Assembly (NCBI RefSeq): GCF_003334815.1 | Contig: NZ_QOWO01000039.1 | Length of the DNA stretch: 34,477 nt | Strand: one strand, 5' to 3' | From: Escherichia coli | Lineage (GTDB): Bacteria; Pseudomonadota; Gammaproteobacteria; Enterobacterales; Enterobacteriaceae | In this document: in pieces, positions 1-34,477 of the stretch | Position numbering within the stretch: position 1 is the stretch's first letter | Layout of the letters: each line of letters opens with the position of its first letter | Notes under the pieces: model-generated | What the model saw: only the letters and a program-made list of their open reading frames with translations | Told to the model about the DNA's origin: nothing | Database searches by the model: none | Translations under genes and position numbers: made by a program

Positions 1-211
1 ATCGACGATTGCTGGAAAGGCTGGGCCATACTCCTCCGGCAGAAGCAGAAAAAGCTTATTATGCTTCCATCGGAAACGATGATCTGGCAGCCTGAGTTCA
101 CAGATAAAACACTCTCCAGGAAACCCGGGGCGGTTCAGGAGGGCATCTTTAGTTACAAGCACCCAGACTAACCCTTGCCACAATAAACAGGCATGAACAC
201 TGACTGCTATT

Positions 212-245
212 GTAAGGCATTAACGGAGTCCGTATTGACGCTTAC
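212..245. repeat. IS66-family-like palindromic terminal repeat (gtaaggcattaacgg...ccgtattgacgcttac); orientation and parent element unresolved
   Basis: Its reverse complement begins gtaagcgtcaatacgg, matching the IS66 left end at 5142 (gtaagcgtcaacgggg) and the remnant right end at 8044-8077 (taagcgtcaatacggtgctccgttgacgcttac). Near-palindromic like the 8044-8077 end. Confidence 0.45.
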
Positions 246-279
246 GCTCAAGTCGCGACTAATACAACTAAATGAATGA

Positions 280-308
280 TTAACAGCTCAGCTAAACGGA
301 GCTGTTAA
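280..308 (-). terminator. Putative terminator hairpin downstream of lutC (perfect 10-bp inverted repeat ttaacagctc/gagctgttaa, 9-nt loop)
   Basis: Inverted repeat read directly; lies about 25 nt past the lutC stop on the minus strand; the U-tract after the stem is weak. Confidence 0.3.
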
Positions 309-331
309 TCGTATATACATACTAAAATGTA

Positions 332-1027
332 TTAGCAGTCATCAATAATCAAGTAAGTTGCATGTACTGGTCCATGCACACCAACAACTTTGATCAGTTC
401 TATATCTGCAGTAGAACTTGGGCCTCCAATCAGATTGATACAGGAAGGCAGTCGTTGTCCTTCCTGAGCCATTTCATGAAGTTTTTGCGCAAGCTGAGCC
501 ACTCGGGGGAGAATAGTGCTTTTGCGTAAAACAAATAATGATGCTTCAGGCAAAAGGCTTACTGAGCGCCCACGTTCTGGTGCGGAGAATAAGACAATGC
601 CTCCTGATTCTGTCAGCCCATACTCAGCGAAAACGACACCAGTTTTTGCCTTTTCAGCAAGATGGATATTTTCATCGCCCTTCTCCGGATCCCACAGAGC
701 AGCGTCCATTTCTTTTTGTAGCAATGGCGTAATCCCTGTATCGACCAGTCGTTGATCGTTGCTGATAATGACTGGCCCGGAACCGAACTTCCAACAGATG
801 TCTAAGGCTGTTGATGGTGCGTTCTCAGGCGACACCAGAACACACTCGGCAAGCATCACTTCCGAGGCAAATTTAATAAACGCCTCACAGCGTTGGTCTG
901 ATGTCAACTCTGTTAAACGTGTCGTAGCCAGCGTATTTACAGGCTCCGGCATTGCTTCGGGAATATGTCTTACTGGTCTGCCAAGCTTTCTGGCGATCGC
1001 AACGAGAAATTCCTCTCTGTTTTCCAT
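332..1027 (-). CDS. lutC: Lactate utilisation protein C (LutC/YkgG family)
   Basis: 231-aa ORF, last gene of a tightly spaced lutA-lutB-lutC arrangement; conserved C-terminal block ...AEYGLTESGG..LFS..ERGRS.SLLPE.SLF.LRKSTI.PR... resembles E. coli YkgG as recalled from memory. Confidence 0.85.
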   Translation of the reverse strand: MENREEFLVAIARKLGRPVRHIPEAMPEPVNTLATTRLTELTSDQRCEAFIKFASEVMLAECVLVSPENAPSTALDICWKFGSGPVIISNDQRLVDTGITPLLQKEMDAALWDPEKGDENIHLAEKAKTGVVFAEYGLTESGGIVLFSAPERGRSVSLLPEASLFVLRKSTILPRVAQLAQKLHEMAQEGQRLPSCINLIGGPSSTADIELIKVVGVHGPVHATYLIIDDC

Positions 1028-1030
1028 AAA

Positions 1031-2446
1031 TTACCCCTCCTTCTTATGTCGCTTGAACCAACTACGGAAGCTTTCTCCATCAGGTGATGGCAGGTCTCTG
1101 GCTTCAGTCCATTCTTTTATCGCTCCAACACTAATCGGCGTTTTTCCTTTCCTGATGAACAGACGGGCTGTTTTGGCCCCAGCAACCATACCTACCTTCC
1201 ACAACGCCGGATGGCTGTTTATGTAATTGAATGCTCTGGTTATACGGCGTTCCGTTAATGGTGTGATTTCAGACTCTGCCATAACCTGGCGATGTTTTTG
1301 TATTAGCGTTGCCAGAGGTATTTTTACAGGACATACCCCATTGCAGGCAGTGCACAATGAGCAGGCATAGGGTAAATCCTTAAAGTCTTCATATCCACCA
1401 AGCAATGGGGAAATAACCGCACCGATTGGCCCCGGGTAGATTGAACCATAACCATGCCCACCAATCTGACGATAAGCCGGGCAGGTATTAATGCAGGCAC
1501 CGCAGCGGATACATCGCAATACATCGCTGAATTCTGAGCCGAGAATCTCTGAACGCCCATTGTCAACAATAACGAGATGGAACTCTTCCGGACCATCAAC
1601 ATGTCCTTCTTCTCTGGGGCCTGTAAGCCAGGTGTTATAACCTGTCAGTCTCGCCCCGACAGCACTCCTTGCAAGCATGGTAATCAGAACATCCACCTCC
1701 TGGAATGTCGGAGCAATACGCTCCATACCCATAACAGCAATATGTGTTTTAGGTAATGTGGTGCACATCCGTGCGTTGCCTTCGTTTGTAACAAGGCAGA
1801 CTGACCCTGTTTCTGCAACGGCAAAGTTACACCCCGTTACGCCAACTTCAGCACTCAGAAAATCTTGTCTGATTTTCTCACGGATGAACAATGTCATTGC
1901 TTCTGGAGTTTCAGGCCCGTCATACCCCAGATGTTCATGTAAAACTCTGCGGATTTGATGGCGATCTTTATGTATTGCCGGCACAACCACATGCGATGGT
2001 GGCTCATGTGCTAGCTGAAGAATATATTCCCCAAGGTCCGTTTCAATCACGGGTATCCCGGCTTTCTGAAGAACGGCATTCATGCCAATTTCCTCAGTCA
2101 CCATTGATTTGGATTTAACAACCTTCCTGGCGTTTTTTTCTTTCGCCACCTTCAGTATGTAACTGGTTGCATCCTCTCTGGTACGGGCAAAATATACATG
2201 CCCGCCATTCGCAGTAACCTTTTCGGACAATTGATACAAATAAGCATCAAGATTTTCCAGAACATGCCGACGAATCTGTTCAGCTCGTGAACGCCATTCC
2301 TCCCAGTGTCCCAGTTCATCAACCATTTTCTGTCGATTAGTCCCTATGCGCTCCTGTGCGTTAGCCACAGCTTTTCGCATGATCGGGTCCTGAATCTGAA
2401 TACGGATACGCTCTTTAAACCTGATATCACTTGTTTTCAAAGACAT
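1031..2446 (-). CDS. lutB: Lactate utilisation protein B (LutB/YkgF family), 4Fe-4S iron-sulfur protein
   Basis: 471-aa ORF with ferredoxin-type cysteine motifs CIRCGACINTCP and CSLCTACNGVCP; 3-bp gap to lutC and 10-bp gap to lutA. Confidence 0.9.
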   Translation of the reverse strand: MSLKTSDIRFKERIRIQIQDPIMRKAVANAQERIGTNRQKMVDELGHWEEWRSRAEQIRRHVLENLDAYLYQLSEKVTANGGHVYFARTREDATSYILKVAKEKNARKVVKSKSMVTEEIGMNAVLQKAGIPVIETDLGEYILQLAHEPPSHVVVPAIHKDRHQIRRVLHEHLGYDGPETPEAMTLFIREKIRQDFLSAEVGVTGCNFAVAETGSVCLVTNEGNARMCTTLPKTHIAVMGMERIAPTFQEVDVLITMLARSAVGARLTGYNTWLTGPREEGHVDGPEEFHLVIVDNGRSEILGSEFSDVLRCIRCGACINTCPAYRQIGGHGYGSIYPGPIGAVISPLLGGYEDFKDLPYACSLCTACNGVCPVKIPLATLIQKHRQVMAESEITPLTERRITRAFNYINSHPALWKVGMVAGAKTARLFIRKGKTPISVGAIKEWTEARDLPSPDGESFRSWFKRHKKEG

Positions 2447-2456
2447 TCTGTTTACC

Positions 2457-3176
2457 TCATCTGTGCATCAGGACTTCAGCAATATGCATCACTTTTACAG
2501 GATGCCCTTCACGGTTAAGCCGACCGCCGATGTTTAGCAGGCAACTGGCGTCAGCCCCGATAAGAAAATCAGGTTTAACATCCATAATATGCCCGACTTT
2601 CTCTTTCACCATTTCACCAGAGATCTCCGCCATTTTTACAGAGAATGTGCCGCCAAACCCGCAGCACGTTTCCTGAGCGTGAAACGGCAGTAGCTCAAGC
2701 CCCTGTACATTCTCAAGTAGCAAAAGCGGCTCTCTGGTTACACCCAGCTTACGGGAAAGGCTGCAGGAGGGATGGTACACAGCGCGACCATTGAGTTTTG
2801 CCCCAACATCTGTGATGCCAAGATGATTTACTATAAATGATGTCAAATCATGCAGGCGTTCAGCCACTTTTTCAGCTCGTGCCGCCCACTCAGGTTCTTC
2901 ACTGAGATAGCGAGCGTAATTTTTTATCGTGTAAGTGCATGACCCGGCAGGAGATACTACCGGCCAGTCATTCTCTTCCAGCGAAGATATGAGATTTTTC
3001 ATGCCCGGGATGGCATCACGAACATAACCGCCATTTATCGCTGGCTGACCACAACATCCCTGCTTTTCGGGGAAATGGACATTGCAACCCAATTGCTCCA
3101 GTAACAGCACACTCTTTTGTGCCATCCGGGATTTAAACGCATCACCAATGCAGGTGACGAAAAAGTTAACATTCAC
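2457..3176 (-). CDS. lutA: Lactate utilisation protein A (LutA/YkgE family), cysteine-rich Fe-S oxidoreductase subunit
   Basis: 239-aa ORF; N-terminus MNVNFFVTCIGD... and CCG-type cysteine motifs (GCCGQP, CCGFGG) typical of YkgE/LutA; first of the three lut genes. Confidence 0.9.
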   Translation of the reverse strand: MNVNFFVTCIGDAFKSRMAQKSVLLLEQLGCNVHFPEKQGCCGQPAINGGYVRDAIPGMKNLISSLEENDWPVVSPAGSCTYTIKNYARYLSEEPEWAARAEKVAERLHDLTSFIVNHLGITDVGAKLNGRAVYHPSCSLSRKLGVTREPLLLLENVQGLELLPFHAQETCCGFGGTFSVKMAEISGEMVKEKVGHIMDVKPDFLIGADASCLLNIGGRLNREGHPVKVMHIAEVLMHR

Positions 3177-3225
3177 AGAAATTTCTCCTGTTGATTAATA
3201 TTCCACGTCCTTTTGTTGTTTTTTC

Positions 3226-4782
3226 TCAGGCCATGAACAGGTGGTAGACAAGGCCTACTTTCAGTCCAAGAATAACAATATAAGCAAAGCAGTACTTCAG
3301 TGTTCCTGACATGATTACGCTGCCCTGACCATCCATACGGGTGGCTGAAACAGCGATAGCAATACTCTGAGGAGAAATCATTTTGCCGCCTGTTGCGCCA
3401 GATGTATTTGCGGCAGCCAGCCAGAGCGGGTCCACATGCAATTTTTCAGCCGCAGTAGTCTGCAATTTACCAAACAGAATGTTGGAGTTTGTGTCACTAC
3501 CAGTAACAAATGTACCAAGAGCGCCGATAACCGGAGCAATGAAGAGGTAGGCCCCACCAGTCAGATCCACAAGGCTCTGTGCCAGAGTGCCAATCAACCC
3601 ACAGACATCCATTACCGTTGCCATGGCAACAATCGCAGAAATGGCAATAATGGAGTTTTTAAGTTGTTTTACCGTGCTGACAAATACGTTTAACAGGCAT
3701 GACAGGGATGCTTTCTGTATCAAGCCGCCAATAACACTGGCAATGATAATCAGAACACCGGGGGTTGCGATCCATTCAATTTTCATCGACAGATTGCTGC
3801 CGTTACTCAGAGAGAAGGTGAGTGACGAGGCAATCTGAGACACTGCACTTTTTATCGTCGGGAACAGTGGAGAGCAAAGCAGAATGAACAGAAAGATCAG
3901 AATGTAGATTGAGCACGCACGTAACAACGCCCCACGAGAGTATGAAAGTGCGCTGGCGCTATCTGCTGAACTCTCAATAAGAAATTCAGGTTCTGTTTTT
4001 TCTTTACGGTTTTTTGCCATAAAGACTATAACGATCAGACTGACAAGACTTCCTGCGAAAGCCGGGAGCTCTGCGCCAAGATTAACAGCCACCAGATACT
4101 GAGGTATCAATGTGCTAATACCGCACATCAGGGTAATTAACCCTACGCCTCGTATAGCTTTCATACCTCCACCGATAATCGTGACGATAACGAAGGGGAG
4201 CAGAATGTTGAACAGTGCCAGCTGAAGAATAATCGTCCCGCTGAGTGTGGTTACAGGTAAATTAACTTGTTCAGCAAGCACGGAGACAGGTATACCGACT
4301 GCCCCAAACGCTGTAGGGACTGTATTAGCAACCAGTGATGCAATCGCTGCTTTTAGTGGGTTAAAGCCCAGTGCAATGAGTATACCTATGGGGATTGCTA
4401 CCGCTGTACCGTATCCGGCGGCCGCCTCAAGAAATCCGCCAAAACACCATGAGATAAGAAGAACCTGGATGCGTTTATCGTCACTAACGCTCGCCAGAAC
4501 ATTTCTCAGAATATCCATGCTTTTTGTCGCATTCATCAGGTTATAGCTGTAAATGGCAGCAAGGATGACAATCACAATCGGCCACAAACCTTTGATTGCG
4601 CCGTATACCACAGCAGATCCCATATCCATAACTGGCGTCTGCCAGAAAACCCCTCCAAGGATTAGCGTGAGCAGGAGAGTGCTAAGCACAGAATAGTGTA
4701 TGGGCATTTTGACTTTCAGAATCAAAATGATCATCGCCAGAAGGGGGGTAAGTCCCAGTAAAAAAAGCAGGTAATCGTGCAT
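3226..4782 (-). CDS. lctP: L-lactate permease (LctP family), polytopic inner-membrane transporter
   Basis: 518-aa highly hydrophobic ORF with multiple predicted transmembrane segments, directly upstream of lutABC on the same strand (49-bp gap); RBS aaggaa before the ATG. Confidence 0.8.
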   Translation of the reverse strand: MHDYLLFLLGLTPLLAMIILILKVKMPIHYSVLSTLLLTLILGGVFWQTPVMDMGSAVVYGAIKGLWPIVIVILAAIYSYNLMNATKSMDILRNVLASVSDDKRIQVLLISWCFGGFLEAAAGYGTAVAIPIGILIALGFNPLKAAIASLVANTVPTAFGAVGIPVSVLAEQVNLPVTTLSGTIILQLALFNILLPFVIVTIIGGGMKAIRGVGLITLMCGISTLIPQYLVAVNLGAELPAFAGSLVSLIVIVFMAKNRKEKTEPEFLIESSADSASALSYSRGALLRACSIYILIFLFILLCSPLFPTIKSAVSQIASSLTFSLSNGSNLSMKIEWIATPGVLIIIASVIGGLIQKASLSCLLNVFVSTVKQLKNSIIAISAIVAMATVMDVCGLIGTLAQSLVDLTGGAYLFIAPVIGALGTFVTGSDTNSNILFGKLQTTAAEKLHVDPLWLAAANTSGATGGKMISPQSIAIAVSATRMDGQGSVIMSGTLKYCFAYIVILGLKVGLVYHLFMA

Positions 4783-5360
4783 GTCATTTCCTTAAACGAA
4801 AACAAAGTCAGCATCATTACTGTGGTTATTGATAGTTTCCACGCCCTGTCGGACGAGAGTGTTTATTTATCAGGGGGAGAATGAGTATCGTCTCCAAAAT
4901 TGGGATGTTCTTATAAAGTATTTTTTAGTTTAAAAAATATAGCTGAATCGTTTCATTGTTATCTTCCATGAATAAATGTTATGAAATAATACTTTTTGGG
5001 TATTTTTTGTTTATGCGTGTAACACTTGTGTGCTATCCCGATATAACCTTAAGACTGGAGTTGCAACTGGAGCTCGTCGAAAATCAACGCCCAAATCCTC
5101 GACAAATGGAGAAAGAGAATGAGCAATATCACCAGGAATAGGTAAGCGTCAACGGGGATGAAATACGGGGATTACCGGAGTCAGAGCGTCTTGCCGTCAG
5201 GCAGCAGCGAAGCAAAGTGTTACTGACGTCACTGCATGAATGGATGGTGGAGAAGAATGGTACGCTGTCGAAAAAATGTAAGCGTCGTCTGAGTACCGTC
5301 TGGTCCCGAATCCAGGATCCTGTAACTTAAGCACCCACTTATTTTGCAGGTGGACACCTC

Positions 5361-5744
5361 ATGCGCGCTAAAGAAAGACTTCCCCGGAAACACTATTCCC
5401 CTGAATTCAAAATGGAACTGGTCAGGCTGGCTCTTGAAGAAGAAGGCAGTATTGCCGCACTGGCCCGGAAACATGACGTCAATGATAACCTGCTCTTTAA
5501 ATGGATAAGGCTCTGGCAGCGTGAAGGGCGGGTCTGTCGGCCCCGAAAAAACTCATCGTCGCTTCCTGCCCTGATACCCGTGCAGCTTCAGGCGGGCTCT
5601 TCTCTCCCAACCTTCGAACTACCATCCTGCTCTCCTCCCGCTACCTGCCACATAAAATGTCGGGGAGGAGAAATAACACTGACTCATCCCTCTGCTGAAC
5701 TCATGAGCACTGTCCTGCGCGAACTGATGCGGGGGCCTGTATGA
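5361..5744 (+). CDS. tnpA: IS66-family accessory protein OrfA (TnpA)
   Basis: 127-aa ORF, first in the IS66-type three-gene arrangement; its stop overlaps the orfB start (ATGA). Confidence 0.8.
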   Translation: MRAKERLPRKHYSPEFKMELVRLALEEEGSIAALARKHDVNDNLLFKWIRLWQREGRVCRPRKNSSSLPALIPVQLQAGSSLPTFELPSCSPPATCHIKCRGGEITLTHPSAELMSTVLRELMRGPV

Positions 5745-6088
5745 TAAATCTTCCCGCAGGCACAAAAATCTGGCTGGTTGCCGGTATCACCGATATGCGC
5801 AACGGCTTCAATGGCCTCGCCGCAAAGGTGCAGACCGCGCTGAAAGATGACCCGATGTCCGGCCACGTCTTCATCTTCCGGGGACGCAGCGGCAGTCAGG
5901 TAAAACTGCTCTGGTCCACCGGCGATGGTCTGTGCCTGCTGACAAAGCGACTAGAACGTGGTCGCTTCGCCTGGCCCTCAGCCCGCGATGGCAAAGTGTT
6001 CCTGACGCCGGCGCAACTGGCGATGCTGATGGAAGGTATCGACTGGCGACAGCCAAAGCGGTTACTGACATCCCTGACCATGTTGTAG
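5741..6088 (+). CDS. tnpB: IS66-family accessory protein OrfB (TnpB)
   Basis: 115-aa ORF translationally coupled to orfA; precedes the transposase gene. Confidence 0.8.
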   Translation: MINLPAGTKIWLVAGITDMRNGFNGLAAKVQTALKDDPMSGHVFIFRGRSGSQVKLLWSTGDGLCLLTKRLERGRFAWPSARDGKVFLTPAQLAMLMEGIDWRQPKRLLTSLTML

Positions 6089-6137
6089 CGCTCTTTATCC
6101 TGGTTGTCGCAGAATAAGCCTGGTAAAATACAGGCTT

Positions 6138-7672
6138 ATGAACGACACCTCTTCTGACGACATCCTTCTGCTGAAACAGCGCCTGGCCGAACAGGAAGCG
6201 TTGATCCACGCCCTGCAGGAAAAGCTGAGCAACCGGGAACGCGAAATAGACCATCTGCAGGCGCAACTGGATAAGCTGCGCCGGATGAACTTCGGCAGTC
6301 GTTCCGAAAAGGTATCCCGCGTATCGCGCAAATGGAAGCTGACCTGAACCTGCTGCAGCAGGAAAGCGATACGCTGACCGGCCGGGTGGATGACCCGGCA
6401 GTGCAGCGCCCGCTGCGTCAGACCCGCACCCGCAAACCGTTCCCTGAGTCACTCCCACGGGATGAGAAGCGGCTGCTGCCGACTGAGCCGTGTTGCCCGG
6501 AGTGCGGTGGTTCGCTGAGTTACCTGGGTGAGGATGCCGCCGAACAGCTGGAGCTGATGCGCAGCGCCTTCCGGGTTATCCGGACAGTCCGTGAAAAGCA
6601 TGCCTGCCGTCGGTGCGATCGCATCGTTCAGGCCCCGGCTCCTTCGCGCCCCATCGAACGGGGGATCGCCGGACCGGGGCTGCTGGCCCGAGTGCTGACC
6701 TCAAAGTATGCAGAGCACATACCGCTGTATCGCCAGTCGGAGATCTATGCCCGCCAGGGTGTAGTGTTGAGTCGTTCTGTACTGTCGGGCTGGGTGGATG
6801 CGTGTTGTCGTCTGCTGGCACCGCTGGATGAAGCCCTTCAGCACTATGTCCTGACCGACGGCAAACTCCATGCTGACGATATGCCTGTCCCGGTGCTGTT
6901 GCCGGGCAATAAGAAGACGAAGACCGGGCGCTTATGGACGTACGTTCGAGACGACCGCAACGCCGGATCAGCGCTGGCCCCCGCAGTGTGGTTCGCTTAC
7001 AGCCCGGACAGAAAAGGTATCCACCCTCAGACCCATCTTGCAGGCTTCAGTGGCGTACTGCAGGCTGATGCCTACGCCGGGTTCAACGAGCTCTACCGCG
7101 ACGGCCATATAAAGGAAGCCGCGTGCTGGGCCCATGCCCGCCGAAAAATCCACGATGTTCACGTCCGTACCCCGTCAGCCCTGACGGAGGAGGCGCTGAA
7201 ACGGATCGGCGAGCTGTATGCCATCGAGTCGGAGCTCAGAGGTAAAAGAGCAGAGGAACGGCAGGCAGTCCGGCACCAAAAAGTGCTGCCGCTGCTGGCG
7301 TCACTGGAGGGGTGGCTGCGGGAGAAACAGAAAACCCTCTCAAGGCACTCAGAACTGGCGAAGGCGTTCGGGTATGCGCTGAACCAGTGGCCGGCGCTGA
7401 CCCGCTATGCAGAAGATGGCTGGGTGGAGGTGGATAATAACATTGCCGAAAACGCCCTACGACTGGTCAGTCTGGGGAGAAAAAACTGGCTGTTCTTCGG
7501 CTCGGATCATGGTGGTGAGCGCGGTGCGTCACTGTACAGTCTTATCGGGACGTGCAAATTAAACGGCGTGGATCCGGAACGCTATCTGCATCATGTACTT
7601 GATGTCATCGCCGACTGGCCTGTGAACCGGGTGGGTGCTCTGCTCCCGTGGCGGGTTACTCTGCCTGCCTGA
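6138..7672 (+). pseudogene. tnpC: IS66-family transposase (TnpC) split by a frameshift near 6330-6347
   Basis: Track ORFs 6138..6347 (N-terminal coiled-coil/leucine-zipper-like segment) and 6332..7672 (zinc-finger-like CxxC...CxxC, catalytic core, C-terminal ...LLPWRVTLPA) overlap in different frames and together make one IS66-type transposase. Confidence 0.75.
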
Positions 7673-7713
7673 CCAGCTTCACTTCGTCAATACGGTTCTC
7701 ACTGCACGCTTAC

Positions 7714-8047
7714 GAAAAAATCCAGACTGGGCGAAGCGTTCAGCTATGTACTGAATCAGTGGGATGCCCTCTGTTATTACAGTGATGACGGTCTGGCGGA
7801 GGCGGATAATAATGCTGCGGAAAGAGCGCTTCGTGCAGTCTGTCTCGGAAAGAAAAACTTTATGTTCTTTGGCAGCGATCACGGCGGCGAGCGTGGAGCA
7901 CTGTTGTACGGGCTGATCGGCACCTGCCGTCTGAACGGTATCGATCCGGAAGCGTATCTGCGCCATATCCTGAGCGTACTGCCAGAATGGCCTTCCAACC
8001 GAGTTGATGAACTCCTGCCATGGAACGTAGTACTCACCAATAAATAA
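7714..8047 (+). pseudogene. Truncated IS66-family transposase, C-terminal ~110 codons only
   Basis: In-frame translation of 7714-8047 matches the C-terminal region of IS66 TnpC; there is no N-terminal part and no orfA/orfB upstream. Confidence 0.7.
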
Positions 8048-8077
8048 GCGTCAATACGGTGCTCCGTTGACGCTTAC
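7714..8077 (+). mobile_element. 3' remnant of a second IS66-family element: partial transposase C-terminus plus palindromic right terminal repeat
   Basis: Starts immediately after the first element's right end; encodes ...FMFFGSDHGGERGALLYGLIGTCRLNGIDPEAYLRHILSVLPEWPSNRVDELLPWNVVLTNK, diverged from the intact copy's C-terminus; ends in a repeat whose reverse complement is gtaagcgtcaacgg... Confidence 0.7.
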
Positions 8078-8125
8078 AGTTTTTTCAGAAGACGGCAAAG
8101 TAGAGATGGCTGGTTCAGGTTCAGA

Positions 8126-8270
8126 GCATGAGTTTCCCCGGTGTGACGGGCATGGCGGGGCGGATTTTGCAGATACAAAAGACGTAAAAAAACCGACTGG
8201 TGAGGCCGGCTTTTTTACTGTTACGCTACAAAGTTGATGACTCTGACCAGAAAAGAGCTGTCTATAACTG
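8126..8270. repeat. Repeat family copy A (~145 bp) with a 19-codon ORF (8128-8187, MSFPGVTGMAGRILQIQKT) and a terminator-like hairpin
   Basis: Aligned by eye to copy C over about 145 bp from catgagt...cccggt...ggcatgg.gggcggatt through the hairpin to gaaaag...tct. Confidence 0.6.
8186..8216. terminator. Bidirectional intrinsic-terminator-like hairpin (A7-ccgac-tggtgag-gccggc-T6) in repeat copy A
   Basis: GC stem flanked by an A-run on one side and a T-run on the other, so it can terminate on either strand. Confidence 0.5.
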
Positions 8271-8554
8271 ACGCTAAAAATGATAATTTGTTCTACCTGA
8301 TTAATGCAACATGCCATAAGTTTACGGGAAAGGCTGACCACCTGATATTGTTGCAAAATACGAAAGTCGTCAAAATCGCGGTGGGGAGCTTGAGGCTGTA
8401 AGCTGAAAGCGTTTGTGAAAGCCCCGGGAGATTGTTCTATCAATCAACCAAGGGCTCTACTGTAATGCCTAGACAACATTATAGTAGCCCGCTGACGTCC
8501 TCCACGCCAGAGGGAGCTTGCTACGTACAGCTTGTCGTTACTCAGAAGTAATAA

Positions 8555-8625
8555 ATGTAAAAAAACCGACTGATGAGGTCGGTTTTCTTACTGTTCCGTT
8601 ACAGAGTTGGTGGCCCTGACTGGAG
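8555..8625. repeat. Repeat family copy B (partial: hairpin plus conserved downstream segment only)
   Basis: gtaaaaaaaccgactgatgaggtcggttttcttactgttccgttacagagttggtgg matches the terminator-proximal part of copies A and C; the small-ORF part is absent. Confidence 0.5.
8559..8589. terminator. Terminator-like hairpin in repeat copy B (A7-ccgac-tgatgag-gtcgg-TTTTCTT)
   Basis: Perfect 5-bp GC-rich stem with flanking A-run and T-rich run. Confidence 0.4.
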
Positions 8626-8745
8626 GAAATCTCTTTTCAGCTAACGTTCTTATAATAGTGTTCTGTTCATTTGATAACAACCACCCTTGTAATCCGCAGG
8701 TTAGCACTGTCTGGCGACACTTCTGTCGTGATGACGGTAACCAGA

Positions 8746-8892
8746 ACATGAGTCTTCCCGGTATAACAGGCATGGTGGGGCGGATTTGCAGAAACAACAG
8801 ATGTAAAAAAACCGACTGGTGAGGTCGGCTTTTTTACTGTTCCGCTACAGAGTTGGTTGCTCTGGGCGGGAAAAGACAGTCTGTATCTAACA
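8746..8892. repeat. Repeat family copy C (~145 bp) with a 24-codon ORF (8748-8822, MSLPGITGMVGRICRNNRCKKTDW) and a terminator-like hairpin
   Basis: Same unit as copy A; the small ORF shares its first 13 codons with copy A, then diverges through a 1-nt indel. Confidence 0.6.
8805..8835. terminator. Bidirectional intrinsic-terminator-like hairpin (A7-ccgac-tggtgag-gtcgg-c-T6) in repeat copy C
   Basis: Perfect stem with A-run and T-run on either side. Confidence 0.5.
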
Positions 8893-8953
8893 TAATCAAT
8901 TCTATGCTTTGTCCCACACTATGTCAAAAATCCTGCTAATCAAAAAAGAGATC

Positions 8954-9130
8954 TCACGTTAAAAATTTGTACCCTTCTTTAACTTCCAGTGCCTGCTCCT
9001 TTGACTCAAACATCAGTCTTGTTTTCCCGGGAACACCCCATGAAATGTATTCAACATCTATCCACCATTTTCCATATTCTTCATATGGCCCGGATATTAC
9101 TTTTTTGACAAAGGCGTCTACCAGATTCAT
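8954..9130 (-). CDS. Hypothetical small protein (58 aa, MNLVDAFVKKVISGPYEEYGKWW...)
   Basis: Internal ATG of track ORF 8954..9238, preceded by aaggaaaaaaca-ATG (RBS-like); the upstream part of the track ORF has no RBS and looks non-coding. Confidence 0.4.
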   Translation of the reverse strand: MNLVDAFVKKVISGPYEEYGKWWIDVEYISWGVPGKTRLMFESKEQALEVKEGYKFLT

Positions 9131-9515
9131 TGTTTTTTCCTTTTTGTGTTGAAAATAATTAATGCCAGAGCACAGCGAAAATAATGAATGCGCTGGCTGT
9201 GATAATTGCGATTTTCTCCCATATGATATTTTTCTCATGGGGGTTTCTACGGAGATTATTTCTTCGCATTGAGATACCGGTATTCATGTTTTATCTTGGA
9301 CTTTTGTTTTGTTGTCTGTCTGGCAGGCTGTTCTGCGCCCGTTTGTGACAAGGTTAGCTTATGGGGTTAAATGGTCACGGACATCATGCGGACGGTTCCC
9401 TGTCACATGCCATCTGGTTTTTTCATTCAAATTGAGAGATATTGCTAAGTTGAGTCGCTTGCGATAGTGGACTCCTGTTTGTAAGTGAGTGCCATTGTTT
9501 ATTTCATGAAGAGGA

Positions 9516-9731
9516 TTGATTATGAGCATGCCTCCTGCGATAGCTAATACTTTCTTGTTTGAAATGATGAAGAGTAAATCAAAAGACGTTACACTTGCTG
9601 CGATCTATGCATTAGGTGAAGGCCGGTGTCAGGCGGAGAACATTACTCGTGAATTACATAGATTGAGTCAAAGTGATGATATGGAAATAAAAATTGCTGC
9701 GATTAAAGCACTTGGTCGAATTTATCGGTAA
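9516..9731 (+). CDS. Hypothetical small protein with two HEAT/PBS-lyase-like repeats
   Basis: 71-aa ORF with tandem AAIYALGEG / AAIKALGRI motifs; aagagg-like RBS upstream; the true start may be one of the nearby in-frame Met codons. Confidence 0.4.
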   Translation: MIMSMPPAIANTFLFEMMKSKSKDVTLAAIYALGEGRCQAENITRELHRLSQSDDMEIKIAAIKALGRIYR

Positions 9732-9761
9732 CGGCATAAGTTATCTGTTGTAATGAACAAA

Positions 9762-9783
9762 AGCCGGCTCATTTGAACCGGCT
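9762..9783 (-). terminator. Putative terminator hairpin just after the excA stop (agccgg-N10-ccggct, then a U-rich tract on the minus strand)
   Basis: 6-bp GC stem about 20 nt past the minus-strand excA stop, followed on that strand by uuuguucauu. Confidence 0.4.
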
Positions 9784-9802
9784 GTTATGGAGGGAGCTTA
9801 TC

Positions 9803-10465
9803 TTAAAATACTTCGGCTACAGGCATGCCTGCAATCTGCTCCCACTCCTTACGCTTTTCCTGAATCAGGCGAGGAAAGTCGACAGGGTAATCATATCCTC
9901 GACTTGCCATTGCGTGCATGGTGTTTGATGCTGTTTCTGGATGAGCACACCATGATGGAACAGGAACCATTGGCAGATTGATGTATTTCGTATGAATTTC
10001 CAGTTTTTTGTCGTCTGTTACAGTACGAGTGAAATTATGAATGTCAAAACCGATAACATCCATAATGTTGCCTGGATAGATACGGACATACAACATTGTG
10101 CCATTTTTAAGGTCAATGCCGAAATAAGCTCCCTGGGTTAAAGATAATCCCTCATACCCCTTCTCTGGAGAGTAGAAGCCTGACTCTTTTATTGTTTGTA
10201 CAACTTTTCTTATTTTTTCTCTCCTTGTTTTTGCACGTGAGTACATCCATATGCCTGGCGCAAGTAATAAGAACCAACTACCGAAAGTGACAACATAATC
10301 TTCGACCTTATTTCCGAAATAACGATCAGAACATAGCATTTCGGTAAAGCCTAATGCGCAGAACAGAAAAAAAGGTATTCCAAGAAAGAAATAAGCTTTT
10401 CTTAATACATAATAAAATAGCCACCAGGTTGGAAATCTGTCTGTTGTTTCTTTTTTAGCTTTCAT
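9803..10465 (-). CDS. excA: Inner-membrane protein at the ExcA (entry-exclusion) position of IncI-type transfer regions
   Basis: 220-aa ORF with two N-terminal hydrophobic segments, last gene of the minus-strand tra block directly after the DotA-like gene; assignment is positional. Confidence 0.45.
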
Positions 10466-10535
10466 ATAATGCCTCCCCTCGTACTATCTATTATTTTAAT
10501 GCCGATGGGGAGGTTGTGCAATATTTATATTGATA

Positions 10536-12704
10536 TTATCCTTTTATTCCGTCCTTGTCGTCACTTCCTTTTGTATTATCTTTAAGACGATCTGTTTTCA
10601 TTCCAGGAGTATGTCGGATATTGCGACTTCCTCCAATAAATATTTCTTTAACAGAATTTGCCATGCTGCCAAGCGTGTTGGCTCCATCACTTCCCCCTAG
10701 GAAGTTAATAACATGATCAGGTAGGTAGGCCTGAAGGGCAAATATGGCAGCTACAGTGGTTGTACAAATTCTGGCGTATATCAGCAAGAAACCAGCAAGA
10801 CTGAAAATACCGGTCAGCGAATTGAACTGTACGTTAACCAGGGCAGCGCCAAATAATGCATTCAGTATTGTGCCTACGGCGATGATGGCTACAGAAGCAA
10901 AGAAAAAACCAAAGACCATGATGGGCGGCCTTATCATACTATCAATTAAGTATATATAACCGTAGGCTGCCCGACTTCCTCTGTCTTCTGATGTCCCGAG
11001 ATGTGTTGCAGCCCACAGCGGCCCGGCGGTACATCCTATTAATACGCTGACTATCCAGTTCCCGATGCCTGTCATCCAGAAAATAAACGGAATGAATGGC
11101 AGGTAAATTGATAAGGAAAATCCAGCACAGAACATCAGGAACAAAAGAAAATAAACAGGTGGTGCAAGTGCTTCAAACAGCGCGGTAAGCATCGAAGCGG
11201 CACCTGTTAGTGAGTTAAAGAATTTTACAAGAATTGAATCTTTGCCACCGGCAACGACAACTCTGGCCGTTGTATATATAGTCCAGATTCCTTCTGCACT
11301 TACCATTGTTATATCTCCGATATTTTTCATTTTTATCAGAGGATTAATTTGAGCACTGGTTGTGCCTGTGCCACTTGTTTCCGTTGCAATCCTGTTAGTG
11401 AGACTAACAAGGGGGCCCATAATTTCAGACAAGGCAGATTTCGGATCTTGTGCATTTGCCATGCGTTGTTCACTGGATGATACTACTGTGCCCAGCGGTG
11501 GCGTATAGGAGGAATTCTGCAGTTGCGTCCTATAGGCACTCATGACCGCACTGAATAAGTCAGTATCACCAACTTCTCCCAGTGATGACATTGAAGTTAC
11601 AGCTGGAGCTCTGTCAGCCAGCTCTGCCAGACGCTGGTTAGCAGTGGCAAAGGTCTGATACCATGCGCCAAGCGTTACCCACCCGTAGGTTGTGAGATAA
11701 GATTTAAGAGCCTCTTTTCTGGATTGCTCTCCGTTATCAGTGGGTAGCGATTTTTGCACAGCACGTTCGTATTCGTCGGCTGCTTTCTGAATTCGTGTCT
11801 CGATATCCGGCAGTGTTCCGTTGCCAGAATTTCTTTTTTCCAGAAATGTTGTCACAAACTCACTGGCAGCGTTGTCCATGTCGCTAATCATATTATCCAT
11901 GGCTGCACGTTGTGCTGAGATAACACCGCTGTACTCGTTTTTACTGAAGGGATTAAAGAATTTTCCAATCGTCGACTGATCTGTTGTTCCGTTTCCTTCT
12001 ACTGACAGGCTGGCTGTACCACAGATACCGCTGCCATTGGATACCGTGACAGTGTAATTACCACTGGCGGTTTTAGCTGATTCTGTCATCAGTGAAGTCG
12101 AGGATTTGGCGGTCTGATTAAAATCATTTAGTCCTGCGTTAACCGCATACTTACATAGTTCCATTTCAAAAATGCCACGCGCAGCTGTTCGTGTGGATGC
12201 CTGAACTGGCTGTACAGTCATTGAATAACCATTTGCGATATTATCAGCGGCAACTTGCACCATCACATTGGCGGACCCAACCCCCATTATCGATGCGCCC
12301 CATAACATAATGAGCTGAGCGAGACTCCAGCCATTTCCGGTAGGAACGATCATCAGAAAGCCTGCGACGAAACTCAGTATGCCGACAATATCGCGCCCGA
12401 CGCTGAATACCTGTCCCTGATGCCCCGAACGCACAACATGGCGGATACTAATGAAGATACACCAGACGATAGCAAGTACGGCAATGATATTGTTGAACAC
12501 CCAGAACATGCTTCCGATCAGGGTGGGGTCGCTGGTTGACAGTGGATTGGTGACCACATCACCGAATATCGTGACCAGCGCCTGGCGGGACAGATCGTCA
12601 GGATTGGTGGCGGCAGACACAATATCCTGATAGGTCACTGAAGCCATTGCCGGCAGTGAGGATATAGCAAGGCCTGCACAGAGTGCGCGAAGTAAAATTT
12701 TCAC
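10536..12704 (-). CDS. traY: DotA/TraY-like polytopic integral membrane protein of a type IVB secretion/conjugation system
   Basis: Large ORF with signal-peptide-like N-terminus and many hydrophobic segments. Start set at the GTG at 12704 (ggag-N6-GTG giving MKILLRALCAGLAISSLPAMA); the track ORF runs up to 12773 without an RBS. Confidence 0.6.
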   Translation of the reverse strand: MKILLRALCAGLAISSLPAMASVTYQDIVSAATNPDDLSRQALVTIFGDVVTNPLSTSDPTLIGSMFWVFNNIIAVLAIVWCIFISIRHVVRSGHQGQVFSVGRDIVGILSFVAGFLMIVPTGNGWSLAQLIMLWGASIMGVGSANVMVQVAADNIANGYSMTVQPVQASTRTAARGIFEMELCKYAVNAGLNDFNQTAKSSTSLMTESAKTASGNYTVTVSNGSGICGTASLSVEGNGTTDQSTIGKFFNPFSKNEYSGVISAQRAAMDNMISDMDNAASEFVTTFLEKRNSGNGTLPDIETRIQKAADEYERAVQKSLPTDNGEQSRKEALKSYLTTYGWVTLGAWYQTFATANQRLAELADRAPAVTSMSSLGEVGDTDLFSAVMSAYRTQLQNSSYTPPLGTVVSSSEQRMANAQDPKSALSEIMGPLVSLTNRIATETSGTGTTSAQINPLIKMKNIGDITMVSAEGIWTIYTTARVVVAGGKDSILVKFFNSLTGAASMLTALFEALAPPVYFLLFLMFCAGFSLSIYLPFIPFIFWMTGIGNWIVSVLIGCTAGPLWAATHLGTSEDRGSRAAYGYIYLIDSMIRPPIMVFGFFFASVAIIAVGTILNALFGAALVNVQFNSLTGIFSLAGFLLIYARICTTTVAAIFALQAYLPDHVINFLGGSDGANTLGSMANSVKEIFIGGSRNIRHTPGMKTDRLKDNTKGSDDKDGIKG

Positions 12705-12800
12705 AGTAACTCCGGAATAGAATTGCGTATGGGCAAAGGCCACACAGGATTTAATTAAGGGGGATGGCGACATGCCAGTGGTACTGGCATCTGGACGTGA

Positions 12801-13385
12801 TCAGTATTGTTTACTGGTTACGGCAATTAATGTGGCATTGCGCCAGCCATTGCGGTAGTTCAGAAAATCACGGAAAGTCCCCTGCTCGGGTTCGCTGACT
12901 TTTCGTTCATGCAACTGCCAGAGGCGGTATGTAACTATCAGAGCTCTGGAAGCACAAAGAGCGACGCCTGACAGAATCAACACAAGAGTGCTGATGGCGC
13001 GTACCTGTGTCATCAAAGGTAATGAGGAGGCGGCAAAGAGCATACCGCTGAGGAATAAAGCGATGGCCAGCAGACTCCAGCAGCATAACCGCCATACTGT
13101 TCTGCGCCGGCGGAAACGACGATCCAGGTCGTCTACTGACATATGGCTGGCCTGCAGAGCTTCTTCCCACGAGAGGCAGAGTTGCGCCTTTTTATTATTT
13201 ACCTGACGAAATTTTTCCAGCCTGCTTTTTTGTTGCTTCAGCATATGCTGTACAGAATTCGTTATCAGGCGAGTCTCCATCAGAGGAACAAAAATGTTAA
13301 TAATCCTCCGGGTGGCTATGCGGGTTATGGATAGTGATTTTTTGACGTTTTTCGTCTGGTCTGAATTTTCCGGTAACTTATTCAT
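12801..13385 (-). CDS. Membrane protein at the TraX position of the tra block
   Basis: 194-aa ORF with C-terminal hydrophobic helices; co-directional and tightly packed with neighbours. Confidence 0.5.
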   Translation of the reverse strand: MNKLPENSDQTKNVKKSLSITRIATRRIINIFVPLMETRLITNSVQHMLKQQKSRLEKFRQVNNKKAQLCLSWEEALQASHMSVDDLDRRFRRRRTVWRLCCWSLLAIALFLSGMLFAASSLPLMTQVRAISTLVLILSGVALCASRALIVTYRLWQLHERKVSEPEQGTFRDFLNYRNGWRNATLIAVTSKQY

Positions 13386-13413
13386 TGTTTCAGTCCTGTT
13401 CTGACGTCAGCTT

Positions 13414-14616
13414 TCAACGTGCGTTTGCCTGATTGATTGTTTTCTCAAGGCTACCGAGTTGTTTTTCATAATACTGGCGGGCAGTCAGAGCCAGTTGCTG
13501 GCCAGAGATAACATTACCCTGGCGGATCTGTTCTTTCAGATCGTTCAGCTGCCAGTTCATTTGCGCAGTGATTCTTACCAGTTCACGGAGCAGGTTATCC
13601 CCCTGCATTTCCTGTAAATCCACCAGGTATGCTGTGTTGGCGTAGCGCCGGCCAGCCTCAAAAGCTTCAAACTCACGGGTACTCATATATCCCCGTGCTT
13701 TTGCTTCTGGTGAAGCCACTTGGTCGAAGTAAGCGGCCGCTGAGTCTGACTGCAGTGTTTCAGCCAGTGCTTTACGTGTGCTTTCATTAGGCGTGCTGTC
13801 AGCAATCAACGTCAGTTGGGGATTCGACGCAGAATCAATGATGCCGTTGTATTCGTTCTGGAGTCCGACGTAGGTTCGCCCACTCTGGGTATTCACTTCT
13901 CCTTTACCCAGAGCACGACCGGCAGAGGGGCGGGAAGTGTTTTTCATGTAAGCAGTCGCTGCATCTATTTGCTTCTGATCCCATGTCAGTGCCGCAGGTG
14001 TGTCCGCTGTACCTGCGCCGTGGTAAATCGAGCGTACCTGACTGTCTCCACCTGGTATTTCGCCCACAGAAGGACAAACGGCGGTTCCTCCAAAACGTGC
14101 ATATTCTGCTTCTGTACAGTAACTGGCGTGTATGGCCGCGCCATCATAAGCTTCCCGCACGGGAGAGTTTGCTGCGCTGGCCAGACGGTCGCGGATGCTA
14201 CGGTTGCTCACACCGCCACCTTTACTGAGTTTTGAGGCTGCGGATGCTGAGGCACTTTTGCTTACTGTTGCAATCCCTGATGCGGATTCACTGCAGATGG
14301 AGTCTGGCACGGTGAAGCTTTTCCGTGCCTCCTCGAGGCGCTGAGTTTCATTACTGAAAATCATCTGCTGACGTGTCGCCTGTCCGTTCTGGGCAATGAC
14401 ACTTGCCAGCTTTTCAGAGTTCTGATTGATAGCGGTACCCGTGGCTGTCTGGGTACTCAGTATGTCACTCAGCACACCTTTGATGGCCTCCATTCTGGGG
14501 ACGACCTGCTGTTCAACGGGACGGCTGGCGACGACGGTGACTGAATAAGCATGAGCCTGGTATGCCGTTCCATTCAGGATAGCTATAAGGGCTGCGAGTA
14601 ATGTTTTTCTTTGCAT
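13414..14616 (-). CDS. Secreted/periplasmic protein at the TraW position
   Basis: 400-aa ORF with N-terminal signal peptide MQRKTLLAALIAILNGTAYQAHA; overlaps the upstream gene by 34 nt. Confidence 0.5.
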   Translation of the reverse strand: MQRKTLLAALIAILNGTAYQAHAYSVTVVASRPVEQQVVPRMEAIKGVLSDILSTQTATGTAINQNSEKLASVIAQNGQATRQQMIFSNETQRLEEARKSFTVPDSICSESASGIATVSKSASASAASKLSKGGGVSNRSIRDRLASAANSPVREAYDGAAIHASYCTEAEYARFGGTAVCPSVGEIPGGDSQVRSIYHGAGTADTPAALTWDQKQIDAATAYMKNTSRPSAGRALGKGEVNTQSGRTYVGLQNEYNGIIDSASNPQLTLIADSTPNESTRKALAETLQSDSAAAYFDQVASPEAKARGYMSTREFEAFEAGRRYANTAYLVDLQEMQGDNLLRELVRITAQMNWQLNDLKEQIRQGNVISGQQLALTARQYYEKQLGSLEKTINQANAR

Positions 14617-15197
14617 TTTATTGTCTCCTGCTCGGGGTGGAGCACAAGGTCAGGAAGGCTGTCGTATTTTCTGTCTTCAGGTAGTGGGGCCAGTGGGAAA
14701 CACTGATATCGCCTGGTGATATAACCTTTCCTGTTCCGGTTATCGATGATGCTGAAAGAACGACGTCTGACGCGCCGTAAGGTGGAAGGGTCAGTATCCA
14801 TAACAGGCCAGTCACCGGCACTCAGTGCCGGCGTTCCGGGAACAGATGGCCATAACCAGGTGTCATCGGACATCAGCGAAGTCAGCGGTGAAGGGAGTAT
14901 CCACTGGATGACATGCTGAACGTCGAATGGTGCTTCATCCGGGACAGAAACCTGCCATATTGCCGTTGTTATCAGCTCATCTGTGCTGGACGGCAACAAC
15001 AGCCGCATGCCTGTAACCTTTCCCTGTGTTCTGGCATCCGAGGCGTATATCACTCTGGGATTGGGGGCCGGATGTAACCTGAAGACACGTGACGGCAGAG
15101 TGAATGAGAAACTGTCACCTTTTACCTCAAGTTTTTTAAGAAATACCTGCCCTCTGGCAGGTCTCCGGCAGCGTGGGGTGATATGAATTGTACACAT
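14583..15197 (-). CDS. Protein at the TraV position
   Basis: 204-aa ORF; its start overlaps the traU stop by 1 nt. Confidence 0.45.
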   Translation of the reverse strand: MCTIHITPRCRRPARGQVFLKKLEVKGDSFSFTLPSRVFRLHPAPNPRVIYASDARTQGKVTGMRLLLPSSTDELITTAIWQVSVPDEAPFDVQHVIQWILPSPLTSLMSDDTWLWPSVPGTPALSAGDWPVMDTDPSTLRRVRRRSFSIIDNRNRKGYITRRYQCFPLAPLPEDRKYDSLPDLVLHPEQETIKCKEKHYSQPL

Positions 15198-18100
15198 CAG
15201 AGATTGTATCCCTGTTTTCGGATGAGCTCCGAGGCCAGTTCTTCAATAACATTGTCACTGTTATGTTGGCCCGCCCGGTGCTCAATTAATGACGTTGCAG
15301 AACCTCTGGGGAAGTTTTCGGCCAGAATCTTACGTGCCCGAACTGAACCTAACTTATTTGTCAGTGTTTTACGCAGGGCACTGTCTTTTGGCGATGAGTT
15401 CAGCGCCCATAGCTCCAGTGGACCGACGGTAAATTTGAGTATTCTCGCAAGCGTGCCACTTTTTACCCTGAATACTCCCAGAACAGGAACACCACTACCA
15501 TCTGGTGCCGGGCCTTCCGGCATTTTCAGGAAGCGTTTCAGCATAAATTCAGGAACGTTGAAGTTATCCCTCAGTACGGGGATATCTTCGGGTTTGTAGC
15601 GCAGTAACCAGAGAGTATTTGCTGACTTAAGAACGCTTTCCGGGTAGTCCCTCAGATACTGCGTACTCAGAACCGTGCGGATAGCAAACTTGCGTTGCTC
15701 ACGCTCCTGGGTATCCAGATTTTCCCAGATGAAGTCAATGCCCCGGGCGTTATGCAGTTCATCATAAACTTTTGTCTTAACCTCCTGATCAAGTTGGTTA
15801 ATACGTTTAAGAGCGATTTCATGGTATTCCCGTGGAAGCTGCTTTAACACTTCATCCCTGTATTGTGGCAGGGTGAAGTCACCACCGGCGATCTGACCTG
15901 CAAGCAGGTACATGATGCCGGTTTTAAGCCTGCCTGCAGGCGTTTTGTCACCGGCAACATTATTCAGATCGACAGCGATGACCCGGGTTTCCGGGTTGAT
16001 CATAAACCGGGTATACCCGGATATCATGGGGTAGTCGTTATGTCCCTGCTCGAGCGCGCGGCGGATGTAGTCCAGCAGAAGTTCGTTTGAACCATCACGC
16101 TGAACAGTACCGAAAACATCCCTGAGACTGGTATGGCCCAGCATCGAGGACACTTCGGGAAGCTGGGGCATTGCCTGATAATGTGCCCGCTGAGCCGCCA
16201 TGATATACCCGGCATTGTGGAGCATATCCCGGACTTCGAACCAGGTTGATCTGGCCCACCAGGTTGCATCATGTTTTTCATACAGTCCCGAGTCCTGCAG
16301 TGCTGAATCCACCAGTTCTTCCGTTGAGGCGCGATAAAGTCGCGGATTATTTTCACCGTACTCTTTAAAAGCCAGCTCGATAAGCTGGTTGATAATTTGT
16401 CGGGTGTCTCCGGGGTTACAGGGTTGACCGGTACCGGTATCGACACAGAGAGCACACAGCACCGATGACATGAAATTCTTTTCCGGCGTAATAGGCTTTT
16501 TAGCGCCGTACATCACGTCAAAAAGGTTACGGGTGTATTCCGGATCATTGCTCAGAATAATACCGACAGCTTCGTCTTTTCTTTCCGGAGGAAGACTGTC
16601 GCGAATAAGCTGAACCAGTCCCTGAGCACTGTATCCCTTATCGATATAGGCAATGAAGGGCAGGTTTTTCTGAGCAGATGATATCTGTATTTCCGACAAT
16701 GTATTAATCAGAACTGATTTACCCAGTCCCGGATCGCCTGGTGCGAGTTCTGTATGTTTATTTTGTTGGGATGACGCCAGACCAACCTCAATTGCGGAAC
16801 CGTCTTCTGTATGTAACATAAGATTCCCTTTACCTCGCCAGACAGAGCCTGCCCTGTTAAGCGGGAAAAGCGAGATGGCATGTGACAACGGGGGATACAG
16901 GGGAACCGGGCCGGAGCCTCCGGATGCCGCGAGAATGGTATTCACCCAGGCGCGTCGGGGATCGCCAAATGTTGTCGTGGTGCCACATACGCCCCAGCCT
17001 TCAATGGCTGATTTCAGAATGGCCTGGTTTCGTGTGCATATTTCACGTGTTTTTCCCCACGTGGAGGCCATGATGGTCATTATGCAGACAGGTTCTTTTT
17101 CATCCGTTGCCGCCAGGGCCATAACGGATTCATACATTGGACGAACGGCAGAAATGAAGCTGCTGTAAGTCAGAAGCGTTTTCTTCAGATTAAGAGCCTT
17201 CATCCCGCCGGGCATCAGATCCATTCTGATGCGCCAGGGGACTGCGCGGGGGACGGCACGGACCAGTTCGTTAAACGTCTGCAGATTTTGCGGAGGTAAA
17301 GTAATCGATACCATTCCGTGCCAGAGTCCGCCCGCCTGAACCAGGTTGCCCTGTGTGGTCACCTGAGTGTTGAATAACTGCAAATGCAATGAAGGAGCAT
17401 GTAGTACGGATTCATCGTCAGTCCAGCGATATCCCGCTGGCTGGGCATCTTCAGGCAGGTGGGGTTGCCAGTTACGCGGTGTGCTGTGCCGTTCTGTCTG
17501 ACGACGTATTTCACGCCCGACCTCGTGTATATCCAGTAGCCGGAGAATCAGGCCATCAGATGAATGTCTCAGTGCCTGTTCCACATTATCAAGAAAAGCT
17601 TCGTGGCGGATTTTCAGTGCAGATAAGGTCCACTGCCAGGGGGATTGGGCAAAGCGTGCTTTCGGTACCCGTTCAGCCAGTCTTCTGACAAGCTCATCAT
17701 GGGCGGTGCGATCGCTGTTGCTGATAAGGTCGGGTCCACTCCAGATCGCCAGCCAGCAACGCTCCCGGACCAGCCATGGGGACAGTGTTGTGACTTTCTC
17801 ATCGACCACATCCTGTAACTGGATACCTGTATTAGCCAGTGAGCGCTTTTGTGGGGCGACCATGTCTTCGATTTCTTCTTTCCCCATGTCAGGATCACGC
17901 TCAAAAACGAAGCTGATTTTATGACCGCTGTTTTTATATGCCGTATTCAGGCTGTCACTCATGCTGGTGATCAGCGATTCCAGTGAACCTGGGCCAGTCT
18001 GGTCGGATGCTTCATCCATTTCCCTGAAAGCACCGCTGACTTCAAAGACAGAGAGATATTCTCCACGCTTTGTGGCTGCAATATAGGGCGAATTCAGCCA

Positions 18101-18241
18101 TGGGCGACGTTCACGATCCTGTCTGTCCAGACCAATTACAGTACGTAAATCGCAATACTCAACAAAACTGCTTGCGACAGAGAAACGGGATAGCGTGTTC
18201 AGACAGTCTTCGATAGTGAAGATTAAACGGTTTATGTTCAT
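15197..18241 (-). CDS. traU: DotO/IcmB-like type IVB secretion ATPase (TraU-type)
   Basis: ~1014-aa protein with Walker A-like GDPGLGKS. Start set at the ATG at 18241 (ggag upstream); the track ORF extends to a TTG at 18334. Confidence 0.7.
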   Translation of the reverse strand: MNINRLIFTIEDCLNTLSRFSVASSFVEYCDLRTVIGLDRQDRERRPWLNSPYIAATKRGEYLSVFEVSGAFREMDEASDQTGPGSLESLITSMSDSLNTAYKNSGHKISFVFERDPDMGKEEIEDMVAPQKRSLANTGIQLQDVVDEKVTTLSPWLVRERCWLAIWSGPDLISNSDRTAHDELVRRLAERVPKARFAQSPWQWTLSALKIRHEAFLDNVEQALRHSSDGLILRLLDIHEVGREIRRQTERHSTPRNWQPHLPEDAQPAGYRWTDDESVLHAPSLHLQLFNTQVTTQGNLVQAGGLWHGMVSITLPPQNLQTFNELVRAVPRAVPWRIRMDLMPGGMKALNLKKTLLTYSSFISAVRPMYESVMALAATDEKEPVCIMTIMASTWGKTREICTRNQAILKSAIEGWGVCGTTTTFGDPRRAWVNTILAASGGSGPVPLYPPLSHAISLFPLNRAGSVWRGKGNLMLHTEDGSAIEVGLASSQQNKHTELAPGDPGLGKSVLINTLSEIQISSAQKNLPFIAYIDKGYSAQGLVQLIRDSLPPERKDEAVGIILSNDPEYTRNLFDVMYGAKKPITPEKNFMSSVLCALCVDTGTGQPCNPGDTRQIINQLIELAFKEYGENNPRLYRASTEELVDSALQDSGLYEKHDATWWARSTWFEVRDMLHNAGYIMAAQRAHYQAMPQLPEVSSMLGHTSLRDVFGTVQRDGSNELLLDYIRRALEQGHNDYPMISGYTRFMINPETRVIAVDLNNVAGDKTPAGRLKTGIMYLLAGQIAGGDFTLPQYRDEVLKQLPREYHEIALKRINQLDQEVKTKVYDELHNARGIDFIWENLDTQEREQRKFAIRTVLSTQYLRDYPESVLKSANTLWLLRYKPEDIPVLRDNFNVPEFMLKRFLKMPEGPAPDGSGVPVLGVFRVKSGTLARILKFTVGPLELWALNSSPKDSALRKTLTNKLGSVRARKILAENFPRGSATSLIEHRAGQHNSDNVIEELASELIRKQGYNL

Positions 18242-18330
18242 AGGTGAGGGAACTCCGGACTTACAGGAGGGAGGTTTGTGCAGTTTGATTTTTTTAATGC
18301 CACCCCGCGCTGGAGTGGCATGAAGAAAAA

Positions 18331-19131
18331 TCAATCAACGTATTCTTTTTTGATGAATGAATCTGGTGTCAGAATCAGGGCAATCCCGTTCATTTTTTCA
18401 CGCAGGGGCGAACGACCGGAAGGTGGATAGCGACGAAAAACGTCAGCGAAATCGGCCGGGCGGAAACTGCGGAATTTATCCTCAACCGCCAGTCTGTTTT
18501 GCATCAGTGCAGAGAGCGCTTCCCGTCCCCGCCGGACCCGGAACTTATCATTACTGAAAACTTCCTGTAATGAACGACGGTTAAGGGCCACGACCGTGGA
18601 TGGATGAAGGTCGGGTAGCCACACCATAACGCCCTGTGCTGCGGCATAACCATTCAGTGAATGCCAGGCGTGGCAGAAAGCACATAAGCTGTAAGGCGGG
18701 CCGTCTTCATGAAACAGTTCCTGCTCTTTCTCTGACAACGACTCTGTACTGGTGATTTCAGCTTTCTGTACATGGCGGAGTGAAAGACGTCTGGCAGACA
18801 GACGGGCCTGCTCAAGCGCCCGTTCAGCGGCTTTTACTGCCGTGTTGTACTTTTCCTTTTCGCCGGTTGCGACTGGTTCACCACGCTTTTTTAACTTATC
18901 CAGATGTTCTGTGGCCTTATTAAGACGAACTCGTGTGTCACTGATTGTGTCGGTAAGCTGTCTGAGTGGCCATGAGTCATCCAGTCTGAAACGGTGCCTG
19001 ACGTTTTGCCGGCAGCAGATACATCGACCGGGCGTTGTTAATTCCGGTTCCGGTAACAGTGGCTCCTGTGTATGAACCACATCAATTTCTGGAAAGGGAT
19101 ACAACCACAAGTCTTTAATGCTGTGTTGCAT
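18331..19131 (-). CDS. Protein at the TraT position, with Cys clusters (CICCRQ..., CAFCHAWH)
   Basis: 266-aa ORF in the operon; possible zinc-binding cysteines. Confidence 0.45.
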   Translation of the reverse strand: MQHSIKDLWLYPFPEIDVVHTQEPLLPEPELTTPGRCICCRQNVRHRFRLDDSWPLRQLTDTISDTRVRLNKATEHLDKLKKRGEPVATGEKEKYNTAVKAAERALEQARLSARRLSLRHVQKAEITSTESLSEKEQELFHEDGPPYSLCAFCHAWHSLNGYAAAQGVMVWLPDLHPSTVVALNRRSLQEVFSNDKFRVRRGREALSALMQNRLAVEDKFRSFRPADFADVFRRYPPSGRSPLREKMNGIALILTPDSFIKKEYVD

Positions 19132-19303
19132 GAGCAGGCTCCGTACTGGTGTAACGTTTCACGGCTTCCAGAATGATGTTTGCGATTTCATCGGAACAGC
19201 ATTCTGCAAAAATGAATTCCTGATCGTCCCGACTGTCGTGGGCAATCACATTGCCGTTTTCTGTTCGTCGTAACGTTATGTGCTCCGGGCTCCAGGCAGA
19301 CAT
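19115..19303 (-). CDS. Hypothetical small acidic protein (62 aa) between the traR-position and traT-position genes
   Basis: Strong RBS (aaggagg) 6 nt before the ATG; overlaps the next gene by 17 nt. Confidence 0.45.
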   Translation of the reverse strand: MSAWSPEHITLRRTENGNVIAHDSRDDQEFIFAECCSDEIANIILEAVKRYTSTEPAHATQH

Positions 19304-19366
19304 ATGTGCCTCCTTGTATTGCCGAATAGGAAGGGCACCGGATAAATGCCAGTGCCCTGGACAAGA

Positions 19367-19771
19367 TTAGCCAATGGAAATTGAGGAAATCCCCAACTGT
19401 TTCTGGCTGCGACTCATCATTTCAGGTCCGGCGACAAGTACCGCCCCAATGACGATAGATACAATGCAACTAGCCAGTCCCATCCCCCCTTGTTTCCCAA
19501 CTTTTTTCAGGCCAATCAGGCCCCCGAGAAACAGAATTACGCCGATGAACTGCGCAATAGTCAGTGATGATGACTGTGCTGTTTTGGCACCTTGTTCGAC
19601 ATTGCGAACCATATCGGCAAGATCTCCATCGGCAAGAACGGCTTTGGGCAGCAACATCATGGGAATGAGCAGCAGGAACTTAGTCAGTTTGCTCCGGCAT
19701 GACATTACAAACAGTTGTGCGTGGATAAATGCGGCGTACAGACGGGCCGCTACGACACGAATACGTGACAT
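19367..19771 (-). CDS. Small membrane protein at the TraR position
   Basis: 134-aa ORF; strong RBS (aaggag) before the ATG at 19771; hydrophobic segments. Confidence 0.5.
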   Translation of the reverse strand: MSRIRVVAARLYAAFIHAQLFVMSCRSKLTKFLLLIPMMLLPKAVLADGDLADMVRNVEQGAKTAQSSSLTIAQFIGVILFLGGLIGLKKVGKQGGMGLASCIVSIVIGAVLVAGPEMMSRSQKQLGISSISIG

Positions 19772-19821
19772 AGTTTCTCCTTAAATGGATATATCAGTGG
19801 TTTATATGAAGGTGAAAAAAA

Positions 19822-20349
19822 TCAGAAGACGATTCCAATGCTTGCCAGCAGGGCATTGAGGACACGATCGATAAAGACCAGCAGGACGCCGGCAATAAAT
19901 TTGACGTTTCCCTTACTGACGGATTCACTGGCACTCAGTGCGGTATGTCCATCGAGTCCGGCCTTGCGCCAGATGGATATCCCGTTCATTACAAATCCAA
20001 CACCGGCCAGCTTGGCCAGCGACAGAACTGCATTTGCTGCGCCAGCAGCAGCGCCAAACGTCTGAGGTTGTACATATGCAATCGGGCCAAATGAGTCAGC
20101 CCTGAATCCCATTTGTACGCCTCCGGCGTTAATCATTGCCGGGAGTGATACGAGCATGCAGCTGGTTAACATCCCCGCAATAAATTTTCCGGGAGACATT
20201 TTTACCGGACCGGCTGAACGGGCGCGGGCAAACAGGGTAATCATGCTGATCACCCCGATGAATTCTCCCCAGGTAAACAGGAAATCCATTCCGGCACTGA
20301 AAATACTGCTGGCAAAGTTCTCAATGGCGGTCAGGGCATCCATGTTCAT
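19822..20349 (-). CDS. Polytopic membrane protein at the TraQ position
   Basis: 175-aa hydrophobic ORF; its start overlaps the traP stop. Confidence 0.5.
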   Translation of the reverse strand: MNMDALTAIENFASSIFSAGMDFLFTWGEFIGVISMITLFARARSAGPVKMSPGKFIAGMLTSCMLVSLPAMINAGGVQMGFRADSFGPIAYVQPQTFGAAAGAANAVLSLAKLAGVGFVMNGISIWRKAGLDGHTALSASESVSKGNVKFIAGVLLVFIDRVLNALLASIGIVF

Positions 20350-21053
20350 CAGCGTAACGTCCCTGCACTGGTGATGATGGTCCGGGTAGTCGGATCAATC
20401 CGCTGGATCACCACATTGCCCAGCGTCTGACCTTCTCTGACAGCCCAGGTACTACCCTGCCAGCGAATCCAGGCCATACCAGTTTCCATCGACATGATTT
20501 TCATTCCGTTAAGTACAGACGACGTTTTTTTCTTTGCTGGATGCGGTGTGGAAGAGGATTCAGTGACGCTTTTCTGTGTCATTATTCCGTTCAGGCGGCT
20601 CCGGATATCATCCAGCTGACGGCGTGTTTCCTGTGCGTATTCTTCATCCTTTTTTATAGCTTCGCCCAGCTTGTTAATGCTGTCGTGAAGCATATTCAGT
20701 GTTGCCTGAATTTTTTCATCGCGGTTATCCAGCTCTGTTTTTACATCCCGGGCAAGCTGGCTCATATCTTCTCCTGTCCGGACAGTCATAGTCTCAGTGG
20801 ACTGAACGGAAGGTGATGATTCTTGTGTGGTTTGCCAGGTCTGTACGCCAGCATCCGCATCATTAAACGGAGGCATGCCTGTTTCCGATGGCGCTCTCAG
20901 GAACAGATACCATATGGCTGCGAGCAACACGACTGCACATAGCCCCCATGTTGCTACAGATATCCCCCAGACGGAACGTTTCCAGAAGGGGGCGGGTTTC
21001 TCTTCGGGTTCACCGAAGCTGCCGGTTTCATCTATTTCTGTTTCAGGTTTCAT
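20349..21053 (-). CDS. Bitopic membrane protein at the TraP position
   Basis: 234-aa ORF with acidic N-terminus then one transmembrane helix (WGISVATWGLCAVVLLAAIWYLF); overlaps the traO stop. Confidence 0.5.
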   Translation of the reverse strand: MKPETEIDETGSFGEPEEKPAPFWKRSVWGISVATWGLCAVVLLAAIWYLFLRAPSETGMPPFNDADAGVQTWQTTQESSPSVQSTETMTVRTGEDMSQLARDVKTELDNRDEKIQATLNMLHDSINKLGEAIKKDEEYAQETRRQLDDIRSRLNGIMTQKSVTESSSTPHPAKKKTSSVLNGMKIMSMETGMAWIRWQGSTWAVREGQTLGNVVIQRIDPTTRTIITSAGTLR

Positions 21054-22342
21054 TATGGTGTCTCCGGTTGTTCATCATACCGACGTTGCATCACAGCTTT
21101 TCTTTGCTCCATGGCTGTCTGCATTCGTGCCTGCGAGCGTTGTTCCGCCTGTGATGTACGATTAACTGAAGGGGAAATGCCACTGGAAAGGGAAGATGAC
21201 CTGGCGTCGTTTGTCATTACCGGGTCAACAAACAGAATTGATACGACTTCATGCTGATACACTTCTACCTGTTTATAGGGCTCACTTTCTGCCTGGCGGG
21301 TTAATATCTGACTTCCTCTTTCCGCCATACCACCGGCAATAACGCCCGCAACAGCTTCACCACTGGGCATTCCCACGCGTCCGGTAACCGTGCCATAGTT
21401 ACCCTGAATAACCTGCGTGTTGGCATCTTTATAAAGTGTGCCAATACTGCCCACACCTCCTAACACTGACGGCAGAATGATATGTTTAAACCAGCGTGTA
21501 TTCACATTGCTGGCCACGGATGACATCAGGTTGTCTTCCCGTTGAGCATATGCATTGACCTTAAGGTCCATGCCGTTCCAGCTCATCCGGTCGAAATGGA
21601 TCTCCACGCCGTTACCCACCAGTTTGACTCCCGGACTGAACAGCGTTGCCCCTGCCCAGGGGCCAGCGGGAATGGTTGCGATAACCTTGGATGACGAGTT
21701 ATCAGAATCCACTGCAGTATCAATATATGCCGGTATACGGGTCAGAGCAGGTATCAGTTGTATCCCTTTTTCTGCTACAGGCGTGGACAGGCTGGCATTC
21801 TTTAATGCGAATTGCTGCGTACCATTCTGCCCTGTTGTTTCTGCCGGAGATTTATTCCACATAGTCGTTGCTATGGTTGGTGTACTACCGGCAGGATGCT
21901 GATCTTTTATTCTTACAATCAGCTTTTGCAGCCGCTCCATACGTTTTTCACTGGCTGCTCGATCCTCCTGTGGTGTGCCGGAAGCCTGGCGATGAGCATA
22001 GTTTTCCGGTTTTGCTGCAGGCTGTTGTTGCTTTTCCTGAGTGTCCGGAATATCAAGCCCCTGTGGAAGACTGGCAATGAACGTCTGATTATTGCGGGCT
22101 GCAGCTGCGGCCCCTCGTTCATTATCCGCTCTTAACAGTTCACGATAGTGAGGCGTTTCGGTAACGCTGCGCGTTCCGCCGCTTGCTGCACTGTTAATGT
22201 TCACGGCTGACTGCATATCGCTGTTACTCCCTGATAGTTTGGAAAACGCGATATAGCCGCCGCCAAATAAGATGATGCTGCCCAGTCCAAGCAGGGCAGC
22301 CAGTTTCTTTCCGGATTTACCGGCATCCTGTTCAGCACTCAT
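21053..22342 (-). CDS. traO: DotG/IcmE-like (VirB10-like) core-complex protein, TraO-type
   Basis: 429-aa ORF: N-terminal membrane anchor, Q/P-rich linker, C-terminal globular region; call rests on position and topology, not measured identity. Confidence 0.5.
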   Translation of the reverse strand: MSAEQDAGKSGKKLAALLGLGSIILFGGGYIAFSKLSGSNSDMQSAVNINSAASGGTRSVTETPHYRELLRADNERGAAAAARNNQTFIASLPQGLDIPDTQEKQQQPAAKPENYAHRQASGTPQEDRAASEKRMERLQKLIVRIKDQHPAGSTPTIATTMWNKSPAETTGQNGTQQFALKNASLSTPVAEKGIQLIPALTRIPAYIDTAVDSDNSSSKVIATIPAGPWAGATLFSPGVKLVGNGVEIHFDRMSWNGMDLKVNAYAQREDNLMSSVASNVNTRWFKHIILPSVLGGVGSIGTLYKDANTQVIQGNYGTVTGRVGMPSGEAVAGVIAGGMAERGSQILTRQAESEPYKQVEVYQHEVVSILFVDPVMTNDARSSSLSSGISPSVNRTSQAEQRSQARMQTAMEQRKAVMQRRYDEQPETP

Positions 22343-22344
22343 GA

Positions 22345-23328
22345 TTACTCCAGTTCTGGTGTCACGTGAATGGACTGGCCATTCACAGAGAAAGTCAGTA
22401 GTGGGGTGACGGGAAGTTTCCAGAGATGAGTTCCGTCGGCAGAGGACAAGGTCTGTTCAAATTCATCGCGCAACATCGCCCGGGAACGAACCAGAAGGTC
22501 ATCGCCGTGTTGCCAGATCGTTGTATCCGGGACATTACCTGTGAATTTCAGCCTCTTAACTGAAGGGTCCCGGGGAGGAATACCATCCAGAAATGCCTGT
22601 AATGTTGCATCATGCAGGGCGATCTTATCCGTCGGGATGGAGACAACTGGGCTGGTTGGTCCCTGCCGTGGTATTCGCAGATCCAGACGACTGTCCATTT
22701 CTTGACTGGATGACGGCGTATCTGTTTCGCCACTGGTTACGTTCAGGATGACCGGTACCGACAGACCTTTCAGGTAGACAGAAATATTTCCGGATGTCCA
22801 TGGCCGCAATGGTGTGATTGTCACCATGTTCTCGTTGTACTGCACATCAAAGAGTTTTGGTGCCGCGTTATAAGGAGGATCGGATTGTGGCCATGGTGAA
22901 CCGTTGATATCGGTAAATGTCACCACGCTCAGGTTGTTCATGGCTGTGCGAACAAGAGGAAGGCTGGCACCGGGGGACAGATTAACTGTCAGAGAGCTGA
23001 TACGGGGTACAACACTGGTGATGGGCGCATTGATGGCCCGCTCGTTATCCGCCATGAGACTGCGTAGTGAGCGAATCTCATCGGCGGAGAGCTCAGAATC
23101 AAGCCTTGCCGCATCCTGTACCAGCGGGCTGGCCTGCCCGGGGGCAGGCAGCTCACCTTTTACCAGTGTTGCCGGAACACCTCCGGTGTTTTGGGAGGCG
23201 TTCTGAACGTGATCGCTGGCAGAATTTGTCGTTTGTGGTGTGCGTGCGTTCTGCCATCCTGCGTTATCTGCAGACGTGGCGGCGCTGCACACCAGGAGCA
23301 GTGTGCTCAGTAAATAACGTGATTGCAT
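22345..23328 (-). CDS. traN: DotH/IcmK-like periplasmic/outer-membrane core protein, TraN-type
   Basis: 327-aa ORF with signal peptide MQSRYLLSTLLLVCSAATSA; positional. Confidence 0.5.
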   Translation of the reverse strand: MQSRYLLSTLLLVCSAATSADNAGWQNARTPQTTNSASDHVQNASQNTGGVPATLVKGELPAPGQASPLVQDAARLDSELSADEIRSLRSLMADNERAINAPITSVVPRISSLTVNLSPGASLPLVRTAMNNLSVVTFTDINGSPWPQSDPPYNAAPKLFDVQYNENMVTITPLRPWTSGNISVYLKGLSVPVILNVTSGETDTPSSSQEMDSRLDLRIPRQGPTSPVVSIPTDKIALHDATLQAFLDGIPPRDPSVKRLKFTGNVPDTTIWQHGDDLLVRSRAMLRDEFEQTLSSADGTHLWKLPVTPLLTFSVNGQSIHVTPELE

Positions 23329-23338
23329 ATTACTTATC

Positions 23339-24031
23339 TCAGGAGTTCGGTCCGGCGTTACGGGAGATCATCTGCCGGATTTCCATACCGGATGGTTTCA
23401 GTCTGGGGTCAACACGCTGGATGGTGATTTCGAAAACAAAAGACTGTTCTGGCTTGCTGGTTGTCTGGCCGACCAGACGCATACGGACAGGATACTGGAA
23501 TGTCCAGAACCATACGCCGTCGGACATTTGTCCCTGTCGTACCAGAACGCCAGCACCTGTCGTGGCGGTCAGATTCATCTTCTCTTTCTTGATCGTCTCC
23601 AGAATGTTAGATGCCTGTAATGCATTCACATATCCGACAAAACCTTCGTCAGAAAAACGCGGAGACAGGGAGGAGATCTGTGAACGATAGTGCACAAAAT
23701 CCAGGTTGAATGCGGTCGCCAGTGCCTGGCTGCCAAAGGCCATTGCATCATTCTGACTCCATGCTGGCTGACTTGTTGGTGCCAGCCTGACCAGACGACC
23801 ATTGTCTGTAGCGAAATATTCGCGCTCCACATTCGTTGAGTGCCAGTACTGAATGGCGTTACCAGTAATACTGATAAGAAGACATGTGCCCGTACATAAA
23901 AGCGCTTTTATCAGCGCAGGGACATTATTTGCCCGCTGTTCTGACTGCTTCATAGCCCTGATTGTGCTCTTCAGTATTTCCGGGTCAGGTGCCGGATGTG
24001 ATGGCGAGGATGGCTCGGTATTTTCGGTCAT
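23339..24031 (-). CDS. traM: DotI/IcmL-like membrane protein, TraM-type
   Basis: 230-aa ORF with one transmembrane segment (LLCTGTCLLISITGNAIQYW); positional. Confidence 0.5.
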   Translation of the reverse strand: MTENTEPSSPSHPAPDPEILKSTIRAMKQSEQRANNVPALIKALLCTGTCLLISITGNAIQYWHSTNVEREYFATDNGRLVRLAPTSQPAWSQNDAMAFGSQALATAFNLDFVHYRSQISSLSPRFSDEGFVGYVNALQASNILETIKKEKMNLTATTGAGVLVRQGQMSDGVWFWTFQYPVRMRLVGQTTSKPEQSFVFEITIQRVDPRLKPSGMEIRQMISRNAGPNS

Positions 24032-24375
24032 AGGTTGTAGTCCTTCCAGGGATCAATATTCCCCGGCAGCTTTTCATTCACCTTGTCCACGACCGCGTCG
24101 CAGACCTGGTTTTCCAGCTGCGACAGAATGTCGTCAAGGCTGGGGAACTGGGGGAGGTTTATGCTGATTTTTTTGATTCGTGACAGACAGGACTGCAGGG
24201 ATGAGGAAACATCGTTTTCACGTTGTGACCATGCATCCGCAGCTGCACGTGCTCGCTCATATCCTGTATTACTACCGGCCTGTGCCGCGCTACCCGCACG
24301 ACAGGTTGCAGCACTTGCCGTGGATGAAATCAGGATAAGGCCGAGCACGGCAACCAGAGACTTATGCATGTTCAT
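24028..24375 (-). CDS. Small secreted protein at the TraL position
   Basis: 115-aa ORF with signal peptide MNMHKSLVAVLGLILISSTASA; overlaps traM by 4 nt. Confidence 0.5.
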   Translation of the reverse strand: MNMHKSLVAVLGLILISSTASAATCRAGSAAQAGSNTGYERARAAADAWSQRENDVSSSLQSCLSRIKKISINLPQFPSLDDILSQLENQVCDAVVDKVNEKLPGNIDPWKDYNL

Positions 24376-24392
24376 ATGGCTTCCTTACCGGC

Positions 24393-27300
24393 TCATCGGC
24401 CGGGGCTGTGGGAGAGATCCTGATGCAGAGTTTTTTCCTGCCTGTCCTCCGGCTTTTGGCTGTTGGACCACTGCTGCCATGACTGCTCGAAGCCCAGGTT
24501 CCGGTACAACGCATCAGGTTGTTTTTCCGGCGTGTAGACAGCAGCAAAAAGCGGTTCTTCCCGGGTTTTCAGATGAAACTGCATAAGCTCCGGTGCAGGG
24601 CGATTCGTGCTGTCAGCATCGTGGTTTACCGCTTCACCATAACCTGCAAAGCGTAAACCTTTGTCGGTCAGCGCATTGATAACCAGCTGACTGTTGTCGG
24701 CTGATGGGGTGGCCAGTGCCGGATACAATGTGCCGTTCAGCCGGACCACACCCTGCAGATGTTCATCGGCACTCTGGACAAGTAGCAGGTTGAGTTCACG
24801 CGTATCCTTATCCACTGATCCCAGAACAGGTGTCAGCTTGTCAGGGGCTGCGCTGGTTATTTCTGTTACCTGATTTGCGTTCTGTGGCGCGGAGACCGGA
24901 TGTCGGTCTTCACCGATAAACAGATGTGAGCCGACGTTTTCTGGCATACGTAACGCTTTCATCTCTTCGGGCCACCCCTGGCTGATTTGCGCAGCCACTT
25001 TCATAAAGGTTTCGACCGGAATCGCCTGAATACGCTGACCTTTATCCGGATTATCATGTGATACCGAGATCCCGTTGGTAACTGACTCCATGGACCACTT
25101 ATTCCGGAAACGTGCTTTTTGCTCTCCCGGGAGGATGAATTGTTCGCGGTTCTGAAGTGTCAGTGTCACCACGTCACCTTTCTGATGGTTTTTGACCAGA
25201 CTTTCCAGTTGTTCCCCCCAGTAGAGTTTGCTGCCACTGCGGTTTTTAAGCTCAACAAAGAAACTCTCTCCTTTGCCGGGTGCATATTCAGCACGACCAA
25301 AATTGTGCAGTACGGCAGTCACGCTCTCTCCCGGGCGAAGTTTTCCTGGTGGTTCTTCGTCTGGTGCCACATCTGCCGTTTTGCCTGGTTCAGCCGGTGA
25401 TGGTGCAGAGGCGGTGCTGACGGTTGATGCTTCAGGGGCTACTGGGGACGCCGGGGATTGTGTGGCTTCTTTTTCCTGAACGGGGTCAGGGACAGCCGGT
25501 TGTTCTGGGGTATTCCGGTTAAGTTCCGGTGTTGGCTGATGGGTGACAACTGCATCCTTACTGACAGCCATTTCCTTGCGTAATTTTTCTAGTTCAGCCC
25601 GTTGATCTGGCAATTTCATCCGGACATCGATGTTGTGCTCGATAATCAACTGCATTGCTTTTTGCTTAAAGGCATCACTGCCCGTCAGCTCTATGACGCC
25701 CCCATAAAATTTGGTGGCCACAGCAAGTGCGGCCAGAACGCTGCGATCGTCATTGCTGGCACCGTTGACCATTTCCAGCCGGTTTACCCGGTCAATGAAG
25801 GCAGGTTTGCCATCCAGTTTGTACAGGACGGTTCTGTCTGCTCGTTTTTCCCAGTCAAGCTCTTTAAGAATTTCGTCCATGTTGAGCGATATCGGTGCAT
25901 CAGAACGTTCCGGGGCGTAGACAATACTGTCAGGTATCGGTGGAGTCGTCGTGGTTTCCGCTGAGGGCGTGGGATCACTGTTCTCATGCGCCTGTGAATC
26001 CGTTTTTTTACGCGTAAAAAGGCCACGCGCTTTGTCGAGAAACGATGAAGTATTATCAGAAGGTGATGTGCTCTGAACAGGTTGCTGCGGAGTGGGTTCA
26101 TCCCGGACAGCCGGTTCTATAGTGGCTGTTGTGGCCTGAAGTTCTGACTCATCTGCCTGAACGGGGCCTGTGTCCGGTTGCGACGGCATATCACTGTTTT
26201 CCTGCAGATGCTCAGGATTTTCATTGTTCATCAGCTCCTGATATGCGCTGTAGTCTTCGTATTCTTCAGGGCCATCTGACTCAGGAAGGAACGGCTCTGG
26301 CTGAAGGGGAATGTCTTCAGTTACATGGCTGACCGCCTCTTCCCGGGGAGTATCCGGGGATATTCCGGTGCTTTGTTTGTCATCAGGCTCCGTCATCACG
26401 GTCATTTCCTCTTTGACTGCATCAGGGGAAGGTGATGGTTCGGCTGATTCATTCATGGTTTCAGATGAGGGGCTGTCTTCAGGGGCGGCGGGGGCAGCAG
26501 CAGGGGCCGGTATTTCTGGTGAAGTGCCGGACTCCTGTTGTAACTCGTTTTTTTCCGGTTGTGACAGTTCGGCTTCAAATTCACGCCAGTCTTTATCTGT
26601 GGCCACAGAGACAACTTTTTCCGGAGGTTCCGCCGGATGAGCGGGTTCATCAGGGGCAGACGCCGTTGTACTTTCCGGGGATGCCGGTGATTCTGCAGGG
26701 GAGTCCTGAACTACAGAGCTTTCCGTTTGCGCCTGAACGTTATCAGGGTGCCGCTCATCTTTGCCGTTATTTTCAGTGGCGTGACTGGTAAATGACAGTG
26801 TTTCATCAGCAATGTTACTGCTGGAAGCAGTTGGTTGTTCCTGCTGCGTGGCGGACGGCAGAGAAGGTCCCTGGTCATGGCTGTGCCCTGTATCGGGTGA
26901 TGTTTCAGGATATTCTGTCGGAGTCATGGTTTTTTCCTCAGTGTGGACCGGTGTAAAAACGAGGTTGCCGATCACCAGTGCCTCCCGGATTTCCGGGGTG
27001 TTACTGTTGGGGGTGGAAACCCCGATATGTTCTAACTGGGCGTTGATGACATGCTGAAAAGCGGCCCGTCCCCGGCTGGCGTCCAGGTCATTGAAATCGG
27101 TCAGTCCCTGCGATTTTTCGGCATCGGTGAACGCAGGAAAGATGACCGATCCTCCTGTCAGTTCTGCGGCTTTTGTTGCACTGACGATACCTTTGTTAAC
27201 CTGGCGTGCATGATCGTTGTCGGCACAGAAGATAAAGGGGCTTTGCTTCCATTTTTGCCGGGCATCTTCGGCCACGGCAATCATGTTGCCCGCATCCACT

Positions 27301-28160
27301 GTCATCAGCACCGGAAGGCCGGTGGCTTCGTGCAGGGAGGCGGCAGTGGCATAGCCCTCGGCAAACAGCACCGGCTGGCCGTTGCGCGGTGTACCCAGCG
27401 CAAACCAGTTACCGGTTTTCTCGGAATCTTTCAGGATGCGGGCATCCTTCCCGCCGGTGACCGGAATGCGCTGATAGGAGCGTATTGCGCCGTTACGGTT
27501 GCGGAAAGGAATAACGAGCTCATTTTTGTCGTTTATTCGCACCCCCGGCGCAGCCTGAATGCCTTTCCGGGTCAGGTATTCATGTGCCGTGGCCTGCGGC
27601 CATTTGTTGACATAGCGGCGGGCATAAGCAGCCTGTCGGTTGTACTGTGCTTTCAGTTCCCGCTCAGCGTCCTCCCTGCGTTGCAGCGAATGCGCTTTCA
27701 GGTGAAGCCTTGCGCGGGGATCTGTCTGCTCTCCGCCGGAGAAGGTCCAGTTGACCGGCGAATCATCCGCGCTGCGATAATCCCTGTACCAGCCGGCAGG
27801 TCTGCCGTCCAGGAAGCCGCGATATGCGCCACTTTTTTGCCCGTTTTTGTCATCGGTGGTCGGAACCCGGTGGATTTTACCGTCCATGGCCGGCAGTTCT
27901 TTCAGAACCAGTCCGGCATTTTCCAGTACCTGGGCAAACTCGGTGACCGGATCACTGCCGTTCATGGAGACTTCCTGCGGTCGGGGCAGCCAGCGGTCCA
28001 GCATGGACAGGTCCGCCCCCGGGCGGGCAAACCAGAGTTTGTGCTCTTTATCCCAGAGGACGGGCGTGTGCCCGTTCATCGGGGGATGTGCTTTTTTGAG
28101 ATCTTCTATTTCATCTGCAGGCACGGCAAGCCAGGTGCGGTAGCGGGATACAGACGGCAT
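24393..28160 (-). CDS. sogL: Sog-like conjugative DNA primase (N-terminal primase/Toprim-like domain, long acidic P/E/S/T-rich linker, large C-terminal domain)
   Basis: Start set at the ATG at 28160 (aggag RBS), giving about 1255 aa; the track ORF extends to a GTG at 28196. About 350 aa of low-complexity acidic linker in the middle. Confidence 0.7.
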   Translation of the reverse strand: MPSVSRYRTWLAVPADEIEDLKKAHPPMNGHTPVLWDKEHKLWFARPGADLSMLDRWLPRPQEVSMNGSDPVTEFAQVLENAGLVLKELPAMDGKIHRVPTTDDKNGQKSGAYRGFLDGRPAGWYRDYRSADDSPVNWTFSGGEQTDPRARLHLKAHSLQRREDAERELKAQYNRQAAYARRYVNKWPQATAHEYLTRKGIQAAPGVRINDKNELVIPFRNRNGAIRSYQRIPVTGGKDARILKDSEKTGNWFALGTPRNGQPVLFAEGYATAASLHEATGLPVLMTVDAGNMIAVAEDARQKWKQSPFIFCADNDHARQVNKGIVSATKAAELTGGSVIFPAFTDAEKSQGLTDFNDLDASRGRAAFQHVINAQLEHIGVSTPNSNTPEIREALVIGNLVFTPVHTEEKTMTPTEYPETSPDTGHSHDQGPSLPSATQQEQPTASSSNIADETLSFTSHATENNGKDERHPDNVQAQTESSVVQDSPAESPASPESTTASAPDEPAHPAEPPEKVVSVATDKDWREFEAELSQPEKNELQQESGTSPEIPAPAAAPAAPEDSPSSETMNESAEPSPSPDAVKEEMTVMTEPDDKQSTGISPDTPREEAVSHVTEDIPLQPEPFLPESDGPEEYEDYSAYQELMNNENPEHLQENSDMPSQPDTGPVQADESELQATTATIEPAVRDEPTPQQPVQSTSPSDNTSSFLDKARGLFTRKKTDSQAHENSDPTPSAETTTTPPIPDSIVYAPERSDAPISLNMDEILKELDWEKRADRTVLYKLDGKPAFIDRVNRLEMVNGASNDDRSVLAALAVATKFYGGVIELTGSDAFKQKAMQLIIEHNIDVRMKLPDQRAELEKLRKEMAVSKDAVVTHQPTPELNRNTPEQPAVPDPVQEKEATQSPASPVAPEASTVSTASAPSPAEPGKTADVAPDEEPPGKLRPGESVTAVLHNFGRAEYAPGKGESFFVELKNRSGSKLYWGEQLESLVKNHQKGDVVTLTLQNREQFILPGEQKARFRNKWSMESVTNGISVSHDNPDKGQRIQAIPVETFMKVAAQISQGWPEEMKALRMPENVGSHLFIGEDRHPVSAPQNANQVTEITSAAPDKLTPVLGSVDKDTRELNLLLVQSADEHLQGVVRLNGTLYPALATPSADNSQLVINALTDKGLRFAGYGEAVNHDADSTNRPAPELMQFHLKTREEPLFAAVYTPEKQPDALYRNLGFEQSWQQWSNSQKPEDRQEKTLHQDLSHSPGR

Positions 28161-28185
28161 GAGTGCTTCTCCTGAAAAAAGACGG

Positions 28186-28215
28186 AAAAAAACCACCGCC
28201 GGAAGCCGGGGGTGG
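28186..28215 (-). terminator. Intrinsic terminator between nuc and sogL (GC-rich 9-10 bp stem, 4-nt loop, U7 tract on the minus strand)
   Basis: Minus-strand RNA ccacccccg-gcuu-ccggcggugg-uuuuuuu, read directly; ends about 25 nt upstream of the sogL start. Confidence 0.6.
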
Positions 28216-28249
28216 CTGGGGGGATAGAAAATCGGGGGAGAAATGTTTG

Positions 28250-28801
28250 TCAGGGTCTCCAGTCTGTACCCTTATTCCAGCGATCCTGCCAGTGTTCAAG
28301 ATATTGTGCGGCTACATCCGGCATATTCTTAAGCACAACGACATTCTCTGAATTCTTGCGTGCAGCAGCACGAGAGAAGTTATAGGAGCCGGTTTCAACC
28401 GTGTTTCCGTCAACAATGATGACTTTGTCGTGATGGATGGGGAAGGCATCTACAGTCCGGAGAGGAATGTCCAGCAGGTTGATATATTTCATCGCTTCCT
28501 GACTTGCCCGGTTCGTATTCCCCTTGTCATCAACAACAATACGGACGTCCACTCCGCGTTTTTTCGCTTTTGCCAGCGCATGCATTACATCCGGGTCGGT
28601 GAAGGAATATGCCATCATCCTGATGGAGCTTTCCGCACTGTTGATTGTGTCAAGCACCAGAGCGGATGCGCTTCCTTCAGGAGAAAAGCCGACCTTCACG
28701 GATGGCGTGTCGATCATTGCAAACGATGGTGTCGTGAACAGTAACGGGCATGCCAGTAGCGATACCCGGAGCAGAGTAACGATAGTTTTTTTACCTGACA
28801 T
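28250..28801 (-). CDS. nuc: Phospholipase-D-superfamily endonuclease (Nuc-like), secreted
   Basis: HKD motif (IHHDKVIIVDGNTVETGSYNFS); signal peptide MSGKKTIVTLLRVSLLACPLLFTTPSFA from the internal ATG at 28801 (ggag RBS); the upstream part of track ORF 28250..29161 is judged non-coding. Confidence 0.75.
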   Translation of the reverse strand: MSGKKTIVTLLRVSLLACPLLFTTPSFAMIDTPSVKVGFSPEGSASALVLDTINSAESSIRMMAYSFTDPDVMHALAKAKKRGVDVRIVVDDKGNTNRASQEAMKYINLLDIPLRTVDAFPIHHDKVIIVDGNTVETGSYNFSRAAARKNSENVVVLKNMPDVAAQYLEHWQDRWNKGTDWRP

Positions 28802-28815
28802 AAAGACTCCAGAAT

Positions 28816-29106
28816 TTAATCGAGGCCAGTCCAGTCTCGTGGTGATTCCGTATGGTGGCGATACCACCATGGACGACCGGAGGCGATGGCCCCTCTCAGA
28901 ATGCTGTAAATGCGAGTACAGATCGTCCTGACAGTCCAGCCTGAACGGTCGAGAATAACGAAAAATAAAATGATGCCGGTGCAAATCCAGAAGGTTGTTT
29001 TGGAGGGAAAGGGGCATATAAACAGATAAATCATGGTGAACGGCAGAGGTACGCCCTGGATGTTGACTGGCGGTGTTGCATATCGCCAGAAACCTTCTCT
29101 TTTCAT
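28816..29106 (-). CDS. Small membrane protein at the TraK position (IcmT-like?)
   Basis: 96-aa hydrophobic ORF whose ATG overlaps the traJ stop (ATGA coupling). Confidence 0.5.
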   Translation of the reverse strand: MKREGFWRYATPPVNIQGVPLPFTMIYLFICPFPSKTTFWICTGIILFFVILDRSGWTVRTICTRIYSILRGAIASGRPWWYRHHTESPRDWTGLD

Positions 29107-30251
29107 GACCGTAACTCCCCTGGCGGGATAAAAAGAATCGCTTCTCTTCGGTCAACTTCATTCCGGATATACATTTCCAGAATCTGGTCCCGGATACGGC
29201 GCTTCTCCTGCCGGATTATGGCATCAATGTGATGCCCCCACTCTGCATGTGGCATTCCGGAAAGATTGTCGCGAAGCTCATCGTTAATGACGATATATTC
29301 CCGGACGGCTTTACGACCACCGTCATTTGTTCTGACCAGAACCTGAACCAGAATGAACTGCAACAGTGACAGGACAGCCCAGGCCATCGAATCCCTGATG
29401 ACAGGGGGAAACAGCCCAAGAAGACGTGCCAGCGTTTCACCAGGAGATTTCGTATGCATGGTGCTCAGGCAGTAATGTCCGGTGTTGCCTGCCTGTACCG
29501 CTGCGTCGGCGGTTTCGTTATCCCTGATCTCACCAACACCGATAATTTCGGGATTACGTCGTACAGCAGAACGCAGTCCGGCAGCAAAACTGACCACATC
29601 ACGCCCGATTTCTGCCTGATGCGGTGGGAGCAGATCGTTTTCATTTCCCAGGATATATTCCACCGGGTCTTCATATGTCACGATTTTGGCGTCGGGGAAA
29701 TTGTCCATAATGTAACGGTACAGTGCTGAACACAGCGTTGATTTTCCTGACCCGGTTTCACCACATACAAATCCCAGACCGCTTTTGCAGACCATTGCTT
29801 CAAGCAGGTCTGGTTCAATGTTCATGGAGAGAATGTCCGGTATTTCTGTCGGGATGACACGCATGGTTATTGAGATTGCTTTCTCCTCCGCACCAGATGT
29901 GCCCTGAATGAGGTGAGAGCGTAACCGGATGCGTTCTCCGCGTTTAAGACCATAGCGCCCGGATGCATCCCCGTTAATCTGTATCGTCCTGTCAACCGGA
30001 TTGCCTGCCAGAACGCGGGGAATGACTTCCCGACCGAACAGTTCATCAATCAGGGAGGACATGAGTGTGGTTGGTAACGTTGCACTGGAACAACGCACCC
30101 GTCGGCCAAAGCGACTGACAGATACAGGTGACCCGCCGGTCAGATCCACATCACTGACTTTATGTGCGGCACACCAGACAAAGAAATGCCGTAGTTCATC
30201 TGCAGTGAAACGCTGAAACGGAAAAAGACCAAACTCATCAGGAATATTCAT
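29103..30251 (-). CDS. traJ: DotB/PilT-family secretion ATPase (TraJ-type)
   Basis: 382-aa ORF with Walker A GETGSGKST and downstream acidic/His-box-like motifs typical of PilT/VirB11-like ATPases. Confidence 0.75.
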   Translation of the reverse strand: MNIPDEFGLFPFQRFTADELRHFFVWCAAHKVSDVDLTGGSPVSVSRFGRRVRCSSATLPTTLMSSLIDELFGREVIPRVLAGNPVDRTIQINGDASGRYGLKRGERIRLRSHLIQGTSGAEEKAISITMRVIPTEIPDILSMNIEPDLLEAMVCKSGLGFVCGETGSGKSTLCSALYRYIMDNFPDAKIVTYEDPVEYILGNENDLLPPHQAEIGRDVVSFAAGLRSAVRRNPEIIGVGEIRDNETADAAVQAGNTGHYCLSTMHTKSPGETLARLLGLFPPVIRDSMAWAVLSLLQFILVQVLVRTNDGGRKAVREYIVINDELRDNLSGMPHAEWGHHIDAIIRQEKRRIRDQILEMYIRNEVDRREAILFIPPGELRS

Positions 30252-31066
30252 CGGGAGCCTCCTTCAGTGCCTATAAGCGGACGCCAGTGAGATTTCTGAA
30301 GATTGAATTCCGCATGATTTTTAAGGCGACGAACACGATCTCCAGTGACCAGTTTTTTCCCGTCACCTGTAACGGTTTGCATTTGATCAGAAACATCCGG
30401 ACGGGTGATCATGCCCTGACGCCAGAGAAGTGAGTACAGCATCATGCCCCGGTAATCACGGGTGAGGGTTTTCTGGTTGGCTTCAAGCGTCAGGTCGGCG
30501 TTTTGTCTTCCTTCCTGCCATCCCTGCCGTAATGCGGTTTCCCACACTTTTCGTTGCACGCTGTCTTCTGGAACGACGCTGCCTTCTGTACCCGGAGTGG
30601 CTGTTGTTGAAAGCCCCCGGAGAAGCCAGTCACGCCAGCCCGGTGGATTGCTGACAAAGCGTTCAGGGCGAATGATGGTCCAGACCCGGGAAGAGGTCCG
30701 GATTTGATCTGGCGTGATATGAGCTACGTCCTGTGCTTCATCAATAACCGGTGGTAGCCAGCCTTCCGGGCTAATCAGTGGCCGGAAATCGTATAAGGCA
30801 TTAAGTGTGCTTTCCCGGGCGTTGAGTGCCTGAATCAGCTCCCATGAACGCTGAGCCTTGCCACCACGAAATCCAAGCGTTTTACCTGCGTCGGTCAGCA
30901 TTTTCCAGCGTGTTTCTGACAGACTATCCGGCTTTTCACTTCGTGGTTTAAGCCATGCATTAATGTCAGGTGGTGGCGTATTGACACCACCTGGCGAGAT
31001 GGTAGGGGAAGAAGAACAACCAGTAAGCAGTATTACTGGCAAAATGAGAGAGGTGAGTGCTTTCAT
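30248..31066 (-). CDS. traI: DotC-like outer-membrane lipoprotein (TraI-type)
   Basis: 272-aa ORF with lipobox (LLTGC); overlaps traH by 4 nt. Confidence 0.55.
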   Translation of the reverse strand: MKALTSLILPVILLTGCSSSPTISPGGVNTPPPDINAWLKPRSEKPDSLSETRWKMLTDAGKTLGFRGGKAQRSWELIQALNARESTLNALYDFRPLISPEGWLPPVIDEAQDVAHITPDQIRTSSRVWTIIRPERFVSNPPGWRDWLLRGLSTTATPGTEGSVVPEDSVQRKVWETALRQGWQEGRQNADLTLEANQKTLTRDYRGMMLYSLLWRQGMITRPDVSDQMQTVTGDGKKLVTGDRVRRLKNHAEFNLQKSHWRPLIGTEGGSR

Positions 31067-31521
31067 TTTTTCCGGTTCTCCGGCTGCATGAAGCTGACCT
31101 GTAACAAGCCCGGATATTGATGGATTGTTGCTCTCCAGGCTGTCTGGGCTTCAATAAGTCTCAACGTATTGGAAAACGTCATATCCCGGACGTGAAGGTT
31201 GACTGGTAACGGCAGGCGGACACCATTGTAGTTAAACTGCATCCCCCTGACTCTGGCCAGTTCGTTCAGTAATTCAATTGCATCACCTTCCCAGTCAAAG
31301 GAAAGGCGATCGCTGTTAGCTGTCAGAAGATGAGACCCCGTTGAAACCGGAAGTTGGCCGGAAAACACACCTTTGTCCCATAATGTGTACTGAGTGTGCC
31401 GGGTAACCGCCACATCAGAGGCAGCACCGTAGTTACGCGGAACAGGAGTATGCTGAGAAGGGGAGTTGCAGCCAGCCAGAAAAAGGGCGGCAAGACACCC
31501 CGCAGGTATAATACGGTTCAT
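31063..31521 (-). CDS. traH: DotD-like lipoprotein (TraH-type)
   Basis: 152-aa ORF with lipobox (LFLAGC); about 395 bp of non-coding DNA upstream, probably holding the operon promoter. Confidence 0.55.
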   Translation of the reverse strand: MNRIIPAGCLAALFLAGCNSPSQHTPVPRNYGAASDVAVTRHTQYTLWDKGVFSGQLPVSTGSHLLTANSDRLSFDWEGDAIELLNELARVRGMQFNYNGVRLPLPVNLHVRDMTFSNTLRLIEAQTAWRATIHQYPGLLQVSFMQPENRKK

Positions 31522-31915
31522 AATAATTCCTGAGCAGTTAAATCAGAATGGGATATACCGGTGCTCCGGTACAGACAGGATGATGTTTGTTTCCGGCTAT
31601 ACTTGCGTTACCGGAAATAAATGCCAGTGTGGCCAGGTAAATAGCCTCATAGTTTACTGAAGGTGATTATTCCTGATACTGGCTGGTTGATGTGTCGTCA
31701 GACATAAAACGAATATGAGCGTAATCTTTAACGCTCCGCGCCGAATCGATCCATGATGGATGACTCGACGATTTATGAATCGAACGTACCGGCGCTTGTC
31801 CCTGAAACAGTTCCCGGCCCTCGTCCGGATAACCTGCAATTCAGACAGGCACATGTGCCCGTACACTCTTGTATCTTACTGAGTATATCAGAATTTATGT
31901 AAATTCAAATATCCT

Positions 31916-32500
31916 CTATGCCTCTTTGTTGTATTTTCCGTCAAGTATGAGCCGGGTACCATCGTAATGCATGATCAGGGCATCAAGGTACGCCGGTTTG
32001 AATTTCTTGCCGAGCCTATCTCTGGCCAGAAATGATAAACAATGATTATGTGTCATTATTACTATGTTCCTTTTATGAGATTCTCTTGCGATTGATTCAA
32101 GCGTCTTATAAAGATCATTATTGCAGTCTGATAAACTGTCCATAACGACGGGTTCTTTACCGGAGAAGAATTTTGCAGTTTGTATGGTTCTTACCGCATT
32201 GCTGGAGTAAATATCATATTCACTGAAGATTGTTGCGAACTTAATACCTTCCTGCTGTGCTTTCTCTGTACCGGTAATAGTGATTCCGCTTTTATCCGAA
32301 TAGCATGGCATATCTGAACGGTCGCAACGTTCTCCATGGCGGAAAAGGAAAATAACGGTGTTATCAGCATTAATTTCTTTTGCCTGTTCCAGGGTGATAT
32401 CGGGAAGCGAGCTTTTTGCTTTTGTCACTGCCGCTACCAGGAAAACAGAAAATAAAAGAATGAATGCTGTTTTTGAATAAGAAGAACGTGGTTTCATCAT
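31916..32500 (-). CDS. Periplasmic histidine-phosphatase-superfamily protein, Ais/PmrG-like
   Basis: 194-aa ORF with signal peptide and the RHG catalytic motif (FRHGERCDRS), later THNHC; size and layout resemble Ais-type small periplasmic phosphatases. Confidence 0.65.
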   Translation of the reverse strand: MMKPRSSYSKTAFILLFSVFLVAAVTKAKSSLPDITLEQAKEINADNTVIFLFRHGERCDRSDMPCYSDKSGITITGTEKAQQEGIKFATIFSEYDIYSSNAVRTIQTAKFFSGKEPVVMDSLSDCNNDLYKTLESIARESHKRNIVIMTHNHCLSFLARDRLGKKFKPAYLDALIMHYDGTRLILDGKYNKEA

Positions 32501-32525
32501 GTTATTTAAACTGAATATAAAAATA

Positions 32526-32547
32526 CCCCCGGGTTTAGTGCCGGGGG
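32526..32547 (-). terminator. Intrinsic terminator after the outer-membrane-barrel gene (stem cccccgg/ccggggg, then a U-rich tail on the minus strand)
   Basis: 7-bp GC stem followed on the minus strand by uauuuuuauauu; lies between the 32560 stop and the 32500 start. Confidence 0.55.
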
Positions 32548-32559
32548 CGGGGACAGTAA

Positions 32560-33762
32560 TCAGAAAGTGAACTGAAGTTGTGCCATTGCACCGTAATCGT
32601 GGTCAGTTCCTACCAGGCCGGAAACATCGATATGTACGACGTCAAATGGAGAGATACCAACGCCAGCGGTGAAGGCGCTTCCGGAGTCTGATGCCATGTT
32701 CTGACGATAACCGGCACGCAATTGCGCCCATTTCCATGCGTTAAATTCAGCACCAACACTTGCAAACTGACGTTTGCTGTCAGAAGTGAAGCCACTGGCA
32801 GGAGTCAGATCAACGTCAAGAGCAGTGGTAAACAGGTCATTATGCCAGGATACACCGGCGGTTGCCTGTGGACGAACTTTGAAGGTTTCTTTAAAGCCAT
32901 TGACGACTTTAGTATCAATACTGCGTGGAATGATGTTCTGGGCAACAAGACCGACAGTCCAGTTGTCATTCAGGTCTGTATAAGCACCAATATCGGCGTT
33001 GAATCCGTTTTTCGTGTTGTGGTACTTGTCACCGTCAAAATCGTCTTTGTCGTAATCACGAACCGTTACGTTGTAGTTAAACAGGTCCACACGCTGATAT
33101 TTTGGTGTGACGCCAAGAGACCATTTTTGTCCGGCCGTTTCCAGTTCTTTGGCAAATGAAATTCCGACGTCGGTAATTACAGCTGCACGCCCGAATGCGC
33201 GTGAGGTCAGGGCATTCTTATCGACGTCGGTAATTGTTCCATTGGCAACTTTGTCCAGATAATCCAGGTCTGCATCGTTTACTTTTCCGTTTACGCTGAC
33301 TGTTCCGTAAGACTTGACCATAAGGGCAAACGGCAGAGTGTCATTTGCCATGGCTGCTACAGCTGATGCACCTACCTGAGCATCTGCATTGATATTGCGG
33401 AATTCCTGCAGACGATGTTTAAGATTTGCCGCTGCCTGTTGTACGCCATGCTGGTTATCTACAGCACTGTCAAACAAATCCCAGTCATCTTTAACATCAT
33501 CAGCTTTATTTGATACATCATCAGGATCAGCAACTTGTGCCCCAACAGACGGCAGAAGAAGGCTGAAATCATCATTGCTGTTGTGCTTTGTCAGTAAAGC
33601 CGGGTTTGCCAGAGGTGCCACACCATAATGGGAAGATGCTACCCCGGTGCCACCCATTGCATCGTTACGCGCTTCAAAATATGACGTCGCTGCTGCAGCG
33701 TTAAAGGAAAATAATACAGCAGATGCAATGATGGTGCGGGTAATATGATTTTTCTTCATCAT
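32560..33762 (-). CDS. Outer-membrane beta-barrel protein (signal peptide, C-terminal ...LQFTF)
   Basis: 400-aa ORF with signal peptide MMKKNHITRTIIASAVLFSFNAAAA, many alternating hydrophobic/polar strands and a terminal Phe; sits where traF would be in IncI naming but is not verified. Confidence 0.55.
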   Translation of the reverse strand: MMKKNHITRTIIASAVLFSFNAAAATSYFEARNDAMGGTGVASSHYGVAPLANPALLTKHNSNDDFSLLLPSVGAQVADPDDVSNKADDVKDDWDLFDSAVDNQHGVQQAAANLKHRLQEFRNINADAQVGASAVAAMANDTLPFALMVKSYGTVSVNGKVNDADLDYLDKVANGTITDVDKNALTSRAFGRAAVITDVGISFAKELETAGQKWSLGVTPKYQRVDLFNYNVTVRDYDKDDFDGDKYHNTKNGFNADIGAYTDLNDNWTVGLVAQNIIPRSIDTKVVNGFKETFKVRPQATAGVSWHNDLFTTALDVDLTPASGFTSDSKRQFASVGAEFNAWKWAQLRAGYRQNMASDSGSAFTAGVGISPFDVVHIDVSGLVGTDHDYGAMAQLQFTF

Positions 33763-33847
33763 TTAATTTCCTGTTTATCAGAATTTAGACAAAACAACGC
33801 TATGACACGGATGTGCCGTAAATTTTTACTTTGGTACTATCTGGTAT

Positions 33848-34414
33848 TTACCAGGGTAATAAAGACGTATTAAATAAGCTAACAGGTAGTATTTGCCCTG
33901 TAATAAGGTTTCCGGCAAGGCCAGGTCTCAACGTAACGCGTCGCAAAGACATTGTTGTATTCTGCCTGGTTGTATATTCAGTTAACCATTTTCTTTTTTC
34001 ATCGTTCAGAAGTGTTGGTGATAATGATAGTGCCGGATATATTACAGAGCCATTTATTTCTTTTTCCTGTCTCAATATTACCCCGCAATATTCTCTTTTC
34101 GTGTTTCCTGCGAAGGGGAAACTATGCCAGAAAATAACTTCAGTGTTGCTGCTATCATTAATAAGCATTCTGAAATTATGAGCAGTATCTGGCCATTCAC
34201 CGGACAACGCTATCGGATAGTTTTCATGGCCATTCAGCCAGTCCGGATTGAGATTAAAACATTCAGCAAGATGTTCGAGAGCGTCAACTGAAAGATAGTC
34301 TGCAAGTCTGGCCGGGTCCTGTATTACCGTGGAGCGGATATTCCATGGCGACAGCAATGTTGCCAGTAATGGCGCATTTATATCATGCGACAGCATGATG
34401 GGTAATGACTCCAA
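33848..34414 (-). CDS. Hypothetical protein upstream of the tra block; start uncertain (TTG at 34414 or internal ATG)
   Basis: 188-aa track ORF on the same strand as the tra genes; no recognisable motif. Confidence 0.3.
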   Translation of the reverse strand: MESLPIMLSHDINAPLLATLLSPWNIRSTVIQDPARLADYLSVDALEHLAECFNLNPDWLNGHENYPIALSGEWPDTAHNFRMLINDSSNTEVIFWHSFPFAGNTKREYCGVILRQEKEINGSVIYPALSLSPTLLNDEKRKWLTEYTTRQNTTMSLRRVTLRPGLAGNLITGQILPVSLFNTSLLPW

Positions 34415-34477
34415 CTTATTGATAGTGTTTTATGTTCAGATAATGCCCGATGACTTTGTCATGCAGCTCCACCGATT

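Follow-up and report, generated by a model that had tools for sequence, protein, structure and literature searches.

Lactate-utilization genes of an Escherichia coli IncI1 plasmid as probable passengers of a compound transposon with IS66-family ends

Where do the ends of the mobile DNA lie that placed a lactate-utilization operon on a conjugative plasmid of Escherichia coli? We analyzed a stretch of 34,477 nucleotides (GCF_003334815.1, NZ_QOWO01000039.1; hereafter the window, always at its full length) and confirmed the starting observations of the original prediction: a 34-bp palindrome at 212–245 (tGTAAGGCATTAACGG-AGT-CCGTATTGACGCTTAC) and a GTAAGCGTCAA tip starting at 5142 are both IS66-family terminal sequences, and the four minus-strand genes of lctP-lutABC are located between them. 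Allowing at most one mismatch, the 11-mer GTAAGCGTCAA occurs at four sites in the window (235–245 minus, 5142–5152 plus, 8044–8054 plus and 8067–8077 minus), against a mean of 0.36 in shuffled windows, with none of 100 shuffles reaching four. The two sequences beside the lactate genes are internal scars, however, and the ends of the moved unit are elsewhere. We consider it probable that the lactate genes are passenger DNA of a compound transposon bounded by IS66-family elements on an IncI1 conjugative plasmid. The prediction that they moved as an IS-bounded segment thus held for the nature of the cargo and failed for its boundaries and its left-hand element.

The minus-strand gene order is lctP-lutA-lutB-lutC, a full LutABC set with an LctP-family permease in one operon. 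The lactate permease (3226–4782, 518 aa) scored 407.5 bits against TIGR00795 (cutoff 341), and LutB (1031–2446, 471 aa), the iron-sulfur subunit, scored 723.6 bits against TIGR00273 LutB/LldF (cutoff 444.8). LutA (2457–3176, 239 aa), the (Fe-S)-binding CCG-domain subunit, contains two Pfam CCG domains, while LutC (332–1027, 231 aa) has a Pfam LUD domain (E = 7e-28) and the RefSeq name LutC/YkgG. Because of this family membership, the cassette would be expected to confer lactate uptake and oxidation. Beyond lctP, a divergent intergenic region (4783–5118), kept in IS-free chromosomal copies, leads to the first 23 nt of a plus-strand gene for an oppA-like peptide-binding protein (5119–5141); the IS66-type tip truncates this gene at 5141/5142.

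The lactate operon is present in about 4% of complete E. coli genomes, and window positions 335–5141 match the chromosome of 13E0767 at 99.6%. For uropathogenic E. coli of ST127 and of further sequence types, PMC9769692 describes a lutABC(P)/hsdMSR/oppA accessory island; it shares the cassette and its neighbors, hsdR flanking lutC and a truncated gene for a peptide-binding protein flanking lctP, and corresponds to our loci L003 and L005 (99.6% identical to window 335–5141). That island differs in being integrase associated and chromosomal, with phage-mediated transfer suggested by its authors, and their paper contains no analysis of IS66 ends, plasmid copies or target duplications.

On the lctP side, the sequence at 5142 had been taken for the left end of an IS66-family element. 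It is instead a 14-nt terminal tip (GTAAGCGTCAACGG, 5142–5155; the reverse complement of 8064–8077) joined to the final ~480 bp of an IS682-like element (here and below, the names ISCro1, IS682, ISEc23 and IS679 follow RefSeq annotation). In all loci examined, the GTAAGCGTCAACGG motif was otherwise seen solely as a right-end tip, and at 5142–5155 it is fused to the middle of tnpC by an internal deletion. The plus-strand IS682-like tnpC fragment starts at 5156–5277, where it is interrupted, and its 3′ end and right inverted repeat follow on the same strand at 7714–8077; 5156–5277 and 7722–8077 together match the final 487 bp of the NCTC9113 IS682 copy at 98.8% identity.

The interruption is a complete nested IS66-family element of 2436 bp (5278–7713, plus strand), recognized from NCBIfam hits. 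It has the tnpA, tnpB, tnpC order of the family (tnpA at 5361–5744, NF047595 TnpA; tnpB at 5741–6088, NF033819 TnpB; tnpC at 6138–7672, NF033517 transposase; all plus strand), terminal repeats starting GTAAGCG, an 8-bp duplication with copies of GAAAAAAT at 5270–5277 and 7714–7721, and an empty site: chromosome 88-3493 (L004) has the uninterrupted sequence with one GAAAAAAT copy. The nested copy contains no intact transposase frame, its tnpC being split into 6138–6347 and 6332–7672 and annotated as frameshifted, and it is 1 bp shorter, by a deletion, than the 2437-bp copies in other genomes. In this plasmid, 8077 is the right end of the mobile unit, and the IncI backbone restarts at 8078.

Opposite the IS682-like right end (...CGCTTAC at window 8077), an ISCro1-like element supplies the left end of the unit with its left inverted repeat (GTAAGCGCATC... 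at L002 3181), 6.3 kb left of window position 1. The outer ends of the unit are inverted terminal repeats and are flanked by an 8-bp duplication of the whole unit, AGTTTTTT, with its right copy at 8078–8085 and its left copy adjoining the ISCro1-like left end (L002 3173–3180; L001 2698–2705). The unit measures 11.8 kb in sister plasmids and 14.4 kb in this plasmid, which has two later IS3-family insertions; the cargo comprises a DUF6882 gene, an hsdR stub, the 212–245 scrap, lutCBA-lctP, the oppA-like stub and the IS682 remnant with the nested IS66 element. We rebuilt the empty site from the flanks with one copy of AGTTTTTT and compared it with plasmid sequences. Among the matches listed, seven IncI plasmids contained it at 100% identity, and at least 80% of it was covered in 1365 IncI plasmids, including the ColIb-P9-type NC_002122 at 99.7%. 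Both unit junctions were found at 100% identity in four PLSDB plasmids, one of them from E. fergusonii. In the lineage of this window, the tnpC genes of the ISCro1-like and the nested element are both frameshifted, and this copy is therefore not self-mobile now.

A second insertion was found in the IncF plasmid pMB7355_2 (L019), in which an 11,397-bp version of the unit, 99.75% identical, runs from the same ISCro1-like left end to the right end of the nested IS66 element (window 7713) and is flanked on both sides by a different 8-bp duplication, TATTCCAC. The reconstructed empty site is present at 100% identity in many IncF plasmids and covered to at least 80% in 2306 plasmids; one of those with a perfect match, NZ_CP024480, comes from a strain that also carries an IncI lut plasmid. 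The ISCro1-like tnpC is intact in pMB7355_2. In total, the unit occurs at more than one site: the IncI1 site, a thermonuclease-gene site in IncF plasmids and the IncF hok/sok region. Other contexts have a different appearance. In p3RM8082, direct repeats of 764 bp, with 11 differences between them, enclose the full unit in place of an 8-bp duplication, a context that simple transposition does not explain, and in pTD225C4_108, lut lies between two IS1 copies without a duplication.

The cargo block also exists without its outer elements. In two STEC chromosomes, 88-3493 and 2014C-4135, we found it with neither the ISCro1-like element nor the nested IS66 element, L002 5884–14940 corresponding to L004 6884–13496. 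The chromosomal block starts with the very next base after the ISCro1-like right end and ends exactly at window position 8077. The cargo appears to derive from a chromosomal island like those of 88-3493 and 2014C-4135; no donor with an ISCro1-like element at GCTGAAAT beside the chromosomal block was seen.

We propose that the acting enzyme was an IS66-family transposase, most likely the ISCro1-like TnpC, which would pair the ISCro1-like left end with a heterologous right end several kilobases downstream. The whole intervening block would then be inserted at AGTTTTTT with the usual 8-bp duplication of the family, and in a second event the same left end together with the nested right end (7713) would have produced the IncF insertion at TATTCCAC. 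Both the identity of the transposase and the direction of transfer are inferred. Recognition of heterologous ends is plausible because the three right ends in the unit share one layout: GTAAGCG, 10 nt, ACCGTATTGA. The choice of sites fits the target choice of ISCro1-type elements, as both insertion sites of the unit coincide with independent insertions of plain ISCro1-like elements, which cluster at both: the same 8 bp were hit twice in IncI backbones, and three hits fell within 6 bp in IncF plasmids. A bolder version, to which we give slightly less than even credence, is that the ISCro1-type transposase routinely skips its own right end and uses diverged IS66 right ends kilobases away, so that heaps of IS66 scraps in E. 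coli islands serve as launch pads for adjacent genes, with targeting close to base-pair precision; the unit would then be the first natural compound transposon of the family documented to carry cargo, moving a metabolic operon among the chromosome, IncI and IncF.

The coincidence of sites also allows a two-step history, in which a plain ISCro1-like element first entered the IncI plasmid at AGTTTTTT and the lactate block later came to lie between that element's right end and the right copy of the duplication, for which a cointegrate with a block-bearing chromosome, followed by aberrant resolution at the right-end tips, could provide a route. The Salmonella IncI-gamma plasmid CP093085 has a plain ISCro1-like element at exactly this AGTTTTTT site, in the same orientation and with the same duplication, and the clustering of ISCro1-like elements in the IncI region and at the IncF site points the same way. 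The CP093085 copy, however, is 95.8% identical to the copy in the unit, compared with 99.3% for the left backbone, and therefore represents a separate insertion, not the precursor. The two-step route further needs a crossover inside the last 7 bp (CGCTTAC), which are common to the ISCro1-like and IS682-like right ends, and the same unlikely step would have to recur for the IncF insertion, whose right end differs and which has a perfect 8-bp duplication of its own. We regard this history as unlikely.

It had been suggested that the first 246 bp of the window may belong to another IS66-family element running off its edge. No such element was found. Positions 1–137 are the right end of a plus-strand 1310-bp IS3-family element, which we take to be IS629-like from its length; the last 31 codons of its transposase stop at 95 in the annotated coding sequence. 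The ribosome-binding site and ATG noted on the minus strand near 29 as a possible orfA start fall inside this C-terminal coding region, on the opposite strand, and do not mark an IS66 orfA start. The parent plasmid contains two identical, inverted copies of the 1310-bp element, each with its own 3–4-bp duplication, and the sister plasmid NZ_CP024481 (L002) has none; the copy at 1–137 is a late insertion into the unit. It is followed by the final 15 nt, with the stop codon, of a plus-strand hsdR gene of type I restriction (138–153), assigned by homology: L002 6912–7016 matches annotated HsdR genes at their 3′ ends with 87–93% identity. The first bases of this remnant, GGAG at 138–141, are the right copy of the IS3-family target duplication, and the alignments overlap by 4 bp at the insertion point.

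A 58-bp spacer (154–211) separates the hsdR stop codon from the IS66-type scrap. It has no IS66 similarity over its length, and its full-length matches are confined to the six records carrying the block; its final ~30 nt, beside the scrap, align weakly next to IS66 ends, and its last eight bases, 204–211, are CTGCTATT, which in L009 is also the sequence duplicated around an unrelated IS66 copy. The scrap itself (212–245, minus strand; 34 bp) is an isolated remnant of a right inverted repeat of IS682/ISEc23 type and aligns to the right ends of the IS66 copies in L009, L010 and L011 (GTAAGCGTTAACGGAGTGCCGTATTGACGCTTA). Its matches to intact elements have the tip at 212. Read from 212, the CCGTATTGA box is in place (layout GTAAGCG, 10 nt, CCGTATTGA) behind a degenerate tip, GTAAGGC; in the reading from 245, a perfect GTAAGCG tip stands without the conserved CCGTATTGA box. 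Its tip is thus most likely at 212, opposite to the orientation first predicted. The scrap has non-IS DNA on both sides, and its IS homology halts at 244/245, which is a deletion junction. The following 246–331 is a lineage-specific flank downstream of lutC with an inverted repeat at 280–289/299–308; beyond the lutC stop codon, the homology to other lut lineages is lost, their matches starting at 330–335.

These details bear on the reading of 246–5141 as a mobile piece between the right end of an IS66 element outside the window and an IS66 left end at 5142. The tips at 245 and 5142 do share GTAAGCGTCAA, and in other lineages (L003, L005, L006, L007 and L014) IS66-family ends lie 90–350 bp from lutC. 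Extending leftward from 212, however, we met the spacer, the hsdR stub, the IS3-family element and the DUF6882 gene, the last also lying farther left in the IS3-free sister plasmid, with no IS66 genes. Both tips face away from the lactate genes, and 246–5141 is therefore not transposable by that pair; the scrap agrees better with the right-end layout in the opposite orientation; no duplication surrounds 212–5150 (CTGCTATT or GCTCAAGT on one side, AGGAATAG on the other); in the IS-free chromosomal copies, the sequence goes on beyond 5141 as the oppA-like gene; and 212–5150 was found as a stand-alone bracketed unit on no replicon. We judge this reading very unlikely. The palindrome and the 5142 tip are instead scars of older IS682-type insertions and deletions within the cargo.

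Spread solely by homologous recombination through shared IS66 scraps, with the 8-bp repeats coincidental, has the recombination-like repeats of p3RM8082, the IS1-flanked copy of pTD225C4_108 and the many contexts without duplications in its favor, yet is the least probable account, scarcely to be credited given that, in two independent cases, perfect 8-bp duplications directly abut IS66 tips and that for each the empty site, found at 100% identity in many plasmids, holds one copy and no pre-existing repeat; two given positions would agree over 8 bp by chance about once in 65,000.

The preferred reading, transposition of the whole unit from its IS66-family ends, resembles well-known systems. 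Tn5, Tn9 and Tn10 carry cargo between two insertion sequences, with the outermost inverted repeats as ends and one family-typical duplication. The lactate unit likewise has cargo between two insertion sequences, a duplication of the whole unit and uninterrupted target sites elsewhere. In contrast to those transposons, its bounding elements are unlike, being IS66-family members ~70–75% related, one of them a 0.5-kb remnant with a third element nested in it; the two insertion events made use of alternative right ends, and the insertion sites coincide with independent plain ISCro1-like insertions. ISEcp1- and IS1247-type elements mobilize adjacent DNA by one-ended read-through to surrogate right ends. 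A similar process may have acted here, in that one left end appears to pair with downstream right-end-like sequences and to take along the neighboring DNA; the duplication is normal, and the right boundaries vary. The surrogate ends of the lactate unit differ, however, in being genuine IS66-family right inverted repeats and not weak look-alikes, and the transposase is of the IS66 TnpC family, with TnpA and TnpB accessory proteins and an 8-bp duplication.

Within its own family, the unit compares with ISCro1, IS682, ISEc23 and IS679; properties of the IS66 family were reportedly described by Han et al. 2001. Shared features are the tnpA-tnpB-tnpC genes, ends starting GTAAGCG and 8-bp duplications, here GAAAAAAT, GCTCATTT, CTGCTATT, AGTTTTTT and TATTCCAC, in agreement with the 8 bp tabulated for the family (PMC3281130). 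IS66-family elements are usually described as plain insertion sequences, whereas here they form a cargo-carrying compound unit, on which our literature search found no paper. The lactate unit is an ordinary compound transposon with interchangeable right ends for which we found no description.

The unit accounts for the presence of an accessory lactate operon on unrelated conjugative plasmids of E. coli and E. fergusonii and in chromosomal islands. For annotation, it is a caution that IS termini beside a gene cluster may be internal scars, with the true mobile boundaries possibly kilobases away. IS66-family elements are abundant in pathogenic E. coli and their mechanism is little studied; the unit provides a concrete, testable case of such elements mobilizing neighboring genes, and its interchangeable right ends and repeated hits at the same sites offer handles on end recognition and target choice by this transposase.

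The window proved to be IncI1-type plasmid DNA: positions 1–5300 matched RCS85_pI of E. coli ECOR 3 (NZ_LT985321.1) over the full length at 100%, and 138–5300 matched several further plasmids at 100%. Between a palindrome at 212–245 and an IS66-type terminal sequence at 5142 lie four minus-strand genes forming the lactate cassette. These encode an LctP-family permease (family match), LutA (two CCG domains), LutB (TIGR00273, well over the cutoff) and LutC (LUD domain). To the right of 8077, the sequence consists of IncI1 backbone and transfer genes, excA to traF, and the window ends within an IS1A transposase gene just past traF (34415–34477). The backbone between the insertion site described below and excA contains direct repeats of about 75–115 bp with 87–88% identity (8122–8236 versus 8742–8855 and 8543–8618 versus 8789–8864), and 8347–8491 is similar to a stretch near hok on the opposite side of the insertion.

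We compared the sister plasmid NZ_CP024481 with two STEC chromosomes, 88-3493 and 2014C-4135, and found a common block reaching from the first base after the right end of an ISCro1-like element exactly to window 8077. Both chromosomes carry this block without the ISCro1-like element and without the IS nested in its right part. In the IncI plasmids, the 8-bp sequence AGTTTTTT stands directly before the ISCro1-like left end and again directly after 8077. The empty site rebuilt with one AGTTTTTT was 100% identical in other IncI plasmids and was found at coverage of at least 80% in 1365 plasmids. All 11,760 bp thus form a single insertion, flanked by an 8-bp duplication, the length typical of the IS66 family (PMC3281130). 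Two later IS3-family insertions bring the unit to 14,372 bp in the window's own plasmid, and in this lineage frameshifts affect the two IS66 transposase genes. Four PLSDB plasmids, among them an E. fergusonii plasmid, have both junctions of the unit. A search of 5426 complete E. coli genomes gave no donor with an ISCro1-like element beside the chromosomal block; such a donor would be predicted to contain the junction between the ISCro1 right end and GCTGAAATTTACACC near cdiB-type chromosomal flanks.

A second event was found in the IncF plasmid pMB7355_2, where a unit 99.75% identical to ours starts from the same ISCro1-like left end and finishes at the right end of the nested IS66 (window 7713). 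The insertion lies in the opening codons of a thermonuclease gene, has TATTCCAC on either side and carries an intact ISCro1-like tnpC. The rebuilt IncF empty site was 100% identical in many IncF plasmids, including one from strain 2011C-4315, which also hosts an IncI lut plasmid. With a perfect duplication and an empty site for each of the two events, and a different right end in each, there is strong evidence for a compound transposon that works, or did so until recently, and that has the lactate cassette among its cargo. In a third context, plasmid p3RM8082, the complete 11.8-kb unit lies between 764-bp direct repeats of the hok/sok region (L018 5417–6180 and 17941–18704; 98.6% identity, 11 mismatches) and lacks an 8-bp duplication, an arrangement that may reflect recombination between two differently inserted copies of the unit.

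Other units of movement found no such support. The segment 212–5150, proposed in the original prediction as an IS-bounded segment, has no duplication at its edges (CTGCTATT or GCTCAAGT versus AGGAATAG). A unit that would begin at the palindrome's left arm (212) and end at 8077 shows neither a duplication (CTGCTATT versus AGTTTTTT) nor independent copies. A mobile miniature element with 14-bp perfect repeats at 5142–8077 was likewise rejected, as duplications were absent in the plasmid and in the chromosome (AGGAATAG versus AGTTTTTT or CCTTTGCC). The alternative that survives best is that the IncI event took place in two steps. In an IncI-gamma plasmid of Salmonella, the identical AGTTTTTT site is occupied by a plain ISCro1-like element (1275–1282 and 3984–3991 of that locus; the unit's copy of the site is at 3173–3180 of the NZ_CP024481 locus); it is 95.8% identical to the unit's ISCro1-like copy, and its adjoining left backbone shows 99.3% identity. 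We read this element as an independent insertion at a hot spot. A two-step origin is the less probable reading and would require a crossover confined to the last 7 bp of two distinct right ends. At the IncF site, three ISCro1-like left ends fall inside 6 bp where the thermonuclease gene begins (6172–6179 of the pMB7355_2 locus; ~4590–4597, with duplication ATATATTC, and ~4590 in two further loci, L021 and L022), and this clustering speaks for ISCro1-type targeting by the compound unit as well. More generally, ISCro1-like elements have landed more than once on the same few bases, each time in the same orientation, which suggests a very strong target preference.

The right part of the unit is composite. 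At 5278–7713 lies an entire IS66-family element, which has tnpA, tnpB and tnpC and is flanked by the 8-bp duplication GAAAAAAT; the site without it was seen in chromosome 88-3493. This copy is 2436 bp long, compared with 2437 bp in other genomes, resulting in a tnpC frameshift. The DNA that it splits (5156–5277 and 7722–8077) is 98.8% identical to the final 487 bp of an IS682 copy in NCTC9113. The 14-nt terminal tip at 5142–5155 is the reverse complement of 8064–8077 and is joined to mid-tnpC over a patch of microhomology. The BLAST alignment to IS682 reached query position 6, suggesting 5142–5157 to be internal tnpC sequence, but inspection revealed microhomology only (CGTCAACGGGG versus CGCCATCGAGG), and true IS682 homology begins at about 5156. 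In all other loci compared, the 14-nt motif is a right-end tip, and the left ends of IS682 read GTAAGCGTAAACTG. The remnant therefore either arose by internal deletion from a copy whose left end was a variant, or is made of two copies fused together. The 5142 junction was found in lut-block contexts only. IS-free chromosomal copies run from 5141 on into an oppA-like gene, with an ATG at window 5119, and 5141/5142 is thus a true IS–target junction within a larger ancestral segment rather than the limit of a lactate module. At 5125–5152 on the minus strand, the IS66 tip provides a TTGACG −35-like hexamer facing lctP, and the oppA-like stub holds a weak −10; the count of promoter-like matches around it was not above that in shuffled sequences.

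The IS66-type features that had drawn attention to the locus are real and above chance. The palindrome at 212–245 is present as tGTAAGGCATTAACGG-AGT-CCGTATTGACGCTTAC, GTAAGCGTCAA starts at 5142 as described, and the terminal 11-mer, with up to one mismatch allowed, was counted four times in the window (at 245, 5142, 8044 and 8077) against a shuffle mean of 0.36. The palindrome aligns to IS682/ISEc23-type right ends (GTAAGCGTTAACGGAGTGCCGTATTGACGCTTA, with the tnpC 3′ terminus next to it), in an orientation that places the tip, most probably, at 212 and in which the body would extend rightward. Every right end examined shares the layout GTAAGCG, 10 nt, (A/G)CCGTATTGA, with GTAAGCG and ACCGTATTGA as its boxes; read from 212, the palindrome fits this layout (GTAAGGC, ATTAACGGAG, TCCGTATTGA), and read from 245, it does not. 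On alignment, 212–245 is IS66-derived, and its palindromic appearance, repeated in the end at 8044–8077, is a property of the right end in the IS682/ISEc23-type subgroup. Because IS homology stops at 244/245, the piece is a 34-bp orphan with non-IS DNA on both sides.

The IS66-family element suggested to run off the window and end at 245 does not exist. A 1310-bp IS3-family element contributes its right end as positions 1–137; its annotated transposase CDS (plus strand) ends at 95, and the ribosome-binding site and ATG near 29, taken as a possible start of orfA, thus fall within the C-terminal coding region of that transposase, on the wrong strand. Next come the final 15 nt of a remnant hsdR gene (138–153; 87–93% identity to hsdR 3′ ends) and a stretch, 154–211, for which searches gave no informative match. 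In the IS3-free sister plasmid, the leftward order is the hsdR remnant, a DUF6882 gene, a 150-bp scrap of an IS66 tnpC 3′ end and the complete ISCro1-like element. The original prediction picked out genuine IS66-family sequences and the right kind of biology, but was wrong about the boundaries and the left-hand element. The parent plasmid contains two identical inverted copies of the IS3-family element, neither of which is present in the sister plasmid; each has its own 3–4 bp duplication, and the copies are therefore two simple insertions, excluding an inversion between them. The sequence at 204–211 (CTGCTATT; 9 nt with the preceding A) recurs as the target duplication around an intact, unrelated IS66-family copy in another gene (3502–3509 and 6042–6049 of locus L009), reflecting either target preference or coincidence.

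Most of the query sequence was carried by about 204 of the 5426 complete E. coli genomes and by 61 PLSDB plasmids. Lineages of 99.5% identity are found in a tRNA-Thr/integrase island beside hsdMSR (loci L003 and L005), the island reported in uropathogenic ST127 (PMC9769692), and on a cnf3 plasmid (L006); those of 90–93% identity are on pO113-type STEC plasmids and Salmonella plasmids (L007, L008, L014 and L015). In all lineages, homology on one side ends at the lutC stop codon, IS66-family ends lie 90–350 bp from lutC in several of them, and IS1, IS3 and IS21 elements also flank the cassette, a habitual resident of IS-rich accessory DNA. Copies 99.5% identical over the operon part abruptly at the stop codon (window 326–340 versus L003, L007 and L008); LutC is 231 aa in the window and 232 aa elsewhere, and the hairpin downstream of lutC differs per lineage. 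In the chromosomal-island lineage, the hsdR–lutC spacer (L003 7740–7800, L005, L006) holds a 63-bp IS682 left-end scrap 215 bp from lutC, and two more IS682-type insertions 40 bp apart were seen in the same spacer in L005 (duplication GCTCATTT) and L006. The 127-kb plasmid pE100117_127 has the toxin gene cnf3 between IS66-family elements directly adjoining the cassette (L006 2527–5568). In pTD225C4_108, the cassette lies between two directly oriented IS1A copies (L016 3109–9742), and an IS1 compound transposon was rejected there, as no 9-bp duplication surrounds the pair.

Literature searches for an IS66 compound transposon with lactate genes, and for mobilisation by ISCro1, IS682 or ISEc23, returned nothing directly relevant. 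The unit is a compound transposon of a known kind for which we found no description, built from different IS66-family members with interchangeable right ends. Its significance is modest, and it is useful mainly for understanding end recognition and target choice by IS66-family transposases.

Follow-up and report, generated by a model that had tools for sequence, protein, structure and literature searches.

Lactate, both cross-fed and host-derived, is a major carbon and electron source in the gut. A chromosomal lctP-lutABC-type operon is present in Campylobacter jejuni (cj0076c-cj0073c), and comparable genes are found in adjacent form at hp0137-0141 of Helicobacter pylori. In the latter species, the hp0137-0139 genes and lctP are required for L-lactate use (PMC4117512). 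In Escherichia coli MP1 respiring nitrate, YkgEFG serves as respiratory L-lactate dehydrogenase (PMC9701030). Two reports describe such genes in the accessory genome of E. coli. A 'lutABC/lutP-hsdMSR' region is among the accessory genes of uropathogenic E. coli (UPEC) ST127 and other sequence types, on a chromosomal island for which a prophage origin was suggested (PMC9769692), and pFec10, an IncY phage-plasmid of commensal E. coli, carries a lactate cluster of LctP, Dld and ykgEFG (PMC7984374).

Here we describe an IncI1 plasmid sequence of 34,477 nucleotides from E. coli (contig NZ_QOWO01000039.1; hereafter the window), which is 99.99% identical to ECOR 3 RCS85_pI. We put at about 85% the probability that the region is an accessory lctP-lutABC L-lactate operon, carried as the cargo of an IS66-family composite transposon that has moved at least twice. 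Operon and transposon are both of standard types, the genes are of a kind that is annotated as a matter of routine, and a copy on an island is already in print; only the mobile packaging seems to be undescribed so far.

A four-gene lactate operon under purifying selection

Four intact, co-oriented ORFs occupy the minus strand of the window from 332 to 4782, in the order lctP-lutA-lutB-lutC. According to the ORF list, lctP (3226-4782) encodes an LctP-family lactate permease of 518 aa, lutA/ykgE (2457-3176, GTG start) the cysteine-rich CCG subunit of 239 aa, lutB/ykgF (1031-2446) the Fe-S subunit of 471 aa with two 4Fe-4S motifs, and lutC/ykgG (332-1027) the LUD-domain subunit of 231 aa. The successive intergenic gaps are 49, 10 and 3 bp, and a Shine-Dalgarno sequence precedes each gene. 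The original prediction, a four-gene unit headed by an LctP-family permease, thus matches the ORFs to the nucleotide at its outer limits, except that the permease had been called "fused": the four ORFs are separate and no gene fusion is present.

LctP matched the LctP family profile TIGR00795 (TC 2.A.14) over residues 2-511 with 407.5 bits (cut-off 341.15), and scored far below the equivalog cut-offs of both LldP (269.6 against 918 bits) and GlcA (241.5 against 1121 bits). On profile scores, LctP belongs to a subfamily distinct from E. coli LldP and GlcA. LutB scored 723.6 bits against TIGR00273, an L-lactate-oxidation equivalog with a cut-off of 444.8, and contains two CxxCxxCxxxC motifs (CIRCGACINTC at residue 312 and CSLCTACNGVC at 362). 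LutA has CCG motifs at residues 41 and 171, positioned as in YkgE, and gave sub-threshold NCBIfam matches only, to fused or related enzymes. LutC carries the LUD domain PF02589 (E 7e-28) and has a complete C-terminus (...LIIDDC, then stop). The window genes therefore show the subunit types and the A-B-C gene order of a LutABC complex.

LctP would import lactate, and LutABC (YkgEFG/LldEFG), a three-subunit Fe-S enzyme, would oxidise L-lactate to pyruvate and pass the electrons into respiration. In addition to the core lldPRD genes and the permease-less ykgEFG, the host would thereby have a second way to use L-lactate, one equipped with a transporter. We infer this function from homology and strong purifying selection; substrate and stereospecificity are read from homologues with 65-83% identity or from more distant ones. 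One could envisage that the main substrate is instead D-lactate, glycolate or another 2-hydroxy acid, or that LctP is mainly an exporter. LctP-family carriers do move D-lactate, L-lactate and glycolate (PMC4117512), LctP fits only the broad family profile and LutABC is just 65-83% identical to E. coli YkgEFG. All cited characterised LutABC/LldEFG/YkgEFG enzymes, however, oxidise L-lactate, LutB lies far above the L-lactate-oxidation cut-off, and the linkage of permease and enzyme has been kept over many genera. We thus regard a different main substrate or direction of transport as unlikely, and L-lactate uptake and oxidation as the preferred reading.

The operon has its own putative control region upstream of lctP (4783-5010, minus strand), with non-coding motifs conserved in an alignment of five diverged alleles whose coding dS reaches 0.5. 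The conserved motifs are at 4811-4822, 4910-4925 (AAAAATACTTTATAAG in gene orientation), 4942-4954 and 4974-4982. They were not found ahead of lctP in other genera, and no regulator gene is present within the IS66-bounded unit. A promoter scan placed a sigma-70-like site at 5013-4986, the number of sites in that scan being not above chance.

It could be argued that the unit has no function and is decaying while insertion sequences carry it along. The operon does have a graveyard of insertion sequences around it, with pseudogene fragments, an IS3-family insertion, a tnpC that is frameshifted and an IS66 end that is truncated, and many B2-lineage chromosomes retain just a 522-bp remnant of lctP. 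Decay is nevertheless very improbable on the present evidence: the four ORFs were undamaged in every full-length allele examined, and all four genes are under purifying selection, with dN/dS of 0.03-0.11 between alleles (lutA 0.03-0.05, lutB about 0.06, lutC 0.08-0.11) at inter-allele dS of 0.12-0.51. The catalytic Cys motifs, ribosome-binding sites and upstream motifs are likewise retained.

Relation to the core ykgEFG locus and to other lactate operons

The K-12 ykgEFG locus (b0306-b0308) has the same subunits, gene order and full set of Cys motifs as lutABC of the window. It differs in having rclR upstream, where the window operon has lctP; the absence of an adjacent permease in K-12, noted in the original prediction, is correct. 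Amino acid identity to K-12 YkgE, YkgF and YkgG is 76.6% (239/239 residues), 83% and 64.5%, respectively, and nucleotide identity to K-12 ykgEFG is about 70-72%. LutABC of the window is as far from K-12 YkgEFG as are the Edwardsiella or Pectobacterium versions; K-12 YkgEFG groups instead with Citrobacter (94% aa). These comparisons indicate that the window operon is a xenologue and no copy of the E. coli core locus. The xenologue circulates as several diverged alleles in islands and plasmids of Escherichia and Salmonella.

Among 5426 complete E. coli genomes, 5072 carry the core rclR-ykgEFG without a permease and 205 carry the lctP-linked lutABC unit, with 76 plasmid places. Because the lctP-linked unit is accessory, it is not the ordinary chromosomal state of E. 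coli, the finding that would have told against a transferable cassette; the permease-less arrangement is the species norm. In many other Enterobacterales genera, a collinear chromosomal lctP-lutABC is the ordinary arrangement, and LctP orthologues with 65-79% aa identity precede lutABC. The chromosomal operons (lldP-lldEFG) of Edwardsiella, Pectobacterium, Proteus and Sutterella have the same genes, order and strand. They differ from the window operon in being fixed loci and in missing the upstream motifs of the mobile lineage. Since their LctP is at most 79% and their LutB at most 85% identical to that of the window, no sampled species qualifies as donor.

The bare operon, without IS66 flanks, was found in the thrW island, in pO113 and in Salmonella IncF plasmids, and IS66 is thus one vehicle of the operon among others. 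Chromosomal island copies are >99% identical to window 335-5141, and the UPEC ST127 region matches them in gene set and neighbours (integrase, tRNA, type I R-M, lutCBA, lctP and a peptide-ABC SBP fragment). The ST127 region and the window operon thus appear to be the same module; the published description of the region (PMC9769692) is without plasmid copies, IS66 boundaries or transposition. pFec10 resembles the window in having a plasmid-borne lactate permease beside ykgEFG-type genes, but includes dld, has a P1-like backbone and represents another lineage and vehicle. Its YkgE is 94% identical to that of K-12, and its cluster is therefore of the core or Citrobacter type.

A unit bounded by IS66-family elements carries the operon

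The operon lies within an IS66-bounded unit of 11.4-11.8 kb with outer ends GTAAGCG...CGCTTAC. Its left boundary is ISCro1 (IRL GTAAGCGC...), which in the uninterrupted form begins about 3.7 kb before window position 1; as this end is outside the window, it was placed from plasmids 100% identical over the shared sequence. On the right, it is closed by one of two nested IS66-family ends, at 7713 or 8077. The unit was found at 99.6-99.8% identity in three backbones: IncI1, IncF (p3RM8082) and IncFIA/FIC. A chromosomal precursor has neither ISCro1 nor the inner IS66.

In the IncI1 plasmid, the 11,761-bp unit is flanked by a perfect 8-bp target-site duplication, AGTTTTTT, whose right-hand copy is at 8078-8085 and whose left copy is upstream of the window, beside the ISCro1 IRL. 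In the IncFIA/FIC plasmid, it is flanked by the perfect 8-bp duplication TATTCCAC. ColIb-P9 has the IncI1 empty site, with one AGTTTTTT only, in unbroken form at 99.7-99.8% identity, and in 866 plasmids the match to this site spans >=80% of the query. Overall, the reconstructed 600-bp empty sites were continuous at 99.7-100%, in 866 plasmids for the IncI1 site and 2308 for the IncFIA/FIC site; these are related plasmids, many of them IncI and IncF. For each event, an exact 8-mer would arise by chance at a given position with a probability of about 1 in 65,000. Two perfect 8-bp duplications together with uninterrupted empty sites therefore argue for two independent transpositions. Judged by these junctions, the unit has entered conjugative plasmids by transposition on at least two occasions, once in an IncI1 and once in an IncFIA/FIC backbone; it would have moved as an IS66-family composite, each event leaving the 8-bp target duplication typical of IS66. 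The prediction of a transferable cassette is borne out by these two events, although the moved unit is the one of 11.4-11.8 kb and not the 4.45-kb gene block between the IS66 ends that directly adjoin it.

A reading in which IS66 is incidental, the operon spreading passively by conjugation and by homologous recombination (at IS copies or hok/sok) with no transposition of the unit, finds some support in p3RM8082. There, the 8-bp duplication was not found around the unit, which is instead surrounded by a 764-bp direct duplication of hok/sok sequence; therefore not every move was a simple transposition. The bare operon in unrelated, IS66-free flanks is also in line with passive spread. Against it stand the two independent insertions, each with a perfect 8-bp duplication lying exactly at IS66-type termini, and the matching uninterrupted empty sites. 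These junctions largely refute passive spread as the whole explanation, and we hold it to be improbable compared with IS66-type transposition.

The transposase genes of the window's plasmid are not intact: ISCro1 tnpC carries an IS3-family insertion, and a frameshift affects the inner tnpC. Because of these two lesions, the window's copy is probably crippled and has probably lost autonomous mobility. ISCro1 tnpABC is annotated as intact in mip270_04, pRHB26-C03_2 and pMB7355_2.

The unit shares with the IS66 family (ISCro1, ISEc8) the GTAAGCG...CGCTTAC termini, the tnpA-tnpB-tnpC set and the 8-bp target duplications. Like composite transposons of the Tn5/Tn10 type, it carries cargo between two insertion sequences and uses the outer ends in movement. 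Unlike them, it has two different members of the IS66 family at its borders instead of a pair of the same IS, has used either of two right ends (7713 and 8077) and carries a catabolic operon, not a resistance gene. A literature search returned no paper naming this IS66-bounded element.

A possible role in gut colonisation

The core ykgEFG of E. coli lacks a dedicated transporter and shows just a subtle phenotype. A transporter-linked xenologue on conjugative plasmids, pO113-type virulence plasmids of Shiga toxin-producing E. coli (STEC) and tRNA-associated islands is a plausible niche-adaptation trait. We tentatively propose, while considering it somewhat unlikely in full, that the unit is a currently active, unnamed catabolic transposon with which a self-sufficient L-lactate respiration module passes from one IncI or IncF conjugative plasmid to another in E. 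coli and E. fergusonii, and that the module, along with its diverged alleles that are fixed on pO113-type plasmids of LEE-negative STEC, gives a measurable colonisation advantage in lactate-rich guts (ruminant or inflamed). If true, lactate catabolism would count among the fitness traits that plasmids carry, comparable to their sugar or tetrathionate modules. In mouse colitis models, ykgEFG mutants of E. coli MP1 had no fitness defect (PMC9701030), and the operon's benefit may therefore be small or niche-specific. The unit also offers a clean natural case of an IS66-family composite transposon with a catabolic operon, two datable insertions and a chromosomal precursor. Its value is incremental, consisting of cataloguing and a testable fitness hypothesis.

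Structure of the two flanks

IS66 ends had been predicted on both sides of the operon. The 11-mer GTAAGCGTCAA, identical to both mini-IS66 ends, occurs three times in the window (235-245, minus strand; 5142-5152, plus; 8067-8077, minus) against 0.01 expected by chance, and ends are thus present on either side. On the left, only a remnant is left: an IS66-family terminal piece (154-245; about 92 bp at most), with its end, ttgacgcttac (235-245), directed towards the operon. PLSDB matches to 154-334 were limited to the 6 transposon-bearing plasmids. Further out, 138-153 belongs to the tail of a 3' fragment of a type I hsdR gene (matches of 84-93% identity ending at about 139-153). Positions 1-137 are not IS66; they match a copy of an IS3-family element at 100% and form the right-hand end of such an element, 1310 bp in length. 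A second, inverted copy of this element is upstream of the window, inside ISCro1 tnpC. In ECOR 3 RCS85_pI, the two 1310-bp copies split a sequence that is continuous in another IncI1 plasmid, with overlaps of 3-4 bp at the insertion junctions. We read the IS3-family element as a recent insertion into the transposon.

On the right, a gene fragment adjoining lctP (5119-5141, plus strand; annotated beside lctP in three compared sequences) extends rightward in the chromosomal island copies and is cut here by a mini-IS66; homology to the chromosomes ends at 5141. The left part of this internally deleted mini-IS66 (5142-5277, plus) has its IRL, GTAAGCGTCAACGG, joined to a tnpC 3' fragment, and the right part (7714-8077, plus) ends at 8077 with the IRR ...TTGACGCTTAC. 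In chromosome 88-3493, the mini-IS66 is uninterrupted, 5142-5277 being joined to 7722-8077. Here it is interrupted by a 2436-bp IS66-family element (5278-7713, plus), delimited by its ends and by the 8-bp duplication GAAAAAAT (5270-5277 and 7714-7721). In the ORF list, this element encodes tnpA (5361-5744), tnpB (5741-6088) and tnpC (6138-7672) on the plus strand, and both annotation and translation place the tnpC frameshift near 6332-6347. In the window's IncI1 plasmid, the transposon ends on the right with the mini-IS66 IRR at 8077, and in the IncFIA/FIC insertion (pMB7355_2 boundary) with the IRR of the inner element at 7713. The right-hand ends share GTAAGCG and a subterminal ACCGTATTGA motif with the IRR of ISCro1.

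Evidence for transposition of an IS66-bounded unit carrying the lactate operon

The lactate operon (lctP-lutA-lutB-lutC, minus strand, window 332-4782) is accompanied by IS66-family sequence on either side. To its right, an internally deleted element, mini-IS66, occupies 5142-5277 and 7722-8077 and begins at 5142 with the IS66-type left end GTAAGCGTCAACGG. It is split by an IS66-family element of complete length (2436 bp, 5278-7713) carrying tnpA, tnpB and a frameshifted tnpC, whose insertion duplicated GAAAAAAT (copies at 5270-5277 and 7714-7721). To the left, a remnant of at most ~92 bp ends, toward the operon, in an IS66-type right end (235-245). The window contains three copies of the 11-mer GTAAGCGTCAA (235-245, 5142-5152 and 8067-8077), versus 0.01 expected. 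Beyond the left remnant come a piece of hsdR and the terminal part (1-137) of an IS3-family element of 1310 bp; in uninterrupted relatives the sequence upstream of the window consists of a DUF6882 gene and then a complete ISCro1, a member of the IS66 family. We also considered whether the sequence below position 335 could be a diverged chromosomal hsdR-lutC spacer, which was ruled out by the lack of homology even at word size 7.

An 11,761-bp segment, reaching from the left end of ISCro1 to window 8077, is common to the F-type plasmid p3RM8082 and IncI1 plasmids, with 99.6% identity, and an 11,397-bp version whose right end is window 7713 is present in the IncFIA/FIC plasmid pMB7355_2. The unit has AGTTTTTT on each side in the IncI1 backbone (right copy at window 8078-8085) and is flanked by TATTCCAC in pMB7355_2. 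The flanks were then joined across one 8-mer copy and compared with other plasmids. These reconstructed empty sites were continuous elsewhere at 99.7-100% identity, the IncI site in 866 plasmids at a coverage of at least 80%, including ColIb-P9, and the IncF site in 2308 matched plasmids. As read from the flanks, the unit has inserted twice independently, each time generating the IS66-typical duplication of 8 bp; two alternative right ends were used. The original prediction of a transferable cassette was therefore essentially right, being backed by both the target-site duplications and the empty sites. GTAAGCG and, subterminally, the motif ACCGTATTGA are found at the right ends of the unit as well as at that of ISCro1; it is therefore plausible that one transposase recognises both. 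The transposon copy in the window is probably immobile on its own, since the ISCro1 tnpC is broken by an IS3-family copy and the inner tnpC carries a frameshift; ISCro1 is annotated as intact in the copies on the mip270_04 plasmid, pRHB26-C03_2 and pMB7355_2.

An IncI1-type plasmid of E. coli mip270_04 matches the window at 100% identity from position 138 on, over 27.9 kb, and window 1-14086 is 99.99% identical to the ECOR 3 plasmid RCS85_pI. The IncI1-type transfer region (window 9803-34477, minus strand), 100% identical to the mip270_04 plasmid as far as compared (window 28000), contains excA, traY, traX, traW, traV, traU, traT, traR, traQ, traP, traO, traN and a gene for a large LPD7-domain protein. 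The transposon sits in the IncI1 backbone between a pnd/hok-like locus adjoining trbA and excA. The transposon of the ECOR 3 plasmid has received two insertions of an identical 1310-bp IS3-family element, inverted relative to each other (L088 1840-3149 and 4691-6000, L088 being our locus for this plasmid), one within the ISCro1 tnpC and the other 195 bp past the lutC stop; they flank the DUF6882 gene and could together act as a secondary composite element.

Exactly six PLSDB plasmids, from E. coli and E. fergusonii and all conjugative, contain the junction specific to the transposon (window 154-334). In the chromosome of E. coli 88-3493 (L093 7884-14496), we observed a DUF6882-lutCBA-lctP-mini-IS66 segment in which mini-IS66 is uninterrupted and from which both ISCro1 and the inner IS66-family element are absent. 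Its homology starts exactly where ISCro1 ends in the plasmids, and this chromosomal copy seems to be a precursor form of the transposon. The segment adjoins a contact-dependent inhibition locus (cdiB-cdiA) and the remnant of an autotransporter. Comparison of both flanks of the 11.76-kb transposon in p3RM8082 revealed no 8-bp duplication. This copy is flanked by a 764-bp direct duplication of the hok/mok/sok region with 98.6% identity (L001 10417-11180 and 22941-23704, L001 being p3RM8082), perhaps the outcome of recombination between two copies that had entered at different sites.

In the literature on ykgEFG/lutABC in connection with plasmids, IS66, pO113 or Shiga toxin, we found no description of the IS66-bounded unit or of its transposition. 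The lactate operon itself is of a type known before; the composite transposon belongs to a familiar class, of which it is a new, unnamed member. A plasmid lactate cluster has been reported on pFec10 (PMC7984374), which differs from the window operon in having a K-12-like ykgEFG together with dld. Conceivably, the unit is a catabolic transposon that is still active, and serves livestock-associated and Shiga toxin-producing E. coli (STEC) as a plasmid-borne trait for gut fitness.

The operon comprises four intact genes and differs from core ykgEFG

The first gene, lctP (3226-4782), encodes a permease of 518 aa and is followed by lutA/ykgE (2457-3176, 239 aa, GTG start), lutB/ykgF (1031-2446, 471 aa) and lutC/ykgG (332-1027, 231 aa). 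All four are intact open reading frames on the minus strand, each preceded by a Shine-Dalgarno sequence, with intergenic gaps of 49, 10 and 3 bp in gene order. LctP passed the LctP-family model TIGR00795 (407.5 bits, cut-off 341) and scored well under the LldP and GlcA equivalog cut-offs, while LutB passed the LutB/LldF equivalog TIGR00273 (723.6 bits, cut-off 444.8). A LUD domain (PF02589) was found in LutC (E 7e-28), and LutA, aligned in full length, shares 76.6% identity with K-12 YkgE. LutA retains both of its CCG motifs and LutB both of its CxxCxxCxxxC motifs, at positions matching those of YkgE and YkgF. The open reading frames and family matches bear out a four-gene unit with the permease first. 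The permease had been described as fused to the operon; such a fusion is ruled out, since lctP and lutA are separated by a stop codon and 49 bp of spacer, and the four separate genes form an operon-like unit.

As had been expected, K-12 ykgEFG has no adjacent permease and is preceded by rclR, an arrangement present in 5072 of 5426 complete E. coli genomes (at least 80% coverage). The window genes share ~70-72% nucleotide identity with K-12 ykgEFG (proteins 77, 83 and 65% identical), which rules out a recent duplication of the core locus. Judged by this divergence, the window operon is a xenologous second copy. In the host species, chromosomes do not ordinarily have the lctP-lutABC arrangement: the full four-gene unit was found in 205/5426 complete E. 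coli genomes and fragments in 858, with 76 places on plasmids.

Genome contigs were scanned for LctP using one genome per species. Orthologues with 65-79% amino acid identity, followed directly and on the same strand by lutA, lutB and lutC, were found in Edwardsiella, Samsonia, Pectobacterium, Dickeya, Mixta, Kosakonia, Serratia, Proteus, Budvicia, Pragia, Leminorella, Limnobaculum and Sutterella, and by this survey the gene order is ordinary and common outside E. coli. In Citrobacter (L013-L017 and similar loci), lctP is divergent from lutABC, and the LutABC proteins are 94% identical to K-12 YkgEF. From this layout and identity, the E. coli core locus resembles a Citrobacter-type locus minus the permease, which suggests that core ykgEFG may have lost an ancestral adjacent permease. 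Among the sampled species, the closest was an Escherichia sp. at 97% to the window proteins; outside Escherichia, the donor scan gave none above 79% amino acid identity for LctP or 85% for LutB. A peptide-ABC substrate-binding protein (SBP) fragment, compared by tblastx with all fetched loci as a donor clue, had no match outside Escherichia sp. MOD1.

Selection on the operon and its putative control region

Between alleles, all four genes have dN/dS ratios of 0.03-0.11, with dS up to 0.5 and no internal stops. Allele alignment also revealed invariant non-coding motifs upstream of lctP (4811-4822, 4910-4925, 4942-4954 and 4974-4982), including AAAAATACTTTATAAG and GAAACGATTCAGC in gene orientation, which are unchanged where the surrounding sequence is diverged or replaced. 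These motifs are probably promoter or operator elements of a putative regulator. They were absent upstream of lctP in other genera, and a dedicated regulator gene was found neither in the unit nor beside lctP in Edwardsiella, Pectobacterium and Proteus, among which the lctP neighbours vary. Inspection of the upstream region by eye yielded no convincing CRP or FNR site, and a promoter/terminator scan gave a promoter-like count below the shuffle mean, which is not evidence of a promoter. The left inverted repeat of mini-IS66 (window 5152-5125, minus strand) provides an outward TTGACG with GATATT 16 bp downstream, a sigma-70-like hybrid site toward lctP by consensus match only, regional site counts being not above chance.

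Because the operon carries a transporter, an enzyme and a control region, the unit is self-contained in that sense. By its protein families, it would mediate L-lactate import and respiratory oxidation to pyruvate. In Helicobacter pylori, lutABC homologues and lctP are needed for lactate use (PMC4117512), and YkgEFG of E. coli MP1 affected fitness only when L-lactate was used under nitrate respiration, with no effect in mouse colitis models (PMC9701030).

The operon occurs in further chromosomal and plasmid contexts

The bare operon module (window ~335-5141, at least 99% identity) is also found in several contexts outside the IS66 transposon. [quoted passage not shown] This chromosomal context matches an accessory island reported in uropathogenic E. 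coli ST127 and several other sequence types, with lutABC, a lutP permease, a peptide-ABC SBP fragment and hsdMSR (PMC9769692). On one side, homology between the contexts ends at the lutC stop codon. Diverged alleles match window ~330-4831 only, and are located between espP and sab on pO113 (90% nucleotide identity) and between IS21 and IS3 on Salmonella IncF plasmids (93%). The lctP-lutA junction was present in 62 of 72,556 PLSDB plasmids, 61 of them conjugative. These include many large plasmids carried by STEC serotypes, e.g. O91:H21, O22:H8, O104:H21 and O178:H19, from humans, cattle and beef.

Finally, ~650 complete E. coli genomes, among them ST131, Nissle 1917 and clone D i2, have kept no more than a 522-bp internal lctP fragment (91% identity) lying between transposase remnants, as is the case in many B2 chromosomes (ST131, Nissle 1917). 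This fragment is what is left of an earlier copy of the lactate operon; in ST131 strain 4993 (L086 7003-7512) it lies inside the sat-iha pathogenicity island.

Follow-up and report, generated by a model that had tools for sequence, protein, structure and literature searches.

Members of the IS66 family, such as IS66, IS679, ISCro1, IS682 and ISEc23, carry the genes tnpA, tnpB and tnpC in this order with an ATGA overlap, and their TnpC contains LZ, zinc-finger, DDE_Tnp_IS66 and C-terminal domains. The elements end in imperfect terminal repeats led by GTAAGCG, and 8-bp target duplications are typical of the family and of ISCro1 (PMC3281130, PMC12115866). In composite transposons and in ISEcp1-style units with a surrogate right end, passenger genes lie between the left end of an insertion sequence and a remote, properly oriented IS-type right end, and one target duplication surrounds the whole unit and matches a precise empty site. 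No description of a surrogate-end or composite unit of the IS66 family was found in the literature searched, the coverage of which was incomplete. A literature search yielded no specific report of lut genes in IncI1 plasmids, and chromosomal lutABC islands have been described in E. coli ST127 (PMC9769692). Here, we analysed a stretch of 34,477 nucleotides from an Escherichia coli contig, NZ_QOWO01000039.1 (the window), and found that one region forms the right-hand terminus of a composite transposon of the IS66 family, with lactate-utilisation genes as its cargo. The features are listed in Table 1, in which the annotation of the cargo genes was taken from NZ_CP024481.1 (10,000 is subtracted from the locus coordinate to obtain that of the window).

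Table 1. Features of the composite unit and of the nested IS66-family elements, in window coordinates
Feature	Position	Strand	Remarks
lutC, composite-unit cargo	332-1027	-	
lutB, composite-unit cargo	1031-2446	-	
lutA-type Fe-S protein, composite-unit cargo	2457-3176	-	
lldP, L-lactate permease gene, composite-unit cargo	3226-4782	-	
Left part of IS682 stump, 136 bp	5142-5277	+	tnpC coding sequence from 5156 on
Left copy of 8-bp target duplication GAAAAAAT, inner element	5270-5277	.	identical to 7714-7721
Inner IS66-family insertion sequence, 2,436 bp, tnpA-tnpB-tnpC	5278-7713	+	IRL 5278-5299, IRR 7692-7713
tnpA, 127 aa	5361-5744	+	NF047595, 75.7 bits (cut-off 74)
tnpB, 115 aa, IS66-family accessory protein	5741-6088	+	NF033819, 119.1 bits (cut-off 50)
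tnpC pseudogene	6138-7672	+	ORFs 6138-6347 (69 aa) and 6332-7672 (446 aa)
Right copy of 8-bp target duplication GAAAAAAT, inner element	7714-7721	.	identical to 5270-5277
Right part of IS682 stump, 356 bp	7722-8077	+	tnpC 3' end, stop 8045-8047; IRR ends 8077
Right copy of 8-bp duplication AGTTTTTT flanking the whole composite unit	8078-8085	.	

IS66-type termini (GTAAGCG.../...CGCTTAC) were found at 5142, 7713 and 8077, and a second GTAAGCG terminus was found at 5278. A preliminary description of this DNA had proposed two nested IS66 members, the first of which ended at about 7713. Two different members are indeed nested here and the right end at 7713 was placed correctly, but the left boundary of the inner element is 5278 and not 5142. 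The intact copies of this element are 2,437 bp long and all start at the GTAAGCG terminus that matches 5278; at least 2,954 E. coli records contain a copy covering at least 80% of it. The two 22-nt arms of its imperfect terminal repeats are 77% complementary, and the GTAAGCG and ACCGT blocks within them are common to ISCro1-like and IS682 ends. The GAAAAAAT duplication is perfect and exactly abuts the element on both sides (at fixed positions, 8/8 identity would arise by chance with a probability of about 1.5e-5), and other copies were flanked by the 8-bp duplications CATTCTCT and GTTAGGCC. The insertion of the inner element was thus a clean, normal transposition with intact ends.

The inner element resembles the described IS66-family members in its three-gene order, with the tnpA stop and the tnpB start overlapping as ATGA at 5741-5744, in the DDE domain, in its terminal repeats and in the 8-bp duplication. 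Its tnpC matched NF033517 with 462 bits (cut-off 180), and the intact 511-aa TnpC homologue matched PF03050 (E = 1.7e-103) as well as PF13007, PF13005 and PF13817. It differs from IS682 and ISEc23, with which it shares only ~65% nucleotide identity, and from the family in general by a 1-bp deletion in tnpC. The PGAP annotation and cluster names gave only 'IS66 family transposase', without a specific IS name. Nesting of the inner element in a full-length ISEc23 was considered and rejected, as the two were merely side by side in the candidate plasmids. A promoter and terminator scan of 4700-8400 gave nothing exceeding the shuffled expectation.

The target of the inner element was a 492-bp stump of IS682, which is now split into two parts. 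The preliminary description had recognised the 3' piece of a second, diverged tnpC after the first element, and this was borne out: the piece begins at 7722, has its stop at 8047 and is followed by a terminal repeat ending at 8077, and it shares ~65% nucleotide identity with the inner element. When the inner element was excised in silico, the two parts rejoined into one open reading frame, the 149-aa product of which matched the C-terminal third of NF033517 (E = 9e-40). Positions 15-492 of the stump are identical (478/478) to the 3' end, including the IRR, of the IS682 copy in E. coli JP538, and the stump is 98.8% identical to ISEc23. Compared to the complete IS682, a 2,533-bp element of the ISEc23 group, the stump lacks ~2,040 bp comprising tnpA, tnpB and two thirds of tnpC from its start. 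The left tip of 14 bp, GTAAGCGTCAACGG, repeats the right tip of the stump perfectly in inverted orientation, and 7 of these 14 bases deviate from the colinear IS682 sequence. This tip matched the IS682 right tip at 14/14 positions and the IS682 left tip at only 12/14.

Two E. coli chromosomes, NZ_CP027457.1 and NZ_CP027310.1, contain the 492-bp stump uninterrupted, with 99.6% identity and adjacent to the same lldP-lutABC genes. Both copies are at the same lldP-linked locus and no further uninterrupted copy was found; a search for plasmids in which the stump lacks the inner element found none. Because the uninterrupted stump adjoins the same lactate genes in both chromosomes, the deletion that created it preceded the insertion of the inner element. 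The earlier proposal of one IS inserting into another followed by deletion was therefore right about the nested insertion and wrong about the order. The stump is flanked by AGGAATAG and AGTTTTTT in the plasmid and by AGGAATAG and CCTTTGCC in the chromosomes, and it has no target duplication of its own in either setting. It is short, encodes no complete protein and has perfect 14-bp inverted repeats at its ends, as MITEs do, but it was rejected as a MITE since it lacks its own duplication and occurs in one locus lineage rather than as dispersed copies.

The right end of the stump is probably a functional transposon boundary. The composite unit extends over 11,760 bp from an ISCro1-like left end, which lies beyond the window, to the stump right end at 8077. 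In NZ_LT985321.1, the left copy of AGTTTTTT abuts the ISCro1-like IRL at window coordinate ~-6302. The empty site with a single AGTTTTTT matched at 200/200 positions in eight IncI1 plasmids, and 1,363 plasmids covered at least 80% of the empty-site probe. More than 1,300 IncI1 plasmids thus have this site intact, and ColIb-P9 is among the IncI1 plasmids with the empty site. The homology between chromosome and plasmid begins exactly at the ISCro1-like IRR. As in composite transposons and ISEcp1-style units, the ends of the unit are correctly oriented around the passengers, but here they derive from two different members of the IS66 family, and an orphan stump provides one of them; the IS682 IRR and the ISCro1-like IRR agree at ~20/27 positions by manual count. 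The lactate unit also differs from these systems in being documented in a single transposition event. The ISCro1-cargo junction was present in 4 of 20,395 E. coli records, and no further insertion sites of the composite unit were found among these records. Since all of the junction records represent one IncI1 plasmid lineage, the use of mixed ends rests on a single event. The tnpC of the ISCro1-like element is likewise frameshifted in present-day plasmids, and all three IS66-family transposase genes of the unit are now defective. We favour, with some reservation, the explanation that a transposase of the IS66 family, in the simplest case the one encoded by the adjacent ISCro1-like element, bypassed its own right end for the orphan IS682-stump end ~9 kb downstream and thereby captured the chromosomal lldP-lutABC genes onto an IncI1 conjugative plasmid.

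The AGTTTTTT duplication could instead have arisen from the insertion of a lone IS66-family element, the interior of which was later swapped by homologous recombination with a chromosomal region between related elements. IS66-family copies are abundant in E. coli, and homologous recombination between plasmids through ISCro1 copies is known (PMC12115866). However, the two ends of the unit belong to different members, ISCro1-like and IS682, and diverge directly after the GTAAGCG tip, so no single progenitor could supply both. A crossover would also be needed within a few bases of each terminus, and the empty-site search did not reveal a lone element at this position in any IncI1 plasmid. We thus consider recombinational replacement very unlikely and retain transposition of the whole unit.

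The tnpC of the inner element is split into two frames, and the preliminary description had located the break near 6330-6347. The split is real, but that stretch is merely the overlap of the two frames. Alignment to an intact copy showed that the lesion is a 1-bp deletion, one C lost between 6319 and 6320 (CCCGCCGT to CCCGCGT). According to the Pfam matches of the intact 511-aa protein, the break, at codon 61/62, interrupts the LZ_Tnp_IS66 domain, which covers residues 39-110. PGAP labels this tnpC 'frameshifted', and RefSeq already marks these nested, decayed insertion sequences as pseudogenes. Seven independent plasmid records, representing different strains, hosts and countries and one other species, share the deletion. 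A 4.1-kb sequence was identical in NZ_CP024481.1, NZ_LT985321.1 and CP057972.1 and had one difference in NZ_CP057464.1 (E. fergusonii), and NZ_CP123239.1 had the same deletion with one adjacent SNP. Among E. coli complete-genome records, the deleted allele was found in 3 and the intact allele in 482.

These numbers bear on two other explanations for the split gene. The frameshift might be tolerated or programmed, with a working transposase made either by -1 slippage of the ribosome within the overlap (6320-6347) or by re-initiation at the ATG at 6332. The 446-aa open reading frame does have complete zinc-finger, DDE and C-terminal domains and holds the whole NF033517 model, and the two frames share a 16-nt overlap. 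However, inspection of 6310-6347 revealed neither a slippery heptamer nor a Shine-Dalgarno sequence, and the break removes half of the leucine-zipper domain. Nearly all copies of the element encode a single uninterrupted 511-aa TnpC, which argues that the split is not its normal design. Programmed frameshifting was rejected on the lack of a slippery site and the unbroken gene in the 482 records, and we regard a tolerated frameshift in either form as highly improbable. Even less credible is an assembly or sequencing error in an inner element that is in fact intact and active, which the preliminary description had allowed for. A single-base deletion is the commonest type of assembly error, but the recurrence in seven plasmid records of such varied origin speaks against it, as does the record with an extra adjacent SNP, which is expected of an inherited allele. 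In addition, the site CCCGCCG is not a long homopolymer, and the intact allele was assembled correctly in 482 records. The tnpC frameshift is thus an inherited mutation, carried by seven plasmid records and contrasting with the intact allele in 482. The frameshifted copy, already suspected of being inactive, is probably non-autonomous, and it could be mobilised in trans because both of its ends are intact.

The least credible alternative, to which we give almost no weight, is that one IS66-family element at 5142-7713 abuts a 5'-truncated second element at 7714-8077 after an insertion and a later deletion that erased the target duplications: IS66-type termini do lie at 5142 and 7713, and the 8-bp flanks, AGGAATAG before 5142 and AGTTTTTT after 8077, differ from each other, but the start common to all intact 2,437-bp copies is at 5278, 5156-5277 is IS682 tnpC sequence foreign to the inner element, a perfect duplication surrounds 5278-7713, and the 492-bp target is known uninterrupted elsewhere. 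Nested IS66-family copies are easily mis-bounded because all of their termini begin with GTAAGCG. Here, the misplaced left boundary had hidden both target duplications, and the earlier statement that neither boundary has an 8-bp duplication does not hold, with GAAAAAAT flanking the inner element and AGTTTTTT at the stump end being repeated beyond the window. As a lesson of method, correct placement of the boundary recovers both.

A history of four events (stump deletion, unit transposition, inner insertion and 1-bp deletion in tnpC) very probably gives the best explanation of the region. First, an IS682 copy near the chromosomal lldP-lutABC island would have lost ~2,040 bp internally, leaving the 492-bp stump between 14-bp perfect inverted repeats. 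An ISCro1-like element would then have inserted on the far side of the lactate genes, and transposition via its left end and the right end of the stump may have carried the entire unit into an IncI1 plasmid, where it entered the spacer between trbA and excA, duplicating AGTTTTTT. Before or after this transfer, the common 2,437-bp IS66-family element would have entered the stump, duplicating GAAAAAAT. Finally, its tnpC would have lost one C in the N-terminal leucine-zipper domain, and this mutation would have been passed down through the whole plasmid lineage. We observed directly the two duplications, the two empty sites, the stump in uninterrupted form, and the loss of one base from tnpC together with its distribution; we infer the order of the events, which transposase acted on the mixed ends, and that the frameshifted copy is immobile on its own but mobilisable in trans.

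Nested, decayed insertion sequences such as these are routine, ordinary mobile-element biology. In addition, the IS682 stump delimits on one side a composite transposon that has no name yet and is 11.8 kb long (14.4 kb in the plasmid of ECOR 3), which took a lactate-utilisation operon from a chromosomal island to IncI1 conjugative plasmids. Plasmids with the unit occur in E. coli and E. fergusonii of cattle and human origin. The cargo is metabolic and not resistance, and mixed IS66-family ends were apparently used. If the proposed bypass of the ISCro1-like right end is true, the unit would exemplify, within the IS66 family, the surrogate-end transposition that is well known for ISEcp1.

IS66-type termini (GTAAGCG.../...CGCTTAC) were found at 5142, 5278, 7713 and 8077. 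The preliminary description had correctly recognised those at 5142, 7713 and 8077 but had missed the one at 5278. In intact copies, the complete element measures 2,437 bp and starts at the equivalent of 5278, and thus the inner element in the window spans 5278-7713 (2,436 bp). The same 8 bp, GAAAAAAT, flanked this element on both sides, at 5270-5277 and 7714-7721, and other copies were flanked by CATTCTCT in one case and GTTAGGCC in another. The earlier claim that no 8-bp target duplication was present was therefore wrong, and the duplication had been missed because the left end was placed at 5142. An 8-bp duplication is the norm in the IS66 family (PMC3281130; for ISCro1, see PMC12115866). 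Judged by its sequence, the inner element has every feature expected of an IS66-family member. On plasmid pGE3 (locus L003, 1501-6476), an element of the inner type and a full ISEc23 were arranged head to tail with 7 bp between them; the pair shares the target GATTATT, suggesting that one target site was reused by different IS66-family members. On pMB7355_2 (NZ_CP123239.1, locus L011, 4636/4637), the right end of the inner element abuts a thermonuclease gene and not the right half of the IS682 stump described below, which points to a deletion or rearrangement next to this end.

When 5278-7721 was removed, 5142-5277 and 7722-8077 joined into a 492-bp sequence whose reading frame runs through unbroken and corresponds to the last third of an IS66-family transposase, at the C-terminus (NF033517, E = 9e-40). 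Positions 15-492 of this stump were identical (478/478) to the 3' end of an IS682 copy, named by PGAP 'IS66-like element IS682 family transposase', and 98.8% identical to ISEc23. Positions 1-14 (GTAAGCGTCAACGG) differed from the colinear IS682 sequence at 7 of 14 bases and formed a perfect inverted copy of the stump's own right tip; the left tip of IS682 is GTAAGCGTAAACTG. E. coli 88-3493 and 2014C-4135 carry the 492-bp stump uninterrupted in their chromosomes (99.6% identity), each with the left flank seen on the plasmid and adjoining the same DUF6882-lutCBA-lldP genes. Thus, the stump predates the arrival of the inner element, and the insertion was clean. This reverses the order proposed earlier, insertion and then deletion, since the deletion came first. 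The stump was ruled out as a MITE, as it lacks its own duplication and is confined to one locus. The IS682 right end (8043-8077) holds an internal palindrome (AAGCGTCAA ... TTGACGCTT), so that, about 20 bp in from the end, the terminal tip is nearly repeated in direct orientation. A weak sigma-70-like match on the minus strand at 5125-5152 (TTGACG, 16-nt spacer, GATATT, 9/12) is directed towards lldP, with the -35 hexamer within the left tip of the stump; such sites were not more numerous in the scanned region (4700-8400) than in shuffled sequence.

Alignment with an intact copy showed that the inner element tnpC had lost one C between 6319 and 6320 (CCCGCCGT to CCCGCGT). The frame was thus broken as first described, but the lesion lies at 6319/6320 and the overlap at 6332-6347 is merely a downstream consequence. 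Intact TnpC has 511 aa, and the break falls at codon 61/62, within the leucine-zipper domain. With a 61-nt probe spanning the site, the deleted allele was found in 3 complete E. coli genome records versus 482 with the intact allele. In the plasmid collection, NZ_CP024481.1, NZ_LT985321.1 and CP057972.1 were identical across window 4600-8700, NZ_CP057464.1 (E. fergusonii) differed at one position, NZ_CP043827.1 was fully identical across the part that matches, and NZ_CP123239.1 carried the deletion together with a neighbouring C-to-T change. The lesion is common to seven independent assemblies; it is a mutation inherited within this plasmid lineage, not the sequencing error considered before. 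Neither a slippery sequence nor a ribosome-binding site for programmed recoding was found at the break. The frameshifted copy is most likely non-autonomous, in agreement with the earlier reading as probably inactive. Since both of its ends are preserved, it could still be mobilised in trans by an intact copy present in the same cell.

TnpC domains and the IS3-family end in the window
Feature	Window position	Residues of intact TnpC	Strand
LZ_Tnp_IS66 domain		39-110	
zf-IS66 domain		118-161	
DDE_Tnp_IS66 domain		175-461	
DDE_Tnp_IS66_C domain		468-505	
IS3-family element, right end (whole element 1,310 bp)	1-137		

The window was nearly identical to the E. coli ECOR 3 plasmid RCS85_pI (NZ_LT985321.1): a 1-base indel, an extra T at window position 9133, was the sole difference in the first 10 kb. 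With plasmid unnamed2 of E. coli 2011C-4315 (NZ_CP024481.1) it shared 99.99% identity across 138-34400. These two conjugative plasmids are of the IncI1 type, and each has trbABC, excA and traE to traY. The last 77 bases (34401-34477) diverged from NZ_CP024481.1, where traE-region sequence stands, and resemble an IS1 terminal repeat (GGTAATGACTCCAACTTATTGATAG...). The IS3-family element at the window start, presumably IS629/IS1203 by its termini (TGAACCGCCCCGGG...), has a 4-bp duplication, GGAG, with the right copy at 138-141. Thus, IS copies bound the window on both sides.

Beyond the lactate genes and outside the window, a 2,703-bp ISCro1-like element was present in NZ_CP024481.1 and NZ_LT985321.1. 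The 8 bp to the left of its IRL, AGTTTTTT, are the same as window 8078-8085, directly right of the stump IRR, a second duplication that had gone unseen. A 200-bp empty-site probe, made by joining the 100 bp up to the ISCro1-like element, with a single AGTTTTTT as their last bases, to the 100 bp after the right-hand AGTTTTTT, matched 200/200 in eight IncI1 plasmids and with at least 99% identity in 280 plasmids; at least 80% was covered in 1,363, including ColIb-P9. The repeat on both sides and the empty site indicate that the whole unit of 11,760 bp, bounded by the ISCro1-like IRL and the stump IRR, entered the IncI1 backbone in one piece with an 8-bp duplication. The ECOR 3 unit is 14.4 kb due to two later IS3-family insertions of 1,310 bp each. 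The plasmid and the chromosomal island become homologous precisely at the ISCro1-like IRR, which fits an ancestor where ISCro1 would have inserted beside the chromosomal lactate island, followed by transposition with the ISCro1 IRL and the stump IRR as ends. The ISCro1-like and IS682 right ends have the GTAAGCG tip and a ACCGTATTGA block in common, making it plausible that one transposase recognises both. A single transposition event of the unit is visible, and the inner element was already in every plasmid copy.

Nested insertions among IS66-family members are common. The IS682 reference copy (locus L009) is itself inserted in another IS66-family tnpC, and RefSeq labels the two transposase genes here 'frameshifted' and 'incomplete'. 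Together with the family features of the inner element, this makes the nested, decayed arrangement as such ordinary. Only the mixed-end IS66-family composite unit with lactate-utilisation genes is mildly new; no description of one was found in the papers searched. lutABC islands in chromosomes have already been described (PMC9769692). IS66-family debris is scattered through the cargo region: a solo right terminus (...CCGTATTGACGCTTAC) without a transposase gene lies at 206-245, between the IS3-family end and lutC, and outside the window, to the left of the DUF6882 gene, there is a short ISEc23-like piece of a tnpC 3' end (about 9190-9290 in locus L005). In all three IS66-family elements of the unit the transposase gene is now defective: a frameshift disrupts the ISCro1-like tnpC, which in the ECOR 3 copy (NZ_LT985321.1) is additionally split outside the window by a second, inverted IS3-family copy with the duplication GCG, the inner element tnpC is frameshifted as well, and of IS682 only the stump is left. 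The unit has become a fossil, spread today by conjugation of its host plasmid.

What the first reader, a model, noticed from the sequence alone, without database searches (positions are those of the whole stretch)
8078..10535. Transfer block ends at excA: no coupling protein, relaxase or oriT follows
In IncI-type backbones as I recall them, excA is followed by trbA-trbB-trbC, then the nikAB relaxase and oriT. Here the 1.7 kb beyond excA contains only a terminator-like hairpin, two small hypothetical genes, the repeat family and IS66 elements. The module is therefore either truncated or rearranged by IS activity, or its DNA-processing genes lie elsewhere; a partial set could be non-self-transmissible.
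Basis: partly seen in the sequence, partly recalled or inferred. Interest (0 to 1): 0.5.

Follow-up and report, generated by a model that had tools for sequence, protein, structure and literature searches.

The report
IS66 island splits intact IncI transfer genes
The IncI plasmid transfer genes are not truncated after excA: a 14.4 kb IS66-bounded lactate-utilisation island was inserted into a dispensable spacer, and the coupling protein, relaxase and oriT sit intact on the same plasmid just beyond the window's left edge, so this is an ordinary finding.

Summary
In the window nothing resembling TrbA/B/C, NikA/B or oriT follows excA (9803-10465, minus strand).

The "truncation" reading does not hold. 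The window is 34,476/34,477 identical to E. coli ECOR 3 plasmid RCS85_pI (NZ_LT985321.1, 65959-100434). That replicon carries full-length trbA-trbB-trbC, nikA-nikB and an R64-type oriT, 95.5-100% identical to R64 proteins of the same length.

Window 8078-10535 is the normal IncI spacer between excA and pnd, as in R64 and pAVS0747-A. At 8077/8078 a 14,371 bp segment lies in that spacer. It is bounded by IS66-family inverted repeats (GTAAGCG...CGCTTAC) and flanked by an 8 bp duplication, AGTTTTTT, that is single-copy in R64 and pAVS0747-A. It carries lutABC, a lactate permease, nested IS66 copies and two IS3-family copies. trbA begins 814 bp beyond the island, 7.1 kb left of the window.

Published TnSeq on the IncI1 plasmid pESBL shows the spacer genes are dispensable for transfer. 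All four database plasmids with this junction keep trbABC/nikAB, and MOB-suite types them conjugative.

Verdict: an already-known kind of event, low interest.

Side note: the "repeat family" is three AgrB-like antitoxin sRNA genes with no DqlB toxin gene, plus a toxin-less pnd leader.

The parts
10536..12773 (-). traY (DotA/TraY family), the penultimate gene of the IncI tra operon
   Evidence: TIGR04346, 571.9 bits. RefSeq annotates it as DotA/TraY.
9803..10465 (-). excA, the IncI-type surface (entry) exclusion gene and last gene of the tra operon
   Evidence: NF033891, 289.5 bits against a cut-off of 100.
9762..9783 (-). Intrinsic-terminator-like hairpin just after excA. It lies between the convergent excA and HEAT ORF.
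   Evidence: 9 bp stem with 6 G-C pairs, followed by a T-rich tail.
9522..9731 (+). Small 69-aa HEAT-repeat protein gene, a conserved IncI backbone gene
   Evidence: Pfam HEAT_2, 2.4e-07. The same protein, WP_000062603.1, is annotated in R64, pAVS0747-A and others.
8954..9130 (-). Conserved 58-aa hypothetical gene (WP_001054900.1). The 94-aa ORF 8954-9238 is an extension caused by a T6 run at 9133-9138.
   Evidence: Annotated; no Pfam match. The window has T6 where NZ_LT985321.1 has T5.
8803..8890 (-). AgrB-like sRNA gene, copy 3, with the promoter-like site TTGACA-17-TAGAAT at 8927-8899 and a terminator at 8837-8803
   Evidence: Rfam RF02891, 59.4 bits against a gathering score of 40. Promoter and terminator.
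8557..8644 (-). AgrB-like sRNA gene, copy 2, with the promoter-like site TTGTTA-17-TATTAT at 8680-8652 and a terminator at 8591-8557
   Evidence: RF02891, 50.7 bits; promoter and terminator.
8384..8525 (+). Paralogue of the pnd (hok/sok-type) mRNA leader and antisense region, with no toxin ORF after it
   Evidence: RF01794, 67.5 bits against a gathering score of 59. A 75-nt core (8417-8491) is 93% identical to the real pnd leader. The alignment diverges before the pndA ORF. The genuine locus scores 131.7 bits.
8184..8271 (-). AgrB-like sRNA gene, copy 1, the most diverged copy, with a terminator at 8218-8184
   Evidence: RF02891, 37.7 bits, just under the gathering score of 40; terminator; alignment.
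8078..8085 (.). Right-hand copy of the 8 bp target-site duplication AGTTTTTT. IncI backbone resumes here.
   Evidence: The empty site ...GAATGTGCC AGTTTTTT CAGAAGACGG... is seen in pAVS0747-A and R64. In the ECOR 3 plasmid the octamer is present on both sides of the island.
7714..8077 (+). Right part of an internally deleted IS66-family element (delta-IS66), ending in the island's outer right inverted repeat ...CGCTTAC
   Evidence: The translated fragment matches the last 87 positions of NF033517 IS66 transposase, 4.5e-30. Inverted repeat and coordinates.
5278..7713 (+). Complete IS66-family element (tnpA 5361-5744, tnpB 5741-6088, tnpC split by a frameshift at 6332-6347), nested in the delta-IS66 and flanked by the 8 bp duplication GAAAAAAT (5270-5277 and 7714-7721)
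   Evidence: NF047595, NF033819 and NF033517 hits. Inverted repeats and target duplication.
5142..5277 (+). Left part of the delta-IS66. Its left inverted repeat GTAAGCGTCAACGG matches the right end at 8077.
332..4782 (-). Island cargo: lutC 332-1027, lutB 1031-2446, lutA 2457-3176 and L-lactate permease 3226-4782
   Evidence: RefSeq annotation of the identical records.
1..137 (.). End of a 1,310 bp IS3-family element, one of two inverted copies inside the island in the ECOR 3 plasmid

Best explanation
The window shows the distal end of a normal IncI (MPF_I, type IVB) tra operon: ...traX-traY-excA, then a terminator. This is followed by the normal excA-to-pnd spacer.

An IS66-family transposition event placed a 14,371 bp island into the A/T-rich octamer AGTTTTTT of that spacer and duplicated the octamer. 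The island runs from the left inverted repeat of a complete IS66 to the right inverted repeat of an internally deleted IS66. It carries a DUF6882 gene, lutCBA, a lactate permease, a nested IS66 and two later IS3-family insertions.

The island moved pnd, trbA-trbB-trbC (the DotM-like and DotL/IcmO-like coupling complex), nikB-nikA (the MOBP relaxase and its accessory protein) and oriT 14.4 kb further from excA, and so out of the 34.5 kb window. No transfer gene was cut.
- trbA keeps its native 814 bp of upstream sequence.
- The spacer genes are dispensable for conjugation.
The plasmid is therefore expected to remain self-transmissible.

Shown: sequence identity to the record, gene integrity, the target duplication, the empty sites and recurrence of the island elsewhere.

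Inferred: that the whole island moved as one unit, that trbABC expression is unaffected, and that the plasmid actually transfers.
For: 1. Source. The window equals NZ_LT985321.1 65959-100434 apart from one homopolymer indel.

2. Genes on that replicon. nikA 45605-45937, nikB 45948-48647, trbC 54260-56551, trbB 56544-57614, trbA 57633-58841 and Hok/Gef (pnd) 59133-59285 are all annotated. All are open and have the same lengths as in R64. Identities to R64 are NikA 100%, NikB 95.5%, TrbC 99.6%, TrbB 99.2% and TrbA 100%.

3. Family assignments. TrbC: NF041447, 1043 bits against a cut-off of 800. NikB: NF041893 MOBP relaxase, 413 bits against 250. TrbA gives only a sub-threshold DotM/IcmP match, 75 bits against 230.

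4. oriT. The 171 bp upstream of nikA are 168/171 identical to R64. Two of the three changes are a compensatory pair in the inverted repeat.

5. Junction. Both pAVS0747-A and R64 have an uninterrupted ...GTGCC AGTTTTTT CAG.... In the ECOR 3 plasmid the octamer flanks a segment starting GTAAGCG and ending CGCTTAC.

6. Element family. The IS66 TnpA, TnpB and TnpC families are matched. A second, nested IS66 has its own 8 bp duplication, GAAAAAAT.

7. Mobility. The same 11,760 bp island occurs at 99.6% identity, with identical ends, in an unrelated IncF plasmid.

8. Sibling plasmids. All four PLSDB plasmids with this junction (E. coli and E. fergusonii; USA, UK and the ECOR collection) keep nikAB and trbABC, and MOB-suite types them conjugative.

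9. Function. In pESBL TnSeq, oriT, NikA/B and TrbA/B/C are required for transfer, whereas PndCA, Hp25-28 and TraE/F/G are not (PMC4288162).

10. Tolerance of the site. An independent IS21 insertion sits in the same spacer in NZ_CP134381.1.
Against: - No experiment here shows that this plasmid transfers.
- The window's source is inferred from near-identity, not given.
- The outer left and right inverted repeats come from two different IS66-family members. They share only GTAAGCG plus an ACCGT motif, so one-step transposition of the whole island is not proven.
- In the IncF plasmid the island is flanked by a 765 bp direct repeat rather than an 8 bp duplication. That copy was therefore probably acquired by recombination.
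- The replicon has other lesions that could lower transfer: IS1 in traE at the window's right end and a 5.6 kb cargo insertion between nikB and trbC. TnSeq classes traE as non-essential.
Confidence: 0.93

Rival explanations
1. Genuine truncation. IS66-mediated deletion removed trbABC-nikAB-oriT, leaving a partial, non-self-transmissible transfer module.
For: Within the window no trb or nik homologue is found, and IS66 sequence abuts the backbone at 8077.
Against: The near-identical complete replicon, and three sibling plasmids, all carry full-length trbABC, nikAB and oriT. An intact 8 bp target duplication on both sides of the island shows that no adjacent backbone was deleted. Backbone on the far side resumes at exactly the next base of the empty site.
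Confidence: 0.02
2. Stepwise origin of the island. A single IS66-family element first inserted at AGTTTTTT and created the duplication. The cargo (lut genes, further IS66 copies) arrived later, by IS-IS homologous recombination or nested insertions, rather than by one composite-transposon event. The consequence for the tra module is the same.
For: The two outer ends belong to different IS66 family members. Nested IS66 and IS3 insertions show that the island grew stepwise. The IncF copy is flanked by 765 bp repeats typical of recombination.
Against: Replacing one end of a resident IS by recombination while keeping both copies of the target duplication requires homology at both ends, and the divergent ends do not obviously provide it. 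The identical 11.76 kb unit with the same termini in two unrelated backbones fits a discrete mobile unit. No plasmid with a lone IS66 at this octamer turned up among the rows listed.
Confidence: 0.2
3. Assembly artefact. The excA-IS66 junction is a mis-join at repeated IS sequence, and excA is really contiguous with pnd-trbA.
For: IS66, IS3 and IS1 copies are classic sources of mis-assembly.
Against: Four independently assembled complete plasmids share the same junctions at 100% identity over 6 kb. Both junctions show a precise inverted-repeat end plus an 8 bp duplication, which a mis-join would not create.
Confidence: 0.01

Closest known systems
IncI1 reference plasmid R64 (NC_005014.1) transfer region, with the pESBL plasmid studied by TnSeq
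   Same: Same gene order and orientation: oriT-nikA-nikB-trbC-trbB-trbA-pnd-hyp-...-hyp-HEAT-excA-traY-traX.... NikA and TrbA are identical, and the other proteins are 95.5-99.6% identical. The oriT region is 168/171 identical. The same AGTTTTTT site is present, uninterrupted.
   Different: This plasmid has a 14.4 kb IS66/lut island in the pnd-excA spacer and a 5.6 kb ABC-transporter/HlyD/CPBP insertion between nikB and trbC. IS1 sits in traE. R64 has one agrB-like copy plus the dqlB toxin gene in the spacer, whereas this plasmid has three agrB-like copies and no dqlB. The sibling plasmids are typed IncI-gamma/K1, not IncI1/B/O.
IS66-family insertion sequences (ISEc23- or ISCro1-like) and IS-bounded composite islands
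   Same: tnpA-tnpB-tnpC organisation, terminal GTAAGCG inverted repeats and 8 bp target duplications, seen twice: AGTTTTTT and GAAAAAAT.
   Different: The outer ends come from two different family members, one of them internally deleted. tnpC is frameshifted in both complete copies. Movement of the whole 11.8-14.4 kb unit in one step is inferred, not shown.
DqlB/AgrB type I toxin-antitoxin system (validated on pOXA-48; dinQ-agrAB in the E. coli chromosome)
   Same: The 'repeat family' matches the Rfam AgrB model. Each copy has its own promoter-like site (copies 2 and 3 by the scan tool; copy 1 only by eye) and an intrinsic terminator. R64 and pMB9481_2 carry dqlB at the homologous position.
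   Different: No dqlB or dinQ toxin ORF exists anywhere on this plasmid or its siblings, and no second copy of the complementary 5'-UTR target was found. These are antitoxin-only loci.
pnd (hok/sok-type) type I toxin-antitoxin system of IncI plasmids
   Same: Window 8384-8525 matches the sok/hok-leader model, and a 75-nt core is 93% identical to the plasmid's real pnd leader.
   Different: It has a 16 bp deletion and no pndA toxin ORF. The homology ends where AgrB-like copy 2 begins.

Membership tests
IncI-type (MPF_I / type IVB) self-transmissible conjugation module | DotA/TraY and the cognate ExcA exclusion protein at the end of the tra operon | tested here: met
   TIGR04346, 571.9 bits; NF033891, 289.5 bits.
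IncI-type (MPF_I / type IVB) self-transmissible conjugation module | Coupling complex TrbC (DotL/IcmO-like) with TrbA (DotM-like) and TrbB on the same replicon | tested here: met
   Absent from the window but present and full length on NZ_LT985321.1 at 54260-58841. TrbC: NF041447, 1043 bits against 800. Identities to R64 are 99.2-100%. The direct TrbA match to the DotM model is below its cut-off, 75 bits against 230.
IncI-type (MPF_I / type IVB) self-transmissible conjugation module | MOBP relaxase NikB with accessory protein NikA | tested here: met
   NikB is 899 aa, NF041893 412.9 bits against 250, with the HTDTDNLHVHVAVNRV motif visible. NikA is 100% identical to R64.
IncI-type (MPF_I / type IVB) self-transmissible conjugation module | oriT with nick region and NikA-binding inverted repeat upstream of nikA | tested here: met
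   168/171 identity to the R64 sequence upstream of nikA, with a compensatory change in the inverted repeat. pESBL maps oriT to the 83 bp ending 15 bp before nikA. The exact nick position is recalled from the R64 literature and was not tested here.
IncI-type (MPF_I / type IVB) self-transmissible conjugation module | Demonstrated conjugative transfer | not testable with these tools
   The only indications are the MOB-suite prediction 'conjugative' and the spread of the island-bearing lineage across E. coli and E. fergusonii.
IS66-family insertion sequence | tnpA, tnpB and tnpC (DDE transposase) genes | tested here: met
   NF047595, NF033819 and NF033517 hits. tnpC is frameshifted, so this copy may be non-autonomous.
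IS66-family insertion sequence | Terminal inverted repeats starting GTAAGCG and 8 bp target-site duplications | tested here: met
   AGTTTTTT flanks the island. GAAAAAAT flanks the nested IS66 at 5278-7713.
Composite (IS-bounded) transposon moving as one unit | The same unit at another site, with its own short target duplication | tested here: not met
   The same 11.76 kb unit is present in IncF p3RM8082, but there it is flanked by a 765 bp direct repeat, not an 8 bp duplication.
DqlB/AgrB type I toxin-antitoxin system | AgrB-type antisense sRNA gene | tested here: met
   RF02891 scores of 59.4 and 50.7 bits, above the gathering score of 40; the third copy scores 37.7.
DqlB/AgrB type I toxin-antitoxin system | DqlB/DinQ-like hydrophobic toxin ORF with a complementary 5' UTR | tested here: not met
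   tblastn with R64 DqlB and K-12 DinQ gave only noise (E of 0.27 or higher) on the whole plasmid. blastn with the R64 dqlB locus hit only the agrB-like copy itself.
hok/sok (pnd) type I toxin-antitoxin system | Hok/PndA toxin ORF downstream of the leader and antisense region | tested here: not met
   The leader matches RF01794 at 67.5 bits, but homology to the real pnd locus stops before the toxin ORF. The genuine pnd locus lies off-window at record 59133-59285.

The most novel reading that the evidence does not exclude
The toxin-less array in the excA-pnd spacer consists of three AgrB-like sRNA genes, each with an intrinsic terminator (promoter-like sites found by the scan for two), plus a pnd leader/antisense remnant. 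It may not be decay debris. It could be a functional 'anti-addiction' cassette: the sRNAs would neutralise DqlB/DinQ-type and Pnd-type toxin mRNAs of competing IncI/IncL/M/IncK plasmids, or of the chromosome. That would let this IncI-gamma/K lineage displace rivals, or be lost, without killing the host.
Probability: 0.12. Interest if true: 0.45.

Novelty: already known. Interest (0 to 1): 0.1.

Why it matters
It matters mainly as a caution. An apparent "missing relaxase and coupling protein" in a fixed-size window can be produced by cargo insertion plus the window edge. Calling such plasmids non-transmissible from partial sequence would be wrong.

Biologically, it documents that the pnd-excA spacer of IncI plasmids tolerates large IS-borne cargo. 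Here that cargo is a lactate-utilisation operon, also found on an IncF plasmid. The insertion leaves intact every transfer gene that TnSeq classes as essential.

The only mildly new angle is the antitoxin-only AgrB-like array in this lineage.

Tried and rejected
1. NZ_CP024481.1 as the source. It matches only window 138-34400, because the ends differ (IS3 and IS1 insertions). The true match is NZ_LT985321.1.

2. Apparent extra sequence in some plasmids. The '+627 bp, 2 pieces' hits (H16-H30) looked like an extra cassette, possibly dqlB. Inspection showed only that BLAST had joined the 75 bp pnd-leader paralogue; the arrangement is the same as in pAVS0747-A.

3. A hidden toxin gene. I looked for a dqlB/dinQ toxin next to the AgrB-like repeats and found none. 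The short plus-strand ORFs beside the repeats (for example MSFPGVTGMAGRILQIQKT) are not conserved in frame in R64. I treat them as non-coding.

4. Weak Rfam hits. Thr_leader and OrzO-P hits fell far below their gathering scores. They are attributed to the shared terminator hairpin.

5. Literature and record look-ups.
- The R64 oriT papers (PMC179678) are not held.
- Accession AP005147 is not in the collection; NC_005014 was used instead.
- One paper search timed out.
- PMC9282650 contained no oriT sequence text.

6. Walker A motif. A simple regex found no Walker A motif in TrbC. I did not pursue this, because the protein is 99.6% identical to functional R64 TrbC.
Full report
**Source of the window.** A megablast of window 7000-13000 against PLSDB found four plasmids with 100% coverage and identity. 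The whole window aligns to E. coli ECOR 3 plasmid RCS85_pI (NZ_LT985321.1, 117,804 bp, circular) at 65959-100434, with no mismatches and one gap. The gap is a T6 versus T5 run at window 9133-9138. A sibling plasmid, NZ_CP024481.1, matches window 138-34400 with four mismatches. It differs at the ends because the ECOR 3 plasmid has extra IS3-family and IS1 insertions there. Record coordinate = window coordinate + 65958. That the window derives from this replicon, or a near-clone, is an inference from identity.

**Check of the observation.** The tra genes lie on the minus strand. traY is 10536-12773 (TIGR04346, 571.9 bits) and excA is 9803-10465 (NF033891, 289.5 bits). The sequence below excA contains:
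- a terminator-like hairpin at 9783-9762;
- a 69-aa HEAT-repeat ORF at 9522-9731 (Pfam HEAT_2, 2.4e-07);
- a conserved 58-aa ORF at 8954-9130 with no Pfam match;
- three copies of a repeat;
- IS66-family sequence from 8077 leftwards.

tblastn with TrbA/B/C and NikA/B found nothing in the window.

**What lies at the break.** Many intact IncI plasmids align contiguously with the window from 8077/8078 rightwards at 99.8-99.9%. The 1.7 kb "beyond excA" is therefore ordinary backbone. In pAVS0747-A (NZ_CP124468.1) the order is nikA-nikB-trbC-trbB-trbA-Hok/Gef(pnd)-hyp(252 bp)-[spacer]-hyp(177 bp)-HEAT-excA-traY. R64 (NC_005014.1) has the same order.

At the point that corresponds to window 8078, pAVS0747-A reads ...GAATGTGCC AGTTTTTT CAGAAGACGG..., and R64 reads ...gaatgtgcc agtttttt caggagacgg.... 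In the ECOR 3 plasmid the left junction is ...GAATGTGCCAGTTTTTT|GTAAGCGCATC... at record 59663/59664. The right junction is ...GACGCTTAC|AGTTTTTTCAGAAGACGG at window 8077/8078. A 14,371 bp segment with IS66-type termini is thus flanked by an 8 bp direct duplication of a target that is single-copy in empty sites. This is the signature of IS66-family transposition, and it shows that no backbone was lost at either junction.

**Anatomy of the island.**
- In the sibling plasmid NZ_CP024481.1 the island is 11,760 bp. The ECOR 3 version equals it plus two inverted 1,310 bp IS3-family copies. Window 1-137 is the end of the second copy.
- From left to right the island contains: a complete IS66-family element (island 1-2703, tnpC frameshifted); an IS66 3' remnant; a DUF6882 gene; lutC, lutB, lutA and an L-lactate permease (window 332-4782, minus strand); and an internally deleted IS66 at window 5142-8077.
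- The deleted IS66 has matching ends, GTAAGCGTCAACGG. It carries a nested, complete IS66 at 5278-7713 with its own 8 bp duplication, GAAAAAAT.
- The same 11.76 kb unit, 99.6% identical and with identical termini, sits in the IncFIA/FIC plasmid p3RM8082. There it is flanked by a 765 bp direct repeat containing hok/sok rather than by an 8 bp duplication.
- The unit is clearly mobile between replicons. Whether it entered the IncI spacer in one transposition step or by stepwise build-up is unresolved, because the outer ends come from different IS66 members.

**Where the "missing" genes are.** On NZ_LT985321.1:
- nikA 45605-45937
- nikB 45948-48647
- trbC 54260-56551
- trbB 56544-57614
- trbA 57633-58841
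- pnd (Hok/Gef) 59133-59285

All are uninterrupted and match the R64 lengths of 110, 899, 763, 356 and 402 aa. Identities to R64 are NikA 100%, NikB 95.5%, TrbC 99.6%, TrbB 99.2% and TrbA 100%. NCBIfam confirms TrbC (1043 bits against a cut-off of 800) and a MOBP relaxase for NikB (413 bits against 250). TrbA gives a sub-threshold DotM/IcmP match.

The 171 bp upstream of nikA are 168/171 identical to R64. They include the sequence complementary to CATCCTGTCCCG and the long inverted repeat, in which two of the three differences form a compensatory pair. pESBL maps oriT to exactly this position relative to nikA. The exact nick position is from my memory of the R64 literature and was not tested.

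The trbA start codon lies 814 bp beyond the island and 7.1 kb left of the window edge. A separate 5.6 kb insertion (ABC transporter with peptidase domain, HlyD, CPBP protease) lies between nikB and trbC.

**Functional consequence.**
- TnSeq on the IncI1 plasmid pESBL classed oriT, NikA/B and TrbA/B/C as required for transfer. PndC/A, Hp25-Hp28 (the spacer genes) and TraE/F/G were classed as non-essential (PMC4288162).
- The insertion site lies between the hyp(252 bp) gene and the first AgrB-like repeat, inside this dispensable zone.
- Terminators after excA and at each repeat make read-through from the tra operon into trbABC unlikely even in intact plasmids. Separation should therefore not affect trbABC expression (inference).
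- All four PLSDB plasmids with the island at this site retain nikAB and trbABC, and MOB-suite types them conjugative. They come from E. coli and E. fergusonii, from US human stool, UK cattle faeces and the ECOR collection.
- An independent IS21 insertion in the same spacer occurs in NZ_CP134381.1.
- I therefore predict that the plasmid is self-transmissible. This was not tested.

**The repeat family.** Rfam identifies the three repeats as AgrB-like sRNAs on the minus strand:
- 8803-8890, 59.4 bits
- 8557-8644, 50.7 bits
- 8184-8271, 37.7 bits (gathering score 40)

Each ends in a strong intrinsic terminator. Copies 3 and 2 have sigma-70-like promoters, TTGACA-17-TAGAAT and TTGTTA-17-TATTAT.

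AgrB is the antitoxin of the DinQ/DqlB type I toxin family. DqlB-agrB was validated as an addiction module on pOXA-48, and dqlB was reported on 67% of IncI1 and 83% of IncB/O/K/Z plasmids (PMC12365149). R64 and pMB9481_2 carry dqlB at the homologous place. This plasmid, its sibling NZ_CP024481.1 and pAVS0747-A have no DqlB/DinQ-like ORF anywhere.

Between copies 1 and 2 lies a paralogue of the pnd leader/antisense region (8384-8525; RF01794, 67.5 bits against a gathering score of 59). It lacks the toxin ORF. The spacer is thus a mosaic of antitoxin-only type I TA parts. The parts may be remnants, or conceivably an anti-addiction device; that is the "novel case", which I rate as low probability.

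**Verdict.** Its recollection of IncI gene order is right, and so is the idea that IS activity is involved. The module is nevertheless neither truncated nor partial. A precise IS66-type insertion, together with the window boundary, explains the apparent absence. This is a well-known kind of plasmid rearrangement. Interest is low, at 0.1.

Noticed in passing
window 8184-8271, 8557-8644, 8803-8890 (minus strand): Three AgrB-like antitoxin sRNA genes, each with an intrinsic terminator; the promoter scan found sigma-70-like sites for copies 2 and 3 only. No DqlB/DinQ toxin gene exists anywhere on the plasmid, whereas R64 has dqlB at the homologous spot. RefSeq annotates nothing here.
   Followed up: partly
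window 8384-8525 (+): A toxin-less paralogue of the pnd (hok/sok-type) leader. It scores 67.5 bits on Rfam sok, and a 75-nt core is 93% identical to the plasmid's real pnd leader. It has a 16 bp deletion and no pndA ORF.
   Followed up: partly
window 138-8077; L009 3181-14940 (NZ_CP043827.1): The 11.76 kb IS66-bounded lutABC/lactate-permease island is also present, at 99.6% identity, in an IncFIA/FIC plasmid from cattle E. coli. There it is flanked by a 765 bp direct repeat (98.6% identical) carrying hok/sok. That suggests acquisition by homologous recombination of a circular intermediate rather than by transposition.
   Followed up: partly
window 5142-8077: Nested IS structure. A complete IS66 at 5278-7713, with target duplication GAAAAAAT, sits inside an internally deleted IS66 (about 0.5 kb, both inverted repeats intact). 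tnpC of the complete copy is split by a frameshift at 6332-6347.
   Followed up: yes
window 34400/34401 to 34477: An IS1A copy interrupts traE, which is intact in the sibling plasmid NZ_CP024481.1. pESBL TnSeq classes traE as not required for transfer.
   Followed up: partly
window 1-137; L004 41935-46095: Two identical 1,310 bp IS3-family copies in inverted orientation bracket the DUF6882 gene inside the island. They occur only in the ECOR 3 plasmid version.
   Followed up: partly
L004 28673-33475 (NZ_LT985321.1 48673-53475), off-window: A 5.6 kb insertion lies between nikB and trbC. It carries a peptidase-domain ABC transporter, a HlyD adaptor, a CPBP protease and a 190-aa hypothetical protein, and looks like a bacteriocin or microcin export and immunity module. 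It is absent from R64 and pAVS0747-A.
   Followed up: no
L002 38433-38823 (NZ_CP024481.1 88433-88823), off-window or at the window's right edge: Only about 390 bp separate traE from pilV in this lineage. R64 has the rci recombinase and the shufflon there, so the shufflon appears to have been lost.
   Followed up: no
window 9133-9138: A T6 homopolymer, where NZ_LT985321.1 has T5, lies just upstream of the start of the 58-aa gene. It creates the apparent 94-aa ORF 8954-9238. R64 also has T6.
   Followed up: yes
L004 25521-25559 (upstream of nikA), off-window: Relative to R64, the oriT inverted repeat carries a compensatory pair of changes (TGCAATTG...CAATTGCC becomes TGTAATTG...CAATTACC). pAVS0747-A shares them.
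   Followed up: partly
NZ_LT985321.1 whole record: MOB-suite reports no replicon type for the ECOR 3 plasmid, although its siblings type as IncI-gamma/K1. A Tn21-like mer/class 1 integron/tetA region occupies record 107 to about 22,000.
   Followed up: no

What the first reader, a model, noticed from the sequence alone, without database searches (positions are those of the whole stretch)
8126..8892. Three-copy repeat family, each with a bidirectional terminator hairpin and (in two copies) a conserved mini-ORF
Copies A (8126-8270) and C (8746-8892) share about 145 bp; copy B (8555-8625) keeps only the hairpin and a conserved ~30-nt segment after it (actgtt.cg.taca.agttgg). A and C begin with a small ORF whose first 13 codons are conserved (MS[FL]PG[VI]TGM[AV]GRI) before an indel changes the tail. 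The A-run/stem/T-run hairpin can terminate on either strand. Conservation beyond the hairpin argues against a plain terminator; a small RNA family, leader-peptide attenuator, small toxin/antitoxin-like cassette or recombination-site remnant are all possible. I could not match it to any element I know.
Basis: seen in the sequence. Interest (0 to 1): 0.6.

Follow-up and report, generated by a model that had tools for sequence, protein, structure and literature searches.

The report
Three orphan AgrB antitoxin RNA genes
The three repeats are minus-strand genes for AgrB-type antisense RNAs, the antidotes of the DinQ/DqlB membrane-toxin family, sitting on an IncI1 conjugative plasmid that has lost all the matching toxin genes, so the element is a known kind in an unusual toxin-less arrangement.

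Summary
The repeats are real: A and C are 81% identical over about 147 bp, and all three share the hairpin. They belong to a named family read on the other strand. Rfam AgrB (RF02891) matches the minus strand at 8890->8803 (59.4 bits), 8644->8557 (50.7) and 8271->8184 (37.7, just under the cut-off of 40).

The window is an IncI1 plasmid of the ColIb-P9 type. In sister plasmids the same trbA-excA interval holds pnd(hok) followed by agrB and a divergent dqlB toxin gene.

Here all dqlB genes are deleted, and a second hok gene is reduced to its leader. The whole 105-kb plasmid has three agr genes, no target repeat and no DqlB or DinQ ORF.

The scaffold is 84-91% conserved between copies but the antisense domains only 52-65%. 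Each domain pairs, about as well as the cognate antitoxin, with a different dqlB 5'UTR class on sister plasmids (30/31, 29-30/31 and 28/31 positions).

The mini-ORF is not conserved in frame or length in homologues and is most likely non-coding spacer.

Whether the orphans are fossils or protect against related plasmids' toxins is open.

The parts
8803..8890 (-). agr copy C: AgrB-family antisense sRNA gene, made of a 31-nt 5' antisense domain at 8890->8860, stem-loop 1, and a terminator at 8837->8803
   Evidence: Rfam AgrB scores 59.4 bits against a cut-off of 40, over the full model 1-84. The minimum-energy fold gives the canonical architecture: free 5' end, SL1, terminator. The terminator has 14 pairs followed by U7. 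The domain pairs at 28/31 positions, -51.4 kcal/mol, with the p14EC029e dqlB 5'UTR; the cognate antitoxin gives 28/31 and -52.5.
8899..8927 (-). Promoter of agr C: TTGACA-17-TAGAAT
   Evidence: The promoter scan finds 11 of 12 consensus matches. It is homologous to the agr promoters of p14EC029e (L019) and a Salmonella IncFIB plasmid (L014).
8557..8644 (-). agr copy B: AgrB-family antisense sRNA gene
   Evidence: Rfam AgrB scores 50.7 bits. The terminator has 14 pairs on the minus strand. It lies in a 189-bp block (8544-8732) that is 91% identical to pRWS532 (L004 3805-3993). The domain pairs at 29-30/31 positions, -55.1 to -59.6 kcal/mol, with pRWS532-class dqlB 5'UTRs; the cognate gives 30/31 and -60.6. 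One SL1 pair is lost relative to pRWS532 (read by eye from the sequences).
8652..8680 (-). Promoter of agr B: TTGTTA-17-TATTAT
   Evidence: The promoter scan finds 9 of 12 consensus matches. The -10 hexamer is identical to that of the pRWS532 agrB.
8184..8271 (-). agr copy A: AgrB-like sRNA gene, the most eroded of the three
   Evidence: Rfam AgrB scores 37.7 bits, E=1.5e-4, just below the cut-off of 40. nhmmer with an agr profile gives E=1.5e-23. The terminator has 14 pairs on the minus strand and only 5 on the plus strand. The domain pairs at 30/31 positions, -50.6 to -56.2 kcal/mol, with R621a-class dqlB 5'UTRs. SL1 is destabilised in the minimum-energy fold.
8280..8309 (-). Candidate promoter of agr A: TTGCAT-18-TATCAT
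   Evidence: Read by eye. It is below the threshold of the scan. It is comparable in quality to the K-12 agrA promoter (TTGCAA-17-TAGCAT) shown.
8128..8187 (+). Mini-ORF A (19 codons), inside the spacer that lies 3' of agr A on the minus strand
   Evidence: The sequence is. Frame and length are not conserved in homologues. There is no protein-family match for the C version. In sister plasmids this spacer lies between agrB and a minus-strand hypothetical gene.
8748..8822 (+). Mini-ORF C (24 codons), in the same spacer duplicated with agr C; it runs through the hairpin
8347..8525 (+). pnd' remnant: promoter and leader of a second hok-family (pnd) mRNA, with no Hok ORF
   Evidence: Rfam sok/hok-leader RF01794 scores 67.5 bits against a cut-off of 59 at 8384-8525, and ACG stands where the model has the hok AUG. 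The segment is 81% identical to the pRWS532 pnd leader. tblastn with PndA finds nothing in the window.
8645..8732 (+). dqlB' remnant: the divergent promoter region and about the first 45 nt of a dqlB mRNA, cut off before the target repeat and the ORF
   Evidence: It aligns with pRWS532 L004 3906-3993 and then breaks. The -10 hexamer TATAAT of pRWS532 reads TGTAAT here at 8688-8693.
8943..8944 (.). Deletion junction where the dqlB gene partnered with agr C was removed (AATCAA|AAAAGAG)
   Evidence: p14EC029e (L019) continues at this point with the dqlB promoter, target repeat, ORF and terminator, and rejoins at ...AACAAAAAGAGATCTC. The window resumes homology with pRWS532 at 8943.

Best explanation
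**What it is.** The three repeats are three paralogous genes for AgrB-family antisense small RNAs, transcribed from the minus strand. Each unit consists of:
- a sigma-70-type promoter;
- a roughly 31-nt unstructured 5' antisense domain;
- a conserved stem-loop;

**How such RNAs work.** This step is established for the family, not for these copies. In AgrB/dinQ of E. coli K-12 and agrB/dqlB of pOXA-48 and IncX3 plasmids, the sRNA pairs with a repeat of its own 5' domain in the 5'UTR of a divergently transcribed toxin mRNA. That blocks translation and triggers cleavage, so a small membrane toxin is not made. On plasmids the pair acts as a post-segregational killing module.

**How this array arose.** This step is inferred from comparison. 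It is what remains of a tandem array of type I toxin-antitoxin modules (pnd/hok, then agrB-dqlB) in the trbA-excA interval of I-complex plasmids. In this ColIb-P9-type IncI1 backbone three separate deletions or rearrangements removed every dqlB toxin gene and the second hok gene, and left the antitoxin genes.

**What it does now.** The plasmid holds no target, so the RNAs are orphan antitoxins. My most likely reading is that B and C, and perhaps A, are still transcribed and have no job in cis. They are left-overs of toxin loss, and the order of loss is forced because the toxin must go first. They would nonetheless retain the capacity to silence dqlB of three different specificity classes if such a plasmid shares the cell.

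**The mini-ORF.** It is non-coding spacer that was duplicated along with the agr unit.

**Confidence.** About 0.9 that these are AgrB-family genes on the minus strand, about 0.85 that the array is toxin-less, and about 0.5 that the orphans are vestigial rather than selected. The overall figure of 0.8 refers to identity, strand and origin.
For: **Identity and strand.**
- Rfam AgrB matches the minus strand at 59.4, 50.7 and 37.7 bits, each over the full-length model.
- The consensus fold of 16 agr homologues gives SL1 plus the terminator, with 4 pairs showing compensatory changes.
- There are 23 G.U cells on the agr strand against 3 on the opposite strand.
- The terminator has 14 pairs on the minus strand and 10, 6 and 5 on the plus strand, and promoters for C (11/12) and B (9/12) lie on the minus strand.

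**Context.**
- The window is 100% identical to IncI1 plasmid NZ_CP024481.1.
- The same interval in pRWS532, R621a and p14EC029e holds agrB plus an annotated dqlB.
- The DqlB peptide hits NCBIfam NF041473 at 67 bits.

**Toxin-less.**
- The whole 105,489-bp plasmid has exactly 3 agr copies, no target-only repeat and no DqlB or DinQ ORF.
- The only strong duplex partners of the three RNAs on the plasmid are their own antisense strands.
- Other loci show 1:1, 2:2 or 3:3 agr:dqlB.

**Retained specificity.**
- A pairs at 30/31 positions with the R621a class.
- B pairs at 29-30/31 positions with the pRWS532 class.
- C pairs at 28/31 positions with the p14EC029e class.
- Cross-class pairing is 22-26/31.
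- Duplex energies are -50 to -60 kcal/mol within class and -24 to -40 across classes.
- The method reproduces the published K-12 AgrB value of 30/31 (PMC3567139).

**Family mechanism.** It comes from PMC3567139, PMC5066626, PMC12365149 (compensatory mutations, rescue of killing after plasmid curing) and PMC12317039.
Against: - No expression data exist for these copies.
- Copy A is below the Rfam cut-off, has only a weak promoter and a destabilised SL1. B has lost one SL1 pair.
- The defining partner of the family, an adjacent toxin gene with a complementary 5'UTR, is absent here, so antitoxin function cannot be exercised in cis.
- The array is nearly invariant in several hundred plasmids. In one 108-bp probe across copy C, 291 plasmids are at least 99% identical. 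Sequence conservation therefore cannot separate selection from recent common descent.
- Three independent toxin losses that each spare an agr gene with its promoter fit selection for the orphans about as well as they fit chance.
Confidence: 0.8

Rival explanations
1. **Selected anti-addiction (immunity) array.** The three orphan sRNAs are kept because they neutralise dqlB toxins of competing or co-resident I-complex and other plasmids. A cell carrying this IncI1 plasmid would then survive loss or displacement of an R621a-, pRWS532- or p14EC029e-type plasmid. The mechanism is the same base-pairing, acting in trans between plasmids.
For: - Each copy carries a different antisense domain, and each domain matches a different dqlB 5'UTR class found on sister plasmids about as well as the cognate antitoxin does.
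- Promoters of B and C and all three terminators are intact. The substitutions seen are G.U-compatible on the RNA strand.
- All substitutions between orphan C and the toxin-linked C-type agr of p14EC029e fall in loops, the promoter spacer or structure-preserving positions (compared by eye from the sequences).
- Three separate deletions removed the toxins and spared every agr gene with its promoter.
- agrB supplied in trans rescues killing after pOXA-48 loss (PMC12365149).
Against: - There is no expression or functional data.
- A and B show mild erosion of SL1, and A has a weak promoter.
- The antisense domain of A is no better conserved than the rest of the gene when compared with R621a agr: 4/31 differences against 8/57 (counted by eye from the aligned sequences).
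- The co-resident plasmid of this strain showed no dqlB in the 50 kb examined.
- Orphan antitoxins are the expected neutral by-product of toxin loss.
Confidence: 0.3
2. **Plus-strand element.** A short leader peptide (the mini-ORF) followed by a terminator acts as an attenuator, or encodes a small protein, with the hairpin serving as a bidirectional terminator.
For: - An ATG-initiated ORF precedes the hairpin in A and C, with 9 of 13 identical residues.
- Thr_leader gives weak hits on the plus strand at 8120-8219 and 8726-8838.
- The hairpin has T-runs on both strands.
Against: - The Thr_leader hits score 24 bits against a cut-off of 55.
- ORF length is 13, 16, 19 or 24 codons in homologues because of 1-nt indels. 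It is frameshifted after codon 3 in p14EC029e, absent from copy B and from IncK2/Z, IncX3 and IncFIB agr modules, and has no Shine-Dalgarno sequence.
- It has no family match.
- No plus-strand gene follows to be attenuated. A is followed by the pnd' promoter and C by a convergent gene.
- The plus-strand hairpin is weakened by C.A mismatches in A and B.
Confidence: 0.04
3. **Mobile-element debris.** The repeats are ends of an IS or MITE, or recombination-site remnants linked to the adjacent IS66 elements.
For: - Copy A starts about 50 bp from an IS66 end at 8077.
- The repeats clearly mediate rearrangements. In L009 and L016 an agr copy is fused in register to the dqlB target repeat.
Against: - The same three-copy array is present without any IS66 in other IncI1 plasmids, at 99.9% identity, including the ColIb-P9 copy C region.
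- The copies are direct repeats with no terminal inverted repeats.
- They match an sRNA covariance model, not an IS.
Confidence: 0.02

Closest known systems
AgrA/AgrB-dinQ locus of E. coli K-12 (Rfam RF02891; Weel-Sneve et al. 2013, PMC3567139)
   Same: - The sRNA architecture is the same: about 85 nt, a free 31-nt 5' antisense domain, a stem-loop with the CCACCAAC loop, and a terminator with CCGAC/GUCGG arms.
- There are tandem direct repeats of the sRNA gene.
- The covariance-model match is full length.
   Different: - There is no dinQ or dql gene and no target repeat next to the copies or anywhere on the plasmid.
- Pairing with K-12 dinQ is at background level: 22-25 of 31 positions and -27 to -36 kcal/mol, against 30/31 and -59.6 for AgrB.
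- There are three copies rather than two, each with a different antisense domain.
Plasmid agrB-dqlB type I toxin-antitoxin (dql family, Kristiansen et al. 2016, PMC5066626; validated on pOXA-48, PMC12365149, and IncX3 pOXA-484, PMC12317039)
   Same: - It is the same family in the same kind of replicon.
- Direct orthologues sit at the same backbone position in R621a, pRWS532 and p14EC029e. The 189-bp block around copy B is 91% identical to pRWS532, and the copy C probe is 95% identical to p14EC029e.
- The antisense domains here still match those plasmids' dqlB 5'UTRs.
   Different: - The toxin half is missing: the ratio of agr to dqlB is 3:0, against 1:1, 2:2 or 3:3 elsewhere.
- It therefore cannot work as an addiction module for its own plasmid.
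pnd / hok-sok type I system of I-complex and R1 plasmids (Rfam RF01794)
   Same: The segment between copies A and B is a hok-family mRNA leader, at 67.5 bits, and is 81% identical to the intact pnd leader of pRWS532.
   Different: - The hok start codon is ACG and no Hok ORF follows. The leader abuts the terminator of agr B.
- The intact pnd of this plasmid lies outside the window, upstream of the IS66 insertion.
Orphan antitoxins and anti-addiction modules described for protein (type II) antitoxins
   Same: The concept is the same: an antitoxin without its toxin that could neutralise a related toxin encoded elsewhere. This rests on general knowledge of the field and on reviews listed, which I did not read in detail.
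   Different: - Here the antitoxins are RNAs whose specificity is set by 31 nt of base-pairing, and three specificities are arrayed together.
- No function has been shown.

Membership tests
AgrB sRNA (Rfam RF02891) | Covariance-model score at or above the curated cut-off of 40 bits | tested here: met
   C scores 59.4 bits and B 50.7 bits, so both pass. A scores 37.7 bits (E=1.5e-4), just below, so it fails by itself. All three match the full model 1-84.
AgrB sRNA (Rfam RF02891) | Own sigma-70 promoter and Rho-independent terminator on the sRNA strand | tested here: met
   All three have a 14-pair terminator followed by U7 on the minus strand. The scan finds promoters for C (TTGACA-17-TAGAAT) and B (TTGTTA-17-TATTAT). 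A has only a sub-threshold TTGCAT-18-TATCAT.
AgrB sRNA (Rfam RF02891) | Conserved secondary structure (SL1 plus terminator) supported by covariation on the sRNA strand | tested here: met
   The 16-sequence consensus has 20 pairs, 4 of them with compensatory changes. On the agr strand 95.6% of cells are paired, against 89.4% on the opposite strand, and G.U cells number 23 against 3. In single-sequence folds SL1 is canonical for C and weakened in A and B.
AgrB sRNA (Rfam RF02891) | A 5' domain of about 31 nt complementary to the 5'UTR of a dinQ or dql toxin mRNA | tested here: inconclusive
   The feature is met only in trans. A pairs at 30/31 with the R621a class, B at 29-30/31 with the pRWS532 class and C at 28/31 with the p14EC029e class. 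It is not met on the copies' own plasmid, which has no target repeat and no duplex partner beyond the antisense strands of the genes themselves.
AgrB sRNA (Rfam RF02891) | Transcribed as a small RNA of about 85 nt that represses the toxin | not testable with these tools
   No transcriptome or genetic data for ColIb-P9-type plasmids were found in the paper searches.
DqlB-AgrB / DinQ-AgrB type I toxin-antitoxin system | A divergently transcribed gene for a 27-31-aa hydrophobic DinQ/DqlB peptide next to the sRNA gene | tested here: not met
   tblastn with DqlB and DinQ finds nothing in the window or the whole plasmid at E<0.8, while the same search recovers every annotated dqlB in 12 control loci. 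Only the promoter and about the first 45 nt of one dqlB mRNA remain, at 8645-8732.
hok/sok (pnd) type I toxin-antitoxin system | A hok mRNA leader fold followed by mok/hok reading frames that encode a Hok/Gef peptide of about 50 aa | tested here: not met
   The leader fold is present at 67.5 bits against a cut-off of 59. ACG replaces the hok AUG and no Hok ORF follows.
Leader-peptide transcription attenuator | A conserved short ORF with regulatory codons, alternative terminator and antiterminator structures, and a downstream regulated gene on the same strand | tested here: not met
   The ORF is not conserved in frame or length. Thr_leader scores 24 bits against 55. No downstream plus-strand gene is present.
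IS or MITE end | Terminal inverted repeats, target-site duplication, and dispersed copies | tested here: not met
   The copies are direct repeats only and no flanking inverted repeats were found. There are three clustered copies and none elsewhere on the plasmid.

The most novel reading that the evidence does not exclude
The array is a selected, multi-specificity anti-addiction cassette. It would consist of three toxin-less antitoxin sRNAs, each tuned to a different dqlB 5'UTR class. They would let ColIb-P9-type IncI1 plasmids coexist with, or displace, sister plasmids (IncI-gamma, IncK, IncB/O/Z and others) without their host being killed by the loser's toxin. This would be plasmid-versus-plasmid immunity encoded purely in 31-nt RNA address labels.
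Probability: 0.27. Interest if true: 0.7.

Novelty: new member of a known kind. Interest (0 to 1): 0.38.

Why it matters
As an identification it is ordinary. The repeats are AgrB-family antitoxin RNA genes, a family already in Rfam and recently shown to stabilise resistance plasmids such as pOXA-48 and IncX3.

Three points are worth keeping.

1. RefSeq annotates nothing in this 870-bp interval of a very common plasmid backbone. Read on the annotated strand, it misleads towards mini-ORFs and terminators.
2. The ColIb-P9-type IncI1 backbone carries three antitoxin genes and no toxin, while sister plasmids carry matched pairs. This gives a clean natural series for how type I modules duplicate, recombine through their 31-nt repeats and lose toxins first.
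3. Each orphan still matches a different toxin class on related plasmids. That makes a concrete and cheap test possible of whether RNA antitoxins mediate cross-protection between competing resistance plasmids. The answer would bear on plasmid-curing strategies that rely on post-segregational killing.

Tried and rejected
- **Toxin ORF in the window.** I ran tblastn with DinQ, DqlB and PndA against the window and then the whole plasmid. There were no hits.
- **Protein-mode search of the plasmid collection with DqlB.** It returned nothing, presumably because the peptide is masked as low complexity. A DNA query replaced it.
- **Target for the sRNAs on their own plasmid.** A sliding duplex scan of both strands of all 105 kb found only the genes' own antisense strands at or below -43 kcal/mol. 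The next-best values were -31 to -40, which is background.
- **Chromosomal dinQ as the target.** Rejected, because pairing is at cross-class background.
- **Cognate target of copy C.** BLAST with a 108-nt query cannot detect an imperfect 31-nt target. It did, however, reveal p14EC029e, where a C-type agr sits next to dqlB.
- **Mini-ORFs and the 23-codon ORFs antisense to the agr genes.** None matched any NCBIfam family.
- **Co-resident dqlB plasmid in the same strain.** The first 50 kb of the 77-kb pO157-like plasmid has none. The remaining 27 kb and the chromosome were not examined.
- **pOXA-48-like agrB.** It aligned poorly with my guessed coordinates and was dropped from the structure alignment.
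- **PndB/Sok-like antisense promoter in the pnd' remnant.** I could not place the promoter confidently without a reference, so I did not settle whether it survives.
Full report
**Observation.** The repeats are real.
- The repeat finder reports a three-copy direct-repeat family of 107 nt (8166-8272, 8539-8645, 8785-8891; 71-81% identity) and a two-copy 46-nt family just upstream (8122-8167, 8742-8787; 85%).
- A 8126-8270 and C 8746-8892 align at 121/149 = 81%.
- Both mini-ORFs are there (8128-8187 and 8748-8822), and all three copies carry the A-run/stem/T-run hairpin.
- One correction: copy B is a full 88-nt unit (8557-8644), not a stub. Its last 31 nt have diverged so far that the similarity is hard to see by eye.

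**What it is.** A scan of the whole window against Rfam gave three hits above curated thresholds.
- AgrB (RF02891) matches the minus strand at 8890->8803 (59.4 bits) and 8644->8557 (50.7 bits).
- The hok-mRNA-leader model 'sok' (RF01794) matches the plus strand at 8384-8525 (67.5 bits).
- A permissive scan of 8050-8960 adds copy A at 8271->8184, at 37.7 bits and E=1.5e-4, just under the AgrB cut-off of 40.
- All three AgrB matches span the whole model.

The sequence beyond it is the 5' antisense domain.

**Strand.** Four lines agree that the minus strand is the RNA strand.
1. The terminator scan finds 14-pair stems followed by U7 on the minus strand for all three copies, but only 10, 6 and 5 pairs on the plus strand. 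An A-to-G change in the stem of A and another in the A-run of B give G.U on the minus strand and C.A on the plus strand.
2. The only two promoter-like sites found in 8050-9000 lie on the minus strand, at the right distance upstream of C (TTGACA-17-TAGAAT, 11/12) and B (TTGTTA-17-TATTAT, 9/12). A has a weaker TTGCAT-18-TATCAT, similar in quality to the K-12 agrA promoter.
3. A consensus fold of 16 agr homologues from nine loci gives SL1 plus the terminator, with four pairs showing compensatory changes.
4. Across that alignment there are 23 G.U cells on the agr strand against 3 that would be G.U on the opposite strand.

**Context.**
- The region is 100% identical to E. coli plasmid NZ_CP024481.1, an IncI1-type plasmid. 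It lies between an IS66-family end (about 8077) and a small minus-strand hypothetical gene, excA and traY.
- Window positions 1-8077 are an IS66-bracketed insertion carrying lactate-utilisation genes, absent from other IncI1 plasmids. In those, the same 873 bp (99.9% identical) directly follows trbA, the intact pnd (Hok/Gef) gene and a hypothetical gene.
- The copy C region is 100% identical in ColIb-P9 (NC_002122.1) and in about 290 other plasmid records.
- RefSeq annotates nothing under the repeats.

**The same interval in sister plasmids.**
- In pRWS532 (IncI-gamma/K1) it reads trbA | pnd | hyp(-) | spacer with the 'mini-ORF' sequence | AgrB(-) | divergent promoters | dqlB 5'UTR carrying a repeat of the AgrB 5' domain | dqlB CDS (MINLLIIVLRAVVAVANALIAVLELIRELVD) | terminator | hyp(-) | excA.
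- R621a and p14EC029e have the same plan.
- The peptide hits NCBIfam 'DinQ-like type I toxin DqlB' at 67 bits.

**What the family does.**
- dinQ-agrAB of K-12 is a type I toxin-antitoxin locus in which 31 nt at the 5' end of AgrB pair with the dinQ mRNA (PMC3567139).
- dql genes with the same 5'UTR logic are widespread on enterobacterial plasmids (PMC5066626).
- agrB-dqlB was shown to be a post-segregational killing module on pOXA-48, using compensatory mutations in the pairing region and rescue by agrB in trans (PMC12365149), and on an IncX3 plasmid (PMC12317039).

**Anatomy of this locus by homology to pRWS532**.
- 8077-8251 corresponds to the spacer plus agrB (88% identity).
- 8347-8491 corresponds to the pnd promoter and leader (81%).
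- 8544-8732 corresponds to agrB plus both divergent promoters plus about the first 45 nt of the dqlB mRNA (91%).
- 8742-8864 corresponds again to the spacer plus agrB (88%).
- 8943-9140 corresponds to the downstream hypothetical gene (98.5%).

So the order is: agr A, a second pnd reduced to its leader, agr B with a beheaded dqlB, then agr C. In the pnd remnant ACG stands in place of the hok AUG and there is no Hok ORF. Comparison with p14EC029e places the deletion that removed the dqlB partnered with C at 8943/8944, 16 nt beyond the -35 hexamer of agr C.

**No toxin and no target.** I assembled the whole 105,489-bp plasmid from three fetched pieces. An agr profile finds exactly three full copies and no target-only repeat. 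tblastn with DqlB and DinQ finds nothing better than E=0.8. A sliding duplex scan finds no partner for any of the three 5' domains other than the antisense strand of the genes themselves. The same searches recover one target repeat and one dqlB per agr gene in most control loci. The agr:dqlB ratios are:

| Locus | agr : dqlB |
|---|---|
| Most control loci | 1:1 |
| An IncK2/Z plasmid (L007) | 2:2 |
| A Salmonella IncFIB plasmid (L014) | 3:3 |
| Another IncK2/Z plasmid (L013) | 2:1 |
| Window, L002 and L018 | 3:0 |
| A Shigella plasmid in which IS100 removed copy A (L020) | 2:0 |

**Three address labels.** Between copies the hairpin plus SL1 (57 nt) is 84-91% identical, but the 31-nt antisense domain only 52-65%. 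Each domain matches a different class of dqlB 5'UTR on sister plasmids.

| Copy | Matching dqlB class | Pairing (WC + G.U) | Duplex energy, kcal/mol | Cognate antitoxin for comparison |
|---|---|---|---|---|
| A | R621a class | 26-27 + 3-4 = 30/31 | -50.6 to -56.2 | -55 to -70 |
| B | pRWS532 class | 26-27 + 3 = 29-30/31 | -55.1 to -59.6 | 30/31, -60.6 |
| C | p14EC029e class | 25 + 3 = 28/31 | -51.4 | 28/31, -52.5 |

Cross-class pairing is 22-26/31 and -24 to -40 kcal/mol. K-12 dinQ falls in that background for all three copies. The procedure reproduces the published 30/31 for K-12 AgrB with dinQ.

**Mini-ORF.** In homologues the ATG-led frame gives:
- MSFPGVTGMSGGF* (13 aa) in pRWS532 and R621a;
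- a similar 13-aa product in L015;
- 19 and 24 aa here;
- MSFLVWRTCRGGF... in p14EC029e, frameshifted after codon 3.

The segment is missing altogether from copy B and from the IncK2/Z, IncX3 and IncFIB modules, and there is no Shine-Dalgarno sequence. Nothing matches in NCBIfam. The weak Thr_leader hits (24 bits against a cut-off of 55) reflect only 'short ORF plus terminator'. In the ancestral layout this segment is the spacer between the agrB terminator and the next minus-strand gene. I read it as non-coding sequence duplicated with the agr unit.

**Mechanism and function.**
- Shown for the family, inferred here: each RNA would pair through its free 5' domain with a dqlB 5'UTR, block translation and trigger cleavage.
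- Shown here: identity, strand, promoters and terminators, absence of any toxin or target on the plasmid, and retained class-specific complementarity to foreign dqlB mRNAs.
- Not shown: transcription and activity.

Toxin loss must precede antitoxin loss, so orphan antitoxins are the expected residue of decaying arrays. A and B show slight erosion: A has a sub-threshold score and a weak promoter, and each has lost one SL1 pair. That favours a vestigial reading. On the other side are three intact terminators, two good promoters, three different specificities that each still match a living toxin class, and three deletions that all spared the agr genes. These keep an anti-addiction role alive, which I put at about 0.27-0.3. 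The near-identity of the array across hundreds of plasmids means conservation cannot decide between the two.

**Comparison and novelty.** The units are members of the AgrB family, with copy A borderline. The locus is not a DqlB-AgrB or hok/sok toxin-antitoxin system, because the toxin genes were tested for and are absent. I found no paper that describes this IncI1 array. One paper notes dqlB on another IncI1 plasmid, pTF2 (PMC12211044), so IncI1 backbones differ at this locus. I file the finding as a new member of a known kind, with a toxin-less, three-specificity arrangement that is worth a simple experiment.

Noticed in passing
window 1-8077: An IS66-family-bracketed insertion carries lutABC-type L-lactate utilisation genes and an L-lactate permease. 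It sits between the backbone hypothetical gene and agr copy A. It is absent from other IncI1 plasmids that have the same repeat array.
   Followed up: partly
window 7685-7713 and 8049-8077: Two copies of a 29-nt IS66-type end sequence lie 364 bp apart at 83% identity. They flank a partial IS66 transposase fragment, so two IS66 right ends are nested here.
   Followed up: no
window 8347-8552: This is a second pnd/hok-family module reduced to promoter, leader and a 28-codon mok-like frame. ACG replaces the hok AUG and the leader runs into the terminator of agr B. I did not settle whether the PndB/Sok-like antisense RNA gene survives inside it.
   Followed up: partly
window 8688-8693: In the beheaded dqlB remnant, the -10 hexamer that reads TATAAT in pRWS532 reads TGTAAT. 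This loses the conserved A at position 2 and looks like a promoter-down change.
   Followed up: no
L009 1945-2201 and L016 1466-1722 (IncI1/B/O plasmids): The agr copy is fused in register to the target repeat of the dqlB 5'UTR. This is as expected from recombination between the two 31-nt direct repeats, and it removes both divergent promoters. It is another route by which these modules are inactivated.
   Followed up: partly
L014 (Salmonella IncFIB plasmid CP074624.1) 1-2000; L007 and L013 (IncK2/Z): Tandem arrays of agr/dqlB modules are common. L014 has 3 agr and 3 dqlB, L007 has 2 and 2, and L013 has 2 agr but 1 dqlB, which is another orphan antitoxin gene.
   Followed up: partly
window 8954-9130 (-): A 58-aa hypothetical protein (WP_001054900.1) is conserved immediately downstream of the dqlB position in all I-complex plasmids examined. 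It matches no NCBIfam family.
   Followed up: no
literature (PMC12365149): The published figure that 67.4% of IncI1 plasmids carry a dqlB homologue came from a nucleotide HMM. ColIb-P9-type backbones carry only agr genes and a dqlB 5' stub, so it is unclear on which side of that count they fall.
   Followed up: no

Follow-up and report, generated by a model that had tools for sequence, protein, structure and literature searches.

A predicted R64/ColIb-P9-type IncI1 transfer region with an IS1-interrupted traE in an Escherichia coli contig

Which transfer system is encoded by the long one-strand gene block of this E. coli contig, and does it differ from systems already known? The window (the whole 34,477-nt stretch of DNA analysed) had been described in an earlier note, made from the sequence alone, as holding an I-type type IVB transfer block at 9803-34414 that looked like a known family, with genes named by position. 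Judged by its sequence, the block almost certainly represents the main transfer genes (traE' to traY, then excA) of an R64/ColIb-P9-type IncI1 plasmid, the prototype MPF_I/type IVB system. The features are collected in Table 1.

Table 1 Features of the transfer block and its ends in the window.
Feature	Product or description	Coordinates	Strand	Evidence
Hairpin	terminator-like hairpin and T-run just past excA	9762..9783	-	consensus scan: 9-pair stem, 6 G-C pairs
excA	IncI1 surface/entry-exclusion protein (220 aa)	9803..10465	-	NF033891 289.5 bits; 98.2% to R64 ExcA
traY	DotA/TraY polytopic membrane protein (722 aa, GTG start)	10536..12704	-	TIGR04346 DotA_TraY 572 bits; 97.8% to R64
traX	194 aa	12801..13385	-	NF033887 165.8 bits; 93.8% to R64, the most divergent gene
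traW	400 aa	13414..14616	-	NF033888 555 bits; 97.2% to R64
traV	204 aa	14583..15197	-	99.5% to R64 TraV
traU	IcmB/DotO-type (distant VirB4) ATPase (1014 aa)	15197..18241	-	100% to R64 TraU; Walker A GDPGLGKS, residue 502
traT	266 aa	18331..19131	-	100% to R64
traS	62 aa	19115..19303	-	100% to R64
traR	small membrane protein, TraQ paralogue (134 aa)	19367..19771	-	Pfam DUF6750; weak TraQ-model match; 95.5% to R64
traQ	small membrane protein (175 aa)	19822..20349	-	NF033883 223 bits; 100% to R64
traP	DotF/IcmG-like bitopic protein (234 aa)	20349..21053	-	NF033885 287 bits; IcmG/DotF 1.2e-9
traO	DotG/IcmE (VirB10-like) protein (429 aa)	21053..22342	-	NF033884 495 bits; DotG/IcmE C-terminal region 1.1e-10
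traN	DotH/IcmK-like outer-membrane core protein (327 aa)	22345..23328	-	PDB 6x62 DotH 9.9e-25; Pfam PF12293
traM	DotI/IcmL (VirB8-like) protein (230 aa)	23339..24031	-	solved R64 TraM 3wz3 4.8e-90; DotI 3wz4 1.2e-12
traL	115 aa, signal-peptide-like N-terminus	24028..24375	-	100% to R64
sogL	plasmid primase (1255 aa)	24393..28160	-	97.5% to R64; Pfam DUF5710, Toprim_3, LPD7
nuc	PLD-family endonuclease (183 aa)	28250..28801	-	PDB 1byr 5.1e-63; HxK(x4)D motif as HDKVIIVD
traK	IcmT-like small membrane protein (96 aa)	28816..29106	-	NF038220 (IcmT/TraK) 38.7 bits vs cut-off 40; Pfam IcmT_2
traJ	DotB/PilT-type ATPase (382 aa)	29103..30251	-	TIGR02525 plasmid_TraJ 584.7 bits; Walker A GETGSGKS
traI	DotC-like lipoprotein (272 aa)	30248..31066	-	PDB 6x62 DotC 1.7e-31; lipobox LTGC
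traH	DotD-like lipoprotein (152 aa)	31063..31521	-	PDB DotD (6x62/3ady) 7.3e-5; Pfam PF16816 DotD; lipobox LAGC
traG	Ais/PmrG-like histidine phosphatase (194 aa)	31916..32500	-	NF011945 295 bits; 100% to R64
traF	secreted protein (400 aa)	32560..33762	-	99.2% to R64; PorV/PorQ family 55 bits, under cut-off 90
traE 3' fragment	about 183/274 codons	33848..34400	-	R64 alignment stops at 34400 = R64 record 41580, inside traE 41028-41852
IS1 end	outside transfer block	34401..34477	.	terminal repeat read; IS1A annotated in NZ_LT985321.1

Closeness to R64 and other plasmids

R64 (NC_005014.1) aligned with window positions 8943-34400 as one colinear block (25,458 columns, 290 mismatches, 1 gap; 98.86% nucleotide identity), which confirmed the earlier view of a known family and settled the divergence that had been left unmeasured. 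The minus strand carries all 23 complete genes and one gene remnant between 9803 and 34400. Each complete gene has exactly its R64 length, and the products share 93.8-100% amino acid identity with those of R64, with nine of the 23 (TraU, T, S, Q, P, L, J, H and G) at 100%. The traE-traY/excA region of R64 and ColIb-P9, both IncI1, holds the same 24 genes with the same order, strand and lengths; the order traE-F-G-H-I-J-K-nuc-sog-traL...Y-excA is colinear with R64, with IS1 interrupting traE. Substitutions relative to R64 lie in patches (the traY 5' end with traX, traW/V, the traO 5' end and the N-terminal half of sog) and peak at 33 differences per 500 nt. The window also differs from R64 by the IS1 in traE at 34401 and by a lactate-utilisation/IS66 island that breaks the pnd-excA spacer. 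IncI1-specific NCBIfam equivalogs scored above their curated cut-offs (bits/cut-off) for ExcA (289.5/100), TraX (165.8/100), TraW (555/100), TraQ (223.4/80), TraP (286.8/135), TraO (495.5/225) and TraJ (584.7/368).

The E. coli ECOR 3 plasmid RCS85_pI (NZ_LT985321.1) is 100% identical to window 9803-34414 (24,612 nt), IS1 junction included, and diverges from the window upstream of ~9134; MOB-suite types it as conjugative, MPF_I and MOBP. A sister plasmid, E. coli 2011C-4315 plasmid unnamed2 (NZ_CP024481.1), is 100% identical over window 5000-9900 and has no IS1 in traE: its match stops at 34400, with traE the sole feature listed under the match. Beyond the inserted island it carries trbABC and nikB. 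At least 80% of 9803-34414 is present in 1,269 plasmid records. The transfer block is a well-studied, ordinary system that was already known, and itself holds nothing new.

Block ends and transfer competence

The block starts where it had been placed before, at 9803, the stop codon of excA, and the hairpin at 9783-9762, a pattern match, likely marks the end of the transfer operon. The opposite end had to be moved. R64-like sequence ends at 34400 and the IS1 terminal repeat GGTAATGACTCCAACTTATTGATAGTG... begins at 34401, so the former end at 34414 corresponds to the TTG with which an artefactual ORF starts, 14 nt inside IS1; the body of that ORF is the 3' two-thirds of traE. The last ORF of the earlier description is thus what remains of traE after loss of its 5' part from the reading frame, extended by 14 nt of IS1. 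Deletion of the 5' part of traE by IS1 was considered and rejected, since in NZ_LT985321.1 traE resumes past IS1 with a short duplication, pointing to a simple insertion.

The genes are tightly packed, as described earlier, but their spacing is not confined to 4-bp overlaps or a few bases: it spans -34 to +394 nt. Neighbouring genes overlap by 4 bp in four cases, by 1 bp in three, and by 17 and 34 bp in one case each; elsewhere they are 2-96 nt apart, except for traG and traH, which are separated by 394 nt. In a sigma-70 promoter scan, sites were rarer than in shuffled sequence (9 versus 15.9; 5 versus 11.8), and therefore no promoter is proposed.

Alone, the block would be unable to transfer DNA; it would need trbABC (coupling protein and partners), nikAB with oriT (relaxosome) and traBC (activators). 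As trbABC, nikAB/oriT, traABC and the pil genes all lie outside the window, the completeness of the source plasmid's system cannot be read from the window. TrbC with TrbA/B, NikB/NikA and oriT are present in R64, and in NZ_LT985321.1 pil genes follow past IS1, with rci and most of the shufflon missing. Genetic evidence for conjugative transfer exists for R64 (PMC6112013) and pESBL (PMC4288162); in the near-identical region of pESBL, transposon sequencing showed that, of the 20 genes from traH to traY, 19 are required for transfer and only nuc is dispensable (PMC4288162). We consider it unlikely that the block is an inactive remnant on a plasmid left non-conjugating by the surrounding IS activity (IS1 in traE; an IS66/IS3-flanked island by excA). 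The interruption of traE at 34401, the replacement of part of the pnd-excA spacer by an island bounded by IS66-family elements and the loss of rci and most of the shufflon past IS1 in the identical ECOR 3 plasmid would fit such decay, but traE and rci are unnecessary for transfer (PMC6112013, PMC4288162), the other 23 genes are intact at R64 length, NZ_LT985321.1 is typed conjugative and the sister plasmid has kept trbABC and nikB.

The type IVB apparatus and its relatives

No replicon (repZ or Inc RNA) was found within the window, and the IncI1 assignment was made from transfer-gene sequence; R64 itself is typed IncI1/B/O. The same gene order occurs in IncK/B/O/Z, IncI-gamma, IncI2 and IncL/M plasmids, and further plasmid records match the block at 60-80% (455) or 80-90% (68) identity, so diverged relatives exist. 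That the block should come from one of these other I-complex or related backbones is nevertheless very improbable, given its identity to R64 over its whole length and ExcA and TraY products 98% identical to the R64 alleles. The IncL/M plasmid pCTX-M3 (MPF_I) belongs to the same family and has a similar gene order, but lacks traEFG, traS/T and traV and has its nuc elsewhere (PMC6112013), whereas the window has all of these; the TraU protein of pCTX-M3 shares 35% identity with its ColIb-P9 counterpart and 28% with DotO (PMC6112013).

The Dot/Icm names first given by position hold for TraH (DotD), TraI (DotC), TraJ (DotB), TraK (IcmT, just under the family cut-off), TraU (IcmB/DotO) and TraY (DotA), as do the equivalences of the core and membrane proteins TraM (DotI), TraN (DotH), TraO (DotG) and TraP (DotF). 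Going by R64 identity and genetics and by the solved Legionella Dot/Icm structures, TraH, TraI and TraN would form the outer-membrane core and TraO and TraP would span the periplasm. TraM, TraK, TraQ, TraR and TraY (with ~8 hydrophobic segments) would serve as inner-membrane or pilus-related parts, and the cytoplasmic ATPases TraU and TraJ would power assembly and transfer. The best solved relative of TraJ was DotB (6geb, 1.6e-49), ahead of PilT. A sequence search of the PDB found no solved relative of TraO, whose link to DotG comes from NCBIfam at 1e-10, and NCBIfam searches gave no family match for TraV or TraL.

TraU matched nothing in Pfam or NCBIfam even at E <= 10, and PDB searches with its sequence or a 12-sequence profile returned nothing but a chance-level HerA at E 0.27, so that the link to IcmB/DotO had to be sought through homologue, gene-context and fold searches. 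Its full-length relatives carry the names IcmB/DotO, and the GxxGxGKS and DE motifs are invariant among its homologues. A relative with 26% identity occupies the icmB position in an icmL-K-E-G-C-D-J-B locus, an order that traM-N-O-P-...-U mirrors. The predicted structure of TraU was mediocre (pLDDT 64.9, pTM 0.44, below 50 in the P-loop region), and the IcmB/DotO matches that Foldseek returned for it, with TM-scores of only ~0.5, probably owe much to sequence. The assignment of TraU to this ATPase family draws on the names of its homologues, its gene context, the conserved Walker motifs and this mediocre model. Because the sequence searches were empty, kinship with VirB4 is taken from the literature, which describes R64 as the prototype of MPF_I and TraU as a distant homologue of VirB4 and DotO (PMC6112013, PMC4027160). 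The ATPases and lipoproteins do match the DotO, DotB, DotC and DotD families, a point on which the earlier note had staked its reading.

Its Sog-like primase, PLD-family nuclease and ExcA-position membrane protein were equally borne out. Within sog, GAGGA precedes an in-frame ATG at 26927, and this ATG fits the start of SogS, which is listed as a separate entry (PMC4288162). The Sog primase would enter the recipient together with the DNA, Nuc would be a dispensable periplasmic nuclease, and redundant mating would be blocked by ExcA acting against the TraY of an incoming donor.

The Dot/Icm system of Legionella pneumophila has a homologous core, ATPases and membrane parts in the same local order (traM-U versus icmL-B), but its sequence similarity to the window is only distant; it delivers effectors into host cells, whereas the IncI1 system passes DNA and Sog from one bacterium to another, and the IncI1 block has in addition excA, sog, nuc, traEFG and traS/T/V/W/X. 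A Dot/Icm-like effector secretion system, suggested by the ~20-30% identity to Legionella parts, or a genomic-island T4SS (MPF_G, ICEclc/pKLC102-type) is scarcely credible beside the near-identity to a proven conjugation system, the conjugative primase (sog) and entry-exclusion (excA) genes inside the block, the relaxase gene nikB adjoining the equivalent block in R64 and NZ_CP024481.1, the MPF_I typing of the identical plasmid and the finding of no Tfc-type/MPF_G component (ICEclc, pKLC102, ICEHin1056) in NCBIfam, Pfam and PDB searches.

The traEFG module and the place of the block

Transposon sequencing of pESBL classed traE, traF and traG as non-essential for transfer (PMC4288162), and traE is dispensable in R64 too (PMC6112013). 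From its sequence TraG is clearly predicted to be an Ais/PmrG-type LPS core heptose(II)-phosphate phosphatase, and TraF, which weakly resembles PorV/FadL-type outer-membrane barrels, is probably such a barrel. The PilV adhesins of the IncI1 thin pilus recognise the LPS core of the recipient. Given this recognition and the phosphatase type of TraG, TraG could change donor LPS. It is a speculative and decidedly unlikely idea that the dispensable traEFG genes remodel the donor surface, with TraG altering donor LPS and leaving donors poor targets for each other's pili; if true, TraG would bring about a kind of exclusion at the point where the pilus binds.

The transfer block touches no open question and its value is for annotation only: the window can be marked as part of a common IncI1 plasmid backbone, its genes can be named and delimited exactly, and the disruption of traE by IS1 is flagged. 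This backbone is common in E. coli, Salmonella and Shigella, and the IncI1 group spreads resistance genes widely.

Identity of the transfer block and its divergence from R64

A run of ORFs, all on the minus strand, extends across the window from 9803 to about 34400, in keeping with the one-strand transfer gene block described in the earlier note. A megablast search with window 9803-34414 against 72,556 plasmid records matched 1,969 of them, nearly all from Escherichia, Salmonella and Shigella, and 1,269 contain at least 80% of the query. The top match, E. coli ECOR 3 plasmid RCS85_pI (NZ_LT985321.1), was full-length and 100% identical; it is typed as conjugative (relaxase MOBP, mating-pair formation MPF_I) and annotated over the block as excA, traY, traX ... 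traH, histidine phosphatase and traF. Divergence, previously unmeasured, was obtained against the reference plasmid R64 (NC_005014.1), to which window 8943-34400 aligned as a single block (25,458 columns, 290 mismatches, one gap; 98.86% nucleotide identity). Gene lengths were exactly equal to those of R64 in all 23 complete genes, and protein identity ranged from 93.8% (TraX) to 100% (TraU, T, S, Q, P, L, J, H and G). The mismatches were uneven, concentrated at the traY 5' end and traX, traW/V, the traO 5' end and the N-terminal half of sog. The block is the already known, textbook transfer region of IncI1 plasmids: the MPF_I-typed identical plasmid and the colinearity with R64 uphold the reading as an I-type conjugation system, and the identity to R64 that of a known family rather than a new system.

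Block ends, flanking elements and transfer

The left limit of the block stood, coinciding with the excA stop codon. The right limit (34414) did not: the alignment to R64 reaches no further than 34400, and the terminal repeat of an IS1 takes over at 34401. The final ORF called earlier, which starts with TTG and spans 33848-34414, therefore joins the 3' two-thirds of traE to 14 nt of IS1. In NZ_LT985321.1, the only PLSDB plasmid with a match spanning this junction, traE continues on the other side of the IS1, which is 768 bp long, with 9-10 bp duplicated; the event was therefore a simple insertion. Genes had been described as separated by 4-bp overlaps or a few bases; four 4-bp overlaps were indeed found, along with three of 1 bp, but neighbouring genes overlap by as much as 34 bp, and the widest gap, separating traG from traH, measures 394 nt.

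Table. Features of the window and Dot/Icm counterparts of the IncI1 products.
Feature	Window position	Strand	Assignment and evidence
L-lactate utilisation operon	332-4782	minus	lutC, lutB, lutA-like Fe-S protein, L-lactate permease
IS3 and IS66-family elements	1-137; 5361-8050		bound lactate island; tnpA, tnpB, frameshifted/partial tnpC; GC up to 60%
~107-nt direct repeat	8166-8272; 8539-8645; 8785-8891		three copies, 71-81% identical
sok antitoxin RNA	8384-8525	+	Rfam RF01794, 67.5 bits
Terminator-like hairpin	9783-9762		3' of excA stop
excA stop codon	9803		left end of block
traU	15197-18241		
traG	31916-32500		strong hit: LPS core heptose(II)-phosphate phosphatases, Ais/PmrG type; NF011945 295 bits (cut-off 142)
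GC-rich terminator-like hairpin	32548-32525		between traG and traF
traF	32560-33762		PorV/PorQ outer-membrane barrel family, sub-threshold, 55 bits (cut-off 90)
IS1 end	34401-34477		NZ_LT985321.1 34599-35366; interrupts traE after about codon 91
TraH			DotD, 7.3e-5; Pfam DotD; lipobox LAGC
TraI			DotC, PDB 6x62 1.7e-31; lipobox LTGC
TraJ			DotB; TIGR02525 585 bits; closest solved relative DotB 1.6e-49, PilT behind
TraK			IcmT; IcmT/TraK model 38.7 bits (just below cut-off 40); Pfam IcmT_2
TraM			DotI, 1.2e-12; solved R64 TraM 3wz3 4.8e-90
TraN			DotH/IcmK, 9.9e-25
TraO			DotG, 1e-10
TraP			DotF, 1e-9
TraY			DotA; DotA_TraY family 572 bits

The lactate island also occurs in the sister plasmid NZ_CP024481.1 (E. 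coli 2011C-4315 plasmid unnamed2), between pnd and excA with trbABC on its far side. Every copy of the direct repeat carries the hairpin CCGACTGGTGAGGTCGG followed by a T-run, and two of the three match Rfam AgrB (RF02891) on the minus strand (50.7 and 59.4 bits). AgrB is the antisense RNA of DinQ-type toxins; no DqlB-like toxin ORF, as annotated in R64, was seen adjoining the repeats. The sok element matches, over 75 nt at 93%, the sequence immediately preceding the Hok/Gef gene (pnd) of R64, but no Hok-like ORF adjoins it. It appears to be what is left of a pnd region, or a second, diverged copy, located at the inserted island's edge. Outside the window, NZ_LT985321.1 lacks R64 interval 42058-44571, holding rci and most shufflon segments (site at 35853-36260 of NZ_LT985321.1); its PilV thin-pilus tip would be locked in one form.

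In the very similar pESBL region, transposon sequencing found 19 of 20 traH-traY genes needed for transfer, with nuc dispensable and traE, traF and traG also unneeded (PMC4288162); R64 genetics gave a similar picture (PMC6112013). The IS1 in traE is therefore not expected to block transfer. TrbC (the coupling protein), TrbA/B, NikAB/oriT, regulators and thin-pilus genes lie beyond the window and are carried by sister plasmids.

Dot/Icm counterparts and the TraU ATPase

Profile and structure-database matches confirmed the DotD-like and DotC-like lipoproteins, DotB/PilT ATPase, small IcmT-like membrane protein and DotA-like polytopic protein proposed earlier (Table). Three further proposals were also substantiated, in products without a Dot/Icm counterpart: the ExcA-position membrane protein is ExcA (289.5 bits to the IncI1 ExcA model), the PLD-family nuclease is Nuc (endonuclease 1byr at 5e-63, HxK(x4)D motif) and the Sog-like primase has primase-type domains. 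An in-frame ATG at 26927 within sog, with a GAGGA site, fits the start of the known short form SogS.

TraU gave zero matches to Pfam and NCBIfam HMMs, even at E <= 10, and none to PDB sequences in single-sequence or profile searches. Its homologues at 44-49% identity carry the JGI name IcmB, and a relative at 26% identity (93% coverage, E 5e-64) occupies the icmB position of its locus, where icmL-icmK-icmE-icmG-icmC-icmD-icmJ-icmB mirrors traM-N-O-P-Q-R-S-T-U. Walker A and DE motifs are invariant across TraU and its homologues, and Foldseek with a TraU model of mediocre quality returned full-length matches to proteins named IcmB/DotO. Together these support the proposed DotO/IcmB-type assignment, the block's one weak point, and published work likewise describes TraU as a relative of IcmB/DotO and, distantly, of VirB4, with R64 as the MPF_I prototype (PMC6112013, PMC4027160). 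For this ATPase, central to a plasmid family that is very common, sequence searches reach no solved relative. Its public annotation appears to rely on rules other than Pfam or NCBIfam HMMs, and automated pipelines using HMMs only would give TraU no name.

Follow-up and report, generated by a model that had tools for sequence, protein, structure and literature searches.

The start codons of traY and traU in an IncI1-type transfer region: the shorter, already annotated reading frames are very probably the genes

Where do two genes of an IncI1-type transfer operon begin, when each of them lies within an open reading frame that could be read from further upstream? The window, i.e., the whole 34,477-nt stretch of Escherichia coli DNA that was analysed, represents the transfer region of an IncI1/Iγ-type conjugative plasmid, positions 10400-18500 of which match the Escherichia fergusonii plasmid NZ_CP057464.1 at 100% identity, and the RefSeq annotation of this identical sequence gives the minus-strand order traT-traU-traV-traW-traX-traY-excA. 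The two genes that a previous, sequence-only reading had called "DotA-like" and "DotO-like" are traY and traU, respectively, both on the minus strand. The longest traY frame (10536..12773, 745 aa) opens with an ATG, and GTG 12704-12702 follows in the same frame 69 nt, or 23 codons, downstream; the longest traU frame (15197..18334, 1045 aa) opens with a TTG (18334-18332), which overlaps the traT stop TGA (18333-18331), just as the sequence-only reading had described, and ATG 18241 lies in frame 31 codons 3' of it.

That reading proposed to "reassign" both starts to the inner codons, and the choice itself seems very probably right: judging from sequence comparison, traY would be translated from GTG 12704 and traU from ATG 18241, the extensions being intergenic spacers. 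It is a reassignment, however, only relative to a longest-ORF rule and not relative to public annotation, as both the RefSeq/PGAP record (NZ_CP057464.1) and GenBank LC567099.1, whose annotation is independent of it, already place traY at 10536..12704 and traU at 15197..18241, and equivalent starts are used in every other annotated record compared. There is thus nothing new in these boundaries, which amount to ordinary gene-boundary housekeeping; an annotated gene being shorter than its own longest ORF is a common situation (6 of 30 annotated genes in the window) and nothing special to traY or traU.

Table 1. Coordinates of the genes and sequence elements considered at the traY and traU starts.
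Feature	Position	Strand	Basis or remark
traY CDS, DotA/TraY family, 722 aa, GTG start	10536..12704	-	RefSeq WP_061348430.1; TIGR04346
Predicted TraY Sec signal peptide MKILLRALCAGLAISSLPAMA, codons 1-21	12642..12704	-	Basic residues, hydrophobic core, AxA site
traY Shine-Dalgarno GGAG	12710..12713	-	5 nt upstream of GTG; anti-SD duplex -6.1 kcal/mol
Putatively non-coding 23-codon traY "extension", part of the traX-traY spacer	12705..12773	-	Not conserved in six relatives
8-bp hairpin AUGCCAGU-ACC-ACUGGCAU	12772..12790	-	MFE and centroid fold of spacer
traX	12801..13385	-	RefSeq annotation
traW (lipoprotein)	13414..14616	-	RefSeq annotation
traV	14583..15197	-	RefSeq annotation
traU CDS, 1014 aa, VirB4/DotO-type ATPase, ATG start	15197..18241	-	RefSeq WP_001024780.1
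GGAG upstream of traU	18253..18256	-	11 nt to ATG; anti-SD duplex -6.1 kcal/mol
Putatively non-coding 31-codon traU "extension" (traT-traU spacer and overlapping TTG)	18242..18334	-	Not conserved in relatives
Imperfect hairpin, traT-traU spacer	18285..18334	-	Core stem 18319-18312 / 18306-18299; conserved
traT	18331..19131	-	RefSeq annotation; stop TGA 18333-18331 overlaps TTG 18334

For traY, the ribosome-binding site claimed for GTG 12704 is indeed there, and so is the claimed lack of one at the longer start: no GGAG, AGGA or GAGG is found in the 22 nt upstream of ATG 12773, and the anti-SD duplex energies of the three candidates are -6.1 (GTG 12704), -1.6 (ATG 12773) and -0.4 kcal/mol (GTG 12743). 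Six divergent relatives (67-88% nucleotide identity over the first 150 coding nt) all retain the block tccGGAGtta(c/t)(c/t)GTGAAAA, and the remainder of the spacer is not kept: ungapped identity upstream of the start is just 12-22 of 54 positions, the traX-traY spacers measure 96, 98, 74, 72, 72, 57 and 57 nt and so differ by amounts not divisible by three, and an in-frame upstream ATG, GTG or TTG preceding a stop was sought in these six relatives and found in none. Downstream of the start, substitutions are distributed over the codon positions as 6/0/12, 9/4/23, 9/4/26, 10/6/31 and 11/6/32, and 39-44 of the first 50 TraY residues are identical.

The resulting protein would begin with what a signal peptide should look like. 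Read from the GTG, TraY is (M)KILLRALCAGLAISSLPAMA followed by SVTY, before which cleavage is predicted; two basic residues precede an 11-residue hydrophobic core, and A-M-A occupies residues 19-21, this last site being kept as AMA, AQA or ARA, again ending at residue 21, in four divergent relatives. The call was made from these simple n/h/c features rather than by a trained predictor, and the "clean signal peptide" of the sequence-only reading stands at that predicted level: on such features, a DotA-like signal peptide at the very N-terminus would be obtained only with the GTG 12704 start. The 722-aa precursor initiated there would then lose its first 21 residues between AMA and S, as in Legionella DotA, whose leader of 19 residues is cleaved (PMC6761968) and whose structure paper also describes a signal peptide (PMC12501162); the 726-aa TraY of pCTX-M3 is likewise predicted to carry one (PMC6112013). 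As the signal peptide would be cleaved off either way, N-terminal proteomics is unable to discriminate between the two traY starts.

Family assignment fits with this. With TIGR04346 (DotA_TraY), whose curated cutoff is 100, the protein scores 571.9 bits, and model positions 1-656 of 656 cover long-ORF residues 61-693, whereas the equivalog for DotA proper, NF033886, reaches 153.4 bits and stays below its cutoff of 500, which makes the protein a TraY-type paralogue of conjugative plasmids and not a Legionella-type DotA. The Legionella pneumophila DotA chain (PDB 9ngy) shares the cleaved N-terminal leader, the two TM helices following it and the C-terminal hydrophobic helices, although it is 1048 aa long and has a larger periplasmic insert; local alignments span long-ORF residues 39-188 and 472-696, residue 12 of the chain falling on long-ORF residue 39, i.e., residue 16 of the short form, which places the predicted TraY signal peptide opposite the DotA leader region. 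Compared with TraY of the IncI1 plasmids R64/ColIb-P9, the short form shows no difference: its 722 aa match WP_061348430.1 exactly, and its gene occupies the same operon position beside excA. The excA/traY 3' part is one of several known exclusion-specificity variants.

The traU start was compared in nine DNA relatives and 20 protein homologues. The ggag reported upstream of ATG 18241 is present, and its distance from the ATG, a point absent from the sequence-only reading, exceeds the usual optimum; the anti-SD duplex is -6.1 kcal/mol for ATG 18241 versus -1.2 kcal/mol for TTG 18334. A GGAG 11-12 nt before the ATG is seen in six of the nine relatives (L010-L014, L022) and is absent or weaker in the other three (L023-L025), and ATG-AAY-ATH-AAC-CG, encoding MNINR, is kept in all nine. 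The upstream frame is shut by a stop 2-51 codons away in the relatives, and a start homologous to TTG 18334 was found in none of the nine; exceptionally, L024 has an upstream ATG, which is not homologous, and the IncK2/Z plasmids have a GTG 4 codons before the traU start. In the annotated set, traT and traU are separated by 89, 97, 294, 175, 86 and 80 nt, and the spacer of L025 measures 29 nt; substitutions 3' of the start favour the third codon position (e.g., 9/7/36). The 20 TraU homologues, with lengths of 1012-1026 aa and identities as low as 34%, all start no more than a few residues from the aligned Met, none of them bearing an N-terminal extension, and the 1016-aa pCTX-M3 TraU aligns with ColIb-P9 TraU from residue 1 (PMC6112013). 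The alignment of N-termini put forward as a check of both starts has thus come out for the inner codons, since, among the relatives compared, homologous extensions are confined to the near-identical IncI1 group.

Initiation at ATG 18241 would yield a cytoplasmic 1014-aa ATPase of the VirB4/DotO type. In sequence it is identical to the TraU of IncI1 plasmids, the MPF_I prototype ATPase, which RefSeq lists as "IncI1-type conjugal transfer protein TraU" (WP_001024780.1); its gene, too, lies between traT and traV, and a Walker A motif, GDPGLGKS, is seen in its translation. Searches with TraU gave no Pfam match even at E<=10, none in NCBIfam and none among PDB sequences, so its DotO likeness rests on the literature, in which the pCTX-M3 homologue is related to DotO at 28% identity and R64 TraU is described as a distant VirB4 homologue (PMC6112013), and on source names, homologues at 44-45% identity bearing the JGI name "IcmB".

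Both upstream stretches, 12705-12773 and 18242-18334, would on this evidence be spacers of a polycistronic tra operon in which the frame happens to have stayed open within the IncI1 lineage; in each of them, a hairpin is predicted to cover the upstream candidate start. In the traX-traY spacer, the 3' arm of the 8-bp hairpin takes in A and U, the first two bases of ATG 12773; this hairpin is local to IncI1 and is not conserved by relatives. TTG 18334 is base-paired at the foot of the larger hairpin in the traT-traU spacer, the 99-nt fold of which has an energy of -29 kcal/mol (z -3.6).

The main alternative is that the genes do correspond to the longest ORFs, with TraY starting at ATG 12773 and TraU at TTG 18334, the latter coupled to traT via TTGA. 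Both frames are open in this plasmid, and the 745-aa TraY is frequent in databases, making up 69 of the 127 TraY-like proteins retrieved (UniRef "TraY n=43" included) and persisting in older and automated annotations; the original R64 annotation is said to have given 745 aa as well. The exact 722-aa TraY, for its part, is encoded on 297 contigs, and the exact 1014-aa TraU on at least 1000, versus two contigs for the 1045-aa form, which has been deposited twice. Start/stop overlaps are a common arrangement for translational coupling, so the TTGA overlap fits this alternative, and the use of that overlap as an argument against TTG 18334 does not hold, being typical of coupled genes; TTG 18334 is disfavoured, instead, because the extension is not conserved and the hairpin covers the TTG. 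Neither upstream codon has a Shine-Dalgarno sequence, both are paired in hairpins, and in all divergent relatives the extension is missing, lies out of frame or is interrupted by a stop. A 44-residue TraY leader would, moreover, bury the basic n-region behind 23 added residues, and the substitutions that distinguish IncI1 variants land in or beside the loop of the 18285-18334 hairpin, four of them clustering in the loop, where they would change two residues over four codons of the supposed traU extension. That the longest ORFs are the genes is, all this considered, extremely improbable.

A milder version, restricted to IncI1, would have the short forms as the main products and a minor long TraY (or TraU) isoform with a lineage-specific role. 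The traY extension is intact within IncI1 and identical in 71 of 72 long-form proteins, and low-level initiation at ATG 12773 is compatible with the data; with the extension near-invariant and 745-aa entries so many, close relatives by themselves do not exclude the long form. At 98-99.8% identity, those relatives show no substitutions anywhere within 12705-12773 and hence are incapable of discriminating the traY starts, and the invariance is accounted for by junction DNA that is 98-100% identical throughout, adjacent traX codons included. As ATG 12773 lacks a Shine-Dalgarno sequence and is sequestered in a hairpin, and as relatives function without the extension, such dual initiation seems very unlikely, and initiation at GTG 12704 and ATG 18241 remains the reading we prefer.

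The spacers hold one further observation: a long conserved hairpin between traT and traU, with a run of U on its 5' side and a run of A on its 3' side. Salmonella Gaminara and IncK2/Z plasmids retain it, with three pairs changed on both sides, and on neither strand does it have the shape of a terminator. Tentatively, and with rather more doubt than conviction, it could serve the tra operon as a functional RNA element that adjusts how much VirB4-type ATPase is made in I-type conjugation systems; possible roles would be RNase III or other processing, an mRNA-stability site, or the uncoupling of traU translation from that of traT. A CUCC...GGAG pairing occluding the traU Shine-Dalgarno was considered and dropped, as it comprises only 4 bp and is inconsistently conserved. 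No sigma-70-like promoter was found by scanning both spacers, nor any Rfam family in either, and the terminator scan of the spacers returned only a weak hairpin at 12746-12726 (overall, 11 sites against an expectation of 5.7 +/- 2.6, an unconvincing excess).

The importance of all this is admittedly small: the current RefSeq boundaries of traY and traU are confirmed, and the 745-aa TraY and 1045-aa TraU entries that still circulate in databases are, very probably, longest-ORF artefacts. The practical use lies in TraY signal-peptide and topology models, expression constructs and exclusion-specificity chimeras, where a construct begun at ATG 12773 would place 23 spurious residues ahead of the TraY signal peptide.

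Window positions 10400-18500 matched 1385 records in a megablast search against plasmids, nearly all of them Escherichia/Salmonella conjugative MPF_I plasmids, with a 100% match in the E. fergusonii plasmid NZ_CP057464.1, typed IncI-gamma/K1, whose annotation therefore makes the "DotA-like" gene of the sequence-only reading traY and its "DotO-like" gene traU; beyond traT, the remaining tra operon genes follow as far as traE. Only 165 positions differ between the window and this plasmid, starting at the left end, and the otherwise identical sequence differs across the first ~200 nt. The lactate-utilisation cluster and the IS66 tnpB left of the tra region, together with a high-GC stretch without listed genes at 6.1-8.9 kb (GC 0.57-0.60 at 6001-8000), are an accessory insertion. 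The sok and AgrB-type matches point to at least one type I toxin-antitoxin locus between excA and the IS66 element. In many IncI1 plasmids the alignment begins only near query position 1097 (rows of 86% coverage; window 10400-11497); excA and the 3' part of traY are therefore a replaceable cassette, which fits the published excA/traY entry-exclusion variants of the R64 and R621a types (PMC8004404); GC is low around this part (0.397 for 10001-11000).

Features of the window, with gene coordinates from excA to traT carried over from the NZ_CP057464.1 annotation
Feature	Position	Strand	Basis
lactate-utilisation cluster (lutABC-like + L-lactate permease)	332-4782		
IS66 tnpB	5741-6088		
sok antitoxin RNA	8384-8525	+	Rfam gathering-level match, 67.5 bits
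AgrB-type antisense RNA	8557-8644	-	Rfam gathering-level match, 50.7 bits
AgrB-type antisense RNA	8803-8890	-	Rfam gathering-level match, 59.4 bits
excA	9803-10465	-	NZ_CP057464.1 annotation
traY	10536-12704	-	NZ_CP057464.1 annotation
traX	12801-13385	-	NZ_CP057464.1 annotation
traW	13414-14616	-	NZ_CP057464.1 annotation
traV	14583-15197	-	NZ_CP057464.1 annotation
traU	15197-18241	-	NZ_CP057464.1 annotation
traT	18331-19131	-	NZ_CP057464.1 annotation

In the ORF list, the longest traY frame (10536..12773, 745 aa) opens on an ATG (12773-12771) lying 69 nt upstream of the in-frame GTG 12704-12702, and the longest traU frame (15197..18334, 1045 aa) on a TTG (18334-18332), 93 nt upstream of the in-frame ATG 18241-18239. 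The sequence-only reading had preferred the inner start of each gene on account of a GGAG, and both motifs are indeed there, at 12713-12710 (5 nt gap to the GTG) and 18256-18253 (11 nt ahead of the ATG), with an anti-Shine-Dalgarno duplex energy of -6.1 kcal/mol at either start, against -1.6 at ATG 12773, -0.4 at GTG 12743 and -1.2 kcal/mol at TTG 18334 (neighbouring tra genes, -4.9 to -11.2 kcal/mol); the 23 extra residues of the longest traY frame thus come without a ribosome binding site, as had been claimed. TTG 18334 does share bases with the traT stop TGA (18333-18331), as also claimed, and this was rejected as an argument against it, overlap with a preceding stop being no evidence against a start. 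An annotated gene shorter than its longest ORF is routine here (6 of 30 window genes).

A sensitive blastn search with the traX-traY junction gave 532 records of 60-80% identity, and six traY relatives were taken: one Salmonella Gaminara plasmid, three IncK2/Z plasmids, and one Enterobacter and one Citrobacter plasmid (both rep_cluster_1444). The block tccGGAGtta(c/t)(c/t)-GTG-AAA-A is shared by all six, and in none does an in-frame ATG, GTG or TTG follow the upstream stop before that GTG is reached. Their traX-traY spacers measure 98, 74, 72, 72, 57 and 57 nt (96 nt in the window). Over the first 150 coding nt, most substitutions are at the third codon position (counts for positions 1/2/3: 6/0/12, 9/4/23, 9/4/26, 10/6/31 and 11/6/32), with 39-44 of 50 residues identical, and ungapped identity upstream (-16 to -69) was just 12-22 of 54; the traY coding signal therefore starts at GTG 12704. 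The Salmonella Gaminara plasmid (NZ_CP030289.1, locus L010, 6249-6500) carries an extra 83-aa hypothetical gene between traW and traX, absent from the window.

From this GTG, TraY would begin with the predicted signal peptide that had been proposed for it, MKILLRALCAGLAISSLPAMA|SVTY (bar, predicted cleavage), the small-x-small site at residues 19-21 being conserved with a variable x (...VPAMA|SV, ...VPAQA|FV, ...TPARA|GV in relatives); a start at ATG 12773 would put 23 additional residues ahead of the basic n-region. Residue 12 of Legionella DotA (9ngy) aligns to long-ORF residue 39, i.e., short-form residue 16, and the two N-termini therefore coincide only with the GTG start. A passage of PMC6761968 citing Nagai and Roy 2001 describes removal of a 19-residue DotA leader, the DotA structure paper draws a signal peptide (PMC12501162), and one was predicted for the 726-aa IncM homologue TraY (PMC6112013). 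N-terminal proteomics would be unable to tell the two traY starts apart, because the leader is removed. TraY passes the DotA/TraY subfamily model (571.9 bits, cutoff 100), and stays below the DotA equivalog cutoff (153 bits, cutoff 500), a result to be expected of a TraY from a plasmid.

For traU, nine DNA relatives were compared (five plasmid records, and four contigs with proteins 87, 78, 70 and 69% identical). Each opens with ATG AAY ATH AAC CG (MNINR) and none has a start homologous to TTG 18334; the upstream frame closes within 2-51 codons, the only in-frame upstream starts being an IncK2/Z GTG at 4 codons and a non-homologous ATG at 15 codons in one contig (L024). Among the annotated relatives, the traT-traU spacer measures 97, 294, 175, 86 and 80 nt; in another contig (L025) it has 29 nt. 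Third-position bias begins at ATG 18241 (e.g., 9/7/36). Six of the nine retain the GGAG at a distance of 11-12 nt, and the other three have lost it or carry a weaker version; the spacing is long, yet consistently placed. Among 53 TraU protein homologues, those of full length (1012-1026 aa) align over 96-97% of the 1045-aa query, and all 20 aligned, down to 34% identity, begin a few residues or less from the Met of ATG 18241, with the N-terminal extension in none. TraU is identical to the RefSeq protein and has a Walker A motif; it matched no Pfam or NCBIfam model and no PDB sequence, and its relation to DotO/VirB4 rests on the literature (PMC6112013) and the source names of homologues.

Alignment with homologues thus upholds the short starts, the longer extension being conserved in none (6 traY, 9 traU DNA and 20 TraU protein relatives), and GTG 12704 and ATG 18241 are supported, by sequence comparison, as the probable starts. 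The proposed "reassignments" were right as to position, but both starts are already known: equivalent positions are used in RefSeq/PGAP and in the independently annotated GenBank LC567099.1, and homologous ones in every other record fetched. By exact-sequence look-up, 297 contigs encode the 722-aa TraY, with no match to the 745-aa form of the window's allele in the collection searched; for TraU, at least 1000 contigs encode the 1014-aa form vs. 2 for the 1045-aa form. Homology search found 745-aa TraY entries for IncI1 alleles to be frequent among the older gene calls of NCBI, UniRef, ENA and Logan, so that two traditions of TraY annotation exist side by side. The traX start also differs between two records of the same sequence (RefSeq, 194 aa; LC567099.1, 147 aa).

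The would-be traU extension, i.e., the traT-traU spacer, holds a long imperfect hairpin (minus strand, 18285-18334), whose core GCCACUCC / GGGGUGGC (18319-18299) is lengthened to 18334-18285 by a 5' U-run paired with a 3' A-run, TTG 18334 being base-paired at its foot. The 99-nt fold has -29 kcal/mol (z -3.6), and homologous segments gave z -3.8 (Salmonella Gaminara plasmid) and z -3.2 (IncK2/Z plasmid). The four substitutions that distinguish two IncI1 variants fall within the loop or beside it; across five aligned sequences, 90.5% of cells are paired vs. 40-53% with slid partners, and three pairs are changed on both sides (Salmonella Gaminara, IncK2/Z plasmids), covariation and conservation that are suggestive only in so small a sample. 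The hairpin is absent in more distant relatives, matches no Rfam family and is not terminator-like on either strand; mRNA processing, stability or translational uncoupling would be candidate roles. Directly after the traX stop, an 8-bp hairpin AUGCCAGU-ACC-ACUGGCAU (12772-12790, minus strand), seen in the IncI1 lineage only and not in divergent relatives, is predicted to sequester ATG 12773, the A and U of which sit in its 3' arm.

All seven lineages compared (the window and the six relatives) retain the GTG start codon of traY (12702-12704) despite 12-33% nucleotide divergence immediately downstream, and selection for inefficient initiation may be the reason.

Follow-up and report, generated by a model that had tools for sequence, protein, structure and literature searches.

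TraT of IncI1-type conjugative plasmids as a probable DotN-type zinc-binding subunit of the type IVB coupling complex, encoded together with the small protein TraS

What does a cysteine-rich protein of 266 amino acids contribute to an Escherichia coli plasmid, and does the small open reading frame (ORF) that overlaps its start belong to the same function? The two ORFs lie in a stretch of 34,477 nucleotides, contig NZ_QOWO01000039.1, which we call the window. The initial annotation had placed the larger protein at the 'TraT position', proposed that its cysteine clusters form a zinc-binding element and described the two ORFs as a coupled pair of unknown role. Comparison with plasmid records established the identity of the locus. 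Positions 18000-19800 were identical over their full length (100%) to 25 of 25 plasmids among the matches listed, and 1117 plasmid records were at least 99% identical to this segment, mainly from Escherichia and Salmonella and almost all typed as conjugative. The IncI1-type plasmids that match it are annotated with the gene order traR-traS-traT-traU. In identical plasmids the 266-aa ORF is traT (WP_001164788.1, 'IncI1-type conjugal transfer protein TraT') and the 62-aa ORF is traS ('putative conjugal transfer protein TraS'), so that the label 'TraT position' proved to be literally right. These are already named, known conjugation genes of a common IncI1-type resistance plasmid. A wider tra series surrounds the pair (traE-F, traH-I-J, an IcmT/TraK-type gene, nuc, sog, traL to traY and excA), and the window carries the transfer region of an IncI1-type conjugative plasmid, encoding a type IVB (Dot/Icm-like) secretion system.

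The gene anatomy that had been described, comprising both ORFs, their 17-nt overlap, the strong Shine-Dalgarno sequence (AAGGAGG) and the acidity of the small product (pI 4.9), was confirmed from the sequence (Table 1). A short overlap recurs in other lineages, with 14 nt shared between traS and traT in a Pectobacterium plasmid and an E. kobei plasmid compared with 17 nt in IncI1. In IncK2/Z the overlap is 86 nt as annotated (L006:1305-1556); the TraS annotated there has 83 aa, and its C-terminal end is extended by a Pro/Gly-rich stretch that reaches over traT. Scans of positions 17800-20000 for promoters, terminators and Rfam families returned no promoter-like site and no RNA family, and the pair sits within a long operon.

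Table 1. Positions in the window of the genes and sequence elements at the traS-traT locus.
Feature	Position	Strand	Basis
traR (DUF6750 family), conserved upstream neighbour	19367..19771	-	annotation and synteny
Shine-Dalgarno sequence AAGGAGG, 5 nt upstream of the traS ATG	19309..19315	-	sequence
traS, 62 aa, acidic (pI 4.9), lineage-specific small protein	19115..19303	-	ORF, annotation, conserved core, purifying selection
traT ribosome-binding site (RBS) GGAG, 7 nt upstream of the traT ATG, inside traS	19139-19142	-	sequence
traS-traT overlap, 17 nt (end of traS, start of traT)	19115..19131	-	ORF coordinates
traT, 266 aa, basic (pI 9.1), probable DotN/IcmJ-type coupling-complex subunit (type IVB)	18331..19131	-	ORF, annotation, fold match, profile links
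C37-I-C-C40 codons (CICC), putative first zinc knuckle, CxxC = C37/C40	19012..19023	-	conservation; aligned with DotN C46/C49
TraT-specific antiparallel two-helix hairpin between the zinc knuckles, residues 54-117 (predicted)	18781..18972	-	AF2 model
C150-A-F-C153-H154-A-W-H157 codons (CAFCHAWH), putative second zinc knuckle	18661..18684	-	conservation; aligned with DotN C78/C81
C-terminal helical domain shared with DotN, residues 158-266	18334..18660	-	hhalign over TraT 149-261
traU, large conserved conjugal-transfer protein, downstream neighbour	15197..18241	-	annotation; similar-size gene in the same slot of related clusters

Several smaller features accompany the two genes. The 63-nt spacer between traR and traS contains a short GC-containing hairpin (GGCATTTATCCGGTGCC, 19334-19350, minus strand) just upstream of the traS RBS, which has no good T-tract and is unconvincing as a terminator. 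Antisense ORFs, such as that at 18752-19075 (plus strand), fall wholly within conserved traT coding sequence. The traU ORF called by the program begins with TTG at 18334, directly next to the traT stop, and spans 1045 aa; with the database start, at 18241 (1014 aa), an 89-nt spacer separates traT from traU. We take the traU product to be a DotO/IcmB-type ATPase.

The gene names invite a comparison with the TraS and TraT exclusion proteins of the F plasmid, which would make the pair a block to the entry of related plasmids. Only the names are shared, and the sequence evidence points elsewhere: TraT matches neither the F TraT family nor any other family in Pfam, its N-terminus (MQHSIKDLWLYPFPEID) lacks both a lipoprotein signal and a hydrophobic leader, its fold is that of DotN, and the exclusion gene of this plasmid is excA (9803-10465). 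The Pfam and fold results refute the F-type identity, and we give it virtually no chance of being correct.

We favour instead, with a probability of about 85%, the reading that TraT is the DotN-type zinc-binding subunit of the TrbC/TrbA coupling complex. Single-sequence searches with TraT found nothing meaningful in Pfam, NCBIfam, PHROGs or the PDB, and a profile of 36 TraT homologues (44-90% identity) matched no PDB chain. HMM comparison combined with structure prediction, the check suggested in the initial annotation, yielded both a DotN fold and a profile link to DotN, with DotN the sole strong match in the fold search. The link at the level of sequence needs intermediates, because TraT alone and the TraT-only profile both miss DotN in the PDB. 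Among 1.8 billion representative proteins, the TraT profile found short relatives of 170-250 aa. Aligning the TraT-only and relatives-only alignments with hhalign gave a probability of 99.6% (E = 8e-25) over TraT residues 149-261, a match that spans the second cysteine pair and the C-terminal domain only. A combined profile of the relatives and TraT reached IcmJ (DotN) in the PDB at E = 3e-25, covering residues 8-204 of 208 with both CxxC pairs aligned. TraT thus has the DotN fold and is homologous to DotN in sequence, at an identity of only 14-17% to the Legionella protein (PDB 5X1H, 5X42 and 6SZ9). A similarity between R64 TraT and IcmJ was reportedly noted already when R64 was sequenced.

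The two cysteine clusters are conserved. C150 and C153 are invariant in the 36 TraT homologues, and C37, C39, C40, H154 and H157 are at least 90% conserved; in the wider family the first CxxC and the last cysteine are invariant, while the third position is either Cys or Asp. The HMM alignment pairs C37/C40 of TraT with C46/C49 of DotN, and C150/C153 with C78/C81. In one four-sequence MAFFT run the second TraT pair moved to DotN C81/C84, a register shift of one knuckle; DotN has the extra cysteines C79 and C84, and for this second pair the spacing from a conserved 'NL' favours the HMM register over the MAFFT register. A preprint on pOXA-48 uses a solved DotN structure that carries zinc, and its authors accordingly modelled Orf38 with zinc (bioRxiv 10.1101/2025.01.23.634512). 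The idea that the TraT clusters bind zinc is therefore supported on three counts, namely the conservation of both clusters, their alignment with the CxxC...CxxC pattern of DotN/IcmJ and the zinc in the DotN structure. Most likely, C37, C40, C150 and C153 hold one structural zinc.

Synteny places TraT in the same setting. In the clusters examined, the DotN-like gene always has a DUF6750/TraR-like gene on one side and the large gene of the traU slot on the other, and relatives in this slot were found in type IVB clusters of Klebsiella and Pseudomonas syringae plasmids and in metagenomes. The genes for the expected partners, trbA and trbC, are present on a 100%-identical plasmid, just outside the window. 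TrbC matches DotL (E = 2.6e-62) over residues 110-613 and continues for about 150 further C-terminal residues, so that a tail for a DotN-type subunit to hold does exist. In Legionella, the coupling ATPase DotL is bound by DotN at its C-terminal tail; DotN also contacts DotM, both contacts being made by the part that corresponds to the TraT C-terminal helical domain, and mutations in the DotM-DotN interface abolish intracellular growth (PMC7280309). By analogy, we infer that TraT binds the TrbC tail. TraT would clamp this tail through its C-terminal helical domain (about residues 158-266) and would contact TrbA, the counterpart of DotM, while its four cysteines would hold one Zn2+ in a catalytically dead HNH-type beta-beta-alpha finger. 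Without TraT the coupling complex would then become unstable or inactive, and the requirement for traT in transfer would be explained.

Published genetics agree with a role of this kind. In R64, traT was indispensable for transfer and traS was not (Komano et al. 2000, as cited in PMC6112013 and PMC4288162), and a DotN-type subunit role for TraT fits this reported essentiality. Transposon sequencing (Tn-seq) of the IncI1 plasmid pESBL scored both traS and traT as required and called the function of TraS unknown (PMC4288162); given the overlap, traS insertions could have been polar on traT. IncL/M plasmids have a single gene, orf38, in place of traST, and for IncM it is stated that there is 'no homologue of traST' (PMC6112013). 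Orf38 (pOXA-48, pCTX-M3) nevertheless occupies the same slot between traR and traU, and is reported to be DotN-like and essential for transfer. It is 164 aa long (187 aa in the Klebsiella relative examined) and lacks both the helical hairpin of TraT and a traS partner. The Orf38-like proteins of Klebsiella plasmids are about 30% identical to TraT over residues 148-259 and share with it an N-terminal 'LDVSGD..P' motif and both CxxC pairs.

DotN and TraT also differ. DotN has 208 residues compared with 266 in TraT, the greater length of TraT being due to a helical hairpin region of roughly 100 residues between the zinc knuckles. For the DotN partners DotY and DotZ no equivalent is evident in this system, and DotN serves effector delivery, whereas TraT serves DNA conjugation. 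The AF2 model of TraT predicts the hairpin as helices 54-83 and 89-117, with pLDDT of about 85-96. The intermediate relatives P0079 and P0080 have a shorter version of it, and the proteins of Klebsiella, P. syringae and Legionella lack it.

The position of this hairpin bears on the origin of the family. HNH (beta-beta-alpha-metal) nucleases share with the TraT family a CxxC ... CxxCH..H zinc-knuckle pattern, and many relatives of TraT have the full HNH pattern between the knuckles, for example P0126 (...CRHCGF...VHHLDDDHSNN..NL..VCPLCHSVHH). Two DotN-like proteins encoded in the same gene slot of other type IVB clusters, P0126 and P0131 (L015:4558-5208; L017:5001-5753), have most or all of the HNH motif, which is complete in P0126. 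Pfam HNH_3 matches one family member at 1.2e-6 and Pfam HNH matches P0126 at 0.018, and the combined profile gave weak matches to HNH-containing PDB chains (E = 0.006-0.8). The DotN/TraT family looks like a degenerate HNH zinc finger, in which the CAFCHAWH cluster is, judging by its pattern, a relic of the HNH 'CxxCH..H' helix.

Could TraT then have an enzymatic role instead of a structural one, cutting DNA during transfer as an active nuclease of the HNH type? The HNH-like character of the wider family, the members in which the motif is complete (HH..N..CxxCH..H) and the HNH matches given above would all be compatible with such a role. In TraT itself, however, the helical hairpin replaces the catalytic His/Asn segment, and a search of TraT against Pfam gave no HNH match. 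DotN has likewise lost the catalytic histidines, and the nicking enzyme of IncI1 is the relaxase NikB, which is annotated on the identical plasmid. Because the hairpin takes the place of the catalytic segment, a nuclease role for TraT is very unlikely, and the resemblance of TraT and DotN to HNH enzymes, both being without that segment, appears ancestral and not functional. To judge from their motifs, some DotN-like members of the family may still be active nucleases.

If TraT is a DotN-type subunit, what is TraS? We compared copies from IncI1, IncK2/Z, the Pectobacterium plasmid and the Enterobacter kobei plasmid. Across these four lineages 19 positions are invariant, within the core ITL.RTE.GNVIA.D..D.QEF.FAEC.S..IA, and the C-terminal tails vary; TraS and its Pectobacterium copy are 60% identical over 47 aa. 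The four diverged traS copies are under purifying selection, with pN of 0.26-0.41 against pS of 0.69-0.87, the latter being saturated. The AF2 model of TraS predicts a three-stranded sheet and one helix (pLDDT 79, about 90 in the core).

These data bear on whether the 62-aa ORF encodes a functional protein at all, or is a chance ORF or a leader whose translation delivers ribosomes to traT. Some observations would suit the latter: R64 traS mutants still transfer (R64 work as cited in PMC6112013 and PMC4288162), the ORF is absent from many related clusters, the traT RBS and start lie inside it, and the traS defect in the pESBL Tn-seq screen could be a polar effect on traT (our inference from PMC4288162). 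Against this stand the excess of pS over pN and the 19 invariant residues in four lineages, the confident compact predicted fold, and the fact that traT owns a separate GGAG site. We consider a non-functional ORF unlikely. Since it has a conserved core and its pN lies well below pS, traS is, on comparative grounds, a real gene.

The distribution of traS is narrower than that of traT. With tblastn of plasmid records, TraS was found in 1790, all from Enterobacterales, and TraT in 2309, and TraS is confined to I-complex plasmids and a few relatives; six other clusters that we compared lack it. In the clusters L002, L004/L005 and L007, traS is missing and no room is left for it, although TraT is full length and has the hairpin; traS is also missing from the short-form clusters L008 and L009. 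Conservation across homologous clusters, on which the initial annotation had staked both of its proposals, therefore came out divided, the cysteines being kept and the small ORF being absent from these same clusters. The notion of a coupled pair stands as far as gene anatomy goes, with an overlap of 14-17 nt in three diverged plasmids. It does not extend to an obligate two-part unit, because the small ORF is missing from several related clusters. The description 'unknown role' no longer applies to the large protein, a named and essential TraT homologous to DotN, while the role of TraS stays a guess.

No relatives of TraS were detected by sequence or profile in NCBIfam, PHROG, Pfam or the PDB. 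Foldseek gave no significant match, the best (E = 0.076) being the N-terminal, arm-binding domain of lambda integrase. We rejected a lambda-integrase-like DNA binder, the match being to a generic three-strand-plus-helix arrangement and an acidic protein being a poor candidate for DNA binding. We likewise rejected the idea that TraS is a split-off N-terminal piece of DotN, for which hhalign gave a probability of 2.5%. Nor does traS track the Sog primase: an E. cloacae plasmid that lacks traS has a gene for a Sog-like primase at the same location.

Our best guess, held with low confidence, is that TraS is a dispensable accessory of the coupling complex that is made together with TraT. TraS would be produced from its strong RBS, and its translation is probably coupled to that of traT through the 17-nt overlap. 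It would have been added in the I-complex lineage as a non-essential accessory of the same complex, possibly in contact with TraT.

TraS might alternatively serve a transferred protein, the Sog primase for instance, as an adaptor or chaperone resembling IcmS and IcmW. Those two proteins are described as small acidic adaptors (PMC9302130) and in the Dot/Icm system are encoded with coupling-complex genes, as TraS is; TraS is small and acidic, adjoins a DotN homologue and is dispensable for R64 DNA transfer (as reported through PMC6112013), which might also hold for an adaptor of a protein substrate. TraS is, on the other hand, half the size of IcmS and IcmW and confined to I-complex plasmids, it has no detectable similarity in sequence or fold to IcmS, IcmW or anything else, and its gene does not track sog, the E. 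cloacae plasmid keeping a Sog-like primase without it. An adaptor of this type is doubtful.

A broader reading joins TraS to the hairpin of TraT and to the ancestry of the family, and we regard it as a speculative proposal with a small chance of holding as a whole. TraS would dock on the TraT-specific helical hairpin to form a recruitment module of the coupling complex specific to the I-complex. This module would be a functional stand-in for DotY/DotZ or IcmSW and would tune which substrates are exported (relaxase-DNA, Sog primase). The DotN/TraT family would in this reading descend from an HNH nuclease, and those members in other type IVB clusters whose motif is complete would perhaps still cut DNA.

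TraT is essential for the transfer of IncI1 and related plasmids, which are major carriers of extended-spectrum beta-lactamase (ESBL) genes and other resistance determinants. In databases its only label is 'IncI1-type conjugal transfer protein TraT', and it matches no family in Pfam or NCBIfam. Placing TraT with DotN would link the coupling complexes of IncI plasmids, IncL/M plasmids (Orf38) and Legionella, and the predicted zinc site and tail-binding domain would offer a concrete target for mechanistic or inhibitor work. The outcome is a refined annotation of a long-known gene and not a new system. Its additions are modest: an explicit demonstration by fold and profile of the relationship to DotN, the link between IncI TraT and IncL/M Orf38, the apparent degenerate HNH origin of the family, the TraT-specific hairpin and the patchy distribution of traS.

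Some further observations concern the surroundings of DotN-type genes and of the transfer region. The junctions of DotN-type genes look like an insertion hot spot (L006:2344-3601; L004:4949-6000; L009:1659-2112). Between traT and traU, plasmids of the IncK2/Z and Kluyvera types have three small genes, two forward and one reverse, that are unannotated and gave no NCBIfam match. In a P. syringae plasmid, a RelE/ParE toxin-antitoxin pair lies between traR and the DotN-like gene. Within the window, positions 332-7672 form a side region in which a lactate-utilisation set (LutA/B/C-like Fe-S proteins and an L-lactate permease; 332-4782, minus strand) is adjoined by IS66-family fragments (about 5361-7672). 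Located between excA and trbABC, the latter outside the window, the lactate-utilisation set is metabolic cargo inserted in the plasmid transfer region.
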